A stretch of DNA of 64,000 nt. Source: Macrostomum lignano. Lineage: Eukaryota. A program made the translations under genes and the position numbers. Below are positions 1 through 64,000 of the stretch, one piece after another (position 1 is the stretch's first letter; each line of letters opens with the position of its first letter). The notes under the pieces are model-generated. The model was not told where the DNA came from. It worked only from the letters and a program-made list of their open reading frames with translations, and did no database searches. The stretch lies in assembly GCA_002269645.1 (NCBI GenBank), contig NIVC01000033.1:733335-797334 (forward strand). The letters run 5' to 3'.

Positions 1-183
<183 letters not shown>

Positions 184-318
184 TATTTCAGTGCAGTCGA
201 GAAGCAAAATGTTGAGCTGGTGGAAATTTTACTGGATTGTGTAAGCTAACTTTTCTACTTGCAGTAGTAAGCCTTGTTCACTTTTGCGTTAAACTTTAGT
301 TCAGACAATTGATTTCAG

Positions 319-1451
319 CACGCAGACGCGGCCCTGCAGGACGTCGAGTTTCGCACCGCCCTCCACGTGGCCTGCCAGGCCGGGCATGTCGCGGCGATTC
401 GAGCGCTGCTGCAGCGAAGCGCCGGTAGCCTCGCCTGCCGCGACTCGGAAATGCGCACCTGCCTGCACCTGCTGGCCGGCCGGCCTCACGCTGTTGAGGC
501 CTTCACCGAGCTGGCCAGCTGCTGCCCGGAGGCCGAGCTGCGAGCGGCGCTGGCGCTCGAGGACTCCCGTAACGAGAGCGTCTTGCACGCGGCTGTCAGG
601 GCCTGCAACGCTGAGGTTGGTGCCTGCACGGAGTCAGTTGAATGCTCACTTTATTGTGTACTCGAACGGTAGGGTTAGGTTGACATTAGACTCAGCAGAT
701 AGGTGGAATACGAACGTGAGTCTTGGCTGAGGTAAACTGTAGGTAACTTGAGTAGATTAGGGGTAGAGTTGGAAGCAACCTGAGAAGCCTTGAGTAAAGC
801 TGGTAGTAGCTTGGGTAGCTTGAAGTTAGTTAAAGTAGAGTTTCAGGTAGCCTGAGTAGCGTAAGGTAGCCGAATTGAAGTCTCCAGACTGATAACACTG
901 CATCATTTGGTTCCAACTCCCAGCATCACTGCGTCAATTCAGCGACTCTGCTGGCGGCCCGCAGCGGCCACTTTGAGTTTTTGAATTATCTGCTCAGCGA
1001 GCACAGCGTGGATGTCAACTGGACGTGAGTTTAGCAGCTCATTAATTGCTGCATGCTGTGCGGCAGCATAATAAATCTTTTAGAGGCACTAATAATACGA
1101 AGCCAGATCCCCGTACTCCATAGCCTACGACCTCAAAACTCCTTAATCTTACTCGTAAAATCCCTAACATCCGGGATACCGAGATGCCAGCATCCAGTCA
1201 ATGAATCAAGGTAGCAAAGGATCAAGATCCCAACAGATCAAGGTCCCTACAGATCACGATCACAGCACATCAAAAAACCTGACAGATTAGATCCCTGAGG
1301 GGAAATCCTAGCAGACCGTGATACCCCAACTGGCCAAGTTTCCCATCTCCAGTCTGATTTCTAACACCTAGGGACGAGTTCGGCTGCTCAGCACTGATGC
1401 TGGCTGTGTCCGGCGGCCACTTGGACATGGCGGCTCGACTGCTCGAGGCTG
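319..1451 (+). pseudogene. TRPA: TRPA-like ion channel gene, 5' ankyrin-repeat exons (319-615, 924-1024, 1372-1451); third exon interrupted by Polinton E1
   Basis: GT-AG bounded, phase-compatible exons encode ankyrin repeats: DVEFRTALHVACQAGH, ATLLAARSGHFEFLNYLL, DEFGCSALMLAVSGGHLDMAARLLEA. Confidence 0.85.
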
Positions 1452-2075
1452 AGTAGAAGGCATGAGGGGGCTTTTGGGACAAAATTTTTCACATCCTCCA
1501 TAATCCCATTAAATCCATCTATATTATCCCTGACAGAATCAGAAAAAAGGGGGGTTGCACTCGCTCACAAAACGTCCTCCATAATCCCATTAAATCCATC
1601 CATATTATCCCTGACAGAATCAGAGCAAAACAGGTGTCCTACTGTAATGCTCTGAGGGTTTATGCTCTGAGCATAACAGCTCCAAATCCACCCATAGCAT
1701 CTTCGAAACAATCAGAAAATAATCTGCATTCTTCTCCCCACATTCAATCCGCAACGTGCTACCAGATCCCAAGGACTTTAAATCATCAGCGCAGGGTCCT
1801 TACCCTTTGAAAAAATCTAAATTTTCTCTAAAAATGTTTCCAGTTGTCTCTCCAGGTTCTTATTACAAAGCGCATGAGCCTAATTTCAAGAGCAAGTACC
1901 GATGCAAACTTGAATGCAGCGAGTACATGAGAAAATATTGGCCCGGCGTTGATATCAATGCCTCTAATATTAATCAAGCTCTCCAAAGACACTGGTTTCT
2001 TAAGTATGGAGTAACCTACGTAAAAGATTTTGACAGCTATTATAACTTTGCTGAAGTTATAAGGCAGTTGTAGTA
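1452..2075 (+). repeat. E1 left terminal inverted repeat (~620 bp) with ~80-bp subterminal tandem units
   Basis: Reverse complement of 16530-16969 plus 21296-21554; imperfect. Confidence 0.9.
1834..2073 (+). CDS. TIR-encoded ~79-aa orphan protein (copy 1)
   Basis: MFPVVSPGSYY...KCKLECSEYMRKYWP...; intact in all four TIR arms. Confidence 0.7.
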   Translation: MFPVVSPGSYYKAHEPNFKSKYRCKLECSEYMRKYWPGVDINASNINQALQRHWFLKYGVTYVKDFDSYYNFAEVIRQL

Positions 2076-2134
2076 GCCAACTACAAGGATGTACCTGGCG
2101 GCTTATATCGTAATTTTACAAGTCTGAAGACGAC

Positions 2135-2992
2135 TCACATTCTCTCAATAATAATTGTTAGCACAAACTCTTCCCCGTTAAAATCGACACCAACGCCATC
2201 CTCTGTTTCAAACTGCAGAATGATTTCATGTATCTCTCTATTACTCAGAATCACTCTTTTCACGGGGTTTGGCTTTTGCACAAGCATTTTGCCACCAGCA
2301 ACAGAGTTTGAAATGTTAAAAAGTATGTTGCTTCGTTTGCCCTTGAATATCCAATCATGGCTCAGATTGCTGCGAATTAATATATTCAAACCTTTGACAA
2401 TGTCAGCGATATTTGGCGCCAAGTACATACCGGATATTAGCCGGGACACAGCAACAGTGCCAGGCGCCTGCAGCGGGCTTTGGTCTGTGGCGCCACCATA
2501 AACTCTCTTTTCAAATCCCAACTCGCGATACCAAGTGTCATCTTTAAACTCTACCTCTGCGTCCTTATGAACTTGCAAGACAACTCTCATGACAGTTAGA
2601 TCATAAGTTAATCTAACAGGGAACAGTTTATTTTCTGGTTTGCTTTCATCCGGTATCTCAAAATGCTTTCGTTTAGTGAAGACGTTCTCCAAGAAGTAAT
2701 TATAAGTATCCACGCTCTGTGTGCTGACAGGAAATATCACAACCTCTGTTGTAGTACGCTTCCATTTGTAATAAAACTTGTTATTTTCCGCTGTCACATT
2801 GGGAACATTTGACCACCCAGTGAAATCATTGAGATAGACGTGGTAATTCGCCTCGGGATCCAAACGAAGTGGTTGCTCCAATTTTTGAATGAAGATTCCG
2901 TTTGACTCAGTAATGCGACCCGCTACAGTGATTGGAATGCTCTCCTTAGAGTGTGAAACAATGTTGTTCAGTCTTTCGGCTATGGCTTCCAT
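2135..2992 (-). CDS. Putative minor capsid (penton, single jelly-roll) protein
   Basis: Beta-rich 285 aa ORF directly downstream of the MCP; Polinton penton-like motifs (FTGWSNVPNV, NKFYY, LILRSNL...GK..NIL, IHEIILQF...VDFNGE); homolog in E2. Confidence 0.7.
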   Translation of the reverse strand: MEAIAERLNNIVSHSKESIPITVAGRITESNGIFIQKLEQPLRLDPEANYHVYLNDFTGWSNVPNVTAENNKFYYKWKRTTTEVVIFPVSTQSVDTYNYFLENVFTKRKHFEIPDESKPENKLFPVRLTYDLTVMRVVLQVHKDAEVEFKDDTWYRELGFEKRVYGGATDQSPLQAPGTVAVSRLISGMYLAPNIADIVKGLNILIRSNLSHDWIFKGKRSNILFNISNSVAGGKMLVQKPNPVKRVILSNREIHEIILQFETEDGVGVDFNGEEFVLTIIIERM

Positions 2993-3013
2993 TTTTTTAT
3001 TGAAAAAAATTAT

Positions 3014-4304
3014 TCAAACTTTACTAGACGAGTTATTGATCATATTGACCTTGATCTTCCTCTCAAATGCATAGATAATAAACAGATCAACAGCCGTTGC
3101 GGCACCAAATTCTTTCCGCTCGATATTAGTCACAATGTTAACAGGGCTATTGTCTGTAGGCATTTGTCTAGCAGTCACATCAACACCAAATATTGGATAT
3201 AGTTTTTTATACTGCAAGGTTGTCAAAACAATACCGTTATTCTCTTTGACAGCCAAGTCCGACAGTTCATTGTAAAACTTACTAATCTTGTTCTCCGAGA
3301 AATTCCCATTTTGTGGCAATGCAGGGTATAAATTGTCACTGATCTCATGCTGAATCGATCGAATGTTTCCATGTAGAAATCTACCTACATTAGTTGTATT
3401 CCTCATAGTGACAATAATGTACCTTGGATTGCTACAGGAGCCTTCTTTAATGCAAATATTGTGTCTTGCGTCATTCCGCTCATCTCTGCACATATAAGCT
3501 GTATAAGCAACATCAATGTCTTTCTCAATCGCCTTCAAGTATTCAGCTTTGAGTGCAGTCTTGGGCTCAATCTAAGTACAGCTCCACGCTAGTTAGCTTA
3601 ATCTCCATCGATGTATGATTGGCCCCCGACCAAATTCCTCTGTTCCGATCATCTCTAGTCAGTCTAAATGTGTAGCTAAAGTTGCTTGTCAACCGATTGA
3701 AACTATTACAGAAACCACTCATAAACCTCAAAGGTACAAAAATATCTACACACCTAAACAACGGATTCTTAGCAGCATCGTTCTCACCAGCAAGAGCATA
3801 GTTGTATCTCTCCTTTCTCTTTTTGTAACCAGGGTCATTCTCATCTCCTGTCTGTTCATTGGGGATGAATCCAGCACCGCTCCCCATCTGAATAAAATCC
3901 GGGTTCTCAATCAAGCACTGGGTATCATAGACCACACCAAAGTTTGCTATTCTTTCCAACTCTGTACTTCCATTGGACACATTAAACTCTTTGAACATAT
4001 AAGCCCAGAAATTACTGGTTAGTGCGACATCCGCATTGTGTAGATCATCATTAGCATGAGCGGCGTCTGCGCCTCCTTTAGTTTTGAATTGAAACGTCAT
4101 ATAGAAGCCGCTCCTTAGACTGTGGACACTGACCAAAGACGAACATCCATTGTATGTAAATGTCAGTGTTTGGCCAGGACCAAGATTAGTTTCATTCTGA
4201 TTTTCCTGACTGGGAACTCTTACCTGAGTCGCTTTGATTGTGCTATCATCACTCAAAATAGGCTTGTTAATTTTGTAGGGAACTGGTGTCAGTGGGTCGT
4301 TCAT
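3014..4304 (-). pseudogene. Putative major capsid protein (double jelly-roll), split by a 5-nt deletion near 3570
   Basis: The 245-aa and 174-aa ORFs are collinear with the intact 428-aa ORF of E2. E2 reads GAAGTCATTGAG where E1 reads GATTGAG. Size and position next to the ATPase and penton fit an MCP. Confidence 0.78.
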
Positions 4305-4334
4305 TTTTTAACTAAAAATAAAATAAAATAAGAA

Positions 4335-5552
4335 ATGAAGCGGAAAAGTACACAGCAGATATCTGAATTGGAGAAGCTAGCACAAGCAGAGAAACGAGTT
4401 ACCGGGCTAATAAATAAGGAGCAACAATCCTACAATGAGTTTGTCCAAGCAGCCACAGAGTTTCATAAACCCGGGTATGGAGAAGCTAAGAAAAATATTG
4501 ATCAGGTCAAAGAAACTATCGACGACATACAGGAAACCCAAGTGCAAAAGGTTTTGGGCAAAATTCCAGAAGCACCACAGATACAGCCGCAACCACAACA
4601 ACCACAACCACATCAATCACAACTAAAAGTGACAGATAACATTTTTGGACCAGTAGAGCGTGTCGAACATGATGGGAAATATGTATTTGGAATAAGTATG
4701 TGGAGAAGAAACATTTATAATGAACCAGTGGAATATTATATCGACATAAATAAGAAACATATTTCTGTTGTCAAAGGCTCGGAAACTAAGAGCATTCCTT
4801 TCACAGAAACCTTACTGACTTTTATGACCAAGAACCAAGAGAGAATCTCGGACAAACAGCTAAAGAACTATAGAGATCTAGTGACTTTTTCTCTTGCTAG
4901 AGATATAGCAATACTAAAGGCCCCAGAAGTCCTGAGACTTATGTATGATAACGGTGTCAACCTGACTAGATTCAAAAAGTACAATCACTTTAAACAATGG
5001 TTCGATTTGCCAGATCAGGGGGAAGTCATTGATCAGATGAAATATCTAGAACAACAGCAACAGCAACCACAACAACAACAACGACCGCCACAACAGCAGC
5101 AACATTTCACAGAAGAACAAGTACTCAGTCAACTGGAAAATGCAGATCCGACTCAAGTAGCTAAATATAAAAATGATCACCCAACAGACTGGCAACGCTT
5201 AGAACAACACTCTCCAGATCGAATGAACAGAATCAAGCAAAGAGTTTTCACACCTCAACAAAGACAGGCACCACATGACAGTTCCATCTCTGAAAGTGAG
5301 CAGTCTTTTGCATCACCTCCCCAGCAGCTACAAGCCCAACCAACTCCACAACCCCAAGACCAACCGCCCTCAACTGGAAAAGGAATTTCTGAAATCTACA
5401 AGCGAGTAGCGCTTCTTCTAGGAGCGGCAAAGACCGGAATGAAAGATGAAAATAGAAAAGAATTTGTCAACATCCTGGACAAAATGCTTGAGAGAAAATA
5501 CATCGATAAGAGGGCGAGAGAGCTTCTGCTTTCGCGGTTCAACAAAAAATAA
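4335..5552 (+). CDS. Gln/Pro-rich conserved Polinton protein
   Basis: 405 aa, homologous to E2 40286-41485; C-terminal GKG...KRxALLLGAAKTG...EFVNILDKML domain. Confidence 0.75.
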   Translation: MKRKSTQQISELEKLAQAEKRVTGLINKEQQSYNEFVQAATEFHKPGYGEAKKNIDQVKETIDDIQETQVQKVLGKIPEAPQIQPQPQQPQPHQSQLKVTDNIFGPVERVEHDGKYVFGISMWRRNIYNEPVEYYIDINKKHISVVKGSETKSIPFTETLLTFMTKNQERISDKQLKNYRDLVTFSLARDIAILKAPEVLRLMYDNGVNLTRFKKYNHFKQWFDLPDQGEVIDQMKYLEQQQQQPQQQQRPPQQQQHFTEEQVLSQLENADPTQVAKYKNDHPTDWQRLEQHSPDRMNRIKQRVFTPQQRQAPHDSSISESEQSFASPPQQLQAQPTPQPQDQPPSTGKGISEIYKRVALLLGAAKTGMKDENRKEFVNILDKMLERKYIDKRARELLLSRFNKK

Positions 5553-5568
5553 ATTATTTCAAGTAAAA

Positions 5569-5973
5569 ATGCCGATTATTTTTGAGAAAGACGTGGACAA
5601 ATACTATGACAAAGAGGAACTTAATCTCATTAAATGCGGATCTGGACTTTTCCCTGCAGGCCACTATCCAAGAAAAGAACGCTCTGGGAATGGCCTTGCT
5701 GATTTGATCGCTCAGGGGGCTAAGATTTTTAAGGTCATTGGAGAGAACAAAGAGAACATCAAGAACGTTGCCGAAGCGGCTGGCAGTGTAGCCACAGCAG
5801 CCAAAAAGATAAAGGATACTGTAAGTGTAACACCTAAACAAGAGATTCAACCTCCACTGGCCCCGCTGGCCCCGCTGGCTTCGCTGGCCCCAAATCCAGA
5901 CAGTGTGGACCCTGCAGTCTATGAGAAGATGAGAGCAAGCATTAAAAAAGGAAGTGGTTTCAAATTTGACTAA
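5569..5973 (+). CDS. Small putative virion core/membrane-active protein with GxG motifs
   Basis: Homologous to E2 39889-40269; GSG/GNG motifs followed by the amphipathic helix LADLIAQGAKIFKVIG. Confidence 0.65.
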   Translation: MPIIFEKDVDKYYDKEELNLIKCGSGLFPAGHYPRKERSGNGLADLIAQGAKIFKVIGENKENIKNVAEAAGSVATAAKKIKDTVSVTPKQEIQPPLAPLAPLASLAPNPDSVDPAVYEKMRASIKKGSGFKFD

Positions 5974-5998
5974 AGGTACTTTCCGAGGGTACAAGACT

Positions 5999-6168
5999 AG
6001 TCCCGAAATGACACATCTAAGTCCCAAAATGACACATTTAAGTTCCAAAATGACACATCTAAGTCCCAAAATGACACATCTAAGTCCCAAAATAACACAT
6101 CCAAGTCCCAAAATGACACATCTAAGTCCCAAAATGACACATCTAAGTCCCGAAATGACACATCTAAA
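5999..6168 (+). repeat. 21-bp tandem repeat (ATGACACATCTAAGTCCCAAA), ~8 copies
   Basis: Seen directly; intergenic, upstream of the ATPase. Confidence 0.95.
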
Positions 6169-6201
6169 TGATTTATTATTTAATTTTTTTTCATAGAAAA
6201 A

Positions 6202-7002
6202 ATGGACTTTTCAAACGACTTCAATCCTCACTGGACGCGTAATCAGATTAAGTTTTCTCATCACGAGTCAATTCCGAGTCATTTCAGATGCATTGTTGTT
6301 GGTTCATCAGGTTCAGGTAAAACATTCAGAGTCTTTAACATGCTTCTTAGACCTGGCTTTATCGACTATGACACTCTGCACATCTACTCTCCCACACTGT
6401 ATCAAGATGAGTATAAAATGCTGATTTCTGGATTGCAAAACAAACTGAACAAAGAGGACATTATTCAATGTTTTAATAACCAACAAATCCTTCCCAGCAA
6501 CCCAGAAATTGTAGCTGCTGAATATGCAAAGCACCTCAAAGACAATGAAAAATGGCAGAACATTAAAGTGTTCACCTATGGAGATCCACAGGCTGATCCA
6601 AAGACCAAACTTCTACCCCAACCAGATGAGCTAGAAAAGGGGAGAAAGCATTTGATCGTCTTTGATGATTGTATGACAGGCCCACAGAAGCAGATAGAAA
6701 ACTATTTTACAAGAGGGCGACATAACAATTGTAATGTAATTTACATTGCACAGAACTGGTTCGAGCTCCCGAACAAAACAATTCGTGGGAACTGCAATCT
6801 GATTCTCCTGTTTCCAACCATTCCACAGGACAGGTTAAAAAGATTTTACAATGAGGTCATTGCGCCTGCCTATTTCATAAATCCAACAAAAAACTCAAGC
6901 AGAAAGATTTCACAAGAGGAATTCGTTAATCTTTGCTATGACAAGTGGAATCAGCCTTACCAGTTTGTGATTATCAGCAAAGAAAAAAGAACTGTAATTT
7001 AA
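6202..7002 (+). CDS. A32/FtsK-like genome packaging ATPase
   Basis: Walker A GSSGSGKT, Walker B LIVFDD, and motif RGRH...VIYIAQ. Confidence 0.93.
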   Translation: MDFSNDFNPHWTRNQIKFSHHESIPSHFRCIVVGSSGSGKTFRVFNMLLRPGFIDYDTLHIYSPTLYQDEYKMLISGLQNKLNKEDIIQCFNNQQILPSNPEIVAAEYAKHLKDNEKWQNIKVFTYGDPQADPKTKLLPQPDELEKGRKHLIVFDDCMTGPQKQIENYFTRGRHNNCNVIYIAQNWFELPNKTIRGNCNLILLFPTIPQDRLKRFYNEVIAPAYFINPTKNSSRKISQEEFVNLCYDKWNQPYQFVIISKEKRTVI

Positions 7003-7018
7003 AATTTGCTATTAAAAG

Positions 7019-7759
7019 ATGTCAATAAACTTTGCAGGTGAATCCATTTCTGGCAACAGCGCTCTTACATCAGCTCAAATATCCATCCTTGACAGGCGAT
7101 ATATCAACAGCGACGAAGAGATCCCAGAGATCAAACTGAATAAAAACAGATTGAAACAATTAGAACGCTCCATGCACAAGCTACAGATAAACATAGAAGA
7201 TCTCCGCATAAAAGTAGCCAGGCAGAAGTTTGAAAGTGATAAGCTTTATGTACAGGTTGTACACGCAACTAATGAACTAAGGTCAGAAATAACTTCGATA
7301 GTCTCGCAAATCAACGGTTTAAGAACAAATTTAGCATCGACAATTAATCTTCTGAGAAACTCCATTGATAGGCGGATGCGCATTCTTGAAGGAGTTTTCA
7401 CAAACACAGCTAAAGTGAATAATTTAGAAGAGTTCATGAACCAGTCAACAGCGTTGCATGATAGAATTAAAGAAAACGTCGCAACCAACACAGGTAAAGT
7501 GAGGAATTTAGAAGAGTTCATGACTCAGTCAACAGCGTTGCATGATCAAATCAAAGTAAGAATTACTGCAAATAAAGTCTTTGTAGATTTAATTTTTACC
7601 GAATGGCAGAAATCGGTGAGAAGAATCGGTCGTCTTGAACGCTTGCATAATCTCAAAAACATTGACGCTGAAGAGGCACCACAGACCACAAGGGAAACAA
7701 GTGATCCAACCGACTTGTTTGAGATCATGCGTAGAATGGAGCTCACAGATAATGAATAG
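7019..7759 (+). CDS. Coiled-coil (fibre-like) protein with a 28-aa internal duplication
   Basis: Heptad-rich; TNTAKVNNLEEFMNQSTALHDRIKENVA repeated; homolog at 37975-38784. Confidence 0.7.
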   Translation: MSINFAGESISGNSALTSAQISILDRRYINSDEEIPEIKLNKNRLKQLERSMHKLQINIEDLRIKVARQKFESDKLYVQVVHATNELRSEITSIVSQINGLRTNLASTINLLRNSIDRRMRILEGVFTNTAKVNNLEEFMNQSTALHDRIKENVATNTGKVRNLEEFMTQSTALHDQIKVRITANKVFVDLIFTEWQKSVRRIGRLERLHNLKNIDAEEAPQTTRETSDPTDLFEIMRRMELTDNE

Positions 7760-7867
7760 GCAGATTCAGAGACCTGTTGCCGTCACTGCAGACGAAGCAA
7801 TCAACCGTAAAACAAATCTAACCACCACCAACTAGTTGCCGATTTTTTTTAAAAAATTCCCTAAAAA

Positions 7868-8524
7868 ATGGATGCTCAAAATTCTCTTTATGATCCGAAC
7901 GCTCCCACAACACCTAGTGCACCTAGTGCACCCCAATATGAGCAACAAAAACTCTACCCCGTCATTACTTGTAACTCTCAACAGTTTCGACTAGTGGAGA
8001 TTCAAAAAATGCGCGATGATCTTGAAAAAAATATTTTCCACAACACAAAGAAAATTAAGCGCTATGACAACCACTGTAAATTTTTCGACTACAGCAATAT
8101 GATTCTAGGATCTGTGTCTGTTCTATCTGGATCTGCTGCAGCTGTCTCAGTGTTGCCAGTCATCACAGCCCCAATCGCAATCCCACTCGGCTCTGTGGGT
8201 GCTGCATGTGGACTTATTTCAGCAATTACTGGAGCAGTAGCGCGAAACAGGCGAAAAAAACTAAAGCAGCTACAGGAGAAGCAAGTAAAAGAGAAAGGGG
8301 TGCACACATCAATCATAGGGTACATTTCAAGGGCAATCGAGGATAAGTTCATTTCAGAGGATGAGTTCAAAACCATTCAGGATCTTTATGAACAATCAAT
8401 TCGAATGAACTTGAACATGGTCGGTACTGATGACATGAGTCAGCTGAGAAATGAACTCGAGAAAGTTCTTCAACATTATGTGGAAAGAAGGACAACGAGA
8501 AGTACAACGAGAAATGCACAATGA
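7868..8524 (+). CDS. Putative membrane protein with PSAP/LYP motifs
   Basis: 218 aa; N-terminal PSAPSAP and LYPVI, coiled segment, long Ala/Gly-rich hydrophobic stretch, then ISRAIED..ISEDEF. Confidence 0.7.
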   Translation: MDAQNSLYDPNAPTTPSAPSAPQYEQQKLYPVITCNSQQFRLVEIQKMRDDLEKNIFHNTKKIKRYDNHCKFFDYSNMILGSVSVLSGSAAAVSVLPVITAPIAIPLGSVGAACGLISAITGAVARNRRKKLKQLQEKQVKEKGVHTSIIGYISRAIEDKFISEDEFKTIQDLYEQSIRMNLNMVGTDDMSQLRNELEKVLQHYVERRTTRSTTRNAQ

Positions 8525-8527
8525 ACC

Positions 8528-8989
8528 CTATGAAACACAGCCAAGAATAATTTCCTTGTAGGTCTTTCGTGTTTTGGTCATTGCATACAAAACAGTCATG
8601 CACAGCTCACCGCAAATATCACTGCTAAGACCTTGGAGAATAAAGTCTGAGCGATAAATTTTTTTATTATTTTTTCCCTTCATATAATTTCTTAGCTCTT
8701 CTGGTACTGCCGTCCCATAGCTATCGAAGTAATAACACTTGTGCTTGCGATCGGGATCAATCACCCAGCAAACCCAATGAGATCCTGGCTTATCGGTGCT
8801 GTCAAAGTTCATGATGCCGCATTCTTTTCTTAGAGGAAAATCAGGCAGAGTGTCCCTCATAAATATTCCTCTAAAGTTTGGGATTTCCAGTTCGTTAGCC
8901 AAATCTTCAAGAAAGTTATTTGTTGTCATTTTTATGTTATTTTTATGAGGTTTATTAAACTTTCTCTCAAACCTAAACCCAATATCCAC
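8528..8989 (-). CDS. Adenain-like (C5) cysteine protease
   Basis: GSHWV, YFDSYG, LQ...ICGELC give the His-Asp-Gln-Cys catalytic set. Confidence 0.92.
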   Translation of the reverse strand: MDIGFRFERKFNKPHKNNIKMTTNNFLEDLANELEIPNFRGIFMRDTLPDFPLRKECGIMNFDSTDKPGSHWVCWVIDPDRKHKCYYFDSYGTAVPEELRNYMKGKNNKKIYRSDFILQGLSSDICGELCMTVLYAMTKTRKTYKEIILGCVS

Positions 8990-8992
8990 CTC

Positions 8993-11900
8993 CTAAACCC
9001 AACCTCCTAAACCTAATCTCCAGTGCCCGAACGGTAGACTGTTGATATTGTCATCAAAAATGAATCTCTTGTTATCTGCACCTGACAGTCCAATCTTCTT
9101 TTGCTGAATTGTGTGAATAATATGGTTTTTAGATTGTAGCTTTGAGAACTCATGTGATGTCTTTTTGTTGCAATTCAAGGCGTCTCTGTATTCAGCTTCA
9201 TTAATTTCCTTCCTAACCACACGTTTCGGAATTCCCTTTGATTTTTTGATTGGGTCTGACGACTCACATTTTATAAAATAGGACTTTGCTCTCAACCCAA
9301 TGAATTCAGTGATTATGTCACCAGCAATCTCGTCCTTCATTTTCCCAATCACTTTCTTGTTAGTGGCGTCAAACACTTGATCACCATTCAGCGTCCTGCA
9401 AGATTCATCATACTCAGACAAGTCAAACAAATCTTTTTGCTGCAGCATGTCCTGATAAATGTCTTCTGTTTGAATGTCCATAATAAAACTGTCTGTGTCA
9501 GTGTACAAGAGTTTCATTTTATCCTTGTACTGCTGCTTCATGCCATAGAAGAACTGGTACATCAGACGTTTTGATTCGTCGAGAACAGTGACACCTGTAT
9601 AGATCGGCTTGCGCAGCGTCACCTTGGTTTTGTAAAATATGATCACACCTAAGTAGCTATTAAAGATATGGAGTTCTTTGAATGTTGGCTTTGACATATT
9701 TGCCTGAATAACAGCAGGCTCTGATGAGGTAACAAGTTTCAGGTTTGTTCTTTTCCGCTCATTCTCAAGAGTCTTGCCATAGACAGAGTTGTTGGCCAAC
9801 TTAAAGAGGTTCTTGTCAAAGTCGTTGGTTGCTTTGGTCCTAAACTGGGTGTTCTTATCAATGTAGGGTTTCATCCACGCTTCCTCTGTAAATGTAAGAG
9901 CCCTGTGAACTTTGGTGACCCTGCAACCAAGTGAGATAAAATATGAAGCAGTTTGTAATGGATTTTGTAACGTGTCTTGTTGTTTAGATTCTGTGTTAGT
10001 TTCTCTGTATGTTCTTTTTCTGTTCCTGACAGGTGCCAAGTTCCATTATTATCATTGGGAGTTTCGATTATTTTCGGGCACTTGATGTTCTCTGGGAAGG
10101 GTGGAAAGTCAGAGAAATAGTCGTGAAGCTCTGGTGGAATGTAAACATCAACCTCATAAATGGCAGCCAATGAAAAGTCCCGTTTGAATTCTGATGAGGG
10201 TAGCCATCGAAAATCTCTAACTGGAAGATCTTGACTCATCGCCCACCCGTAGAGATTATTAGCGTCCAAGTAAGTAATGTAGTTTGAGGGTGCTCCTTAT
10301 TGTAAGATTCAATGTAGGGATTGTTTGCTTTTGCATACCTGTTAACGCAAATTGAGATCCCCCTCGCTTTGACGATTCGACAAAATTGTACATGTCAATG
10401 TCTGTAAGAAGTTCAATGTACCAATCTGGATCTTGATCCCATTTCATTTTAAGCAAAGATTCCCAGCTAGTGGCAGGCAGAGACACATAATGTGCTGGAT
10501 CGAGGCCATATGCTGTGTACCAGGTATATCTGAAGGTTTCAAACACATCGGCCAGCAGAAACACATCTGTGTAGAGGTAAAGCAGGTGATACTGGAAGAA
10601 GTTTTGACAATTAAAGTAATTATAGACATGCTTCGCGTGCTCATAGTCTTTGTCAGAGATTCCAGAGTCTGTTAGCTTTGAAAAGAACTTTTCTGGTGGT
10701 AAACCTTCTTCAAATACGTGATACCCAGTAATATTTTCATAGGGGTAGAAGCCTTTCTTTCTTAAAAGTTTAAATGATTCATCACTGTTGTTAATTTTAC
10801 TTGCAAAATATCTTTGTATATGTACATTGTTCATCTTTTAGATTCTTGCTTAGTTCGTCTAGACTGGCAGCTAGAAATTGATATGAATCCTTCAGTCTTA
10901 TTTTACCTGTAATTGAATTATCCTGTTTAATATCAACACACTTAAACTTCTCCTTGTTCTCTGCGATGCAATCAAGGTGTATGTCTGGAATCATGCCGAT
11001 TTTTTCAACTATTAAATGCATGTCATAGTTCTTTGCGTTGTGACAAAATATCGTTAGATCATGAATGTTCGATTTTAGCTTTAGATTACAGGTGTTATGC
11101 GCTGCACCTCTAAATTTCCCAGTATAGTGGCAGTGGTCCCTAACGGTGGGGTTCTTAATATTAGTGCAAGTTAAATGTTTCCTGCAGATGTGGCAATGAG
11201 TTGCTGATAAGAAATTGCTTTCATCCTCCTCAGTCATCATTATTGGAACAGGTTGAAGGGTGCTAATTACTTTTTGCAACTCTAACATTCTGGCAATAAA
11301 CTGCTCCACACACTGCTCTCCAAAGAAATAATTATACTCAACAAGTCCTTTTGTATTAATAAAGGCATATGCTACTGAATTGGGGATATGTTTTTGAGTT
11401 GGAGTTTGTTTTTGAGTTTGAGTTTGTGTTTGAGTTTGTTTTTGTGTTTCCGGCATGATTGAGCATTCAAAATCAGCATATACAACAAATGGGAGCTTCT
11501 CCATCTTGTGATAGTTCTTAAACCGAAGATACTTCTCTTCAGCTGAAGGAAGAGAGCAGTTTGTTGGGTGATCCTCGCATGATAATTCATGCTCTGTTAG
11601 CTTTTTTAAACGCTCAGGTCCACTGTAATGCTTGAGGCACAAGCGGCAGATAGCAACAGCCTCGTGATGATTATTCAACTGTTTGTGAATGAGTCTTGAA
11701 AGATCTTTAATCCAAACATAGTGAGCCTCCTCTAGTAAATTACCAATCACTAGAAGATCCACTTCAGTCCGCCTTTTCCCCTCAGGATCTAAAACGTCTT
11801 TGCTACATCTGACCGGTTGAACTTTCTCAGTTTTTTCACTCCACTCAAAGACTGTGATTCTAATTTTGTTATTAAACACTTCTTCTAGCTTTGGGATCTG

Positions 11901-12919
11901 AGAGATCGCCAAGCCTCCTTTGTCAAACCTGATTCCCTTCTTTTCGCATTCGATGAGATAGTAGTTGAAATAATTTTGATAATTTGAGGTTCTTTCGGGG
12001 TGGTGAGGGACACTATCATAAAGAAGTGCAGAAAGAACTGCCCATAGAGCACAGCAATTGTCTTTATTTTTAACATTTATGCAAGCTTTTTTGCCGGCTA
12101 GCTTATGCGGGAGCTCTATATAAGAGGAGGCTTTAAGTGGGTCATATTTCATGACCATGACAGTCGCTCTTTGAATCCCTCCCACGACCCATCCAGAACC
12201 TCTGGATGTAAACGCTTCAATTTTCTTAGTGACATCTTGAAGGAAAGGATCCAGTGTGTCTGTAGGGGTGAATGGCTTTGCCTTTGTTGTCATGTAATAC
12301 TCGAGATGCTCAGTGGGTTTTGCAGGCATATAAAACGCAATCTTGAATGATATCTGTAGTTTAAAGGTCTTGCGTGTTTTGAGTGTGTGATCAACAACTG
12401 ATTGGATGCTGTCTTTATAGTCGTAGATGTTTGCGGTGGTATCCTTAATTGGGATTGTGTACTCTATGTAATGTTCTGTAAACTTCCTCTGTGCAAAATT
12501 AATCTCTTCAATGGCAAGCTCCGACTCTTTTAATGGATTAATTGCTCTAATTTCTCTTGTTCCTGCTTATTTTGTGGGTACTTTGCTTTTTCACCAGTGA
12601 GAGTTTCGTATTTGTTAACTAAGTTGCGACTCCTCTCTTGGTGTTCTTTTGCAGGATTTTGTATAGGCACATACTGGTTGGATTCTAATTGATTGATGAT
12701 TTCCAACTGTTTTTCATAGCTTCCCAGGTGACCAGGGTCGGTGTTGAACTTTTGTTTGCATGCTTCTCTTAGTAAATTACTTTTGTCTTGAAATGAGACA
12801 CCTTTTAAGGTTGTAGGGTAGGGTAAATGAGACGAAAAATATTTGTTGACTAAATCTTTTGCTGGATTAGCTTTTGGCATTTTTTTCTCTAACATAAAAA
12901 AAATTTTGAGGGTGACCAC
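8993..12919 (-). pseudogene. pPolB: Protein-primed family B DNA polymerase with N-terminal extension and EndoVII-like insert; about 5 frameshifts
   Basis: Motifs YADFE, HNAKNYD, KGFYPYE, RGG, YLDANNLYGWAM, KLANNSVYGK, YTDTDS, CHIC...VRDHCHYTG...AAHNTCN. Fragments join with small shifts at ~12540, ~10812, ~10361, ~10288 and ~9943. The 129-aa ORF at 12530-12919 is probably its N-terminus. Confidence 0.93.
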
Positions 12920-13003
12920 CCTGATAGAAAAGTTGAACTGTTTCTACATCCTATAAGTAGTGTTAGGTTTATGAAGCTGGATAAAGTGGGGTTTTAAACC
13001 TCA

Positions 13004-13450
13004 TCACATGCGCATTATTGTAAACCCAGCATTGTGCAGTGTCATGATGGCTTTGACAATGTCAGACTTGCTTACAGAATTTTCATGCTCACAATCATCA
13101 CGATCGGGGCAGCCCTCTCCTGCCTTAATTGTTATACCTTTGTCTCTTGCAATCTTTTGCAATTCAAGCTGGTGGGCTCTATCATTACCAGCTTTAACAG
13201 CAGTTGCTACACCTCCAGCTACACCACCTGCGGCACTTACAGCGCCTGCAATGATTGGGATAAGAGCTGCTAATGGTAGGATTCCTCCTGACTTTTGATC
13301 TGTGATGCTGTGTCTTTGCTCATTACACTGAAGTATTTGCTGCGTGGGATCGATTTTTACTTTGACACCTTTAATTGATATAAGACCTGGTTTCTTTGAT
13401 TCAATGATTTTATTGAGTTTATTGATGGTTCTGGTTTCGATCTTTGTCAT
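13004..13450 (-). CDS. Adenovirus pX/mu-like small core protein candidate
   Basis: SGGILPLAALIPIIAGAVSAAGG closely resembles the GGILP..IP.IAAAIGA segment of adenovirus pX. Confidence 0.6.
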   Translation of the reverse strand: MTKIETRTINKLNKIIESKKPGLISIKGVKVKIDPTQQILQCNEQRHSITDQKSGGILPLAALIPIIAGAVSAAGGVAGGVATAVKAGNDRAHQLELQKIARDKGITIKAGEGCPDRDDCEHENSVSKSDIVKAIMTLHNAGFTIMRM

Positions 13451-13466
13451 TTTTTATTTTAATATT

Positions 13467-14504
13467 TTAATTAATTTCCGTGTCAGCTGGTATCACTAGG
13501 AGTTCAGCTCTAGTGAATGACCGCGTGGGGGATTTAGGGTTAAAGGTTTGAGATAAAAAGTAATATTCTCCAGAGTCGGAGGTAAAATGTCTGTCTATTT
13601 TATGTACATCAAGGCTGAAGTATGGATCTGTAGCTCTTCTTTTGGTGTCTTTCTCTAGCTCTCCAGGTAGATATAAAAAGCGTAGAAACTCAGAGTTTGT
13701 CAGTATGTATGGTGATTCAACTCCTGGAAGCTTAGGGTAGTTCGAGGTGTGTTTTGTGTTGTGTGTGTTGTGTGGGGTTGTCGTGTTGTTGTCTGTTCTA
13801 TGAGATGCCTTAAGTTCGACAGTGTCTTGTTTAATTGCATGGGATGGTTTCAATCCAGTCATACGTGTGACTTCATTGTTCAGTTGCTCTATAACAGTGG
13901 GGAGCCGGTCTGTCCATTTTGAATAGTACTGACCACTTTTTAGTTTCAGCTCTTCAGCTGTCTGCTTAGTGAATAGCCTCTTGGCTAGAGTTAGATTGAA
14001 TCTTTCCACAAAAGCCTGGTCTCTGTGGAGCTCAGTTCTTCCATAGCGAATCTTCGCATTTTTCTTTTCCATAAGGGATTTGACTGCACCCATGAATTCT
14101 TTTCCAGGATCAGTCATAAAGGTTTGGGGGTATGTGAGCGGAGAGTTTTTATAAATATCTTGCAGTGCGCTGGCAACAACCTCTGACTTCTTCGTCTTGA
14201 GTGGGCGAGCTTCCTTATATCTGGAAGCAATGTCAATAATTGTAAGAGCATACTTGTAGCCTGAGTCGTTGGGGAGAAACAAAAGATCTGCTTGGTGCGC
14301 TTCATTAGGTTTATAAATACTTAAATGGGGCCTTTCAAATTTTACTGGTGGGAAATAGACTTGAAAGACAGCCTGCTTAGAGAGCCATTTTTCTACTGTA
14401 GCTTTTGGTTCCTTACTTAGTTCTGCGAGTTTGGTGACTGCATTTTTTCCTACAAAAAATCCTTTGTCGCTTTAGTAGAGTTTTTTAAGTTTCTGATCTG
14501 TCAT
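13467..14504 (-). pseudogene. Retroviral-like (c-)integrase with premature TAA at codon 11 (14472-14474)
   Basis: HQADL, IIDIASRY, TDPGKEF, VERFN (DDE). E2 has TAC at the equivalent codon. Confidence 0.92.
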
Positions 14505-14534
14505 TTATTTAAAAAGAAAATTTAAAATAAAATA

Positions 14535-15035
14535 ATGCAACGCTCTGGTGGTAAGTTAGATTCACATGGACTGATAGAAAAGCTTCCTCATCCAAACAAA
14601 GGCTGGACAGTTCCCGGGTACAAATATTGCGGGCCTTTGAATCCACTTGAAATACAGTTAGATGCAAACGATAATCCAAATCCTGGGCATGAGCCTGTGA
14701 ACGAGCTAGACTCTGTCTGCATGTGGCACGATGTTAAATATAGAGATTTTCCTGAGGAGAAGAATCGCTGGGACAAAGAAATGCTTAAGAGACTAGACAA
14801 TATAGGGGCTTCAAGCGGATTTCGTGAGTCGATCGCTCGGAAGCTAGTTAAAGCTGTTATTTTTGGTAAAACAAAGTTGGGGTTGGGGGTTGAAGGCGAG
14901 GGCGGGTGCACAGGGAGAGAGGGCTGGTGCACGAGGAGAGAGGGCGGAGGCTCAGGAGCGGGGTTTATTTTGTGCGCTCCTAACAATGAATTGGGAAGAC
15001 TTTTGAAAGATATGGGGGTAGAGAGAGACGCTTGA
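14535..15035 (+). CDS. Parvovirus VP1u-like phospholipase A2 domain protein
   Basis: PGYKYCGPLN calcium loop and catalytic HDVKY. Confidence 0.85.
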   Translation: MQRSGGKLDSHGLIEKLPHPNKGWTVPGYKYCGPLNPLEIQLDANDNPNPGHEPVNELDSVCMWHDVKYRDFPEEKNRWDKEMLKRLDNIGASSGFRESIARKLVKAVIFGKTKLGLGVEGEGGCTGREGWCTRREGGGSGAGFILCAPNNELGRLLKDMGVERDA

Positions 15036-15335
15036 GTCGGGAAGGGTTTAACTATTATTATTCTCAGCCCTGACCAAATGCGACAGCTGCATTTGAAAAG
15101 TCAAGACCAAAATCCTCTTCGATCTAGCCTCGGGAGAGGCCAAAATTCTAAAATCCTTTAGCCGAAGCCTCTCTCCCCCCACGCCCACAGCCCAACCCCC
15201 ACTTTATCTAAACTCGTTGCTCTTGTTGATTAAACTGGCTTCGGCTAAATCTCTCTCCCCACCGAACAAACCCTCACCCCAGCTGGTTATATTAAACCAC
15301 AAGCATAAACCGCCCAGACCTCTTCACTAACATAT

Positions 15336-15899
15336 ATGCCCTCGCCAGCTACAGAAGAGAAACGGTTAAAAGAACTTGAATCCAAATTGAAGCAAGGAAA
15401 AAGAAAGGCTCAACTACTTCTTCGAGAGAGTAATTTTGAAAACATCACTTTAGAGGACATTTTACAACATTGGAACGGATCGGCGTTGAAGAGAAACACT
15501 GATTTCTTTAAGTCAGTAGAGGTAAGACTCAAGTCTGTGTACCTTTATCTGTGCATTTGTCTGGTACTTTTTTATTTATAGCATTATTTCATTTCTTACA
15601 TTTTAAAGGCTGTGTATCAACTGGAAGAAAAAAAGCGTGTGAAACAAAAAGAGTTGGACAGAACAAGATCAGAGAATATCCCAGATGGACTCGAGTGTGG
15701 CGTTTGCCTCGACTGGCTCGCCGACTCCCGACTGCTAGTCTGCGGCCACTCTTTCTGTCGCAACTGTCTCTATCGCTTATACGATGCGGCGGAAAATAAC
15801 ATTATCTGCCCTATGTGTCGGATTGCGACGATTGGACAAGTGGATCAACTGAATAGGAACTATTCGGTTGAAGCAGCGATTCAAAGCTGTAGAAAATGA
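15336..15899 (+). CDS. C3HC4 RING-finger (E3 ligase-like) protein, two exons (15336-15521, 15609-15899)
   Basis: CxxC...CGH.FC..C...CPMC; an 87-nt GTAAGA...TTTTAAAG intron joins the two ORFs in phase 0. Confidence 0.75.
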
Positions 15900-16399
15900 G
15901 CCCTTCTCTTTTCCTGCTTTAATAGGAAAATAAAGATGGCAAAACATCTTTTGAACTATGTTCTGCTGGCCTCCAACATAAAGAACATCTTTTTGTTTGT
16001 TGGAGTCAAAACATATACTATTGATGTCTTTTTTTTTACTTTGTGACATAATTACTATAAAAAGCTAGCATGATCTTACCAAAAACCACTACTTAACTAC
16101 CTCTGTTATGCTCTGATGGGGTGGGTGTTGATTTCAACGGTGAAGAGTTTGTATTGACGTTAATCATTGAGAGAATGTGAGAAAATGCGTTCCCCTTTTA
16201 AGTATGCTTGCCGAGAATAGAGTGGTCTGAAAAAATGCGCGCATGTGTACTCAAAATCTCTTACCCCATTCTGACAGTTTGTGGGCGCGGGCGTCGCGCG
16301 GTGGGGAGTGTGTGTGTGTGTGGGTGCAGCGCGCGTGGGGGGAGAGAGATTTTCACTTTAACTGAGCCCAGCCGAGGAAGAATTCCGTCTCGAGGGAAG

Positions 16400-16520
16400 G
16401 CCAAAATGCAAACGATTTCGGCCTCGCGCAAGGCCAGAATGAAAACGATTTCGGCCTCGGGCGAGGCCAAAATGAAAACGATTTTGGCCTTGCGCGAGGC
16501 CAAAATGAAAAGGATTTTGG
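16400..16520 (+). repeat. ~32-bp tandem repeat inside the E1 right end (about 4 copies)
   Basis: GGCCAAAATGAAAACGATTT(C/T)GGCCT.GCGC.A units; a reduced version occurs at 36295-36390. Confidence 0.8.
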
Positions 16521-16532
16521 CCTTTCAGTTTT

Positions 16533-16775
16533 TTAACACAATTGTCTAATGATTTCTGCAAAGTTATAGTAGCTGTCGTAATCTTTTACGTAGGTTACTC
16601 CATACTTATGAAGCCAGTGTCTTTGGAGAGCTTGATTAATATTAGGGACATTGATATCAACGTCAGGCCAATATTTTCTCATGTACTCGCTGCATTCAAG
16701 TTTGCATCGGTACTTGCTCTTGTAATTAGGCTCGTGCGCTTTGTAATAAGAACCCGGAGAGACAACTGGAAACAT
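16533..16775 (-). CDS. TIR-encoded ~80-aa orphan protein (copy 2)
   Basis: Homolog of 1834-2073 in the right TIR. Confidence 0.7.
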   Translation of the reverse strand: MFPVVSPGSYYKAHEPNYKSKYRCKLECSEYMRKYWPDVDINVPNINQALQRHWLHKYGVTYVKDYDSYYNFAEIIRQLC

Positions 16776-17158
16776 TTTTTATTGAGAATTTAATTTTTTC
16801 AAAGGGTAAGGACCCTTGGTTAGGGGATTAAAGTTTTAGGGATGTGGTAGCACGTTGCGGATTGAATGTGGGGGAGAAGAATGCAGATTTTTTTCTGATT
16901 GTTTCTGGGTGGATGTTAGTGGATTATGTCAGTGTCAGTGAGCATAACAGGTGTTAGTGGACACTTGTTATGGACTGGTTTGTGCGGCGAAAGTGCACAA
17001 ACCGGCTTTAGTGCCCAGCGCGTTGATTGTACATCGCCGCCTGCCCCCCCCTTGGGTGGCAGGGGTGTTTTTAAACCCCCGTCGCGCTCTACTGGCGGCT
17101 CACTTTGCCTTCTCGCAGTGAATTTTTTTGACTTAGAAATAGAAACTTTTGCTGAGTC

Positions 17159-18219
17159 ATGAACCGCACCCGTAGCCAGTCAGCCGATTCCGTCCCCACA
17201 ACTGTGCCAGCACTGCGAGGGAAACTAAAGGAGCTTGGTTTGCCAACCTCTGGCAACAAAGCAAAACTAGTCCAAAGGCTTCGCGCCCATATTCAAGACG
17301 TGGAGACCTCTGTCGAGAGTGACGAGCTGACGAACGTTCAGGCCATTCTGCGAGCTACAGGGCAGAACTCGGCGGTAGCGAGCAGCGGGGGCAGCCCCCC
17401 AAATCGGCGACAGGTCGAGAACGGTGGGTCTGGCGCGGCTGGCGGCCTGGACGAACAGCTGCTGGAGGCGGAGAAGCGAATCCGTCTGCTGAAGCTGCGC
17501 AAAGAAGAAGCGCAGCTGGAATCCGAGTTCGCGCAGCTACGGGTCGGCCGTTCTGAGGCACGTGATGTACCGGGTGAGTTGCTAAATTGCCTAACTGGAT
17601 GTGTGCAGCATGAAGTTGGGCAGCAGCATGAGAACATGGGAGCCTCAGGGAGAAGTACCAGTAGCGTCTACCGAATCGTTGACTTCGTCAGCAAGCGCAA
17701 GCAGTGTCTTCTAGGCCAGAGTAAGTCTAAAGAAGTGGCGGTCGAGGCGCTGTCGTTAGGCGATTGGGTGACGGGCAATGCGCAGGCGATGCTTCAGATG
17801 CTGACTGACGGGCGTCTAGTCAGACTGGATCAGCATGGTCGATTGGATGTGGCAGAGCTCAGAGACTATCTCAGGTACACCGCACGCATTGGCGAGTTGT
17901 TGGACCTGGGCTTCGACAAGAGCCGTGTGATGAGATTTGATGACGAGTGCCGGCTCAGCCAAACGTCTGATGGCAAGTGGGAGTCGCACAGCTCGGACCT
18001 GAGTCTGGTTGCGGCGTACCTCATGGCTCCCCAGAAGCAGCAATCGGGGGTGGTGCCCAGAAGCGCAATCAACTGGTTTGCTTCGACTACAACAGGATAC
18101 GCGGGTGCGAACGCAAGAGCTGTCGGTTCCTGCATCGCTGCCGAAGATGCGGCCTGGCGCACTCTGAGGCAGCCTTCCACCGCGACGAATCGAGCGGTGA
18201 GGAGAAACCGCAACACTGA
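17159..18219 (+). CDS. Gag-like protein with N-terminal SAP domain and C-terminal Cys/His knuckle (one G-run frameshift at ~18048)
   Basis: TVPALRGKLKELGLPTSGNKAKLVQRL; CFDYN...C....C.F.H.C..C...H in the shifted frame; collinear with 61011-62057. Confidence 0.8.
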
Positions 18220-18291
18220 CTCGATCATAGCGCGAATTTTATTCCTCCTGTTTTATCCTCTGATCTCAATCTGGCCCAGTGGCAGGCGGAG

Positions 18292-19800
18292 TTGTCCAAG
18301 CTGGATCTCCCGCCCGGTCGGATGGCTTTTATCCTTGATGGCGTTGCTAGTGGCTTTCGCATCACCAATCGTCAGATGCATGGCAACGAGCTGGTTGAAG
18401 TGGCAAACTACTCATCGGTTTTTAAGCACCATGACAGAGTTGCGCGTCAGATTGCTAATGAGCTTCGTCTCGGTCGTTATCGTCTCTGTGCTGCTGGTGA
18501 CAAACCTCGCATAGTCAGCGCCCTTGGTGCGCTGCCGAAGTCCAACGGTGGCGTTCGCTTAATCCATGACTGCAGCCGGCCGCAAGGGAAGTCTGTCAAC
18601 TCCGCTTACGAGAGCGAGCAGAGACTGCGTTTCACCTGTGTCCAGAACTTTGCTAAGAGGCTTAAGAAGAATTACTTTATGTGCAAGGTCGATCTAAGCG
18701 AAGCCTATCGTTCATGTGGGATCCATCCTGACGACCAAAAGTTTACCGGTTTGAAGTTTCGGCTAGGTAGCGATGCTTGCGACACCTACATGGTGGACAC
18801 GCGCCTGCCATTTGGTGCTGCTGCTTCCGTCACGGCTTTCTATCATCTCAGCGAGGCGGTCAAGTTGATGATGGTGCACCGCGGCTTCGTCAATACTGAG
18901 GCGTATCTGGACGATTTTGCCTTTTGCGGTTTGCAAAACGAGTGCGAGGCCTTCTTTAATGTGTTGACGTCGCTGATGACCAGACTGGGCTTCACCGTGA
19001 ATTGGACGAAGTGTCAGCGGCCTTCGCAAAGGATGACGTTTCTCGGTGTGGAGCTCGACACCGTCAAGGGCCTGAAGCGGCTTTCAGACGAGAAAGTGGA
19101 GAAACTTTTAGAGCAACTGGACGATGCTGCTGCCAAGGATCGCATCAGCAAGCAAAGTTTACAGCAGATCATCGGCAGGCTGGTGTGGGCTTCGCAGGTG
19201 ATCGAATGCGGTCGCCCCTTTCTTCAGGACCTGATTTCGCGCTCTAACAATTTGGCCGTCGGTCAGCAAGATGAGGTGGATGCGGCCCTGCGTAGTCAGC
19301 TGCGCTGGTGGAAGTGTGCTCTGCTAGCTCAAAGGTGGAAGACTCTCTGGTTCAATGGCGACTTCGATGCCGCGATCGAGTCGGACGCCTGCCTGGTGGG
19401 CGGCGCTGCCGTGCTGCGGTTGCCGGGGGCGTGAGTGACTGGCGCTACGTTAATTGGGATCTCGACGCGGATGCTGTTTTTCGGGATCTGCCTATCAATT
19501 ACAAGGAGGCTGCGATACCTCTGATGGCGTTGCTGTCGTGGCGGGACCGCCTGCACAACTGTCGGCTGTGCATCTACTGCGATAATATGGCAGCGTGCTG
19601 TATTATCAACAATGGGGTCTCCAAGTGCCCTCTGGTGTTGAGGCTGTTGCAGACGGTGGCGCTGCTTTGCATTCGTCAGAACATTCAGCTGCGTGCTTAC
19701 CATGTGCCAGGGCCGTTTCAAATTTTTGCTGACGCCGCGTCTCGGCTGCACGAGGGCAGTCAGTTGTTGAATTTTTTGCTGCGCTTTTATGGCTCATTGA
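18292..19800 (+). CDS. DIRS/Ngaro reverse transcriptase-RNase H (G-run frameshift at ~19428)
   Basis: RLIHDCS, KVDLSEAYR, LPFG, YLDD, FLGV; RNase H motifs ESDAC, INYKE, YCDN, ADAASR. Confidence 0.92.
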
Positions 19801-19813
19801 TGCGTCTCACCAA

Positions 19814-20860
19814 TTGCTCGCTTTCCCGGCACACGCTTTCTGCTGCCACATCCGCTTTTCTCCGTTTTCAGGTCGCCAGACTGCGCCAGACCACCTCAGC
19901 CACCGAGCCCGTGAACTACTCGGTTCCTCCTACGCGGCCCGCTCGAAAAGCGCCATCAGCTCACACGTGCGGTCCTGGCGCGCGTACTGCTCAGCCAAGG
20001 GACTCGACCCCGCCGGGTGTACTGTGTCCACGCTGCTAAACTACCTGGCTGGCCTCACGGGCACGCGCCTGCGAGCCTACAGTAGCATTCGCGGTCACGT
20101 CAGCTCGCTTTCACTGTGGTTTCGGCTGAACGGCGCTCAGGACCTGACAAAGCATACCCTCACCCAGCATCTGCTGCGGGGCTGCAAGCGAGCGCTGGGG
20201 CTTCAGGTCAACCAGAAGCTACCAATGTCTCCGTCGGTGCTGCAAAAGCTTTGGTCTCTGGTTGACAAGGGCGACAATCGGCAACTGGCCTGCTGGGCGG
20301 TCACCATCACTGCCTGGTGGGGAATGCTGCGAAAATCATCACTCCTTCTATCGTCGCCTCAGTTGGGTAGTGGGATGAACGTGCAGAATCTGACACCTCA
20401 CCGTTGCGGCCTCCTCTTAAGCGTGGACTTTGGCAAGACTATTCAGTTCCGTGATCGAGTCCACCACGTCCTGCTTCCGAAGTTCCCCGCCTGCCCCGCG
20501 CTCTGCCCGGTAGTGGCGATTCGCCGACATCTGTGTGTCAACAAGCTGGCGATGGCCGAGGCGCCACTCTGGTCCTTCATCGATCGCAATGGACAGCGGC
20601 GCCATCTAGCTGCTCGGGACTTGGACCGGTTTCTTGACTCTAAGCTGCAGAGGGCTGGGTGTGGCGGCAAGCTCTACTCGGCTCACAGCCTGCGTCGAGG
20701 TGGAGCCACCTGGGCAGCTCGCATGGGCCTGCCGGTGGCGGAGATCCAGCGGATCGGCGACTGGAAGAGTTCGGCGGTGGAGCGCTACTTGCCCCGCTCG
20801 GGTGTTGCCACTGCTGCGGCCTCTCTGCATTTTTCTTCCGCCCTTAGTGCTCATTTTTGA
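19814..20860 (+). CDS. Tyrosine recombinase
   Basis: GMLRKSS, KT, HSLRRGGAT, GDWKS..V.RY. Confidence 0.93.
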   Translation: MLAFPAHAFCCHIRFSPFSGRQTAPDHLSHRARELLGSSYAARSKSAISSHVRSWRAYCSAKGLDPAGCTVSTLLNYLAGLTGTRLRAYSSIRGHVSSLSLWFRLNGAQDLTKHTLTQHLLRGCKRALGLQVNQKLPMSPSVLQKLWSLVDKGDNRQLACWAVTITAWWGMLRKSSLLLSSPQLGSGMNVQNLTPHRCGLLLSVDFGKTIQFRDRVHHVLLPKFPACPALCPVVAIRRHLCVNKLAMAEAPLWSFIDRNGQRRHLAARDLDRFLDSKLQRAGCGGKLYSAHSLRRGGATWAARMGLPVAEIQRIGDWKSSAVERYLPRSGVATAAASLHFSSALSAHF

Positions 20861-21809
20861 CGGTGGTCTTCCCGCTGATTTGTTTTTTGCTCAATGCCTA
20901 GCTGCTGCTCTTATCCCCCGTTGTGTTTGGCTTTGGAGGCCTGCTTCGTTTCTGTGCCAAGTTCGTGTTTTAATTGCCTTTGTTGCTGGAAGCACTAATG
21001 GACTGGTTTGTGCGGCGAAAGTGCACAAACCGGCTTTAGTGCCCAGCGCGTTGATTGTACATCGCCGCCTGCCCCCCCTTGGGTGGCAGGGGTGTTTTTA
21101 AACCCCCGTCGCGCTCTACTGGCGGCTCACTTTGCCTTCTCGCAGTGAATTTTTTTTTCTTTTTCGTGTTAAGTTTGCTTTAAGCCAAATATACTCGTAG
21201 ATTGAAGTTCGAAACACTTTTTTATTGACGGAGGCCTGCTTCGTTTCTGTGCCAAGTTCGTGTTTTAATTGCCTTTGTTGCTGGAAGCACTAATGCTCTG
21301 ATTCTGTCAGGGATGGTATGGATGGATTTAATAGGATTATGTTCGAAGTTTTCGGAGCAAGTGCGACCCCTCCCCTTTATCAAGATTCTGTCAGGGATAA
21401 TATGGATGGATTTAGGTGGATTATGGAGGACGTTTTCGGAGCGAGTGCGACCCCCCTTTTTTTCTGATTCTGTCAGGGATAATATGGATGGATTTAGGTG
21501 GATTATGGAGGACGTGAAAAATTTTGTCCCAAAAGCCCCCTCATGCCTTCTACTAGGCTGGGTGCGACGTCAACCTGCAGGACAAAAGTCAGGTGCGTTT
21601 TTTTTACGCCTGAAATGTTGGTTGTTTATAAAGTTCAAATTCGCACCAACCTCTCCGCACTCTGCACTCTGCACTACGCAGCAAAGCACGACTCTGCAGG
21701 CAGTTGCGTTCGCCTTCTTCTGGATAGCGGGGCCAGAATGCTGGAGAACTGCACTGGGGAGCTGCCGCTTGACCTCGCAGCTACCAGCGGAAACGAATCT
21801 GCGATAGAA

Positions 21810-23080
21810 GTCTTCCTGGCCCCTGATCAGTGAGAATCTTCATGATGTGTTCCTGGCGTGGCTGATCAGTCAGTGTCTTCATGATGTGTTCCTGGCGTGG
21901 CTGATCAGTCAGTGTCTTCATGATGTGTTCCTGGCGTGGCTGATCGGTGAGAGTCTTCATGATGTGTTCCTGGCGTGGCTGATCAGTCAGTGTCTTCATG
22001 ATGTGTTCCTGGCGTGGCTGATCGGTGAGAGTCTTCATGATGTGTTCCTGGCGTGGCTGATCAGTCAGTGTCTTCATGATGTGTTCCTGGCGTGGCTGAT
22101 CGGTGAGAGTCTTCATGATGTGTTCCTGGCGTGGCTGATCAGTCAGTGTCTTCATGATGTGTTCCTGGCGTGGCTGATCAGTGAGAGTCTTCATGATGTG
22201 TTCCTGGCGTGGCTGATCAGTGAGAGTCTTCATGATGTGTTCCTGGCGTGGCTGATCAGTCAGTGTCGTCATGATGTGTTCCTGGCGTGGCTGATCAGTC
22301 AGTGTCTTCATGATGTGTTCCTGGCGTGGCTAATCAGTCAGTGTCGTCATGATGTGTTCCTGGCGTGGCTGATCAGTCAGTGTCTTCATGATGTGTTCCT
22401 GGCGTGGCTAATCAGTCAGTGTCTTCATGATGTGTTCCTGGCGTGGCTAATCAGTCAGTGTCTTCATGATGTGTTCCTGGCGTGGCTGATCAGTCAGTGT
22501 CTTCATGATGTGTTCCTGGCGTGGCTGATCAGTCAGTGTCTTCATGATGTGTTCCTGGCGTGGCTGATCGGTGAGAGTCTTCATGATGTGTTCCTGGCGT
22601 GGCTGATCGGTGAGAGTCTTCATGATGTGTTCCTGGCGTGGCTGATCGGTGAGAGTCTTCATGATGTGTTCCTGGCGTGGCTGATCGGTGAGAGTCTTCA
22701 TGATGTGTTCCTGGCGTGGCTGATCGGTGAGAGTCTTCATGATGTGTTCCTTGCGTGGCTGATCGGTGAGAGTCTTCATGATGTGTTCCTGCGTGGCTGA
22801 TCGGTGAGAGTCTTCATGATGTGTTCCTGCGTGGCTGATCGGTGAGAGTCTTCATGATGTGTTCCTGGCGTGGCTGATCGGTGAGAGTCTTCATGATGTG
22901 TTCCTGCGTGGCTGATCGGTGAGAGTCTTCATGATGTATTCCTGCGTGGCTGATCAGTCAGTGTCTTCATGATGTATTCCTGCGTGGCTGATCAGTCAGT
23001 GTCTTCATGATGTATTCCTGCGTGGCTGATCAGTCAGTGTCTTCATGATGTATTCCTGCGTGGCTGATCGGTGAGTGTCT
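21810..23080 (+). repeat. 39/38-bp minisatellite, ~32 copies, starting at a TRPA exon donor
   Basis: CTTCATGATGTGTTCCTGGCGTGGCTGATC(AGTCAGTGT/GGTGAGAGT) units. Confidence 0.97.
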
Positions 23081-24708
23081 TTAAGGAAAGGTCCTGGCAC
23101 CTGATGTGTATTTCTGATGTAACAGTTTTTCATAATCAACTGTTGCAATTCTAGCTTCGATAAGTTCAAATCGTTCAGACGAAGCAACGGAGCGACTCTT
23201 TTCGACGTGCTAATCGAGAGCGCTCCACAGCACGCCATGGTGAGTCCATTGTGTTCCAACTGTGTTGCTGATAGCCACCACAAATTGCTTGGTAATCAGC
23301 ACATTCTTTTTCAATTTTAGAAAGTGCTTGATAACTCCGTGATGAAGTCCAAGCGCGGAACTTTGGACAAGGATTTCTCTGTGAGCGATTCATTCATTTA
23401 ATAATTAAAATTCATGCATGTAAAAAGGTCATACATGTAAATCTACCATTGTCATTTCCCCCAATATAAATGGGTCACCCTGGACTTCCAAGCACTCCAC
23501 CCGGGACCCTACGACCTGGCGTCCAGCTCAACTTACTACTGGGCCACCAAGACTATGGCGGACTGCATGCGGCACGACCTGCTCACCCACCCAGTCACAG
23601 CCGTGCTCACGCTCCGCAAATGGTAGATCATTTCGATATAAATACTGAAATGAGAAATTTTATACCATTTTTGTAGGCTGAGGAACCCATTTTATCTAGA
23701 AATAAGCTTGCTGCGACCGTACGGAGCAGAAAAGGCTGTCGAAACACAGATAATTTTTGTTTCGGTCATCATTATTGAGTTATTCGATGGTTGCAAAATA
23801 TTTGCTGCTGGTGACTGTGCAATCGGACGTTTCGTCGCCTTTCTGTTGACGCCGGTGTCCGGTGTCGCTGCTTTGCGAACTTGACAGCGCGTATTTGAGG
23901 CTTTAGTCTGGGATTGTCGCTAAAAATTCGGGAATGTTGCGCGACGACTTTCTTAGGAAATAGGGGGAATTAGCGGGTAATTAGATTCTGTCGTTCTAGT
24001 TTCTAAGCACGCTCACTCCCAAGTTTTGCGCTTCCTAGAGACACCTAGACAGTTGAAATAGACTCTTGCTTTCAAGCAAGAACTGCAATTTTTAATAGCA
24101 CCGGCCCCAACATGGACCGTTGAAGCTTCACTATCAATGTGTAGAAATTCTAAAACCAACCATTAACTGTTTTAGGCGCACTTTCGGTCGTTACTACTTC
24201 CTAGTAGACATGCTGCTCTACCTGCTGTTTGTGGTCGCTAACACGGCTTTTATTTTGGACCAGCAGCCGCCACGAGCTGACGAACTCAATCCCGTCACGC
24301 TCTGTCTCAATTCTTCCGAAGTAAGACTGACATTTTTTGTAACAAGGGCTAGTGCCTAGAGGTTAGCTGTGTATCAGGACGTAGCAGTCACAAATACCTG
24401 GGAGCGCTGTGGGCCCATGGATGAGGGAATATCATAGATTGCTCATCTGAGCAATGTCTGTGGCCCGACCTACCACCAACCTTGGGAGTCTCCCTCTTCA
24501 ATTATACCTCGTATCTATTCCTTCATCCATGATTGGGCCATGAATACTAGTAAAGATGGGAGGGTGATAGACAACTAGTGACAGGCCATAGACAACTAAA
24601 CAGCTGGCTGCAAAAGAACCAAAGTACTTTATTTAATGCCTACCAGCAAGTCCCACATGATCCACATGAGAATGATGAGGTTACGTAATAAAGCAACAGC
24701 AACTTCTT

Positions 24709-24973
24709 GAGGCCCCATGAATGAAAAATATAACTGGATCGCCAGAAGCTCGATTTTTTTGGTCCTAGCCATAGACAAGCACCAGCATCACAAGAAGCTG
24801 CAAACCTTTATTTATAAGTATTCTATTTTATGTCCAAGCACATGCTCGCAATATATGCAGGGTGAAAGTACGGCATTCTGAGCTTCTTGTGATGCTGGTG
24901 CTTGTCTATGGCTAGGACCAAAAAATCGAGCTTCTGGCGATCCAGTTATATTATTCATCCATGTGAGGCCCTC
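24709..24973. mobile_element. Palindromic MITE-like element (~90-bp inverted arms)
   Basis: ATATAACTGGATCGCCAGAAGCTCG...CAAGAAGCT is inverted at ~24880-24965. Confidence 0.7.
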
Positions 24974-25419
24974 GAATGTTTCGTTTTGATGTTGCGAAAT
25001 TTCTAATAAAAATCACCCACTTTCAGACTGGCGAGCGCAGGGCGTTGGAAATTCAAAGGCTTGTGTTAGAAAAATATTTGGTGTTCATTATGATGTGCCT
25101 CCGACTCCTAGTGGAGATCGCCAAGCTCTTCTCCAAGGTAGGAATTAGCTGGACTGTTTTAAAAAATGTCCATGTTGTTGTCCATGATCTAAGCTAATCG
25201 CCATGCAACCGCGCTACTTTAGGGCTACCGGTACTTTCTGAAATACGAGACCTACTTATACCTGGCGCTGATCGGCACAACTGCCGTCTTCATGTGGCCT
25301 CCAAACTACGAGCCGTGCCTGCTGAACTGGGCCTGCGGTGTGTTCTCCATCGCGCTCACCTGGGGCGTCTTCCTGTTCCAGATGCAGAAGTGAATTTACG
25401 ACTTTTTATGAATTTACGA

Positions 25420-26215
25420 TTCGATCCCATGTGTAGTAAGGATTCGATCCCAGATATAGTAAGGATTCGATCCCAGGTGTAGTAAAGATTCAATCCCAGG
25501 TATAGTAAGGATTCGATCCCAGGTATAGTAAGGATTCGATCCCAGGTGTAACCCCAGGTATAGTAAGGATTCGATCCCAGGTGTAACCCCAGGTATAGTA
25601 AGGATTCGATCCCAGGTGTAACCCCAGGTATAGTAAGGATTCGATCCCAGGTGTAACCCCAGGTATAGTAAGGATTCGATCCCAGGTATAGTAAGGATTC
25701 GATCCCAGGTATAGTAAGGATTCGATCCCAGGTGTAACCCCAGGTATAGTAAGGATTCGATCCCAGGTGTAACCCCAGGTATAGTAAGGATTCGATCCCA
25801 GGTGTAACCCCAGGTATAGTAAGGATTCGATCCCAGGTGTAACCCCAGGTATAGTAAGGATTCGATCCCAGGTATAGTAAGGATTCGATCCCAGGTATAG
25901 TAAGGATTCGATCCCAGGTATAGTAAGGATTCGATCCCAGGTATAGTAAGGATTCGATCCCAGGTATAGTAAGGATTCGATCCCAGGTATAGTAAGGATT
26001 CGATCCCAGGTATAGTAAGGATTCGATCCCAGGTATAGTAAGGATTCGATCCCAGGTATAGTAAGGATTCGATCCCAGGTGTAACCCCAGGTATAGTAAG
26101 GATTCGATCCCAGGTATAGTAAGGATTCGATCCCAGGTGTAATCCCAGGTATAGTAAGGATTCGATCCCAGGTATAGTAAGGATTCGATCCCAGCTATAG
26201 TAAGGATTCGATCTC
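25420..26215 (+). repeat. 23-bp minisatellite (TAGTAAGGATTCGATCCCAGGTA) with a 12-bp insert variant, intronic
   Basis: Seen directly. Confidence 0.97.
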
Positions 26216-26904
26216 GAGTTGCAGGGAATCGATATGAGGGTAGCGATTCAATACGAGGTAGGTTAATAGTTTGATATAGGTGTTGTAGGATTCGATCTTG
26301 GGACCGCAATACGCCTGTCCCGTCTCATTCCAGTCTTCCGTACGCAGGAATTTACGCCTTGATGTTCGAAGACGTCGTGAAGACTCTTCTAAGGGCGCTG
26401 AGCGTTTTCTTTTTCCTGCTGATGGGGTTTTCGCTGTCCTTCTACATCTCCAACCGCTCAATGGAGCCGTTCAGGTAAGACCCGAGTGTCAACAGGACTA
26501 ATTGGGCCACCGAGTAATCATTTTAAAATTGACTTTCAGAACCTTCGACAAGTCATTTTTGAAGACATTCGACATGTCACTGGGCGAATACGAGTACGTG
26601 AGCTACTTCCAGTCGATCAACGGCATCTTCAAACAGTACGCGCAGACCATCTCCGTATTCTTCGCCATCATTGCGTCCGTGGCTCTCATCAACCTTCTGG
26701 TGAGTAAATTACACTGCATCCGGTTGCCCGCATAGTTCTGGCAATAAAATATATTATCCCCTGCCACTCGAATTCGAAGGTCGGTCTGGCCGTGGGTGAC
26801 ATTGAGACGATACGGCGCAGCTCATCCACTAAGCTCATTGCTGTTCGAGTAAGTAGAATTCGAACTGGTCCAATGGGTGCAGTAATGTATTGTAATTGTA
26901 TAAT

Positions 26905-27188
26905 TGATTACGCCTGCCCTAATGGGCCAGATGTGCAACCGACAGCTCAGCCGCAGCTATTGCGCGGCGCATCTGAAGGCTGCGTACGGCTGTTCAGTCC
27001 AAGGACTGGGGATCGCCACACACCCTCAATTGCCCCAGCTAATGCTGGCAACTTATTTTACAGCTGGGTGAACTGAAGCAATGCAGAATTGTGTCTTTCT
27101 CAAGGACACAAATTGTTTCAGTGAGACCAGGAATCGAATCCCCTACCTTCAAGTCGCGAGTTCGACTGTCTAACCACTAGGCTACAAC
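26905..27188 (-). mobile_element. tRNA-derived SINE
   Basis: Minus-strand head TAGCCTAGTGGTTAG (A box) and GATTCGATTCC (B box-like); AT-rich tail; second copy at 47960-48235. Confidence 0.75.
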
Positions 27189-28539
27189 CCTTCCATATCG
27201 GTCCAGAAAGGTTCTTGAACGTGTTCGATGCCTTAAGGCACCCCGTCTGTGAAAGAGAATGCTGTTTGGTCACTCACGCGACATGGACAACTTGATTTTC
27301 TGAGAAATGAGCTGGAAGTCGGTATTTGTGATCGATATTTGTGATATCGCTGGTGCATTCATACGGGTCTTCTCTGGAGAATGCGTAGCACTGGATGGGT
27401 TTTTGCCATAGACAATTTAGATAGAGAAAAATCTGCGCTAGAAAATCCAGTTCGATTCGATTTAATAAAAGCGTACGTTCCTTACCGGCTACAGTTCTGA
27501 GAAAACCATGTAGCATCCTTCTACATGACTTTGGTCATTCATCGTCTACGTATGTCAGGTTTTCTTGTCACTCAAGAGTTTTAAAGCAATCATCTGTCAG
27601 TTTTTAATCGAAAATTAGGCCTCAAGTAAAACTTTCTAGAAATTTTCCTAAATAATATGATTCCAATGAAATTAACTGTGCATTTGCTTCCGTATGCGTC
27701 ACACAGGTGCAGTTGATAAACGAAATGCAGTCAATATTTCCTCGCTGGCTGCAGAAGAGGCTGCACCAGAACACGATGAAGCTTTACCCGAACAAGAGAA
27801 GACAGCGAAGCGAACTCGTCAGCTGGTTGCTCAACAGCGCATATGAGCAGGCTTACGTTAAGGCCGAGCTCAGGATGATCGGTCGGAGTCGGGAAGACCA
27901 ATTTTCGGCTGAACTTCCAAGTTAGCGACCGGCAGCCACAAAAGTTTACAGTTGTGAAGGAATGAAACAGCTATGGGAATTATATTTGACTTCAATGCCT
28001 AAACTTATATTTTGTGTAGCGTAAAACATTCATTATTAGCTCGTATCTTTGTTCACGGTTGATTGTTTGTTTACTTTTACACTTGGTGAATCAGGTTTAC
28101 GGCTCGCTCTTGTTGTGTCTTTATCGTGCTTCAGTTTGCACTCGTAGCTTATGCTCAGTGTGCTTCATTAGCAAATTTACAATGCTGTGAACTTTTATGG
28201 CGTGATAAAAACTGTCCTCAATTAATGCTCTGATGAGTAATGCCTCGTCTTGCTGCGTAACTCAATCTCCCACGTCGTACAACGAAATCGGTGGCCTCTC
28301 GTTTCAGACCTCATTGTTTGGGCTTGAAGGCTGCTATTGACTCCATCCATTGAAACCCTCTTGAAAATAGTATGAAAATAATGACCAGACTGAATAAACC
28401 CTTGTCCACCAGCTAAAACTCTTAAAAAATTTTCAGAAGTACCATAATTGAAGCTTGTAACTTGAAATTACCAGCTACATATTAGATAATGGTCAGTGGG
28501 GATTTTAAATTGTTTTACATGTAGTCGCTCTCTCCCGCT

Positions 28540-29100
28540 CCCTCCGTGGCCTCTCTGCTCCCTCAGTGGCCCCTCTGCTCCCTCAGTGGCCCCTCTGCTC
28601 CCTCAGTGGCCCCTCTGCTCCCTCAGTGGCCCCTCTGCTCCCTCAGTGGCCTCTCCGCTCCCTCAGAGGCCTCTCCGCTCCCTCAGTGGCCTCTCCGCTC
28701 CCTCAGTGGCCTCTCCGCTCCCTCAGTGGCCTCTCCGCTCCCTCAGTGGCCTCTCCGCTTACTCAGTGGCCTCTCCGCTCCCTCAGTGGCCTCTCCGCTT
28801 ACTCAGTGGCCTCTCCGCTCCCTCAGTGGCCTCTCCGCTTCCTCAGTGGCCTCTCCGCTCCCTCAGTGGCCTCTCCGCTTACTCAGTGGCCTCTCCGCTC
28901 CCTCAGTGGCCTCTCCGCTTCCTCAGTGGCCTCTCCGCTCCCTCAGTGGCCTCTCCGCTTCCTCAGTGGCCTCTCCGCTCCCTCAGTGGCCTCTCCGCTT
29001 CCTCAGTGGCCTCTCCGCTTCCTCAGTGGCCTCTCCGCTTCCTCAGTGGCCCTTTGACTCCCCCAGTCCTTGAGAATCTGCCTCTCCGCTCCCTCAGTCC
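28540..29100 (+). repeat. 20-bp minisatellite (CTCTCCGCTCCCTCAGTGGC), ~26 copies
   Basis: Seen directly. Confidence 0.97.
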
Positions 29101-29860
29101 TTGCGAATCTGCCTCTTCGCTGCTTCAGTGCAGGGCAGTTACAAATCAATAGAACTACGAGTATATAGATGATTTTCTTTCAGAAGCAGATGCAATAAAT
29201 TAAATTAATAATGCCAGATGACAAGATTACAAAGGTAACAGTTGATTCAAAGTCAAACGAGCTGTCGGAACAAGCAGGCAGTCACTGTGTAAAGCATTTA
29301 TGATTTGCAGAGAAACCATATTTAGTAAACGGGAAAAATTAAAAGTTTGATTTCTGTGCTAATTGAACTCGAAATATTGCAAGCCTGGGTTTCATTTTAG
29401 CTGATCGAGCGCAGTATTTTCGAGTCAACCAATAATAATTAAAAATATTGAGGCCTTTGATATGGGCTGGCCAGCTAAGAGCTCATAAACCATTTGCGAA
29501 TGGCCGACAGTTATCAAAGCAGCTAGCTTCTAGAGTGCAGATAGCGTGAAAGAACATTGTGTACTTGAATAGGCAATGGTATGGCTTGACTTTACTGACA
29601 GAAAAAGCAATATTGGCGCAAAGATTTCAGAACTGCGACGCCAAAAAGCCAGCAGTAAAGTTTATCTGACAGTATTTAAGTAGTAGTTAAGCCAGTAGTT
29701 AAGTAGTAGTATGGCAGTAGCATTAAAGGGATTAGAAAGAAAGTTTTGATGTTGCTGGCTAAACCCAAAGCCATCTGTATTGTGGAATTTGAGCAGTTAA
29801 AACACATTGAGCAGTCTTATAATCTACAGGAAAAGCGGGCGTCAATCTGGATTGATCGGC

Positions 29861-30595
29861 TCAGCACTCCGGTGCGTGGATGATGCCGATCCGAGCCTTC
29901 TTGTACAGGTAGTAGGTCCGCGCCAGGTCGTGATCTGCTACGAACGCCGACAAGGGCGCCAAGATGGCGCTGGCGCCCTGCTCGGCCGCGATGCTCAGCA
30001 GGCTGTCGGTGAACTCGCGTCCGAACGCGTGGATGAAGCGAAACGAGCGCGGCCCGGCGCCGGTTTTGCTGCGCTCGCGCAGGCGCCGAACCAGGCGCAC
30101 TTCCTGAAAGCGGTTGCAGGTAGTTGTAGCTTTTAGTTCATCTGGATGGGTTGCAGGCTTATGAAAAGTCTGCGATGAAAAATTGAAACCCACAATCACC
30201 TGTTTCACAGACGCTTCCAGCTGTCGCTCCATCTGCAACTCCATGCTGATGTCGTCCTCCAGCGGGCTGACTGCCATGGTTGCGTTGGACGACTCCTCGC
30301 TGCTCGACGTGGACGCCGCAGATGACGACGCGCTGCCTCCGCGACGAAACGACGCCGCCGATTCTGCCGCCTTCCTCGCCGGCTTCCGGCTGACAGCTGC
30401 GGCTGGAGGACAGTCGGGGATGAGGAGGCGCACCAGGACCAGGCGGTCCCCGGCTGAGCTGATGTTGGCCGTGTACCAGTCCAGCAGCTGCATGGTTTCG
30501 TCGAGGTCGTCCGTGATGGGAGCGACGATCACCCGCCCGCTCGTGCTCGGTCCGCCGACCTGAGCAGCCTCGATTGCGTTGGAAACCGTTGCCAT
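29861..30595 (-). CDS. Universal stress protein (USP)-like host gene, probably two exons (intron 30104-30199)
   Basis: RVIVAP.D...LLDWY..N....GDRLVLV and C-terminal LLSIAAEQGASAIL; in-frame GT-AG intron; Ser-rich insertion. Confidence 0.5.
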   Translation of the reverse strand: MATVSNAIEAAQVGGPSTSGRVIVAPITDDLDETMQLLDWYTANISSAGDRLVLVRLLIPDCPPAAAVSRKPARKAAESAASFRRGGSASSSAASTSSSEESSNATMAVSPLEDDISMELQMERQLEASVKQVIVGFNFSSQTFHKPATHPDELKATTTCNRFQEVRLVRRLRERSKTGAGPRSFRFIHAFGREFTDSLLSIAAEQGASAILAPLSAFVADHDLARTYYLYKKARIGIIHAPEC

Positions 30596-33062
30596 ACTGA
30601 GCTGGGACTGCTGCCGACTCTGTAATCTCTGTGCTCGCCGCCACTCGCTTCTCTTTTTCGTTCAGGTGAAAATTGCCTGCACTGCTGGCTTGCGCAACTC
30701 CAGTTTTTATATCGGTCAGCGGGCGGTGCGTAGGACGGCAGAGCCTCTCACGCGCGGACTGCGGGGTCACGGGCGAACTGCATTGTATTCCGCTTGATAA
30801 CGATAATGAGTAGGGGGGAGCAGGCTCGGTCTGTCTTGATATGCGCAGGCAGGTGTCACAGCCAGATCAAGCGTCTCGAACTTTAAGTAAATAGGGAAAG
30901 AAAGTGTTATAAAACACACACAATTGCGTGAAGCGGTGTTACATTTTTTACAGCACAATGGCATATTGAAATATAATCTGCTAGGGTTGAGCAATGACAC
31001 ACCCCTGTCACTTGAGGTCATCAGACACCTATTCGAATCGATAGTAGCAGAGTTTGGCTTGGTGTTTGCTGTGGCAACCATGGGGTTCGATTTTTTATCA
31101 CCCACACTTTAGCCTATCTAGTACTTATAGAAACAAGTGCATTATAATCAAGCACATCTGTCTGCGGAAGACGCCGTGTCGCATTAATGGACATGTGTCA
31201 CATTTGAACTCTCACCTGCCTGCCGCGCCTCAGATTGTACGAGTTGCGATTAACTTGGCTACATATCTATAATGCCACGTTCTCGTTCGGGCAAACTCGG
31301 TGGTCTCCGATCGTGAAGTATTCAACTGGTGCCCACTCTAAATCTGGAACTTCGAAGGGCATTACAGAGCTTATGACTTTTGCTAATCTTACGGACTGGT
31401 TTTAGAAAGTCCTTATAGCGACGGATTTAGTCAGAGGTCGTTCTGATAGTCTTTACTGGAAACCATGCAATTGCTGGAAATCCCAAAGAGAATACGAGAG
31501 AATGCAGCGGCTAATTTAAAACTATCGCAGGCTTACTGAAGACCCACCCACCAACCGAGTCACCAACCGAGCTGCACCGTACCGCCGTGCCGTCTAAGCG
31601 ACCTGCTGTGCCGTGTCTGCTGGCAGGTCGCTTTCCCCAACTCCGTGTCGCACTGCCCACAGCCTGTGCAGCAGGTGCTGTCGCTGATGCTGCAAGCAGC
31701 TCTACCAACGAGGAAAGGTGTGCACTCTGTGATTCGGTAACAGTCTGCGTGGCTATTTCGTGCTCAGGTCCGAGTCACGCACCGTGGAGCTTTTTAACCC
31801 TTACCCTAACCTCTGAATTGCACTTTTGTGCGGACTTTTCTGATGAATCAATGAAAGGGTAGTTCACTCAGCGTAGTCGTGCATCATTTTTAGCAGGCGA
31901 ACCAAGGCCGTCTGGAGTGGAATGGCTTCATGGGAATTCTCCGTTCACGAGCAGCCAGCATGCGTAAGTAGTTTTTCACGGGCAGATAACACGCACCTGG
32001 GGCAGTGCGAGAAGCCACCCCAGGCCGCAATGCGTGCTCTCAAGTTTTCACTTCATTCTTAGTAGATCATAAAATTTTATTACACACAGTGAGCTAGAGG
32101 TGCCACAGCCAGCCTGAATACCTGGCTTCCCTAGTCATTAATAAAAAATCACAAAGGACCGGCTCAGAGCGCGTGCTACCGATTAAAAATACAATTAACT
32201 GTTTATTCAACAGCATTTTTGATTTTGAAAGAATCATTTAAAAGTTTGGTTGCACTGACTTCGCTTTGGCGGCAAAATAGTCATGAAAGGCACTGAGCCG
32301 TGCATTAAATTTAGCTGGTGTCATAAAAAATAGTTCGCGTGCACCCACCACTCGACACCTGAATCCGGCATGAGGCATATAGCTAGCGTGCATTTGAAAA
32401 AGTTATTATTGATGAAAAGTAAGACTACGACGTGACATAACTCAAGCCCGTGCTTGGCATGTCCCAGAGACCTTCGGTGTCTTCAATACAGGGTGCGGCC
32501 GCAGTGTTGGGTGTACACCCCACCCAACACTTACTGACCTCTATCTGTCATTTTTCACACTGGCTTATTACATTCAAAAAGCAAACTGCGGTTTCCCCAC
32601 TAAATTATAACTTTTTTCTTTGAATACGACGCAGAAATTTTAATTCGGTTTGCCTTATCATCGACTGAGGCTCCGTGTTCTCTTACCTGCCTATCAATCA
32701 ACATAGCAAGACCCTTCAAGCTAGTTAACTGTGAATGGGAACGGTTGAATATTAAGTTAATTAGGCACTTGCTACAAAGCTTTATAGTTCAATTCAAGGG
32801 CACCTTTGGTCACTTGTTGCCTTGGCAAGTATAAGGCAATTGCATAGTTGTATTAGTGATTCTCGAACAACTTTTACTAACAGAATTAAGGCACAAGATG
32901 AATGTTCCCGAAAAGTTGACGCGCTGTTGCCCGCCCAATGACTCGCCTGCCGTTATCGCTTGTTTCGTGATCATTGTCATCTTGATTTCCTAGAAAAACC
33001 AACCCGAACGACGCAGACGCTGAGCCAAACCAGGTGGCTGAAGGTCGCGGCGGAATTAAGGT

Positions 33063-33560
33063 CAATGAAAGCTCCTTCGACATGTTGTGGCAAACGGTTT
33101 CCTAGGCAATGGAAGTTCATTCGACATGTTGTAGCAAACAGTTTCCTAGGCAATGGAAGTTTATTTGAAATGTTGTAGCAAATGGTTTCCTAGTCAATGA
33201 CAGCTCATTCGACATGTTGTGGCAAACGGTTTCCTAGGCAATGGAAGCTCCTTCGACATGTTGCATCCAACGGTTTCCTGGTCAATGGAAGCTCCTTCGA
33301 CATGTTGTAGCGAACGGTTTCCTAGTCAATGGAAGCTCATTCGACATGTTGCATCCAACGGTTTCCTGGTCAATGGAAGCTCATTCGACATGTTGTAGCG
33401 AACGGTTTCCTAGTCAATGGAAGCTCATTCGACATGTTGTAGCGAACGGTTTCCTAGTCAATGGAAGCTCATTCGACATGTTGCATCCAACGGTTTCCTG
33501 GTCAATGGAAGCTCATTCGACATGTTGTAGCGAACGGTTTCCTGGTCAATGGAAGCTCTA
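33063..33560 (+). repeat. 44-bp minisatellite, ~11 copies
   Basis: AATGGAAGCTCATTCGACATGTTG(TAGCG/CATCC)AACGGTTTCCT(A/G)GTC. Confidence 0.95.
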
Positions 33561-34184
33561 ACAATGGTATCTCGAAAAAAGAATCAACACTTCTCATGAC
33601 TCGATGTTCAGAGGCACCATCGCCCATGCCTATGCCATGACCAAATCCGATACTGTGCTACACTGCTGTATAATACGAGCGTACCAGGTAGTATTTCAGT
33701 GCAAGCGATCAAGCGATCGAAGTTCGAACTGTGTTTTTCCTTGCTCACACAATTAGAAACAGTAAAATACGAGTATGTCATTCAAAAGGGTGGGAAGCAG
33801 ATGAATCTAAATGTGACTAAGGTCACTGTCGGTACTGTTTGAATTGCATGTATCTCGTGCATGTATGTAGTAGCTACTCAGAAAACCCAACCTGAACTGA
33901 TTCTGTGACGCGGCAACAGTTGAGACCAATTTAGCTCGTAGATAAATCGTTGAACAATGTCAGTAATGCGACCCTTGTTGCACAATAAAGCGCCTGGATC
34001 ACACTTATGCATAACAAAAATTTAAAATCCTGTAAAGTCTACCATAACACGGCCCGTCAGAAAGCGGTCAGTAGACTTTATGCAATCAGAGCAACAAGAA
34101 GCTTAATGCTGACTGAGCGTTCGTACTCAAAGTAGGGCAGGGCAAAAAGCGAACTTTTTATTATTTTACGGACAAATACTAAAC

Positions 34185-34299
34185 GCGCCTGCCCTTGCCG
34201 GTAGGCCAGCGTCTGCAGCAGCACCTCCTGCTCCGGCTGTGGGCAGTGCGACTCGGCGCTGATGATGTAGCCTGCCAGCTGGAGTCGCTGACGGCGCAA
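34185..34299 (-). mobile_element. Fragment of an RTE-like LINE reverse transcriptase C-terminus
   Basis: RRQRLQLAGY..SAESHCPQPEQEVLL; a related SHCPQPVQQVL occurs at ~31650 (+). Confidence 0.4.
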
Positions 34300-34361
34300 T
34301 AGGTCGCTTGATCCGTGACTCTATGAATACGATTAACTCTCGATTGGTTCAACTGGTACTA

Positions 34362-34802
34362 GTAGACAGGCAACTTGTACTAGTAGACATGCAACTTGTA
34401 CTAGTAGACAGGCAACTTGTACTAGTAGACAGGCAACTTGTACTAGTAGACATAGGCAACTTGTACTAGTAGACATGGGCAACTTGTACTAGTAGACATA
34501 GGCAACTTGTACTAGTAGACAGGCAACTTGTACTAGTAGACAGGCAACTTGTACTAATAGACAGGCAACTTGTACTAGTAGACATAGACAACTTGTACTA
34601 GTAGACATAGACAACTTGTACTAGTAGACATAGACAACTTGTACTAGTAGACATAGGCAACTTGTACTAGTAGACAGGCAACTTGTACTAGTAGACATAG
34701 ACAACTTGTACTAGTAGACATAGGCAACTTGTACTAGTACACATAGGCAACTTGTACTAGTACACATAGGCAACTTGTACTAGTACACATAGGCAACTTG
34801 TA
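34362..34802 (+). repeat. 20/22-bp minisatellite (CAACTTGTACTAGTAGACA[TA]GG)
   Basis: Seen directly. Confidence 0.95.
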
Positions 34803-35205
34803 CTATAGCATTTCCCGGTCAATTTGGTCCTAGAATCACTCAATTTAATCCGCAATAGAGAATTCCAATTCATTCCGCCGTCACTAGAGATATGTCTATG
34901 GCCAAATATGATGTTTCGTTCCACTCAATTTAATCCGGGGGCACTAATTTCGCGTATTTATTTTCCTGATTTCCTTCTCTCTCAGCAGTGACAAAGCTGG
35001 CGCTAATTTCCGAGTCACTCATTCTTGCTTATTAACGGCTTTAAAAATAAATACGCGAATTAAGTGCCCCAGGATTAAATTGAGTGGAACGAAACAGCAT
35101 ATTTGGCCATAGACATATCTCTAGTGACGGCGGAATGAATTGGAATTCTCTATTGCGGATTAAATTGAGTGATTCTAGGACCAAATTGACCGGGAAATGC
35201 TATAG
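34803..35205. mobile_element. MITE with ~160-bp TIRs and probable TA TSD
   Basis: CTATAGCATTTCCCGG...CCGGGAAATGCTATAG, nearly perfect arms, TA on both sides. Confidence 0.85.
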
Positions 35206-36047
35206 TAGACTAGACATCCCGTGGAGTCGCCGCGTGGCAAGTGCTCTTACCTTCTAAATGCACAATACCGTGAAAAAACTATTGTAACTAAAGCACTGCA
35301 CGGACTATTCTTGTCAAACTATTTAAGAATGGATACTCCAATCTACCACAGAGTTCGCACTGCTAAAACCAGACACGCAGCGACCGCATGTCAAATATCA
35401 GTCTCAGGTTGACCAGGAACGCTTGTATTTGTCTCTGTGCACCAGTACACCGTGCACCGTGTATTAAAAAGCTGAACGAGGACCTACGCGTAGAGCTATT
35501 TTGAGCTTTCCAGCCAGACCTTTATCGCAAGCGTAAGCCATAAGCAGGTTTTTTCCGATCAGCAAACGTTTAATAAGTACAGACAGAGAAGTAGAAGGCA
35601 TGAGGGGGCTTTTGGGACAAAATTTTTCACGTCCTCCATAATCCCATTAAATCCATCCATATTATCCCTGACAGAATCAGAAAAAAGGGGGGTCGCACTC
35701 GCTCACAAAACGTCCTCCATAATCCCATTAAATCCATCCATATTATCCCTGACAGAATCATGAAAAAGGGGAGGGGCCGCACTTGCTCCGAAAACTTCGA
35801 ACATAATCCCATTAAATCCATCCATATTATCCCTGACAGAATCAGAGCAGGTGTCCACTGATACCTGTTATGCTCACTGACACAGACATAATCCACTAAC
35901 ATCCACCCATAGCATCTTCGAAACAATCTGAAAATAATCTGTATTCTTTTCCCCACATTCAATCCGCAACGTGCTACCAGATCCCAAAGACTTTAAATCA
36001 TCAGCGCAGGGTCCTTACCCTTTGAAAAAAATAAATTCTTAATAAAA

Positions 36048-36290
36048 ATGTTTCCAGTTGTCTCTCCAGGTTCCTATTATACTCAGCCTCATCCATTGTA
36101 CAAATCCAAGTACCAATGCAAACTTGAATGCAGCGAATACATGAGAAAATATTGGCCTGGCGTTGATATCAATGTCCCTAATATTAATCTAGCTCTCCAA
36201 AGACACTGGTTTCATAAGTATGGAGTAACCTATGTAAAAGATTACGACAGCTACTATAACTTTGCAGAAATCATTAAGCAATTGCGTTAA
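36048..36290 (+). CDS. TIR-encoded 80-aa orphan protein (copy 3)
   Basis: Homolog of 1834-2073. Confidence 0.7.
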   Translation: MFPVVSPGSYYTQPHPLYKSKYQCKLECSEYMRKYWPGVDINVPNINLALQRHWFHKYGVTYVKDYDSYYNFAEIIKQLR

Positions 36291-36423
36291 AAAACCGAAA
36301 GGCCAAAAAGCCAAAAGGCCAAAAGGCCAAAAGGCCAAAACCCTTTTCATTTTGGCCTTGCGCGAGGCCGAAATCGTTTGCATTCTGGCCTTCCCTCGAG
36401 ACGGAATTCTTCCTCGGCTGGGC

Positions 36424-36939
36424 TCAGTTAAAGTGAAAATCTCTCTCCCCCACGCGCGCTCTCTCTACCCCCATATCTTTCAAGAGCCTTCCCAATTCAT
36501 TGTTAGGAGCGCACAAAATAAACCCTGCTCCCGAGCACACCGTGCACCCGCCCTCTCTCCCCAAACACCCACCCTCAGCGCCCATTCCTAATCCCAACTT
36601 TGCCTTACTAAAAATAACAGCTTTAACTAGCTTCCGAGCGATCGATTCCTTCCACCCGCTTGAAGCCCCTATATTGTCTAGTCTCCTAAGCATTTCTTTG
36701 TCCCAGCGATTCTTCTCCTCAGGAAAATCTCTATATTTAACGTCATGCCACATGCAGACAGAGTCTAGCTCGTTCACAGGCTCGTGCCCAGGATTTGGAT
36801 TATTGTTTTTATCTAACTGTATTTCAAGTGGATTCAAAGGCCCGCAATATTTATAGCCGGGAAGTGTCCAGCCTTTGTTTGGATGAGGAAGCTTTTCTAT
36901 CAGTCCATGTGAATCTATTTTACCACCAGAGCGCTGCAT
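36424..36939 (-). CDS. Parvovirus-like PLA2 domain protein
   Basis: PGYKYCGP, HDVKY; C-terminus altered by the deletion junction. Confidence 0.85.
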   Translation of the reverse strand: MQRSGGKIDSHGLIEKLPHPNKGWTLPGYKYCGPLNPLEIQLDKNNNPNPGHEPVNELDSVCMWHDVKYRDFPEEKNRWDKEMLRRLDNIGASSGWKESIARKLVKAVIFSKAKLGLGMGAEGGCLGREGGCTVCSGAGFILCAPNNELGRLLKDMGVERARVGERDFHFN

Positions 36940-36969
36940 TATTTTATTTTAAATTTTCTTTTTAAATAA

Positions 36970-37929
36970 ATGACAGATCAGAAACTTAAAAAACTCTACT
37001 ACAGCGACAAAGGATTCTTTGTAGGCAAAAATGCCGTTAGTAAACTCATGGAGCTGAGTAAGGAACCAAAAGCTACAGTAGAAAAATGGCTCTCTAAGCA
37101 GGCTGTCTTTCAAGTCTATTTCCCACCAGTAAAATTTGAAAGGCCCCATTTCAGTATTTATAAACCTAATGAGGCGCACTAAGCAGATCTTCTGTTTCTC
37201 CCCAATGACTCGGGCTACAAGTATGCTCTCACAGTAATAGACATTGCTTCCAGATATAAGGAAGCTCGCCCACTCAAGACGAAGAAGTCAGAGGTTGTTG
37301 CCAGCGCACTGCAAGATATTTATAAAAACTCTCCGCTCACACACCCCCAAACCCTTATGACCGACCCGGGTAAGGAATTCATGGGTGCAGTGAAATCCCT
37401 TATGGAAAAGAAAAACACAGAGATTCGCTATGGCAGAACAAACTTGCACAGAGACCAGGCTTTTGTGGAAAGATTCAATCTAACTCTAGCCAAGAGGCTA
37501 TTCACTAAGCAGACAGCTGAAGAGCTGAAACTAAAAAGTGGTCAGTACTATTCAAAATGGACAGACCGCCTCCCCACTGTTATAGAACAACTGAACAATG
37601 AAGTCACGCGCATGACTGGATTGAAACCATCCCATGCAATTAAACAAGACACTGTCGAACTTAAGTCATCTCATAGAACAGACAACAACACGACAACCCC
37701 ACACAACACACACAACACAAAACACACCTTGAACTACCCTAAGCTTCCAGGAGTTGAATCACCATATATACTGACAAACTCTGAGTTTCTACGCTTTTTA
37801 TATCTACCTGGAGAGCTAGAGAAGGACACCAAAAGAAGAGCTACAGATCCATACTTCAGCCTTGATGTACATAAAATAGACAGACATTTTACCTCCGACT
37901 CCGAAAAAATTATAAAACTATCCGGTTGA
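36970..37929 (+). pseudogene. c-integrase with CAA>TAA nonsense (37180-37182) and 3' truncation at ~37902
   Basis: Nearly identical to the E1 integrase until FTSDS. Confidence 0.92.
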
Positions 37930-37974
37930 AAGATCTGTTTTCTTTTTGATAATTCCATCTGCACCGCCGGTTGT

Positions 37975-38784
37975 CTAGGCGGCTCTCGTGACGCCGGAGG
38001 ATCGCGAGTCCAGCAGGCAGCGGCTGGGCGGCTGACGTTTGAGAGCGTGCCGGATTACTCCGGCGGGGTCCAGAGCTCCTTCTACTCGATCTGTAGACAT
38101 GACCGGACGAGCAGTAGATTCTGCTTCATCAATAGCAATATCACGAAGATTGAGTGTTCTCTCCAGACGATTAAGCCTCCTTATTATTTTACCCCAAGAG
38201 CTATACATTCCGTTTAGATAGCTCCTGTGTGATACATCGTTTCTCTCTAATGCATCAAGTCTTTCTTTAATTCTATCATGCAACGCTGTTGACTGGTTCA
38301 TGAACTCTTCTAAATTATTGACTTTAACTGTGTTGGTTGCGACGTTTTCTTTAATTCTATCATGCAATGCTGTTGACTGGTTCATGAACTCTTCTAAATT
38401 ATTCACTTTAGCTGTGTTTGTGAAAACTCCTCCTTCAAGAATACGCATCCGTCTATCAATGGAATTTCCCAGAAGATTAACTGATGATCTCAAGCCGTTG
38501 ATTAGCGAGACTATCGAAGTTATTTCTGACCTTAGTTCATTAGTTGCGTTTAACAACGGCACATAAAGCTTATCACTTTCAAACTTCTGCCTAGCTACTT
38601 TAAGCCTGAGATCTTCCATGTTTATTTGCAACTGGTGCATGGAGCGCTCTAATTGTTTCAGTCTGTTTTTATTCAGTTTGATCTCTGGGATCTCTTCATC
38701 AGTGTTAATGTAGCGCTTATCAAGGAAGGAAGTTGTGAGAGTGCTGTTGCCTGTAGTTGACTCACCTGCAAAATTTACTGACAT
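37975..38784 (-). CDS. Coiled-coil (fibre-like) protein
   Basis: Homolog of 7019-7759 with a divergent C-terminus. Confidence 0.7.
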   Translation of the reverse strand: MSVNFAGESTTGNSTLTTSFLDKRYINTDEEIPEIKLNKNRLKQLERSMHQLQINMEDLRLKVARQKFESDKLYVPLLNATNELRSEITSIVSLINGLRSSVNLLGNSIDRRMRILEGGVFTNTAKVNNLEEFMNQSTALHDRIKENVATNTVKVNNLEEFMNQSTALHDRIKERLDALERNDVSHRSYLNGMYSSWGKIIRRLNRLERTLNLRDIAIDEAESTARPVMSTDRVEGALDPAGVIRHALKRQPPSRCLLDSRSSGVTRAA

Positions 38785-38800
38785 TTTTTTAAATAAAAAA

Positions 38801-39601
38801 TTAAAGTAAAATTCTTTTCTCCTTATTAATCATGACAAACTGATAGGGTTGGTTCCACTTTTCATAGCATATGTTAACAAATTCCTCCTGTGATATTGTT
38901 CTGTTAGAGTTCTTAGCTGGATATGTAATGTGAGCTGGGGCAATGACCTCATTATAAAATCGTTTCAGTCGATCCTGTGGTATGGTTTGGAAAAGGAGAA
39001 TCAAATTACAGTTACCTCTAATTGTTTTATTTGGCAGTTCAAACCAGTTTTGGGCAATGTAAATAACATTGCAGTTATTGTGTCTACCCCGGGTGAAATA
39101 ATTTTCTATCTGTTTCTGGGGACCGGTCATGCAGTCATCAAAGACAATCAGGTGCTTTCTCCCCTTTTCTAGTTCATCAGGTTGAGGTAAGAGTTTAGTT
39201 TTAGGATCTATCTGTGGATCTCCATAAGTGAAAACTTTAATGTTTTGCCATTTTTCATTGTTTGGGATGTGCTTTGCGTATTCAGTGGCTACAACTTCCG
39301 GGTTGCTGTTGAGGTCTTTTTGATGTCTAAAACATTGAATAATATCTTCCTTGTTGAGTTTGTTCTGTAGGCCCGCTACTAGCATTTTATACTCATCTTG
39401 ATACAGAGTGGGTGAATAGATATGTAGTGTGTCACAATCGAGGAATCCAGGTCTGAGGAGCATGTTAAAAACTCTGAAGGTTTTCCCTGACCCAGATGAG
39501 CCAACAACAATGCATCGGAAGTGCCTTGGAATTATCTCGTTGTGAGCAAATTTTATCTGATTGCGTGTCCAGTGGGGATGAAAGTCGTTTGTGAAGTCCA
39601 T
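38801..39601 (-). CDS. A32/FtsK-like packaging ATPase, intact
   Basis: GSSGSGKT, LIVFDD, RGRH. Confidence 0.93.
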   Translation of the reverse strand: MDFTNDFHPHWTRNQIKFAHNEIIPRHFRCIVVGSSGSGKTFRVFNMLLRPGFLDCDTLHIYSPTLYQDEYKMLVAGLQNKLNKEDIIQCFRHQKDLNSNPEVVATEYAKHIPNNEKWQNIKVFTYGDPQIDPKTKLLPQPDELEKGRKHLIVFDDCMTGPQKQIENYFTRGRHNNCNVIYIAQNWFELPNKTIRGNCNLILLFQTIPQDRLKRFYNEVIAPAHITYPAKNSNRTISQEEFVNICYEKWNQPYQFVMINKEKRILL

Positions 39602-39639
39602 TTTTTTATGTAAAAAACTTTTTCTTTTTAAACTTGTGT

Positions 39640-39826
39640 ATTTAAGACGCGTGTGTCTTCTTTGCGGGATGTGTATGTGTGTGTCTCTTTACGGGATGTG
39701 TGTGTCTTTTTTCGGGTTGTGTGTCTCTTTGCGGGATGTGTATGTGTGTGTCTCTTTACGGGATGTGTGTGTCTTTTTTCGGGTTGTGTGTGTCTTTTTT
39801 TTCGGGTTGTGTGTGTCTTTTTTTGA
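39640..39826 (-). repeat. ~21-bp degenerate tandem repeat
   Basis: CCCGAAAAAAGACACACACA(T/A)-type units at the position equivalent to 5999-6168. Confidence 0.85.
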
Positions 39827-39888
39827 CTAGTCCTACATCCGACTAGTCCTACACCCTCACACCTCTTTTATCGTCAGGGTGCACCAAA

Positions 39889-40269
39889 TTAGTCAAATTT
39901 AAAACCGCCTCCTTTCTTATATTCAGCTCTCATCTTTGCGTAGATGGCTGGATCGACACTATCTGCACTCGGTGCAAGGGGTTGAATATCTGGTATTGAT
40001 TTCCGGGTTTCATTAACCGTATCTTTAATCTTCTTGGCTGCTGTGACTACACTGCCAGCCGCTTTGGCAACGTTCTTGATGTTCTCTTTGTTCTCTCCAA
40101 TGACCTTAAAAATCTTGGCCCCCTGAGCGATCAAATCGGCAAGACCGTTCCCTGAGCGTTCTTTTCTTGGATAGTGGCCTGCAGGGAATAGTCCAGATCC
40201 GCGTTTAATGAGATTAAGTTCCTCTTTGTCGTAGTATTTGTCAATGTCTTTTTCAAAAAGAATTGGCAT
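39889..40269 (-). CDS. Small putative core protein with GxG motifs
   Basis: Homolog of 5569-5973. Confidence 0.65.
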   Translation of the reverse strand: MPILFEKDIDKYYDKEELNLIKRGSGLFPAGHYPRKERSGNGLADLIAQGAKIFKVIGENKENIKNVAKAAGSVVTAAKKIKDTVNETRKSIPDIQPLAPSADSVDPAIYAKMRAEYKKGGGFKFD

Positions 40270-40285
40270 CTTTTTAAATAGAAAT

Positions 40286-41485
40286 TTATTTTTTGTTAAA
40301 CCGTGAAAGCAAAAGTTCTCTTGCTCTTTTATCGATATATTTTCTCTCAAGCATTTTGTCCAGGATGTTGACAAATTCTTTTCTATTCTCGTCTTTCATT
40401 CCGGTCTTTGCCGCTCCTAGAAGAACAGCTAACCGCTTGTAGAATTCAGGCATGCCTTTTCCGGAAGAGCTAGGCGGTGATTCGAATGATTGGTCAGAGT
40501 AGGAACTGTCATGTGGCGCTTGTCTTTGTTGAGGTGTGAATACTCTGTCATTGATTCGCTTCATTCGTTCTGGGGAGAACTGTTCTAATTGTCGCCAAGT
40601 ATCAGGGTTTGTATCTTTGTACTGGGAAATCTCATTTGGCCCTGCTTTTTCAAGCGCTTCTAGTACTTGTTCGGGTGTGATTTGTTGCTGTGGCGGTGGA
40701 GGTTGTTGTGGTTGTGTTTGTGTTTGTGGTTGCTGCTGTTGTGGTTGCTGTGGTTGTTGTGGTTGCTGCTGCTGTGGTTGTGGTTGTTGTCTTATGACCT
40801 CTTCTTGATCCGGCAAACCAAACCATTGTTGAAAGTATTTGTATTTTTTAAACCTGTTCAAGACAATCCCGTTTTCATGTAAAATTTTCAAAACACCGTC
40901 GTTCTTGAGCATATCTATATCCCTCTCTAAAGCGAAGGTAACAAGATCTTTGTAATTTTCAAACTGCTTTTTAGACGTTTTCTCTAGATTTTTAGTCATG
41001 TAGTCGAGTAAACTTTGAGTGAAGGGGATTCGTTTAGTTTCTGCGCCTTTATTGATTAAAATATTTTCCTTTGTCACTTCAATGTTGTAATCCGCCGGTT
41101 CCCCGGTAATATTTTTTCGCCAGGCGCTAATTCCAAAAATATATTTTCCATCATCCAATACGGGGCCAAAAAAGTTATCCGTCACTTTCATCTGCACCGG
41201 TTGTGCTTCTGGTTGTCCTGGTTGCTGAGCCTGTGGTTGTCCCGGTGAAGATGGGATTTTACCCAATGTGTTTTGCAACTGGCTCTCTTGAATATCATCA
41301 ACTGCTTCCTTCACAGTGTCGATGTTTTTCTTCGCTTCTGTGTATCCAGGTTTGTGAAACTCTGTGGCTGCTTGGACAAACTCATTGTAGGATTGTTGCT
41401 CCTTATTTATTAGCCCGGTAACTCGTTTCTCTGCTTGTGCTAGCTTCTCCAATTCAGATATCTGCTGTGTACTTTTTCGCTTCAT
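40286..41485 (-). CDS. Gln-rich conserved Polinton protein
   Basis: Homolog of 4335-5552. Confidence 0.75.
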   Translation of the reverse strand: MKRKSTQQISELEKLAQAEKRVTGLINKEQQSYNEFVQAATEFHKPGYTEAKKNIDTVKEAVDDIQESQLQNTLGKIPSSPGQPQAQQPGQPEAQPVQMKVTDNFFGPVLDDGKYIFGISAWRKNITGEPADYNIEVTKENILINKGAETKRIPFTQSLLDYMTKNLEKTSKKQFENYKDLVTFALERDIDMLKNDGVLKILHENGIVLNRFKKYKYFQQWFGLPDQEEVIRQQPQPQQQQPQQPQQPQQQQPQTQTQPQQPPPPQQQITPEQVLEALEKAGPNEISQYKDTNPDTWRQLEQFSPERMKRINDRVFTPQQRQAPHDSSYSDQSFESPPSSSGKGMPEFYKRLAVLLGAAKTGMKDENRKEFVNILDKMLERKYIDKRARELLLSRFNKK

Positions 41486-41515
41486 TTCTTATTTTATTTT
41501 ATTTTTAGTTAAAAA

Positions 41516-42802
41516 ATGAACGACCCACTGGCACCAGTTTTCTACAAAATTAACAAGCCTATTTTAAGTGATGATAGCACAATCAAAGCGACTCAGGTAA
41601 GAGTTCCCAGTCAGGAAAATCAGAATGAAACTAATCTTGGTCCAGGTCAAACACTGACATTCACTTACAATGGATGTTCGTCTCTGGTTAGTGTGCACAG
41701 TCTTAAGAGCGGCTTCCATATGACATTTCAATTCAAGACAAAAGGTGGTGCGGATGCGGCTCGTGCTAACGTTGACAAGCATGATGCGGATGTGGCTCTG
41801 ATCAGTAACTTTTGGGCGTACATGTTCAAGGAGTTTAGTGTATCGAATGGGAGCACTGAGTTGGAGCGAATCGCCAACTTTGGAATTGTCTATGACGCTC
41901 ATTGTTTGATCGAGAATCCTGATTTTATTCAGTTGGGAAGTGGTGCGGGTTTTATTGCAGATGAAAAAGAAGGAGACATCAATGACAGTGGCTATAAAAA
42001 GAGGAAGAAGAGATACAACTATGCATTGCAAGGTGCTGATGATGCTGCTAAGAACCCGCTGTATCGGTCTGTTGATGTATTTGTACCATTGAGATTCATG
42101 AGTGGATTCTGTAATACATTTAATCGACTGACTAGTAACTTTAGCTACACCTTTAAGATGACTAGAGATGATCGCAGTAGAGTGTTGTGGACTGGGGCGG
42201 ACCACACAAGGATGGAGGTGAAGCTAACCGGAATCGAGCTGTATTTGGAAGTCATTGAGCCAAAGACTGCACTAAAAGCGGATTATCTTAAGGCAATAGA
42301 GAAGGACATTGATGTTGCATACACAGCCCACATGTGTCGAGATGAGCGAAACGAAACTAGAACAAATATCTGCATTAAAGAGGGATCATGCAGCAATCCA
42401 AGGTATATTATTATTAACATGAGAAACCCAAATAGCATTATACGCTACATGCATGGAGATGTGCGGTCCATTCAGCGTGAAATCAGTGATAATCTTTACC
42501 CTGCACTGCCACAAAATGGAGATTTCAGTCAGAACAAGATTAGCAAATTTTACAGCGAGTTGGTTGACTTGGCTGTGAAAGAGAACAATGGAATTGCTAT
42601 CACTGCTCTTCAATATGGAACGCTATATCCAATGTTTGGCGCTGATGTGTCTGCCAGACAAATGCCTACTGATAACAGCCCTGTGAATATCGTGACTAAC
42701 ATTGAGAGGACTACCGCAACACCTGTGGACCTGTACATTATCTATGCATTTGAGAGGAAGGTGAAGCTTAACATGATCAACAATTTATCCAGTAAAGTTT
42801 AA
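41516..42802 (+). CDS. Putative major capsid protein (double jelly-roll), intact 428 aa
   Basis: Size, beta-rich composition, ELERIANFG motif and synteny with ATPase and penton; the fold is inferred, not computed. Confidence 0.8.
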   Translation: MNDPLAPVFYKINKPILSDDSTIKATQVRVPSQENQNETNLGPGQTLTFTYNGCSSLVSVHSLKSGFHMTFQFKTKGGADAARANVDKHDADVALISNFWAYMFKEFSVSNGSTELERIANFGIVYDAHCLIENPDFIQLGSGAGFIADEKEGDINDSGYKKRKKRYNYALQGADDAAKNPLYRSVDVFVPLRFMSGFCNTFNRLTSNFSYTFKMTRDDRSRVLWTGADHTRMEVKLTGIELYLEVIEPKTALKADYLKAIEKDIDVAYTAHMCRDERNETRTNICIKEGSCSNPRYIIINMRNPNSIIRYMHGDVRSIQREISDNLYPALPQNGDFSQNKISKFYSELVDLAVKENNGIAITALQYGTLYPMFGADVSARQMPTDNSPVNIVTNIERTTATPVDLYIIYAFERKVKLNMINNLSSKV

Positions 42803-42815
42803 ATATTTTTTTTAT

Positions 42816-43688
42816 GTGAAAAAAATGGAAGCGATTGCTGAAAGACTAAACAACATTGTTTCACACTCTAAGGAGAGCATTCCTATTACAATAACTGGGC
42901 GAATTAATGACTCAAACGGGATGTTTGTTGAAAAATTAGAGCAGGCGATTCGCCTGGATCCAGGCGCTAATTACCATGTCTATCTTAACGACTTCACTGG
43001 TTGGTCAAACGTTCCCAATGTGATGGCAGCAAATAATAAGTTTTATTACAAATGGAAAGGTGCAGCAGCAGACCCTGTGGTATTCCATGTGAGCACGCAG
43101 AGTGTGGATACCTACAATAACTTTCTAGAAAATGTCTTTACTAAGAGAGGCCATTTTGAGACACCTGATGCGAGTAAGCCAGATAAAAAAATGTTCCCTG
43201 TCAAACTAACATATGATCTCACTGTAATGAGAGTGGTCATGCAAGTTCACAAAGATGCGGAGGTTGAGTTTAAAGATGACACTTGGTATAGGGAACTGGG
43301 ATTCGAGAAGAAAGTTTATAAGGCAGAATCCGCGGCGCGGACCGCCACTCAAGCATCGGGGACTGTTAGAATGGTCCGGGAAAGTGTAAGCGGTTTGTTC
43401 TTAGCACCCAATATAGCAGACATTGTAAAGGGTTTGAATATTCTAATCAGAAGCAATCTCAGTCTTGATTGGGTATTTAAGGGAAAGCGAACGAATATTT
43501 TGTACAACATCTCCAACTCTGTTGCTGGAGAACAGATGGTGGTAGAGAAACCAAATCCAGTGAAAAGAGTTGTATTGAGTAATAAGGAGATTCACGAGAT
43601 TGAGCTACAGTTTGAGACTGAAGATGGGATGGGCGTTGATTTCAACGGTGAAGAGTTTGTATTGACGTTAATCATTGAGAGAATGTAA
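42816..43688 (+). CDS. Putative minor capsid protein, intact
   Basis: Homolog of 2135-2992. Confidence 0.7.
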   Translation: MKKMEAIAERLNNIVSHSKESIPITITGRINDSNGMFVEKLEQAIRLDPGANYHVYLNDFTGWSNVPNVMAANNKFYYKWKGAAADPVVFHVSTQSVDTYNNFLENVFTKRGHFETPDASKPDKKMFPVKLTYDLTVMRVVMQVHKDAEVEFKDDTWYRELGFEKKVYKAESAARTATQASGTVRMVRESVSGLFLAPNIADIVKGLNILIRSNLSLDWVFKGKRTNILYNISNSVAGEQMVVEKPNPVKRVVLSNKEIHEIELQFETEDGMGVDFNGEEFVLTLIIERM

Positions 43689-43692
43689 GAAA

Positions 43693-43932
43693 TCACAATT
43701 GCCTAATTATTTCTGCAAAGTTATAATAGCTGTCGTAATCTTTTACGTAGGTTACTCCATACTTATAAAACCAGTGTCTTTGGAGAGCTAGATTAATATT
43801 AGAGACATTGATATCAACGCCGGGCCAATATTTTCTCATGTACTCACTGCATTCAAGTTTGCATCGGTACTTGGATTTGTACAATGGATTAGGCTGAGTA
43901 TAATAAGAACCTGGAGAGACAGCTGGAAACAT
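43693..43932 (-). CDS. TIR-encoded 79-aa orphan protein (copy 4)
   Basis: Homolog of 1834-2073. Confidence 0.7.
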   Translation of the reverse strand: MFPAVSPGSYYTQPNPLYKSKYRCKLECSEYMRKYWPGVDINVSNINLALQRHWFYKYGVTYVKDYDSYYNFAEIIRQL

Positions 43933-45652
43933 TTTTATTGAGAATTTAATTTTTTTTCAAAGGGTAAGGACCCTGGGTTAGGGGATTTAAAGTCTTAGGG
44001 ATCTGGTTTCAACGCTTCGCGTTGCGAATTGAATGTGGGGAGAAGAATGCAGATTTTTTTCTGATTGTTTTAGAAATGTTATGGGTGGATGTCGGTGGAT
44101 GATGTCAGTGTCAGTGAGCATAACAGGTGTCCACAGTGAGCATAACAGGTATCAGTTGACACCTGCTCTGATTCTGTCGGGGATAATATGGATGGATTTA
44201 ATGGGATTATGGAGGATGTGAAAAATTTTGTCCCAAAAGCCCCCTCATGCCTTCTACTTAGAGATAGTGGACTTTGGTTCAAAAAAAGATTTTCAAACAC
44301 CCCGCTTTCCCGAGAGACTTTTTAGGCTTGGCTATTTGATACGATGATTTAAGAAGCTGTCCATTTGTTGTCCTTTCGTCCAGAGATAACATTTTTAACC
44401 GTTCATTAAATTTGACACAAAGCGGGGTCAATCCAGTTAAAACAGTCGAAGTAACTTCAGAATTATGAAAGCACCATGTGACGCTAAAGTGTACCTCCAC
44501 CTCCGTCTCGCATTTTGATACACACGAAGCCCTGCAGTCTTGGGACAACCACGCCTACAAAAAGTGACACTGACGTCATCGATTCAAAAGATGATTTTCC
44601 AAAATTCGGGACCTTTTTGTCGATGAAATGTCCAGACAATGAAAGAATATTTTAAAACGAAAGATACTTTTTCAACAAAGCAGAAGAAATTTAAAAAACT
44701 TAAGTCAACCCTAGTGAGAGAGAGCTTTGTGGGCATTTGCTACTGCGACATGCGTTTAAAATTTCTGAACAAAAGATTACTACTGAATATTGCAATATTT
44801 CAACAAAAAAATTTCCAATAAGTTTCCGGCCAATTCTGCCCGCAGTCGCAGACGCAGTGAAGATTTTTTCGCACCGCTAGCGATGAAAAGCTACCATTGT
44901 TATATTGGTGTTTCATTGACCTTCAAGCCCGGATTTCCTGACTACAGCTGAATTTCTGCTGCTAGAGAATTCACTAGTATTGATCTGCGGCACCGGCCGC
45001 CCAGCATCAGGTGAGGAAGTTCAGAACAATGACTCTATTGTCAATTCTTATGGTATGCAGCTTCGGTCCCAAGATTCAGCCTGTAAGCATCCTGTATAGA
45101 CCAGTTCCTGTAAGCCTGTTCCCGTAAACAATCACCTGGTATATATAAATATCTAAAAAACGTTTTCGCATTTTATCCTAAAGTGCTTGTGCCCATTTTG
45201 ATTCTGTAAGAGAAAGCCAGCTGCAACCCGGTCTACCGGGCTAATTTATTTAAACAAATGTCACTATAATTGCAAATAGCATTTTTCCCGCTCCTAAAAG
45301 ACTTCTAGATATACAAATGAGGAAGGAAATAAAGGACACAATAAGCAGAAATTTGAATGCTTGCTTTATTACTGGCATCTGAGTTTCACGTGTATTTGAC
45401 GCGGGAATGCCAGCAGGTGGTATTCGACTTGACAAATTTGCTGGGTTATTTGTCATCGCACTAGCACGAGACTTGGACAGAATTTGGAAATTGGAAAAAG
45501 TTTTCAAATAAACTGCTTTTTTAAATAAAAAGATGGAAATAATGGTTTTTAAACAAAAAACAGATTTTTTTTATTTTCCTATTCAATGCTTTCTTCAGTT
45601 AGCAAAGATGTCTGGATCTGGGTTTTTCCACGTCGTGGTCACCTCCGGTTCT

Positions 45653-46820
45653 TCAGGGCAGCAAAACCAGCCGGATGCTCTTCAGTGAGTACATTCCGTC
45701 CACGCTGGCCCAAAAGTATTTTCCGGGGGTAGCCTGCCGGGTGCTAAAGTAGACTCCGTTCGGGTTGCACTGGCTGCAGCCGTTGAACCACCAGCCTCCG
45801 TAGCCGCCGCTCGAATTGGAGCACGACATGCTGGTGAAGTCCCTGTCGGTGGTTGAGAAAACTCGTCCCTTGTGGTGCGCCAGCGAATCGGCCGAGGTGT
45901 TGGACCTGTCCGCCAGGTAGGAGCCGTAGTCCATCAGGTAGTTAGTGCTGGCGTCGCCCACGACGAAGCCGGAGTACTCGGCAATGTACAGAGCGCCGGA
46001 CCATTTGACGGCCTCCATCCGCAGGGTTCGTGGCGTCAGGTTGTTGCTCAACTTGTTGATAGTTCTCAGGCCTGTGAAAGTGATCTAATTTCGGCTCCCA
46101 GAGGCGTAGGCAAGACTTTTCATTCGAGAGGGTAACAAAGCTACGTGTACTTTAAATAATGATATTAATCGTTGCAGGAGAGCAGGAGGGCATGCTGGCG
46201 AAACGCCTTTAGCGATATCGTTTCACAACCAGAGCTGAGGCAACTCTGCTCATTCCTGAGCACATACAAGCGCGCCAATACTGTACGCAGGCACGCACTC
46301 ATGCACACGTTTCTCACCAAGCCAAAAGTCGATCCCGTCTCCAAAGCCTTCCTCATACTCCGACCAGGTCCGCTGAAAGCTCAGACTGCCGTTCGAGCGG
46401 CTCTGGACGATGCGCAGCGATTTCGGCTCGTCTGTGGGCCCGAAAAGAAAGTGCATGGTTGCTATCCCATAAATCACGAGTAAATTTACTCTACTTTAGT
46501 TTTGCATGTTGTCCTTCAATTCAAAGAAGCCAACAGCTCGAAGGGATAGAAAAAACTGACCGGTCTCTCGACGAAATACGACGGTGTCTGGCGGTACGGA
46601 GCTGAACTCGGCATGCTTGAGCGCGGACTGCAGGCAGCTATTCGACTCAGGCAAGTAGACGGTGGCGGCGCAGTCAAAGTAGTCTACCATAGCGCAGCGG
46701 ACGGCACAGTCGATCTTGCTCTTGCCGGGCACCAGCGAGCCGGCTGTGCTGACCGTCGGAATGGCCGGCTGCTCCGCGCTGAACACTGGAATGCAGCAGC
46801 AGGCAACCAGGCGTTGGGTT
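45653..46820 (-). CDS. PAN/apple plus fibrinogen C-terminal domain protein (exons ~46561-46820, 46318-46431, 45653-46071)
   Basis: SKIDCAVRC...C....Y..ESNSC; QSRSNGSLSFQRTWSEYEEGFG...FWLG; FSTTDRD...GGWWFNGC..CNPNG; phase-1 introns join these in frame. Confidence 0.85.
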
Positions 46821-47959
46821 TGCTAATTACGAGCTAGACAACTAAAACTTGATAATGATTATCCAAGGACTACTGTTAGAGCGAATCCGTCAGCGTCCAG
46901 GACTCTCCAAATTTATTGGCCATTGGTGTGATGCCCGCGTTTTTGCTTTTGAAAGCATTCGCAAAATAATACAAGCGTAGCTACCCGCCTTCTGAACTTC
47001 CTGTCAGAGAGGGACGTAGATAGGGTTTTTTATTGGGGAAGCGGGTCTTTGGGGGGCGCCAGTCACTTAAGTGTCCCAAGTGTCACCAATGAATTTTCGC
47101 TAATTTATAGATTTCTTTTAAAAAAACTGTTCTGCTTTGAAACGCCCTGTACGGTAAAACCCCACCTATTTGATGCAAAGCAATTAATCACGAAAATCTG
47201 TGTGTAGAAACTCTCATGACAATTAAAATGGAGTTCAAAAGTCAAACGACGCACCTGTCAAGCTCGTGGCAGCCTCAGAATGGGTGGCTATTACCACAGC
47301 GGTAATTAAAGGTAAGATCCAACCCATTGGATGGCTCATGCCTGCGGGAAATCTATCCCCAAGCAACCGGGAGAAACCAACGGTAACGCATTTTACCTGC
47401 TTGGTTTCGTGGTTGCTTTTATAGACTCGGCGATCCCCCATCCCCGCTAAATCCATTGGATTGGCCTTTGAAATCCACGGAATGCAGGGAAGATTTTACA
47501 GCAGAATTTTCCTCTCCCGTCATGCATTTTGTCACCGATCTTCTTCAGGAAAATAGAAAGCACCTGTTTTTTAGTAACCAAAAAGCCAATTCGCTCATTG
47601 GCAGCAAGAAATCTGAGTCCAGAGCAAATGTTGTCCAAGCTCAACAGCCAGCGATTGTCAGTGAAACTTGAGCAGAGAAACGGGGTCGTGAAGCTCTGCT
47701 CGGTTGTGAATGAGTTGAAATAATGGTAAAGAGCGAATTAAATCAGGTTTAAACACGAGCATCACATGACCCCTAATAAATCTTATGACTACATGGAAGT
47801 CTCTCAAGCGGGCTCTGTCTCGGATTCTGCAGTCATCTAAGCTGACACTTTCCATTCAGAGGCTTCATTCTGATGCTAAATTTTTATATTTGCTTCATTG
47901 CGTAATTACGAGTAGAAAGCAGAATTCTGATTCGACACAATTTTTATTTGTAATAGTAA

Positions 47960-48235
47960 TAGATTACACGCCCTAATGGCCAGATGTGCAACCGACAGCT
48001 CAGCCGCAGCTATTGCGCGGCGCATCTGAAGGCTGCGTACGGCTGTTCAGTCCAAGGACTGGAGGGTCGCCACACACCCTCAATTACCGCAGCTAATGCT
48101 GGCACCCATTTTACAGCTAAGTGAACTATAGCAATGCAGAGTTCCTGCTCAAGGATAAATTTTTCTGAAAGGGTCAAGAATCGAACCTCCGACTTTTCAG
48201 TCGTGAGTCCGATGCTCTTAACCACAAAGCTTAAG
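47960..48235 (-). mobile_element. tRNA-derived SINE (second copy)
   Basis: Aligns with 26905-27188. Confidence 0.75.
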
Positions 48236-48914
48236 CCTAAACCCCCTCACCCTCGGCCAGTTCAAGCAGTGAATTTCAAAAAAACGTTATTGTCTCTTTA
48301 TCACCGAGGTTAATTTTCACGTGCTACAACTATCACATTATCTTACGTACCACTATACTGTAAAAGTAGTATAGTGAAAAGTTGTATCTCTGACGCAGAC
48401 AACGCATAGAAAGTCACCTAAATCGAAAAGCGGCAAATAATCCAGCGCATTGTCAGCGACTTTCCAACCTTCTATTGGACGCGTAATGGAAAACCATTAG
48501 GAGACCCTTTTGGGCCCCATTGAGACTTTTCATGCTGCTGCTGCATGCCACTTCTCCCATTGTTGCGGCAAAATCTGACTGCTCTACTCGACTTTTTTCG
48601 TGCAGATTCATACTTTAGACAATGCAGCCGGCCAGGGACTTTTTAGCATAGCAACTGGAAACTGGAATCTGCCAAAAAATCGTCATTACTGAATAAGGTA
48701 GAAAAGGGAATACAGCAATAAAAGGAAATGCAAAATTCAAAACGCTAGTCCAACTCTTGTCTAACATGCACTGTAAAAAGCGATATTGTCGCACAGCCGA
48801 CGAGAAGCATTACTACCTACTCTACCGACCCCCCTGAGCAGGCACACAGGCGTGCGGATACGTACGCAGTCATACGCACAGGCACACACTCACACAGGAG
48901 TGTACAGCGGCCTT

Positions 48915-50330
48915 AAAGTGTTGGTTTGTGACTGGCCTTGACTAGTCAAAAACCAGTTTTAAACCCGTCTCCTCTGCCCTGCCTTGTGTCGCTTTGCGTA
49001 CATTCTCTCTCCCTCTGTCCGCTCTGTGTGGGGGGTGCTTTGGCTCTGCGTGCGTGGGGTGGTGGCCTGCTGGGGTGGGCTTTAGCCTCTCGGCCGTCGC
49101 CCCTTTTATTAGCGTCTCGCTCAGTTGGCTCAGCGTTTTTTTTGGCTGCCTGCGTGAGCTCAATTTTTTTTAGCTCTAACATTTTTTTTCATCTGACGTC
49201 ATGTCTGATCTCAACCGGTTAACAGTAGCCCAACTGCGAGCGGCCCTAATAGAAAATGGCCTACCGGTTTCGGGAAACAAGCAAGAGCTTATTGAGCGGC
49301 TTCAAGCTGCTCCACCACAGCCCGACGACGCCGAAGTCCCAGACGATTCAGAAGGGGACGAAGCAGATGCTGCGATAAATCAGCTGCTGAACGGGGAAGA
49401 ATCGGAGAATATTGACGCTGCCAACATCGCCCAAGAGAGCCGACTTGACAGCGAAATTCAGCAAGCTCGGTCGTGGATCGAGCTGCTAGAACTGAAGAAG
49501 CGAGAGGCGCAACTCCGGCAGGAATTCGGTCTGCATGCCGCCGCCACAGCTGGAGGGGTCGACCTGATTACGGCACTTTTTGGCTCGCTTTCAGCGGAGG
49601 CGCGGCCGGCTCGACGCCCTCTGCTCATCCCGAACTTTGTGGATGGTAGACGGGAGCAGATGGCTTGGCTGACGCATGATCGCGACCGGGGCGCGGCGAA
49701 GAGCGGTGCACCCAGCCTTGACAGCATCAGCACAGGGCAATGGATCGCTGCTAACGCCAGAAATAATGCAGCAGCTGCTTGAGTCCAACCAGCTCGTCTC
49801 CAAAGGAAGCGATGGAAGCATCGATGTGCGGCGCTTGAAGGCTTACCTGAATTTCAACATACATATCGGCGAGCTCATGGAAGCAGACTACGATTGGAAT
49901 GTCGTCCTATGATATGATCAGGACATGCGTCTGTTACAGCACGAGCGGCAAAGAGACTGGGACAGCCCAGACCTCAATCTCATAAACCTGTCATCTCTCT
50001 TAGACCGCGCCTAAGAACCTGTGAAAGACGGGCAGCAAAAAGTCTTCCGGAAGAAGCCAAGCAACATCATGGGGCCAGACGATTTGCGGCCTCTTTAACA
50101 GCAACCGCGGCTGCCAGAAGCAGCCTTGCAACTTTGCACATGTCTGCCGCATCTGTGAGGCTCCGCACCCGGCCCATCAGCACCAGCACAACAATGGCTC
50201 GGGTCCAAAAAACTGATTGACGCCGCCTCGCCCTCCGCCTTGCCTGCTGCTTTGCCTGCTCCGTTTTTAACTTCGCCTCCCAACTCGCCTACGGCCTCAT
50301 TCTTATCCATCTCGCCTCATCCGTCATCGG
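48915..50330 (+). mobile_element. Degenerate 5' part of a third YR (Ngaro/DIRS-like) retrotransposon; SAP-Gag at 49201-50218
   Basis: A-repeat-like start TGGTTTGTG; LTVAQLRAALIENGLPVSGNKQELIERL; CGLFNSNRGC...CNFAHVCRIC...H; frameshift and in-frame stop. Confidence 0.75.
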
Positions 50331-52915
50331 CTATTGTCGCGACTGGTGGTGCCATAGCTGCCGCCAAATCGCCTGCCCCGCTGTCGGCCCAGCCGCCAGC
50401 TCAGCCGCCAGCCCAGCCGCCAGCCCAGCCGCCAGCCCAGCTTCCAGCTCAGCCGCCAGCTCAGCCGCCAGCCCAGCTGCCAGCCAAGCCGCCAGCCCAG
50501 CTGCCAGCCCAGCTGCCAGCCCAGCTGCCAGCCCAGCTGCCAGCCCAGCCGCCAGCCCAGCTGCCAGCCCAGCCGCCAGCCCAGCTGCCAGCCCAGCCGC
50601 CAGCTCAGCCGCCAGCTCAGCCGCCAGCCCAGCCGCCAGCCCAGCTTCCAGCTCAGCCGCCAGCTCAGCCGCCAGCCCAGCTGCCAGCCCAGCCGCCAGC
50701 CCAGCTGCTGCACTTGCAGCAGGAACTGGTCGTAGCCCAGAGTGTCGGGTGGGCTGGGCCGTAGACACTCTCCGGGTACGCTGATAGGTGCCCCGTACAC
50801 CAACTCCGCTGATGATGCTGGCAGATCTTCCTTGGGAGCCGTGCGGATGCCGAGAAGCACCCAGGGCAGCTCGTTGACCCATGTCGGTCCGGATAAGCGC
50901 GCCATCAATGAAGCCTTTAATTGCCGATGAAAGCGCTCGACCAGCCCATTCGACTGCGGGTGAAAAGCCGTTGTCCGGTGCAGCTGCATTCTGAGTAGCC
51001 GGGAGCAGTTCGTCCACAGCTGTGAAGTGAACTGCGAGCCCCTGTCCGATGTAATGTCACTTGGCACGCCAAAGCGGGCGACCCAATGGGAAATAAAAGC
51101 TGATGCACAGGCTGCTGCTGAAGAATCCGTCATGGGAATTGCCTCTGGCCACCGAGTGAAGCGGTCCACGATGGTAAACAAGTGAGTGAAACCCTGTGAA
51201 TGCGGCAGCGGTCCTACCAGATCCACGTGGACATGGGCAAAACGCTGTCCGGGGACCCCGATGCCTTCGATGGGTGCGGCGACGTGTCGATGGACTTTAG
51301 CTGTCTGGCAAGCGACACAGGTCCGGGCCCACTGGGTGACGTCCCGGTTCACTTTTTCCCACACAATTTTTTCGGCCACCAAATGGCGCGTGCTGCGAAC
51401 CGATGGGTGCGCGAGGCCGTGAATTGCGTCAAAAACTCCGGAGGCTCTGGATGATATCCACGGACGAGGTCGATTTTTGAAAAAATTGAGCATCCGGCCA
51501 GTCGCGCTGAGAAATCCTGAATGTGCGGCACTGGATAGCGATCTGGCACAGTGATATCATTTAGGCGCCTGAAATCGCCACAAGGTCGCCAGCCACCGAA
51601 GACTTGGGCACCATGTGCAGGGGCGATGACCAAGGGCTGTTTGACCTGCGCACGAAGCCGAGCTGCTCCAAGAGTCGGAATTCTTCTTTGGCCACCGCCA
51701 GCTTGTCCGGTGGCAGGCGGTGGGGGCGGGCGAAAGTCTGGATTTTACTGCCGTTGGCTGCATAGAGCGGTGGTCCTTGGCGCTTCAGTCGGGCGTCTGT
51801 TCTGGCGACCGGGAAAATACTGACCTCGGCGCCTGTGTCCACTAGGAAGCGCCGGCCTGACTGTACATCAGGGATGAGGAGCAGACTGCTGTCGCCGGCC
51901 GCCAAGCTGTTCACTGACGGCCGGCCTGCTCGTTTCCCTGAAACTTGCATGGTGCTTCGCAGCGTCTAGCCTTCGCGCCGAACTTCTTGTGATAGTAACA
52001 AAGGCCTTTGGCTTCCCCAGCGCGACCTTGGGGTGGCTGAGTCCTGCTAAAGCGGTTGGTGCCGCTCTGACGTGCGACTGCGATCACAGGAAGGTCGGGC
52101 TGCTGAACTTCTGCAACCACTGGCTGCGGTCGGCTGGCCCAGAGCTTGTCGGCGAGGAGCGCCACTGCTCGCGGGTCTTTAAAATCAGCGGAGACTAACG
52201 CCATGCGGATGTCCACCGGAAGCTGCTGGCGGAAAAGCTCTTCAAAAAGCAGGCACGGTGAATGGTCGCCCAGCAGAGCCAACATTTCGTCCATTAGTTC
52301 GGACGGCCGCCTATCGCCTAGGCCAGCTATGTTGAGCAACCGGTTGGCCCGCTGTTGTCGCGACAAACTAAAAGTGCCAAGCAGGCGAGCTTTCAGCTGC
52401 ATGTACTTGCCCGTGTTGGGAGGGCTCTCAAGCACGTCTATGAGTCGCTCGGCAGACTGTTGGTCAAGTGCTGCGACCAGGTAGTGGTATTTGGTCTCGT
52501 CCTGTGTAATGCCTCGCAATGTGAACTGCGCTTCTGCTTGGATGAACCAAGCTCGGGGCTGAGAGGTCCAGAACTGCGGCAGCTTGAGTGCCACGGCATT
52601 GATGGGAGCTGTGGTTCCGCCGACTGCAAAGGTGACTTCAGGTTCTGAAGGTTCTGAAGCATTGACGGCAGCTCCGTCAATTGTGCTACCGTTAGCTTCT
52701 TCGTGTTCGGGCATACTCAAAAGCTATTTGAGCAGTCGGGCTCACCAGTTTGGCGGCTTGCTGAGCAAGGCGAATCTTAAAGGAACACGGTTGGTTTTAT
52801 ATTTGATTATGCCCGTGGGTTAAATAGAGTAGCGCGGTGCGTAAAAGCAAAAGTGGTGTCATAGACTAAAGTGAAAGTCATTAGGTAGCCGCCACACCTC
52901 CATGATTATTGTACA
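50324..52915 (-). mobile_element. Internally deleted Ty3/Gypsy LTR retrotransposon
   Basis: Gag LKLPQFW...CYYH..FG..A..C..PC (51911-52720); protease LVDTGA; RT N-terminus to KIDL fused to integrase (HGLAHP, CxxC, HVDLVG, SDRGSQF, ERFHR); PBS-like TGGTGAGCCCGA (52736-52747); candidate LTR 52751-52915. Confidence 0.9.
50385..50705 (+). repeat. 12-bp tandem repeat (CAGCCGCCAGCC)
   Basis: ~27 units at the end of the integrase frame. Confidence 0.95.
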
Positions 52916-53520
52916 TATATCGCTAGTTTCCCATCCATATAATTTAGTAGTCCCTGACATTATTGAGAAGCTTTCGGATTTTTTAAAACTATAGTCTAAT
53001 AAGGCCCTTACTCTATCACTTTAAGTAGTCAGTTGTTTTTCGTCCACAAAAACATTTTAGAACCATCTCCTCATCCTTTGATCGAGTCCGCAAAGTCTGT
53101 GAGATCTTTGAGAGCGATCCGGATGCCTGAGATAGGGAAGATAGGGAGATTTATAGGGGTAATAAACATGGGCAGGTGAGCAGCTGCAGGCGGGGTGGGG
53201 GAGCAGCGATTGCACAATCGAGCGGAGAGCACATGAACCCACTTTAGGCAGGGGGGTTGTGTGCACCCTGGCGCACTTTAAGCGACATAGGCACACAACC
53301 GGCGAGAGGCATTACTACCCATTCCGCCGACTCCCCTGAGCAGGCACACAAGCGCGCGGATACGTACACAGGCACACACTCACACAGGAGTGTACAGCGG
53401 CCCTAACTTTATATTATCGTTAGGCATGTACACTTCACTGCGCCTTGGGGGGTTGGCTCTCAAGGCCGTTAATTGCACGAGCAGAGCCAAGCCGAGATTC
53501 CAATTCAGCCCCAAATTAAT

Positions 53521-53594
53521 GTGACTGCACTTGGAATCGAACCTGGGTCGCTGGCACACCAGAGCAGCTGTGCTACCGCTGGGCTACGGCCCCC
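53521..53594 (-). other. tRNA-like sequence (SINE head or tRNA pseudogene)
   Basis: TAGCCCAGCGG A box and GGTTCGATTCC B box; anticodon arm not convincing. Confidence 0.45.
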
Positions 53595-55843
53595 CCTACA
53601 TGAACCCACAGCCTTCGCTGTTTGTTCTTGCTTGCTTTTGCTCAGTTGCTGCTCTGCTTGGCTCTGTTCGGTCCTCCCCTGCCCTCCCCTGTACGTATGG
53701 AAACGCATAATTTCATGACTATACGGATGCTGCCCTATAATTTCAGCTATAGTGAACCCCCTCTCCGTTTTTTGATTGCCTGAGGCTGAGTGAGTTATAT
53801 TCTAGCATAAATGTACATGTACATCTTGGGTTGCATTATTCATATACATCGTATTGTTCACTTTTAGAGCCTCAAATATATAATCGCTAACTGGGTCAGT
53901 TTAAGCCTCACTTTTTTTTCTCGCTGCGTTGCGATCTCGCTAGTACGTAGTTTCGGCTAGCTGGGCCTGGGGTCGCAAAACCCGGGGCTTAACCAGCTAG
54001 TGCACATATATAAGTTGGCGTGTGCGACGGTATGGGAGACCATGCCACCGTGCCGATCTAGGCTCTGCATTCTATCGCCACTATAACCGAGCTAAAAATC
54101 AGTATATACTTAAAGGCATTCGCTGCCAAAATTGGCAGCGAGAGAGTCCGCCCCCTGCCGTTGCCACCGTCACGGCTAAGCAGAATTCAAAGAGTGAGTG
54201 GGCTCGAATTGTTCCATATATAGGGATGGGCTGACCGAGTCTCGATGGGCTCGGAGACCGAAGTCAGTCCGGCCAGTTGGCTGACGTCATCTCTGTGCTT
54301 ATAAGGCATTATAATGCATTATTTTGTCGGAAGGTTTTCTCGTAGATTTTTGGCTAGGGTTTTTGGTCATTTTATCATCCCGTTGAGATCATGCGGCAGT
54401 TGTAAGTATTGCGTCGCGATAGCTAATTTTAAGTATGTATAAAGGCAGTCATAGATTTATTTAGTAGATATTGATGCACCAGCGGGTGGGCTGGTTGATC
54501 ATCTTATTGCCTTTAGATCAGCAGTTGTAAGTATTGTATTGAGGTGGTTAATGTTAGATATCAGGGAAATGGATTTTAGTAGGTGTCGATCTAATGGGGA
54601 AGGCTATTTTTGGCCATTCTGCACCACTCTGTCATGGCAACTACTCGCTCGTATGATACAGATCGACTTGTCTAGAGAGGACCGTTCTTGATCATTTGGA
54701 CTCTGTTTCTGACACCAGGATGTGGGCGAGGTTAGTTTGCCTAGGCCTGATTGTTTTGCCTACAGGGTTGCGTTAGAGCAAGTTGGGGGGGGGGGGAGTC
54801 TAGACTACAGTCTCAGCTACCTGTTTTTCCATCGTCAGGCCGCACGTCCACCCCTCCGGTTTCCACGCTTCGTGGGGTTGATTGCCAGAATCGGGTGCGC
54901 CCGAACTTAAGTAGTCCTTGTAACCTTTTTGTTCTTGATGCCGAGCCTATCAGTCACCTCGCTCGCCTCACAGACTCGCTATTGTCTGCAATGAGACTGC
55001 GCTTTGACCTCTGTTGTCTTTCTCCAGCCCTTTCATTCTTTTGATGCCTCAGCCTCTTTTTCCGCCCGCGTTCTTTAACTTGAGTGCTTTCGTTGGCTAG
55101 TACGATGTTCTCTTATTCTAGTTAAGTATTGTTGTGTCCCGAGACGGACCAGCCAGCTACGTCTTGCGCTCTGTACGAGCAGGAAAACGCAGCCCCAGTC
55201 CTGCTGCTTGCCAACTCACTGTCGCACAAACGCGCAGGCAGTAGGCCAGCAACCAGGGTCGCAGCGAACGCACAGGCCCCGGTGACAAAGTCCTAGAGGC
55301 ACTTGACCCCGAAATAACAGGAACAGAACGATACTTACTGTGGCGCGGATACTCGGCGCGCTGGCGTCTATGTTGAACACGATTGTTGGTTGGCACGCTT
55401 GTTTTTGGTTTATTGTCATATACTATTTGCGGCGAAGGAGTCAGAGGAGAAGCGGTCGCATGGGGGGGGGGAGAGCACAGGAGCGCACGCCAATAAATAT
55501 CTGCCAGCACAACATGGGGTGGGGCAAAAGCTGCAGGGTAAGAGAAAAGGCGGGGTGCGCAGAGAGAGCGAGCGGGGATTGGCTGCAGCCACACAAAACG
55601 CGACTGGGGGTAGAAAACCAGAATTACAGAAAACAGCGACAGCTAATGAGAGAGCACGGAGGGGAGGGATAATAATAATCAGGGGTGAGAAATTTGCAGA
55701 CATAGGCTGGACAAATAAACAACTACAATAATAGTTCGTCAATTGATTGGGTCTAGTGCAGTGGCACCAAAAAACAAATAAAGTACTTTAAGAAAATAGC
55801 TCACAACAAGTTTCAAGCATGGAAGGGGTGGGGAGGGTTGGCA

Positions 55844-55845
<2 letters not shown>

Positions 55846-55905
<60 letters not shown>

Positions 55906-55906
55906 G
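55846..55906. repeat. (AG)n microsatellite
   Basis: Seen directly. Confidence 0.97.
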
Positions 55907-56098
55907 ACTACAGTAAGGGCAAATACGAGCTACATTGAGTTACGAATTCACAACAGTATAGAAAACATAATCTAACCCATCCAACCACCTTCCTACTACA
56001 AAATTTCTAAACCCTGTAGCTCCATATTCGCTTTTTCTCTCTCTTACTCTCTCGCCCGCTCTCCCACATTCCCATCTGTCACGCAGCCGACAGCAGTC

Positions 56099-56867
56099 AT
56101 GTCGGCAGTTTCGCACGCCAAGACTTTCGTCACAAGCGCCGGTCTCTCTGTTGTTGTTCGACCTCTGCTGCTGAGCAGTGAGCGGCAGGTGTGCAAGCCA
56201 GTTGCCATGCTGCCGTACACCTGGACGAGAGGTCTTGTCGTTCAAGACGCCGCCGTCGGCGGCTTCTTCACCGGCGGAGGAGTTGGCGGCATCGTCGCGG
56301 GAGTCACTAGCGCCTGGGATTCCCTGATCCCGCAGCTGAGTTTGAACGCCGGAGCCGCAGCGGCCGTCACCGCAGGCGTCGTTTGGGCGATGGAGATGCG
56401 GCTCGTGACCAGAGAGCCAGACTGGGATAATTTCGGTGACTACTGGGCAGAGCCCAACTTGCTCTGCGCCGCTTTCGACTCTGACACAGGTGAGACGCAC
56501 AGTATGCAAATCGCATTCCCAGTCACCTTTGTCATACACGCACATTGCAACTTATCACCAAGCAGGTCATCTGCTGGGCACAATCGGTCGCAAACACGTG
56601 AGCGACCAGATGTGCATCGTTCAACGCCTAGCTGTGACAGAGGCTGCCAGAGGCAAAGGAGTAGCCAGAGTGCTGGGGCAGTTCATGCTCAACAGAATCA
56701 AAGCAGACGGCTACTCCACTCTGCTGTTCCACGCAACCCGCAGGCAGCCCAACAAACTGTTCGAGTCTTTTGGTTTCCAGGTCATCAGCAGACGCCGGGT
56801 GTGGCTAGGACTCAACGAACTGTTGGTTTACGAGAGGAGACTGCCAGCACCACCAGCCGACAACTGA
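56099..56867 (+). CDS. NAT8/camello-like GNAT acetyltransferase (exons 56099-56489, 56566-56867)
   Basis: Hydrophobic N-terminal segment; VQRLAVTEAARGKGVA acetyl-CoA motif A; phase-1 GT-AG intron. Confidence 0.8.
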
Positions 56868-56960
56868 AACTGTGTGCATGAACTCAGTCTGATAACTTTT
56901 TTGCGTTTTTGTAAATCCCCGTTTTATGCCAGTGTGAAAAAGCATCGTTTGGCTGGATCT

Positions 56961-57247
56961 GTGAGATTAAGCTAGATCCTGCTAGGTCATTCTAGATCAT
57001 GTGAGATCAAGCTAGACCCTGCTAGGTCATTCTAGATCATGTGAGATTAAGCTAGACCCTGCTAGGTCATTCTAGATCATGTGAGATCAAGCTAGACCCT
57101 GCTAGGTCATTCTAGATCATGTGAGATTAAGCTAGATCCTGCTAGGTCATTCTAGATCATGTGAGATAAAGCTAGATCCTGCTAGGTCATTCTAGATCAT
57201 GTGAGATCAAGCTAGATCCTGCTAGGTCATTCTAGATCATGTGAGAT
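56961..57247 (+). repeat. 40-bp minisatellite, ~7 copies
   Basis: GTGAGATCAAGCTAGATCCTGCTAGGTCATTCTAGATCAT. Confidence 0.95.
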
Positions 57248-59164
57248 GCTAGCTAGGCAATGCTACGCTTGTAGATCACTATGTCCAGTAAAAAAGCAAC
57301 TATATTTAGACTATATTTACTCATTTTTCCTTTCGCTTTCCGATGCAGCTATATTCATAGCGCATGTGCTGTGAAGCATGAAGAAAGCGCCGACCATCCA
57401 TTTTTAACGAAACTATTTTAAAAAGTGATTTAAATTTTTAAGCCTCCCCAACCTTTTCATTCGTGTGTTCACATGCTTTTGCTTAAGGCGCCTCTGCGCC
57501 TTGCACCTCTGCAGCTGCACTAGCCCCGACAAAATTATTACTAAATTGTGATTTGTTGTGTTGTGCACTTTTACGGTGCCTGTGTACCTGCCTCCCAGCG
57601 GGCTGAGTCACCCCTCAACTAGTTGTTTACAGTACTTTTTGTTATTCCCCCTTTGCGTTGCCGCAGCCAGAGGCTTAAGTCGGTGTGAGTTTTGGCATTT
57701 GTTCGCTCGCCCTGCGTGGTTATTGGTCGCGGCCAGCCAGTCGCGTAGTGATTGGCTAGGCCGGTGGCGGGCGTGGTGCTGCCGTCCCCCGGGGGGGGGG
57801 GTTGGCTGGGGGGTTTGTGGGGTGGTGGAGTTGAGAGCGCGTGGCCCTCCCCCCTCCGCGGGCGTGTGCTATTTAACATCGCTCGCGGCGGGTTGGAGCG
57901 GTGCGCGTCTCGACTGTCCCTTCTCTGTGAACTCGATTTTTCGTCAGATATATACAGCCCAAGTTACGATCGGACCCCTTGATAAAGAAATACACTGAAA
58001 AGGCCATCTACCTGAGCCCTGAGCGACAGCCGCCAGCTAAGTAAGTGCGCATCCTGTCTTCTTTCTTTCGGTAGCCTAGGGGGGCAGAGAGTCCGTGTGT
58101 CCGGACGCCGACTCAGCTAGCTGGGGTTGATACGTCAGAAGGATACCTACCGTACGCCTCTACGCCAGCCAGTGCGTCCCGACGCCTCGCTGAAGGCGGC
58201 CCGCACCACTTCGTCCCGACGCGTGGGAAGGCTGCGTGGGTGCGTCCTGACGCCCCAGACTGTCAGGGGAAGTGCTCGCCCTAGCGCCCGCGCACAGGCT
58301 TAGCAAGGACCCGATTTACTGTACCCTGTAGGACCACCCTACTGCCGGGCCGGGGGCTGCAGGGATACAACAGATTGAAAGCCTAGTTCACCAGCATCCT
58401 ATTACTTATTGCTTTTTGTAATAAATTTATATTCTTACACTCAGCAAGAATCCGATAGAAAGAGGATGTCTAGACCTGGCGAGTCAAAACCGACAGTCTC
58501 CTCCACTGATCTGGCTGATCTGGTGGAACCGCTTTCAAGGCTCCGACGCAAGAATTGCGATTTCATCAGGACCGAAGTGCAGGAGTCAGCTGTACAGAAG
58601 ATTGAGGCCGAACTAACTAACAGAGTCAGCCATGCTAGAAACCCATGATCCAAGCAAGCCTCAGGGGTCAGCAAACTCCAGATGCGGCCCGCAAAGCCTC
58701 TCGATCCGACCCTCGGGGTCCTTTGAAACTTCACAATAGCAATCCGGCCCGCTCAGTGTTTGTGTCTCTTGTCAGCTCTCTTCTCTCACCTCTCCTCTTA
58801 TTTCTCCTCTTCTTTTCTCTCTCTTTTCCTCTCCCTTCTCCTTCCCTTCCTTCCTCGTCCTCTCTCCTCTCCTCTCTCTTCTATTTTATCTCTTCTCTCC
58901 TCTCTTCTCCTTTATTCCTTCGCCTCTATTTTCTTCTATTTCTCTTCTCTATTCCCTCTCCTCTATCCCTTCCTCTGGCCCTTGCGGTAAATACTTTGCC
59001 GACCCCTGCTCTACAGCAAGGCAACACCTTACTAGTTTCTTATGCTTAAATAGAAGCCATGAGACGATCAATTATTGTTGCTTAGTTTATTTTGTATATT
59101 TATTCATTTTATGCTCCATAAACTTCGACTGTCTCACAGAGCGCTCGCTCTCTATGGGAGCACG

Positions 59165-59472
59165 AGAATTTCCCGCAGGAATTTTTCCCGCCGAGGTTTC
59201 CCCGCTGGAGGCTTTCCCGTCGAGGTTTTCCCGCAGGGTTTTTCCTGTCGGAATTCCAAGTCAAATCCAATCGGATTTGAAATCTAGTCTAGTCTAGTTC
59301 TAATCTAGTCCAGCATTGTCTATAGACTGGTTTGACTTGAAATTCCGACTGTAAAACCTTGCGGGAAAACCTCGACGGGAAAACCTCGGCGGGAAAACCT
59401 CGACGGGAAAACCTCGACGGGAAAGCCTCCAGCGGGGAAACCTCGGCGGGAAAAATTCCTGCGGGAAATTCT
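59165..59472. mobile_element. Foldback-like element with internally repetitive (~14-bp) inverted arms
   Basis: AGAATTTCCCGCAGG...CCTGCGGGAAATTCT; TTTTCCCG.CGAGG subunits. Confidence 0.7.
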
Positions 59473-59529
59473 TTATTACTGCAGGAATCTCCGGACAAAA
59501 ATCATTCGTAGGTCCTCCGTTAGAAATCG

Positions 59530-60650
59530 TCACCAGAAGGTGCACTTTCTCGCTGGGTTCATCGGCTGGCCGCGGCGGCACTTACGCTCGTAAAGGCCTC
59601 GGCGAAGTCCGCGCTATTCTCGGCGATGCCGTGGACGCGCAGGTGGTGCGGGCTGTGACTCGGCAAACCCTGGAACATTTGGTCCAGAGTTCGAGGCTCG
59701 GATTTGAGGCACCAGGACTGCGCGGCCTGGATGAACAGCTGCTGCTCCGGACTGAGGCTGGCGGCCCGGGCGACGGGACTTCAGCAGCTTCAGCGCTCCA
59801 CTGCGGCTGCGATGTTTCCAGTACAATTGACTTTACATGTCTCAGGATGAGCATCAGAAAGGAAATCCCGAGGTCAGGATCAATTGGGAAATCCCAGGAC
59901 TAACAAAGAACCAACTCAGTGTGGATTCAGTAAAGAATCCAAATGCTAAGATCGACTCATAGGAAGCCCAAAATAGAGTCCACTCAAAGAATCCAGCCAT
60001 CTGGCACCTGAATGCCGATAATGTCGGCAATGTCGTTGCCCAAGGTGCTGTTGGACTCGAGCAGAGGGGGGCCGCCAGGGTACAGCCTGTAGCCACCGTA
60101 GCGACTCCGGACGCACTCCATCTGTTCCAAGTAGTTCGCCTCGGTCTCGTTGTCCCAGAAGTGTCCGAAGGCATCCTGCTGTTGGAACTGGTGGCCGACA
60201 TCGTCGAAGGAGTGACCGATCTCGTGCCCGATGATATAGCCGATGCCGCCCAGGCTGATGCAGGGCGGGTAGCTGGGATGATAGAAAGACGGCCCCAGGA
60301 TCGCCATCGGAAAGATAATCTGGTTGCGCGTGATCCTCATAAAGCGGACTGATCTCCATGAACATCGTGACGGGGCTCAGGCCAGATATCACGTCAAAGT
60401 TTTTGTGGGCGTAGGCGCACAGGGCCAGGGAGAACAGGGTTGCCGAAGTTCTCGTCCAGATTCCAGATTCTCGTCCAGGACGCAAGTTCACGGCACGGAA
60501 CTCCTTCAGGGTGCGCGCGTAAAAGGCCCTGATCTCAACTGCCGAGATCTTGTCCAGCCCGATGGTCTCCTTCGCCGCCCGGATCTTCTCGATGGCCACC
60601 TTGGCGCTGGCAGTGATCCACGACTGTCGCCTGACCCAAATCAAATCAAT
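59530..60650 (-). pseudogene. Neprilysin/M13 metallopeptidase C-terminal exons with frameshifts
   Basis: NQIIFPMAILG, GHEIGHSFD, WD..T...Y..Q..C, QLF...AQSWC, HSP..LRV.G...NS, C..GQPMNP..K. Confidence 0.85.
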
Positions 60651-60849
60651 ACTGTTCCCTGTCCAACTGATATCAAATCAATACTTTTATTATAAGAACG
60701 AGTCGTAAAAGCGTAAATAAATTTCAGTACACGTCATTTTGTACGATGTTCAACCGTGTGTCAGCAGGAATATATTTGCAAAACCGCACACCCGATCCAG
60801 CACTAGCAGCTCGTAGATGTTCAAGTCAAAGTTGGTTATTGGCTGATTA

Positions 60850-63800
60850 ATGAGCTGGTTTGTGCGGCCAGCACCAACCGGCGTTTGTGTACACCGCCAA
60901 CCCCCCGGCTTGCGCCCACCCCCTCCCTCGGGGGGGGGGGGTTTATGCCTGCGGGCTAGCTGAGTTTGTCTCGCTGCGCGCTTGGAAATTTTTTTTTGGA
61001 CCGCTGAGTCATGTCACACAGCTCTACGACTGTAAAGGAGCTGCGCACCGCCTTGCGTGCAAGAGGCCTGCATACTGCTGGAAACAAACACACGTTGCAA
61101 GAGAGACTCCGACAGGCGGAGGCACAAGACTCAGCAGGACCCCAATCAGCATCGATCCCTGGAGTCATCGACGATCGTGACGGCAGCGATCATCCAAGGA
61201 GGCAGGAGCTCAGAGAGATGTCTTCAGACGACAAGAGGGTGACAGCCGGCGACAGGAGGGCGGCAGGAGAGACCCACGGGACTGGCGACCTGGACCGGGA
61301 GCTGCTAGAAGCGGAGAAGCAGCTACGCCTTCTGACGATTCGCCGAGATCAAGCGCGCATGGAGGCTGAGATCCGGCAGCTGGGCGGCAGGGTTGATGAG
61401 CCGCCGCGGCGACCACCGAATGTCGCGGTACCCGGTGAGTACTCAAACCTTGAGCACTTGGTTTTGGGAACCCCAGCTGGAGGGCCAAATGAAGTGAAGC
61501 ACCAAGGTCAGCAGCATCCGGGCACGTATCGGAAGCGGCTATCGCTGAACAAATCGAGCAAGGCGGGGAAGCAGCTCACTCTGGACAGTCTGTCTGTTGG
61601 TGACTGGATTACCGGGAATGCGAATGCGCTGATGCAGATGCTGAAGGACGGCAGGCTCCTGGTTCTCAGAGACGGCGCCATCGATATGTCTAAGTTGCTC
61701 GAGTACCTGAAGCACACAGCCAAGATCGGCGACCTCCTTGACCTCGGTTTCGACCGCGGTCGCGTATTGCGCTACGACAACGAGTTCAAAGTGCAGCAGG
61801 CGGGTGCCGGCGCCTGGGACAGCTCGGTGACCGACCTCGGATTGGTAGCGGCGCACCTGATGGCACCGGGTCTGCAGCGGCAGGCTGGTGCTGCGGCAAG
61901 GCCAGCACCAAAGCGAACGGTCTGCTTCGACTACAACAGACTGTCCGGCTGCCACCGCAATCCGTGCCGGCTCACGCACTGTTGTCTGCGCTGCGGCCAG
62001 GCGCACTCGGAGGCCACCTTCCACGGATCGGAGGGTGGCCCGACGGCAAAAAACTGATGGGCGGGGTTCGGGGCAGGGGCCTCTTAACATCGAGTCGCCC
62101 GCCCCTGCTGCTGCTTTCGATGAACCCCGTGACGAGGGCGACTCAGGCGGAACCTTCTCTACCGACTTGTGCTTTGAAGCTTGGCGTTTGGAGCTGGCTG
62201 ACACCGAGATGCCAGCGGAGCTCGCGCAGTTCGTTCTCTCCGGTGTGAAGGAGGGTTTCCGCATTAGGAATGTCAGATGCACCGTCGACACTGTTGAGCA
62301 AGATAACTACAGATCCATCAGTCAGCACCGTGCCGGTGTTGAGGCTCAAGTTCATGAGGAGCTGCAGACGGGCAGATACCGCGTTTGTGCAAAGCCGGCG
62401 ATTGTGAGCGCCCTGGGCGCCATTCCCAAGTCGGGTGGAGGCATCCGGCTCATCCATGACTGCAGCCAGCCTGAAGGTCGCGCGGTCAATGACATGTTCG
62501 TGGGCCAACGGAAGCTTCGGTTTTCTTCGGCAGCGGCTTTTGGCAGAAGGCTGCGCAAGGGCATGTACATGTGCAAGGTAGACCTGAGCCAGGCCTACAG
62601 GTCTTGCGGCATTCACCCAAGTGACCACTGCCTCACCGGCCTGAAGTTCACGTTTGAAGGCGACGTTGAGCCGACCTATATGGTTGACACCCGGCTGCCC
62701 TTTGGTGCAGCGGCATTTGTAAGCGGTTCTTTCAGATTAGCAATGCCATTCGGTTCATGATGCTCAAGCGCAAGTTTTTAAATACAACTTCGAGGTCAAC
62801 ATGGACGATTTCGGCTTCGCGGGGTCGCTGACTGATTGCTGGCGTTTCTACACGGAGCTGACGCAGCTGGTGCAGAGGCTGGGCCTGACTGTTAACTGGA
62901 AGAAGTGCGTGCAACCGACTCAAGAAATGTGCTTCCTTGGCATCCAGTTCGATACTCTGTCAGGGCTTATGAGCTTGCCAGGAACCAAAGTCGAAGAGCT
63001 GCTGGTCAGCCTTAATCAGTGCTGTGCGATGCGGCGGATCTCCAAGCATGAGCTGCAGAGGCTGGTGGGCAAGCTCAACTGGGCCTGCCAGGTGATTGTC
63101 AACGGCCGGCCGTTCTTGCGCGACTTGATCGACCGCGTCAACAACCTGGCAAGCTCAAAGGATCGGCTGTTGGTGGATGACCAGTTGAAGGGCATTCAAC
63201 TGGAAGTCGTGAAATTTGGCTCACGGACAGGAGACCGGTTGCCATAGAGACGGACGCCTGCCTGGTGGGAGCGGCAGCTATTTTGCGTGACCCGGCTGGT
63301 TTTGACTGGTGCTACCTGAAGTGGGATGTCGATGCTGGTGGCGTCTTCAGCGAGTGCTGCATCAACTACAAGGAGGCTGCTGCGGTCCTGCTGGCCTTGC
63401 TGCGATGGTGCCATCCGCTGCACAACTGCCGGGTCGCTGTCTACTGGGACAACGCCGCCGCCTGCGTGATCATCAACAAGGGGTCTTCCAGGGAGCCCCG
63501 GTTGCTGCGGCTGCTGCAAACTGTTGCTCTGCTTTGCCTGAAGCAGAACGTGATTGTTACCGCCCATCATGTGCCTGGCCGGTTCCAGCTGTTTGCTGAC
63601 GCAGCTTCATGCCTGCACTGCCGTCAAGAATTGCTGAATTTTGTGTTGCGAGCCTATGCAACATGTTGTGTCAGCCCGCAAGAGTTTGCCGGTCATGCGC
63701 TCAGCCCTCCCACCGCCGCCTTTCTCCTTTTGCAGGTCGCCTCCCTGGGTCTCTCGACGACGCCGCCGCCAAGCTTCTTCAGCAGGCCTACGCCTCATCA

Positions 63801-64000
63801 TCCAAGAAGTCGCTATCGTCCGCCATCCGCTCCTGGCAACGCTTCTGTCTCGAACGGCGGCTCGACCCGCTCTGCTGCCGGGCGGAGGACCTCGCGAATT
63901 ACGTTGCCTGACTCGTGGATGGCCGGCTCAGCTCCTTCGGCAGCGTCCGCTTGCACATCAGCGCTCTCACCGCCAACTTCCGGCTGGCAGGGGCGCCAGA
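60850..64000 (+). mobile_element. Second Ngaro-type YR retrotransposon, truncated by the window end
   Basis: Starts ATG-AGCTGGTTTGTGCGGC; SAP-Gag 61011-62057; RT/RH ~62160-63720 with frameshifts and an internal deletion; YR N-terminus ~63720-64000 with an in-frame TGA. Confidence 0.92.
61011..62057 (+). CDS. SAP-domain Gag-like protein, intact
   Basis: TVKELRTALRARGLHTAGNKHTLQERL; CFDYNRLSGCHRNPCRLTHCCLRCGQAH. Confidence 0.82.
   Translation: MSHSSTTVKELRTALRARGLHTAGNKHTLQERLRQAEAQDSAGPQSASIPGVIDDRDGSDHPRRQELREMSSDDKRVTAGDRRAAGETHGTGDLDRELLEAEKQLRLLTIRRDQARMEAEIRQLGGRVDEPPRRPPNVAVPGEYSNLEHLVLGTPAGGPNEVKHQGQQHPGTYRKRLSLNKSSKAGKQLTLDSLSVGDWITGNANALMQMLKDGRLLVLRDGAIDMSKLLEYLKHTAKIGDLLDLGFDRGRVLRYDNEFKVQQAGAGAWDSSVTDLGLVAAHLMAPGLQRQAGAAARPAPKRTVCFDYNRLSGCHRNPCRLTHCCLRCGQAHSEATFHGSEGGPTAKN

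Follow-up and report, generated by a model that had tools for sequence, protein, structure and literature searches.

A gene-like open reading frame within both terminal inverted repeats of two Macrostomum lignano Polintons, possibly derived from RNase T2

The terminal inverted repeats (TIRs) of two Polintons from Macrostomum lignano carry, in every arm, an open reading frame (ORF) of 79–80 codons that, judged from its pattern of substitution, behaves as a real gene under purifying selection, present in two copies per Polinton. Both elements lie in a window of 64,000 nucleotides, the whole stretch of DNA that was analyzed (assembly GCA_002269645.1, contig NIVC01000033.1, positions 733,335 to 797,334). 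The explanation that fits best overall, tentative as it is, is a selected TIR gene which was doubled by the copying of one element end onto the other and which may encode a fragment of RNase T2 that has lost catalysis.

Both host elements are of the animal type. Polinton E1 (1452..21554) is decayed and contains a putative minor capsid gene (mCP), a split MCP, an ATPase, an adenain protease, pPolB in four pieces, pX, an rve integrase, PLA2, and a RING ORF. Polinton E2 (35590..44258) is an internal-deletion derivative without two internal E1 blocks of about 6.0 kb and 1.3 kb; its content is PLA2, an integrase gene that is truncated and carries an in-frame stop (37180-37182), ATPase, MCP, and putative mCP, with neither pPolB nor protease. 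The termini read AGTAG...CTACT and are flanked by 6-bp target duplications (AGGCTG/AGGCTG for E1 and CAGAGA/TAGAGA, matching at 5/6 positions, for E2), so both elements have the TIRs and the 5–8 bp target-site duplication by which Polintons/Mavericks are defined. The integrase and PolB of the group are represented by PF00665 in E1 (E 4e-9) and by a weak PF03175 (E 4.5e-4, below cut-off), and the virion module by PF04665 and PF00770 above cut-off and PF21738 below it (E 1e-4); the MCP relatives at 70–77% identity all carry PF21738.

The left TIR arm of E1 (1452..2071, plus strand, with AGGCTG at 1446-1451) consists of two ~84-bp subrepeats, an upstream region, and the ORF. The right TIR of E1 is divided into an inner part with the ORF and ~195 bp upstream of it (16538..16969, minus strand) and an outer part with three subrepeats and the terminus (21295..21554, minus strand, with AGGCTG at 21555-21560). 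Between them lies a Ngaro-type retrotransposon of DIRS order (16970..21294, plus strand) with SAP, RT, and tyrosine-recombinase ORFs and with split direct repeats A (16970-17129 and 20998-21156) and B (20935-20997 and 21230-21292); the accessible text of PMC8547959 defines Ngaro elements by RT, tyrosine recombinase, and just this order of repeats, A1-ORFs-B1 A2 B2. In E2, the left arm (35590..36284, plus strand, flank CAGAGA at 35584-35589) has three subrepeats and the right arm (43694..44258, minus strand, flank TAGAGA at 44259-44264) has one; an Rfam search with the left arm found nothing.

One ORF is present per arm, and all four point inward. Copies E1L (1834..2073, plus strand, 79 aa) and E2R (43693..43932, minus strand, 79 aa) are situated on the minor-capsid side of their elements, and copies E1R (16533..16775, minus strand, 80 aa) and E2L (36048..36290, plus strand, 80 aa) on the PLA2 side. 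These coordinates, strands, and orientations, the freedom of all four frames from indels and internal stops, and the coexistence of invariant core blocks with synonymous changes in the alignment agree with what a preliminary description of this DNA had reported. E1R lies ~4.8 kb from the E1 terminus because the Ngaro-type retrotransposon splits the right arm. E2R and the mCP gene are convergent, with their stops 4 bp apart, and arm-to-arm similarity ceases within the last codons of the ORF, which places the TIR border at the stop codon. The product is basic (pI about 9) and aromatic-rich in its computed composition, a hydropathy check (highest 19-residue values of -0.23 to 0.07) reveals no hydrophobic signal peptide, and a low-confidence AlphaFold model predicts helices at residues 21–35, 43–58, and 67–78.

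Selection on the encoded protein is indicated by dN/dS among the genomic copies, a check that the preliminary description had proposed. The values are 0.20–0.56 over the four copies in the window, with Fisher P of 0.001–0.16 (<0.05 in 4/6 pairs) and P of 0.010–0.18 in a neutral-mutation simulation (likewise <0.05 in four of the six), the six comparisons among four copies not being independent. The two arms of the same element give 0.20 and 0.23. Between elements the ORF is higher than the core genes (0.38–0.56 vs 0.03–0.31), largely because of one divergent block, codons 11–20. Third positions make up 20 of the 42 variable ORF columns, and since substitution rates are similar in the ORF and upstream, the bias is toward silent sites rather than a consequence of low overall divergence. 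Indel events number zero in 237 ORF columns and seven in 183 upstream columns (P about 0.003). The start context of the ORF matches that of the core genes, as the A-rich AAA stands directly 5′ of the ATG in all four copies and in 11/18 other listed genes, the background for all ATGs being 43/548 in E1 and 18/306 in E2. Among the 40 variant sites listed, of 197, for four public runs from the same organism, one falls in the 243-bp ORF and nine in the 198 bp upstream; the single ORF variant listed affects the third base of codon 37 and is silent, and none of the 12 indels listed, of 17, is in the ORF. Three public runs guessed to be RNA consist of contigs with coverage in 30/30 bins, and, since they include non-coding TIR DNA, transcription is not demonstrated by them.

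It is possible, though short of an even chance, that ORF residues 27–72 derive from the helix/CAS II/helix segment of RNase T2. In two ESM Atlas feature searches, PF00445 was found in 24/30 matches (top 0.91) and in 27/30 matches (top 0.93, with 177–180 shared features); the two queries were near-identical sequences, and the recognition value of 1616 is below the guide value of 2300, so that the Atlas score is weak evidence. A T2 profile that excluded the ORF and drew on T2 proteins from giant viruses (40) and bacteria (11), prepared for a hypothesis chosen after the Atlas result had been seen, ranks the four copies 1–4 among 788 six-frame segments of the window; with a virus-only profile, two unrelated window segments score in between the copies. 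The real scores were reached by 3, 2, 8, and 22 of 20000 shuffles, and the P values of 1.7e-5 to 2.1e-4 per comparison become E values of 0.42–5.2 when scaled to a Pfam-sized library, a borderline result comparable to the top score that chance alone may produce among 25,000 families. In Pfam hmmscan, PF00445 was listed for none of the four copies. The hhalign probabilities for T2 are 0.5%, 4.9%, 12%, and 38%, the last obtained with the unbiased profile; a value of 68% was discounted as circular, having come from a motif-selected subset.

The similarity to T2 is weak and collinear over M-x-K-Y-W-P-[DG]-V ... H-x-x-x-K-[YH]-G ... Y, with W-P, H, K, and G matching; the three predicted helices flank and overlie this motif. 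In the accessible text of PMC7399046, the functional CAS II residues are His, Glu, Lys, His, and a stabilizing Cys. The first His, the Lys, and the Gly are retained in the ORF, and the columns of Glu, the second His, and the following Cys are occupied by Trp54, Tyr58, and Thr61. The catalytic histidine of CAS I is absent, as in both alignments the ORF starts one column after the CAS I His-Gly, and the DNA upstream contains indels between the copies and no common open frame. Since the CAS I His, the CAS II Glu, and the second His are missing, the product is predicted to be incapable of T2 nuclease catalysis. It also lacks the N-terminal strands, signal peptide, and C-terminal half of T2, measuring 80 aa vs 108–274 aa for the fetched viral T2 proteins. 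Two AlphaFold models, one of them T2-seeded, are all-helical and of low confidence (pLDDT 54 and 59; best Z 4.3 and 3.8), and residues 1–26 gained no confidence from the seeding. Fold searches with both models gave no Z of at least 5 and no Foldseek E of 0.001 or lower, with no RNase T2 chain among the matches listed; matches to calponin-homology and peptidoglycan-binding-like folds (Z 2–4) were treated as common helical arrangements. A T2 fragment without the beta-sheet may fold differently from T2. No intermediate homologue between the ORF and T2 was found.

If descended from T2, the product would bind nucleic acid instead of cutting it. According to the accessible parts of PMC7399046 and PMC4136927, the T2 family includes cellular, giant-virus, and bracovirus members as well as pestivirus Erns; PMC4136927, in the same portion, describes viral T2 proteins that act against host immunity and variants with a His-to-Tyr change in CAS II. 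It is rather unlikely, though compatible with these data, that the unsecreted 80-aa product, expressed from a TIR promoter, acts in trans early in infection, either as a decoy that binds RNA or as a factor interacting with the host. Still less likely is the fullest version of the scenario, in which a Polinton would have acquired the half of RNase T2 that contains CAS II and turned it into an 80-residue pseudo-nuclease without catalysis or secretion, fixed at the inner border of both TIRs as the first gene expressed and shielding viral RNA or blocking host RNA-based silencing.

The same coding evidence would apply to an accessory gene doubled by end-copying and unrelated to T2, i.e., a lineage-restricted three-helix protein that works in trans, either as an early regulator or by interacting with the host, and this doubtful but serious alternative is favored by the borderline T2 score at library scale and by the outcome of the homologue searches. 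As the preliminary description had stated, the family is not recognized: none was found in Pfam, PHROGs (one member at E 0.2 only), NCBIfam, or PDB sequences. A phmmer search of 1.84 billion representatives returned two matches, both summed-repeat artefacts, and a word search of 5.8 billion proteins of 44–140 aa yielded no real homologue. Viral contigs searched with the ORF and with MCP contained no true ORF homologue; the one match in 221 candidate metagenome contigs is a spurious one on the strand opposite a bacterial ABC-transporter gene; the best E for plasmids and phages is about 9–10. A motif scan of viral contigs produced at least 120 loci, none related among the matches listed, and five peptide words gave 0 matches in the available part of the PMC8502044 supplement. 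However, language-model features and the profile HMM agree on the T2 family and on the same T2 segment, and a control family, the HMG box, failed the same test.

The way in which the second copy arose is suggested by 70 bp on the PLA2 side of E1 (16115..16184, plus strand), a relic of the 3′ terminus of a minor-capsid gene. The relic is identical in 67/70 positions to E2 43623-43692 and in 55/70 to the mCP end of E1 itself, its end corresponds to the start of the ORF stop in E2R, and it would be a trace of end-copying. The block that separates the relic from the stop of E1R (16185..16532) is partly common to E2 36291-36460 and contains 33-bp repeats, for which a long hairpin is predicted (-80.8 kcal/mol over 16370-16532, a value with no shuffle control); the insertion of this block on the PLA2 side leaves the ORF untouched. 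At informative sites upstream of the ORF, 6/8 pair E1L with E2L, while 14/14 sites in codons 1–20 pair by element and 4/5 sites in codons 21–80 pair by interior side. The labels form blocks, since in 21 pairs of neighbors among the 27 sites the label is the same (0/20000 permutations), and, as read from these sites, the TIR arms are block mosaics.

Panhandle repair in adenoviruses provides a precedent for such events. In the accessible text on the TIR-annealing replication model, opposing TIRs anneal with each other (10.64898/2026.07.28.741278). It is likely, as far as the arms can tell, that the gene had its home beside the minor capsid gene and that its second copy came from the transfer of one end onto the other through TIR annealing. 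During protein-primed replication, the opposing TIRs would anneal, and the copy of one end would overwrite the other, running 70 bp past the gene. Ongoing exchange, both from arm to arm and from one element lineage to another, together with purifying selection, would then keep both copies open, so that the two copies would be a by-product and not a dosage need.

The preliminary description had read the diploid terminal gene as cis-linked or dose-critical, with end binding, early regulation, or anti-silencing as candidate roles. The part concerning a selected two-copy gene in Polinton TIRs stands, whereas the dosage need is not supported, end-copying and recombination being a better explanation for the second copy. 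The argument from retention in the minimal E2 falls: E2, which derives from internal deletion and has a broken integrase, retains mCP, MCP, ATPase, PLA2, and other genes, and since everything inside a TIR survives internal deletion, retention of the ORF is uninformative. An end-binding protein that acts on the TIR subrepeats or on the displaced single strand and requires two copies is improbable. The low dN/dS of both within-element pairs and the TIR border at the stop codon give some weight to the use of both copies, and the sparing of the ORF by the PLA2-side block, the basic, aromatic-rich product, and the ~84-bp subrepeats in the arms are in line with end binding; but frequent arm exchange yields the same selection signal without dosage need, a cis position would be unnecessary for a diffusible protein, and no DNA-binding family was detected.

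More improbable still is that there is no gene, only a passenger open frame preserved by TIR homogenization or by constraint at the DNA level. Intactness of the ORF alone is no more than chance, four unbroken ORFs being expected with P about 0.68 at the core-gene break rate; two of the six pairs are non-significant in the neutral simulation, the antisense frame is nearly stop-free too (0, 0, 1, and 1 stops), and homologues of the ORF were not found. Against the passenger frame stand the variable columns at third positions, the lack of indels beside an indel-bearing upstream region, the core-gene start context, and the like substitution rates that place the bias at silent sites. Finally, a degenerate HMG-box protein (PF00505/HMGB1 A box) bending terminal DNA for replication or integration is very improbable and was rejected, as the similar order of three predicted helices, a by-eye match to the HMGB1 A box in spacing and in 7/27 residues without gaps, and a Foldseek match to it at E 6.6 are countered by a profile of 34 giant-virus HMG boxes, mostly B-type with A-type under-represented, which gives the four copies -0.9 to 0.1 bits, no better than shuffles (1160–1979 of 5000 score equally well), with ranks of 46–118 among the 788 window segments and an hhalign probability of 0.3%.

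Genes in the inverted terminal repeats of poxviruses generally exist in two copies. There, as here, accessory genes reside in terminal repeats that are exchange hotspots and hence are doubled, e.g., the TIR helicases of entomopoxviruses (PMC11296320), but poxviruses have hairpin-ended giant genomes with multi-kb TIRs, whereas the single 80-codon gene described here lies in a TIR of ~600 bp, in an element that integrates and replicates by protein priming. With animal Polintons, Mavericks, and adintoviruses (PMC8502044, PMC8097293), the elements share the 6-bp target duplication, AGT-start termini, TIR length (560–700 bp here, within the vertebrate range of 46–1447 bp), and the set of rve integrase, pPolB, A32 ATPase, adenain, DJR capsid, PLA2, and pX, with accessory ORFs close to the termini. 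They differ in that an intact gene inside both TIRs sets their inner border, an arrangement for which no description in Polintons was found in the open-access literature, and in that PLA2 and pX are separate ORFs vs the fused PLA2X of PMC8502044.

TIRs are usually regarded as non-coding, and this locus presents what behaves as a selected gene within them. In its relic and mosaic arms it appears to keep the footprint of end copying and exchange, which bears on the TIR-annealing replication model. The accessory genes and host-interaction mechanisms of Polintons are almost uncharacterized, and a protein of 80 residues lends itself to expression and assay. If the T2 lead is true, the product would represent a miniature viral pseudo-enzyme within a family deployed by other viruses against host immunity, and a new kind of Polinton accessory protein.

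The two decayed Polintons of the window, E1 (1452–21554, bordered at each end by the target duplication AGGCTG) and E2 (35590–44258, flanked by CAGAGA/TAGAGA), carry the gene set of animal Polintons/adintoviruses as described in the accessible text of PMC8502044 and PMC8097293. A32 ATPase, adenain, pX, PLA2, and rve integrase score above the Pfam cut-off, and the DJR capsid and protein-primed PolB (pPolB) score below it. Unlike the fused PLA2X of adintoviruses, the pX-like and PLA2-like domains (13004–13450, 14535–15035) reside in separate ORFs flanking the integrase. In E1, pPolB is broken into four pieces and the major capsid gene (MCP) is split; E2 lacks internal blocks of ~6.0 and ~1.3 kb relative to E1 and has an in-frame stop within the integrase. 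The right arm of E1 is split between the terminus and the region upstream of its TIR (terminal inverted repeat) ORF by a Ngaro-type retrotransposon (~16970–21294), whose layout matches the description in the accessible part of PMC8547959, which also records Ngaro elements nested in virus-like elements, the Cafeteria virophages; pieces related to Ngaro SAP/RT recur at ~61011–63900. The identity of E1 and E2 is mosaic (capsid block ~76%, ATPase block 81%, integrase–PLA2 93%), which points to exchange of modules between lineages.

The accessory region of E1 contains a RING-finger ORF absent from E2 (15582–15899, + strand; PF13445, E 1e-9; PF00097, E 3e-9), which has no ATG of its own in frame, continues from the ORF at 15336–15581, and is a possible viral E3 ligase. 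The N-terminal pPolB piece (10797–12566, − strand) gives an endonuclease VII-like match below the cut-off (E 2e-4) and resembles PF03175 only weakly, as might be expected of a divergent "Beta" PolB class. An LTR-retrotransposon-like remnant (50324–52714, − strand) bears an rve integrase with an H2C2 zinc domain and a DUF7041 ORF. In the surrounding host DNA, seven intervals hold several arrays of minisatellites along with a (CTA)n tract (1–182, 21823–23081, 25418–26213, 28530–29051, 33061–33558, 34350–34805, and 56956–57256).

As the preliminary description had it, each TIR arm of both elements contains one short ORF, free of internal stops and indels: E1L (1834–2073, +, 79 aa), E1R (16533–16775, −, 80 aa), E2L (36048–36290, +, 80 aa), and E2R (43693–43932, −, 79 aa). 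The copies share 82–92% protein and 86–95% DNA identity. The product is basic (pI 8.7–9.1), with 15–17 aromatic residues and no hydrophobic segment, and AlphaFold models it, with low confidence (pLDDT 54), as three helices.

In the ESM Atlas, two copies pointed to RNase T2 clusters (24/30 hits, top 0.91; 27/30 hits, top 0.93), with recognition below the guide level. RNase T2 proteins are numerous on giant-virus contigs, where 135 of 142 pattern matches proved genuine and 80 were retained; they fall into a long class of ~210–270 aa and a short class of ~110–180 aa. With a combined profile built without the TIR ORF, from 40 viral sequences (the 80 after removal of near-duplicates) and 11 bacterial ones, the four copies took ranks 1–4 among 788 window segments; their scores were matched by 3, 2, 8, and 22 per 20000 shuffles, and the scores of reversed sequences were close to zero. 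The match covers residues 27–71: M-x-K-Y-W-P-[DG]-V, followed by H-x-x-x-K-[YH]-G and a Tyr/Phe helix, in that order. At the scale of 24,736 families the E-values are 0.42–5.2, and with a virus-only profile two unrelated segments scored in among the copies. hhalign gave 0.5–38% on unbiased templates and 68% only with a motif-selected subset, and a T2-seeded model reached a pLDDT of only 59 (best Z 3.8). RNase T2 ancestry is plausible, somewhat short of an even chance. If so derived, the product is, by its residues, not a T2 enzyme, because the His of active-site segment CAS I and the Glu, second His, and Cys of CAS II are absent, as are a signal peptide and the whole C-terminal half (residue roles per the accessible text of PMC7399046 and PMC4136927); it failed the family membership test, and the claim extends to "derived from" only. 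An orphan regulator unrelated to RNase T2 is a possible reading to be taken seriously: no true homologue was found in protein, viral, metagenome, and plasmid/phage collections or among PDB sequences, PHROGs, and NCBIfam, in keeping with the initial impression of no recognised family.

Similarity between arms ends within the last codons of the ORF, and on the PLA2 side of E1 a 70-bp piece of the minor-capsid (mCP) 3′ end (16115–16184) matches that of E2 at 67/70 positions and E1's own at 55/70; this relic ends at the base that in E2R adjoins the ORF stop. The minor-capsid-side end of an E2-like donor was probably once copied onto the opposite end, overshooting the gene, and the block 16185–16532 would have entered afterwards, beside the stop codon. 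Among 27 informative sites, E1L pairs with E2L upstream in 6/8, pairing in codons 1–20 is by element (14/14), and in codons 21–80 by interior side (4/5); this block clustering was matched by 0/20000 permutations, neighbouring sites not being independent events. Taken from site patterns, it is a trace of repeated recombination or conversion inside the TIR. Adenoviruses repair their ends via panhandles. Both the block pattern and the end-copying agree with a model, outlined in the accessible part of 10.64898/2026.07.28.741278, by which TIRs at opposite ends anneal in the course of pPolB replication.

It is likely that the gene is present twice as a result of ends being copied and exchanged, and dosage is therefore not needed to explain it. 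Retention in E2, previously read as a sign of a dose-critical or cis-linked role, becomes uninformative. A dose-critical end-binding protein is accordingly improbable, although within-element dN/dS (0.20, 0.23) and the coincidence of the TIR border with the stop still allow, to a degree, that both copies are in use. GGCC-rich repeats just 3′ of the stop in the PLA2-side arms (16370–16532, 36291–36430) are predicted to form long hairpins (−80.8 and −45.0 kcal/mol, respectively, without a shuffle control), which might signal a 3′ end or serve as a substrate for recombination. A contig of public run X14 continues past the ORF end at 36295 into 245 letters unlike the window, which suggests another kind of neighbour beside the TIR gene in other copies.

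The TIR ORF is probably a real gene under selection, with two copies per element. Pairwise dN/dS among the four window copies is 0.20–0.56; Fisher P is <0.05 in 4/6 pairs, and neutral simulation gives a silent-codon excess in 4/6, the pairs not being independent. Codons 21–79 alone (0.16–0.43) resemble the integrase part (0.22) and PLA2 (0.24) and exceed ATPase, mCP, and MCP (0.03–0.10). In the four-arm alignment, indel events number 0 in 237 ORF columns versus 7 in 183 upstream columns (P ~0.003). AAA directly precedes the ATG in 4/4 TIR ORFs and 11/18 other listed genes, versus 43/548 and 18/306 of all ATGs. A non-coding passenger is very unlikely given this silent-site bias, indel contrast, and start context, even though the intactness of four 240-bp frames would be expected by chance (P ~0.68 at the core-gene break rate). 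Among the variant sites listed (40 of 197) from contigs of four public runs of the same coded organism, one, silent, falls in the TIR ORF and nine in the 198 bp upstream; among the indels listed (12 of 17), none falls in the ORF. Coverage in these runs is not a sign of transcription, because their RNA label is a guess and their contigs span non-coding TIR DNA too. As a control for pattern-seeing, the HMG box, an equally attractive match by eye, was tried with a profile from 34 viral boxes; the ORF scored no better than shuffles, and this identity is highly improbable.

The product would most likely be an accessory protein that acts in trans and, judging from the position and start context of the gene, is driven by a promoter within the TIR. 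It could bind nucleic acid rather than cut it, for instance as a decoy that takes up RNA and so counteracts RNA sensing or silencing by the host, a role we propose tentatively and rate as doubtful. Viral T2 proteins with immune roles occur in bracoviruses and pestiviruses, and T2 is also found in giant viruses, according to the accessible text of PMC4136927 and PMC7399046.

Genes within terminal repeats are known from poxviruses (PMC11296320, accessible part). No report of a gene doubled in both Polinton TIRs was found in mostly open-access literature, Repbase being outside it, including the accessible parts of PMC10748475, PMC8097293, PMC11131425, and 10.64898/2026.10.13.758929. Such a gene may have been annotated earlier in subscription papers, Repbase, or supplements. 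On RNase T2 in Polintons, the 20 entries listed of 246 showed no occurrence of T2, accessible passages of some of these papers name no RNase or ribonuclease, and one review contains both terms. If the reading as a pseudo-RNase T2 is confirmed, the TIR gene would be of greater interest.
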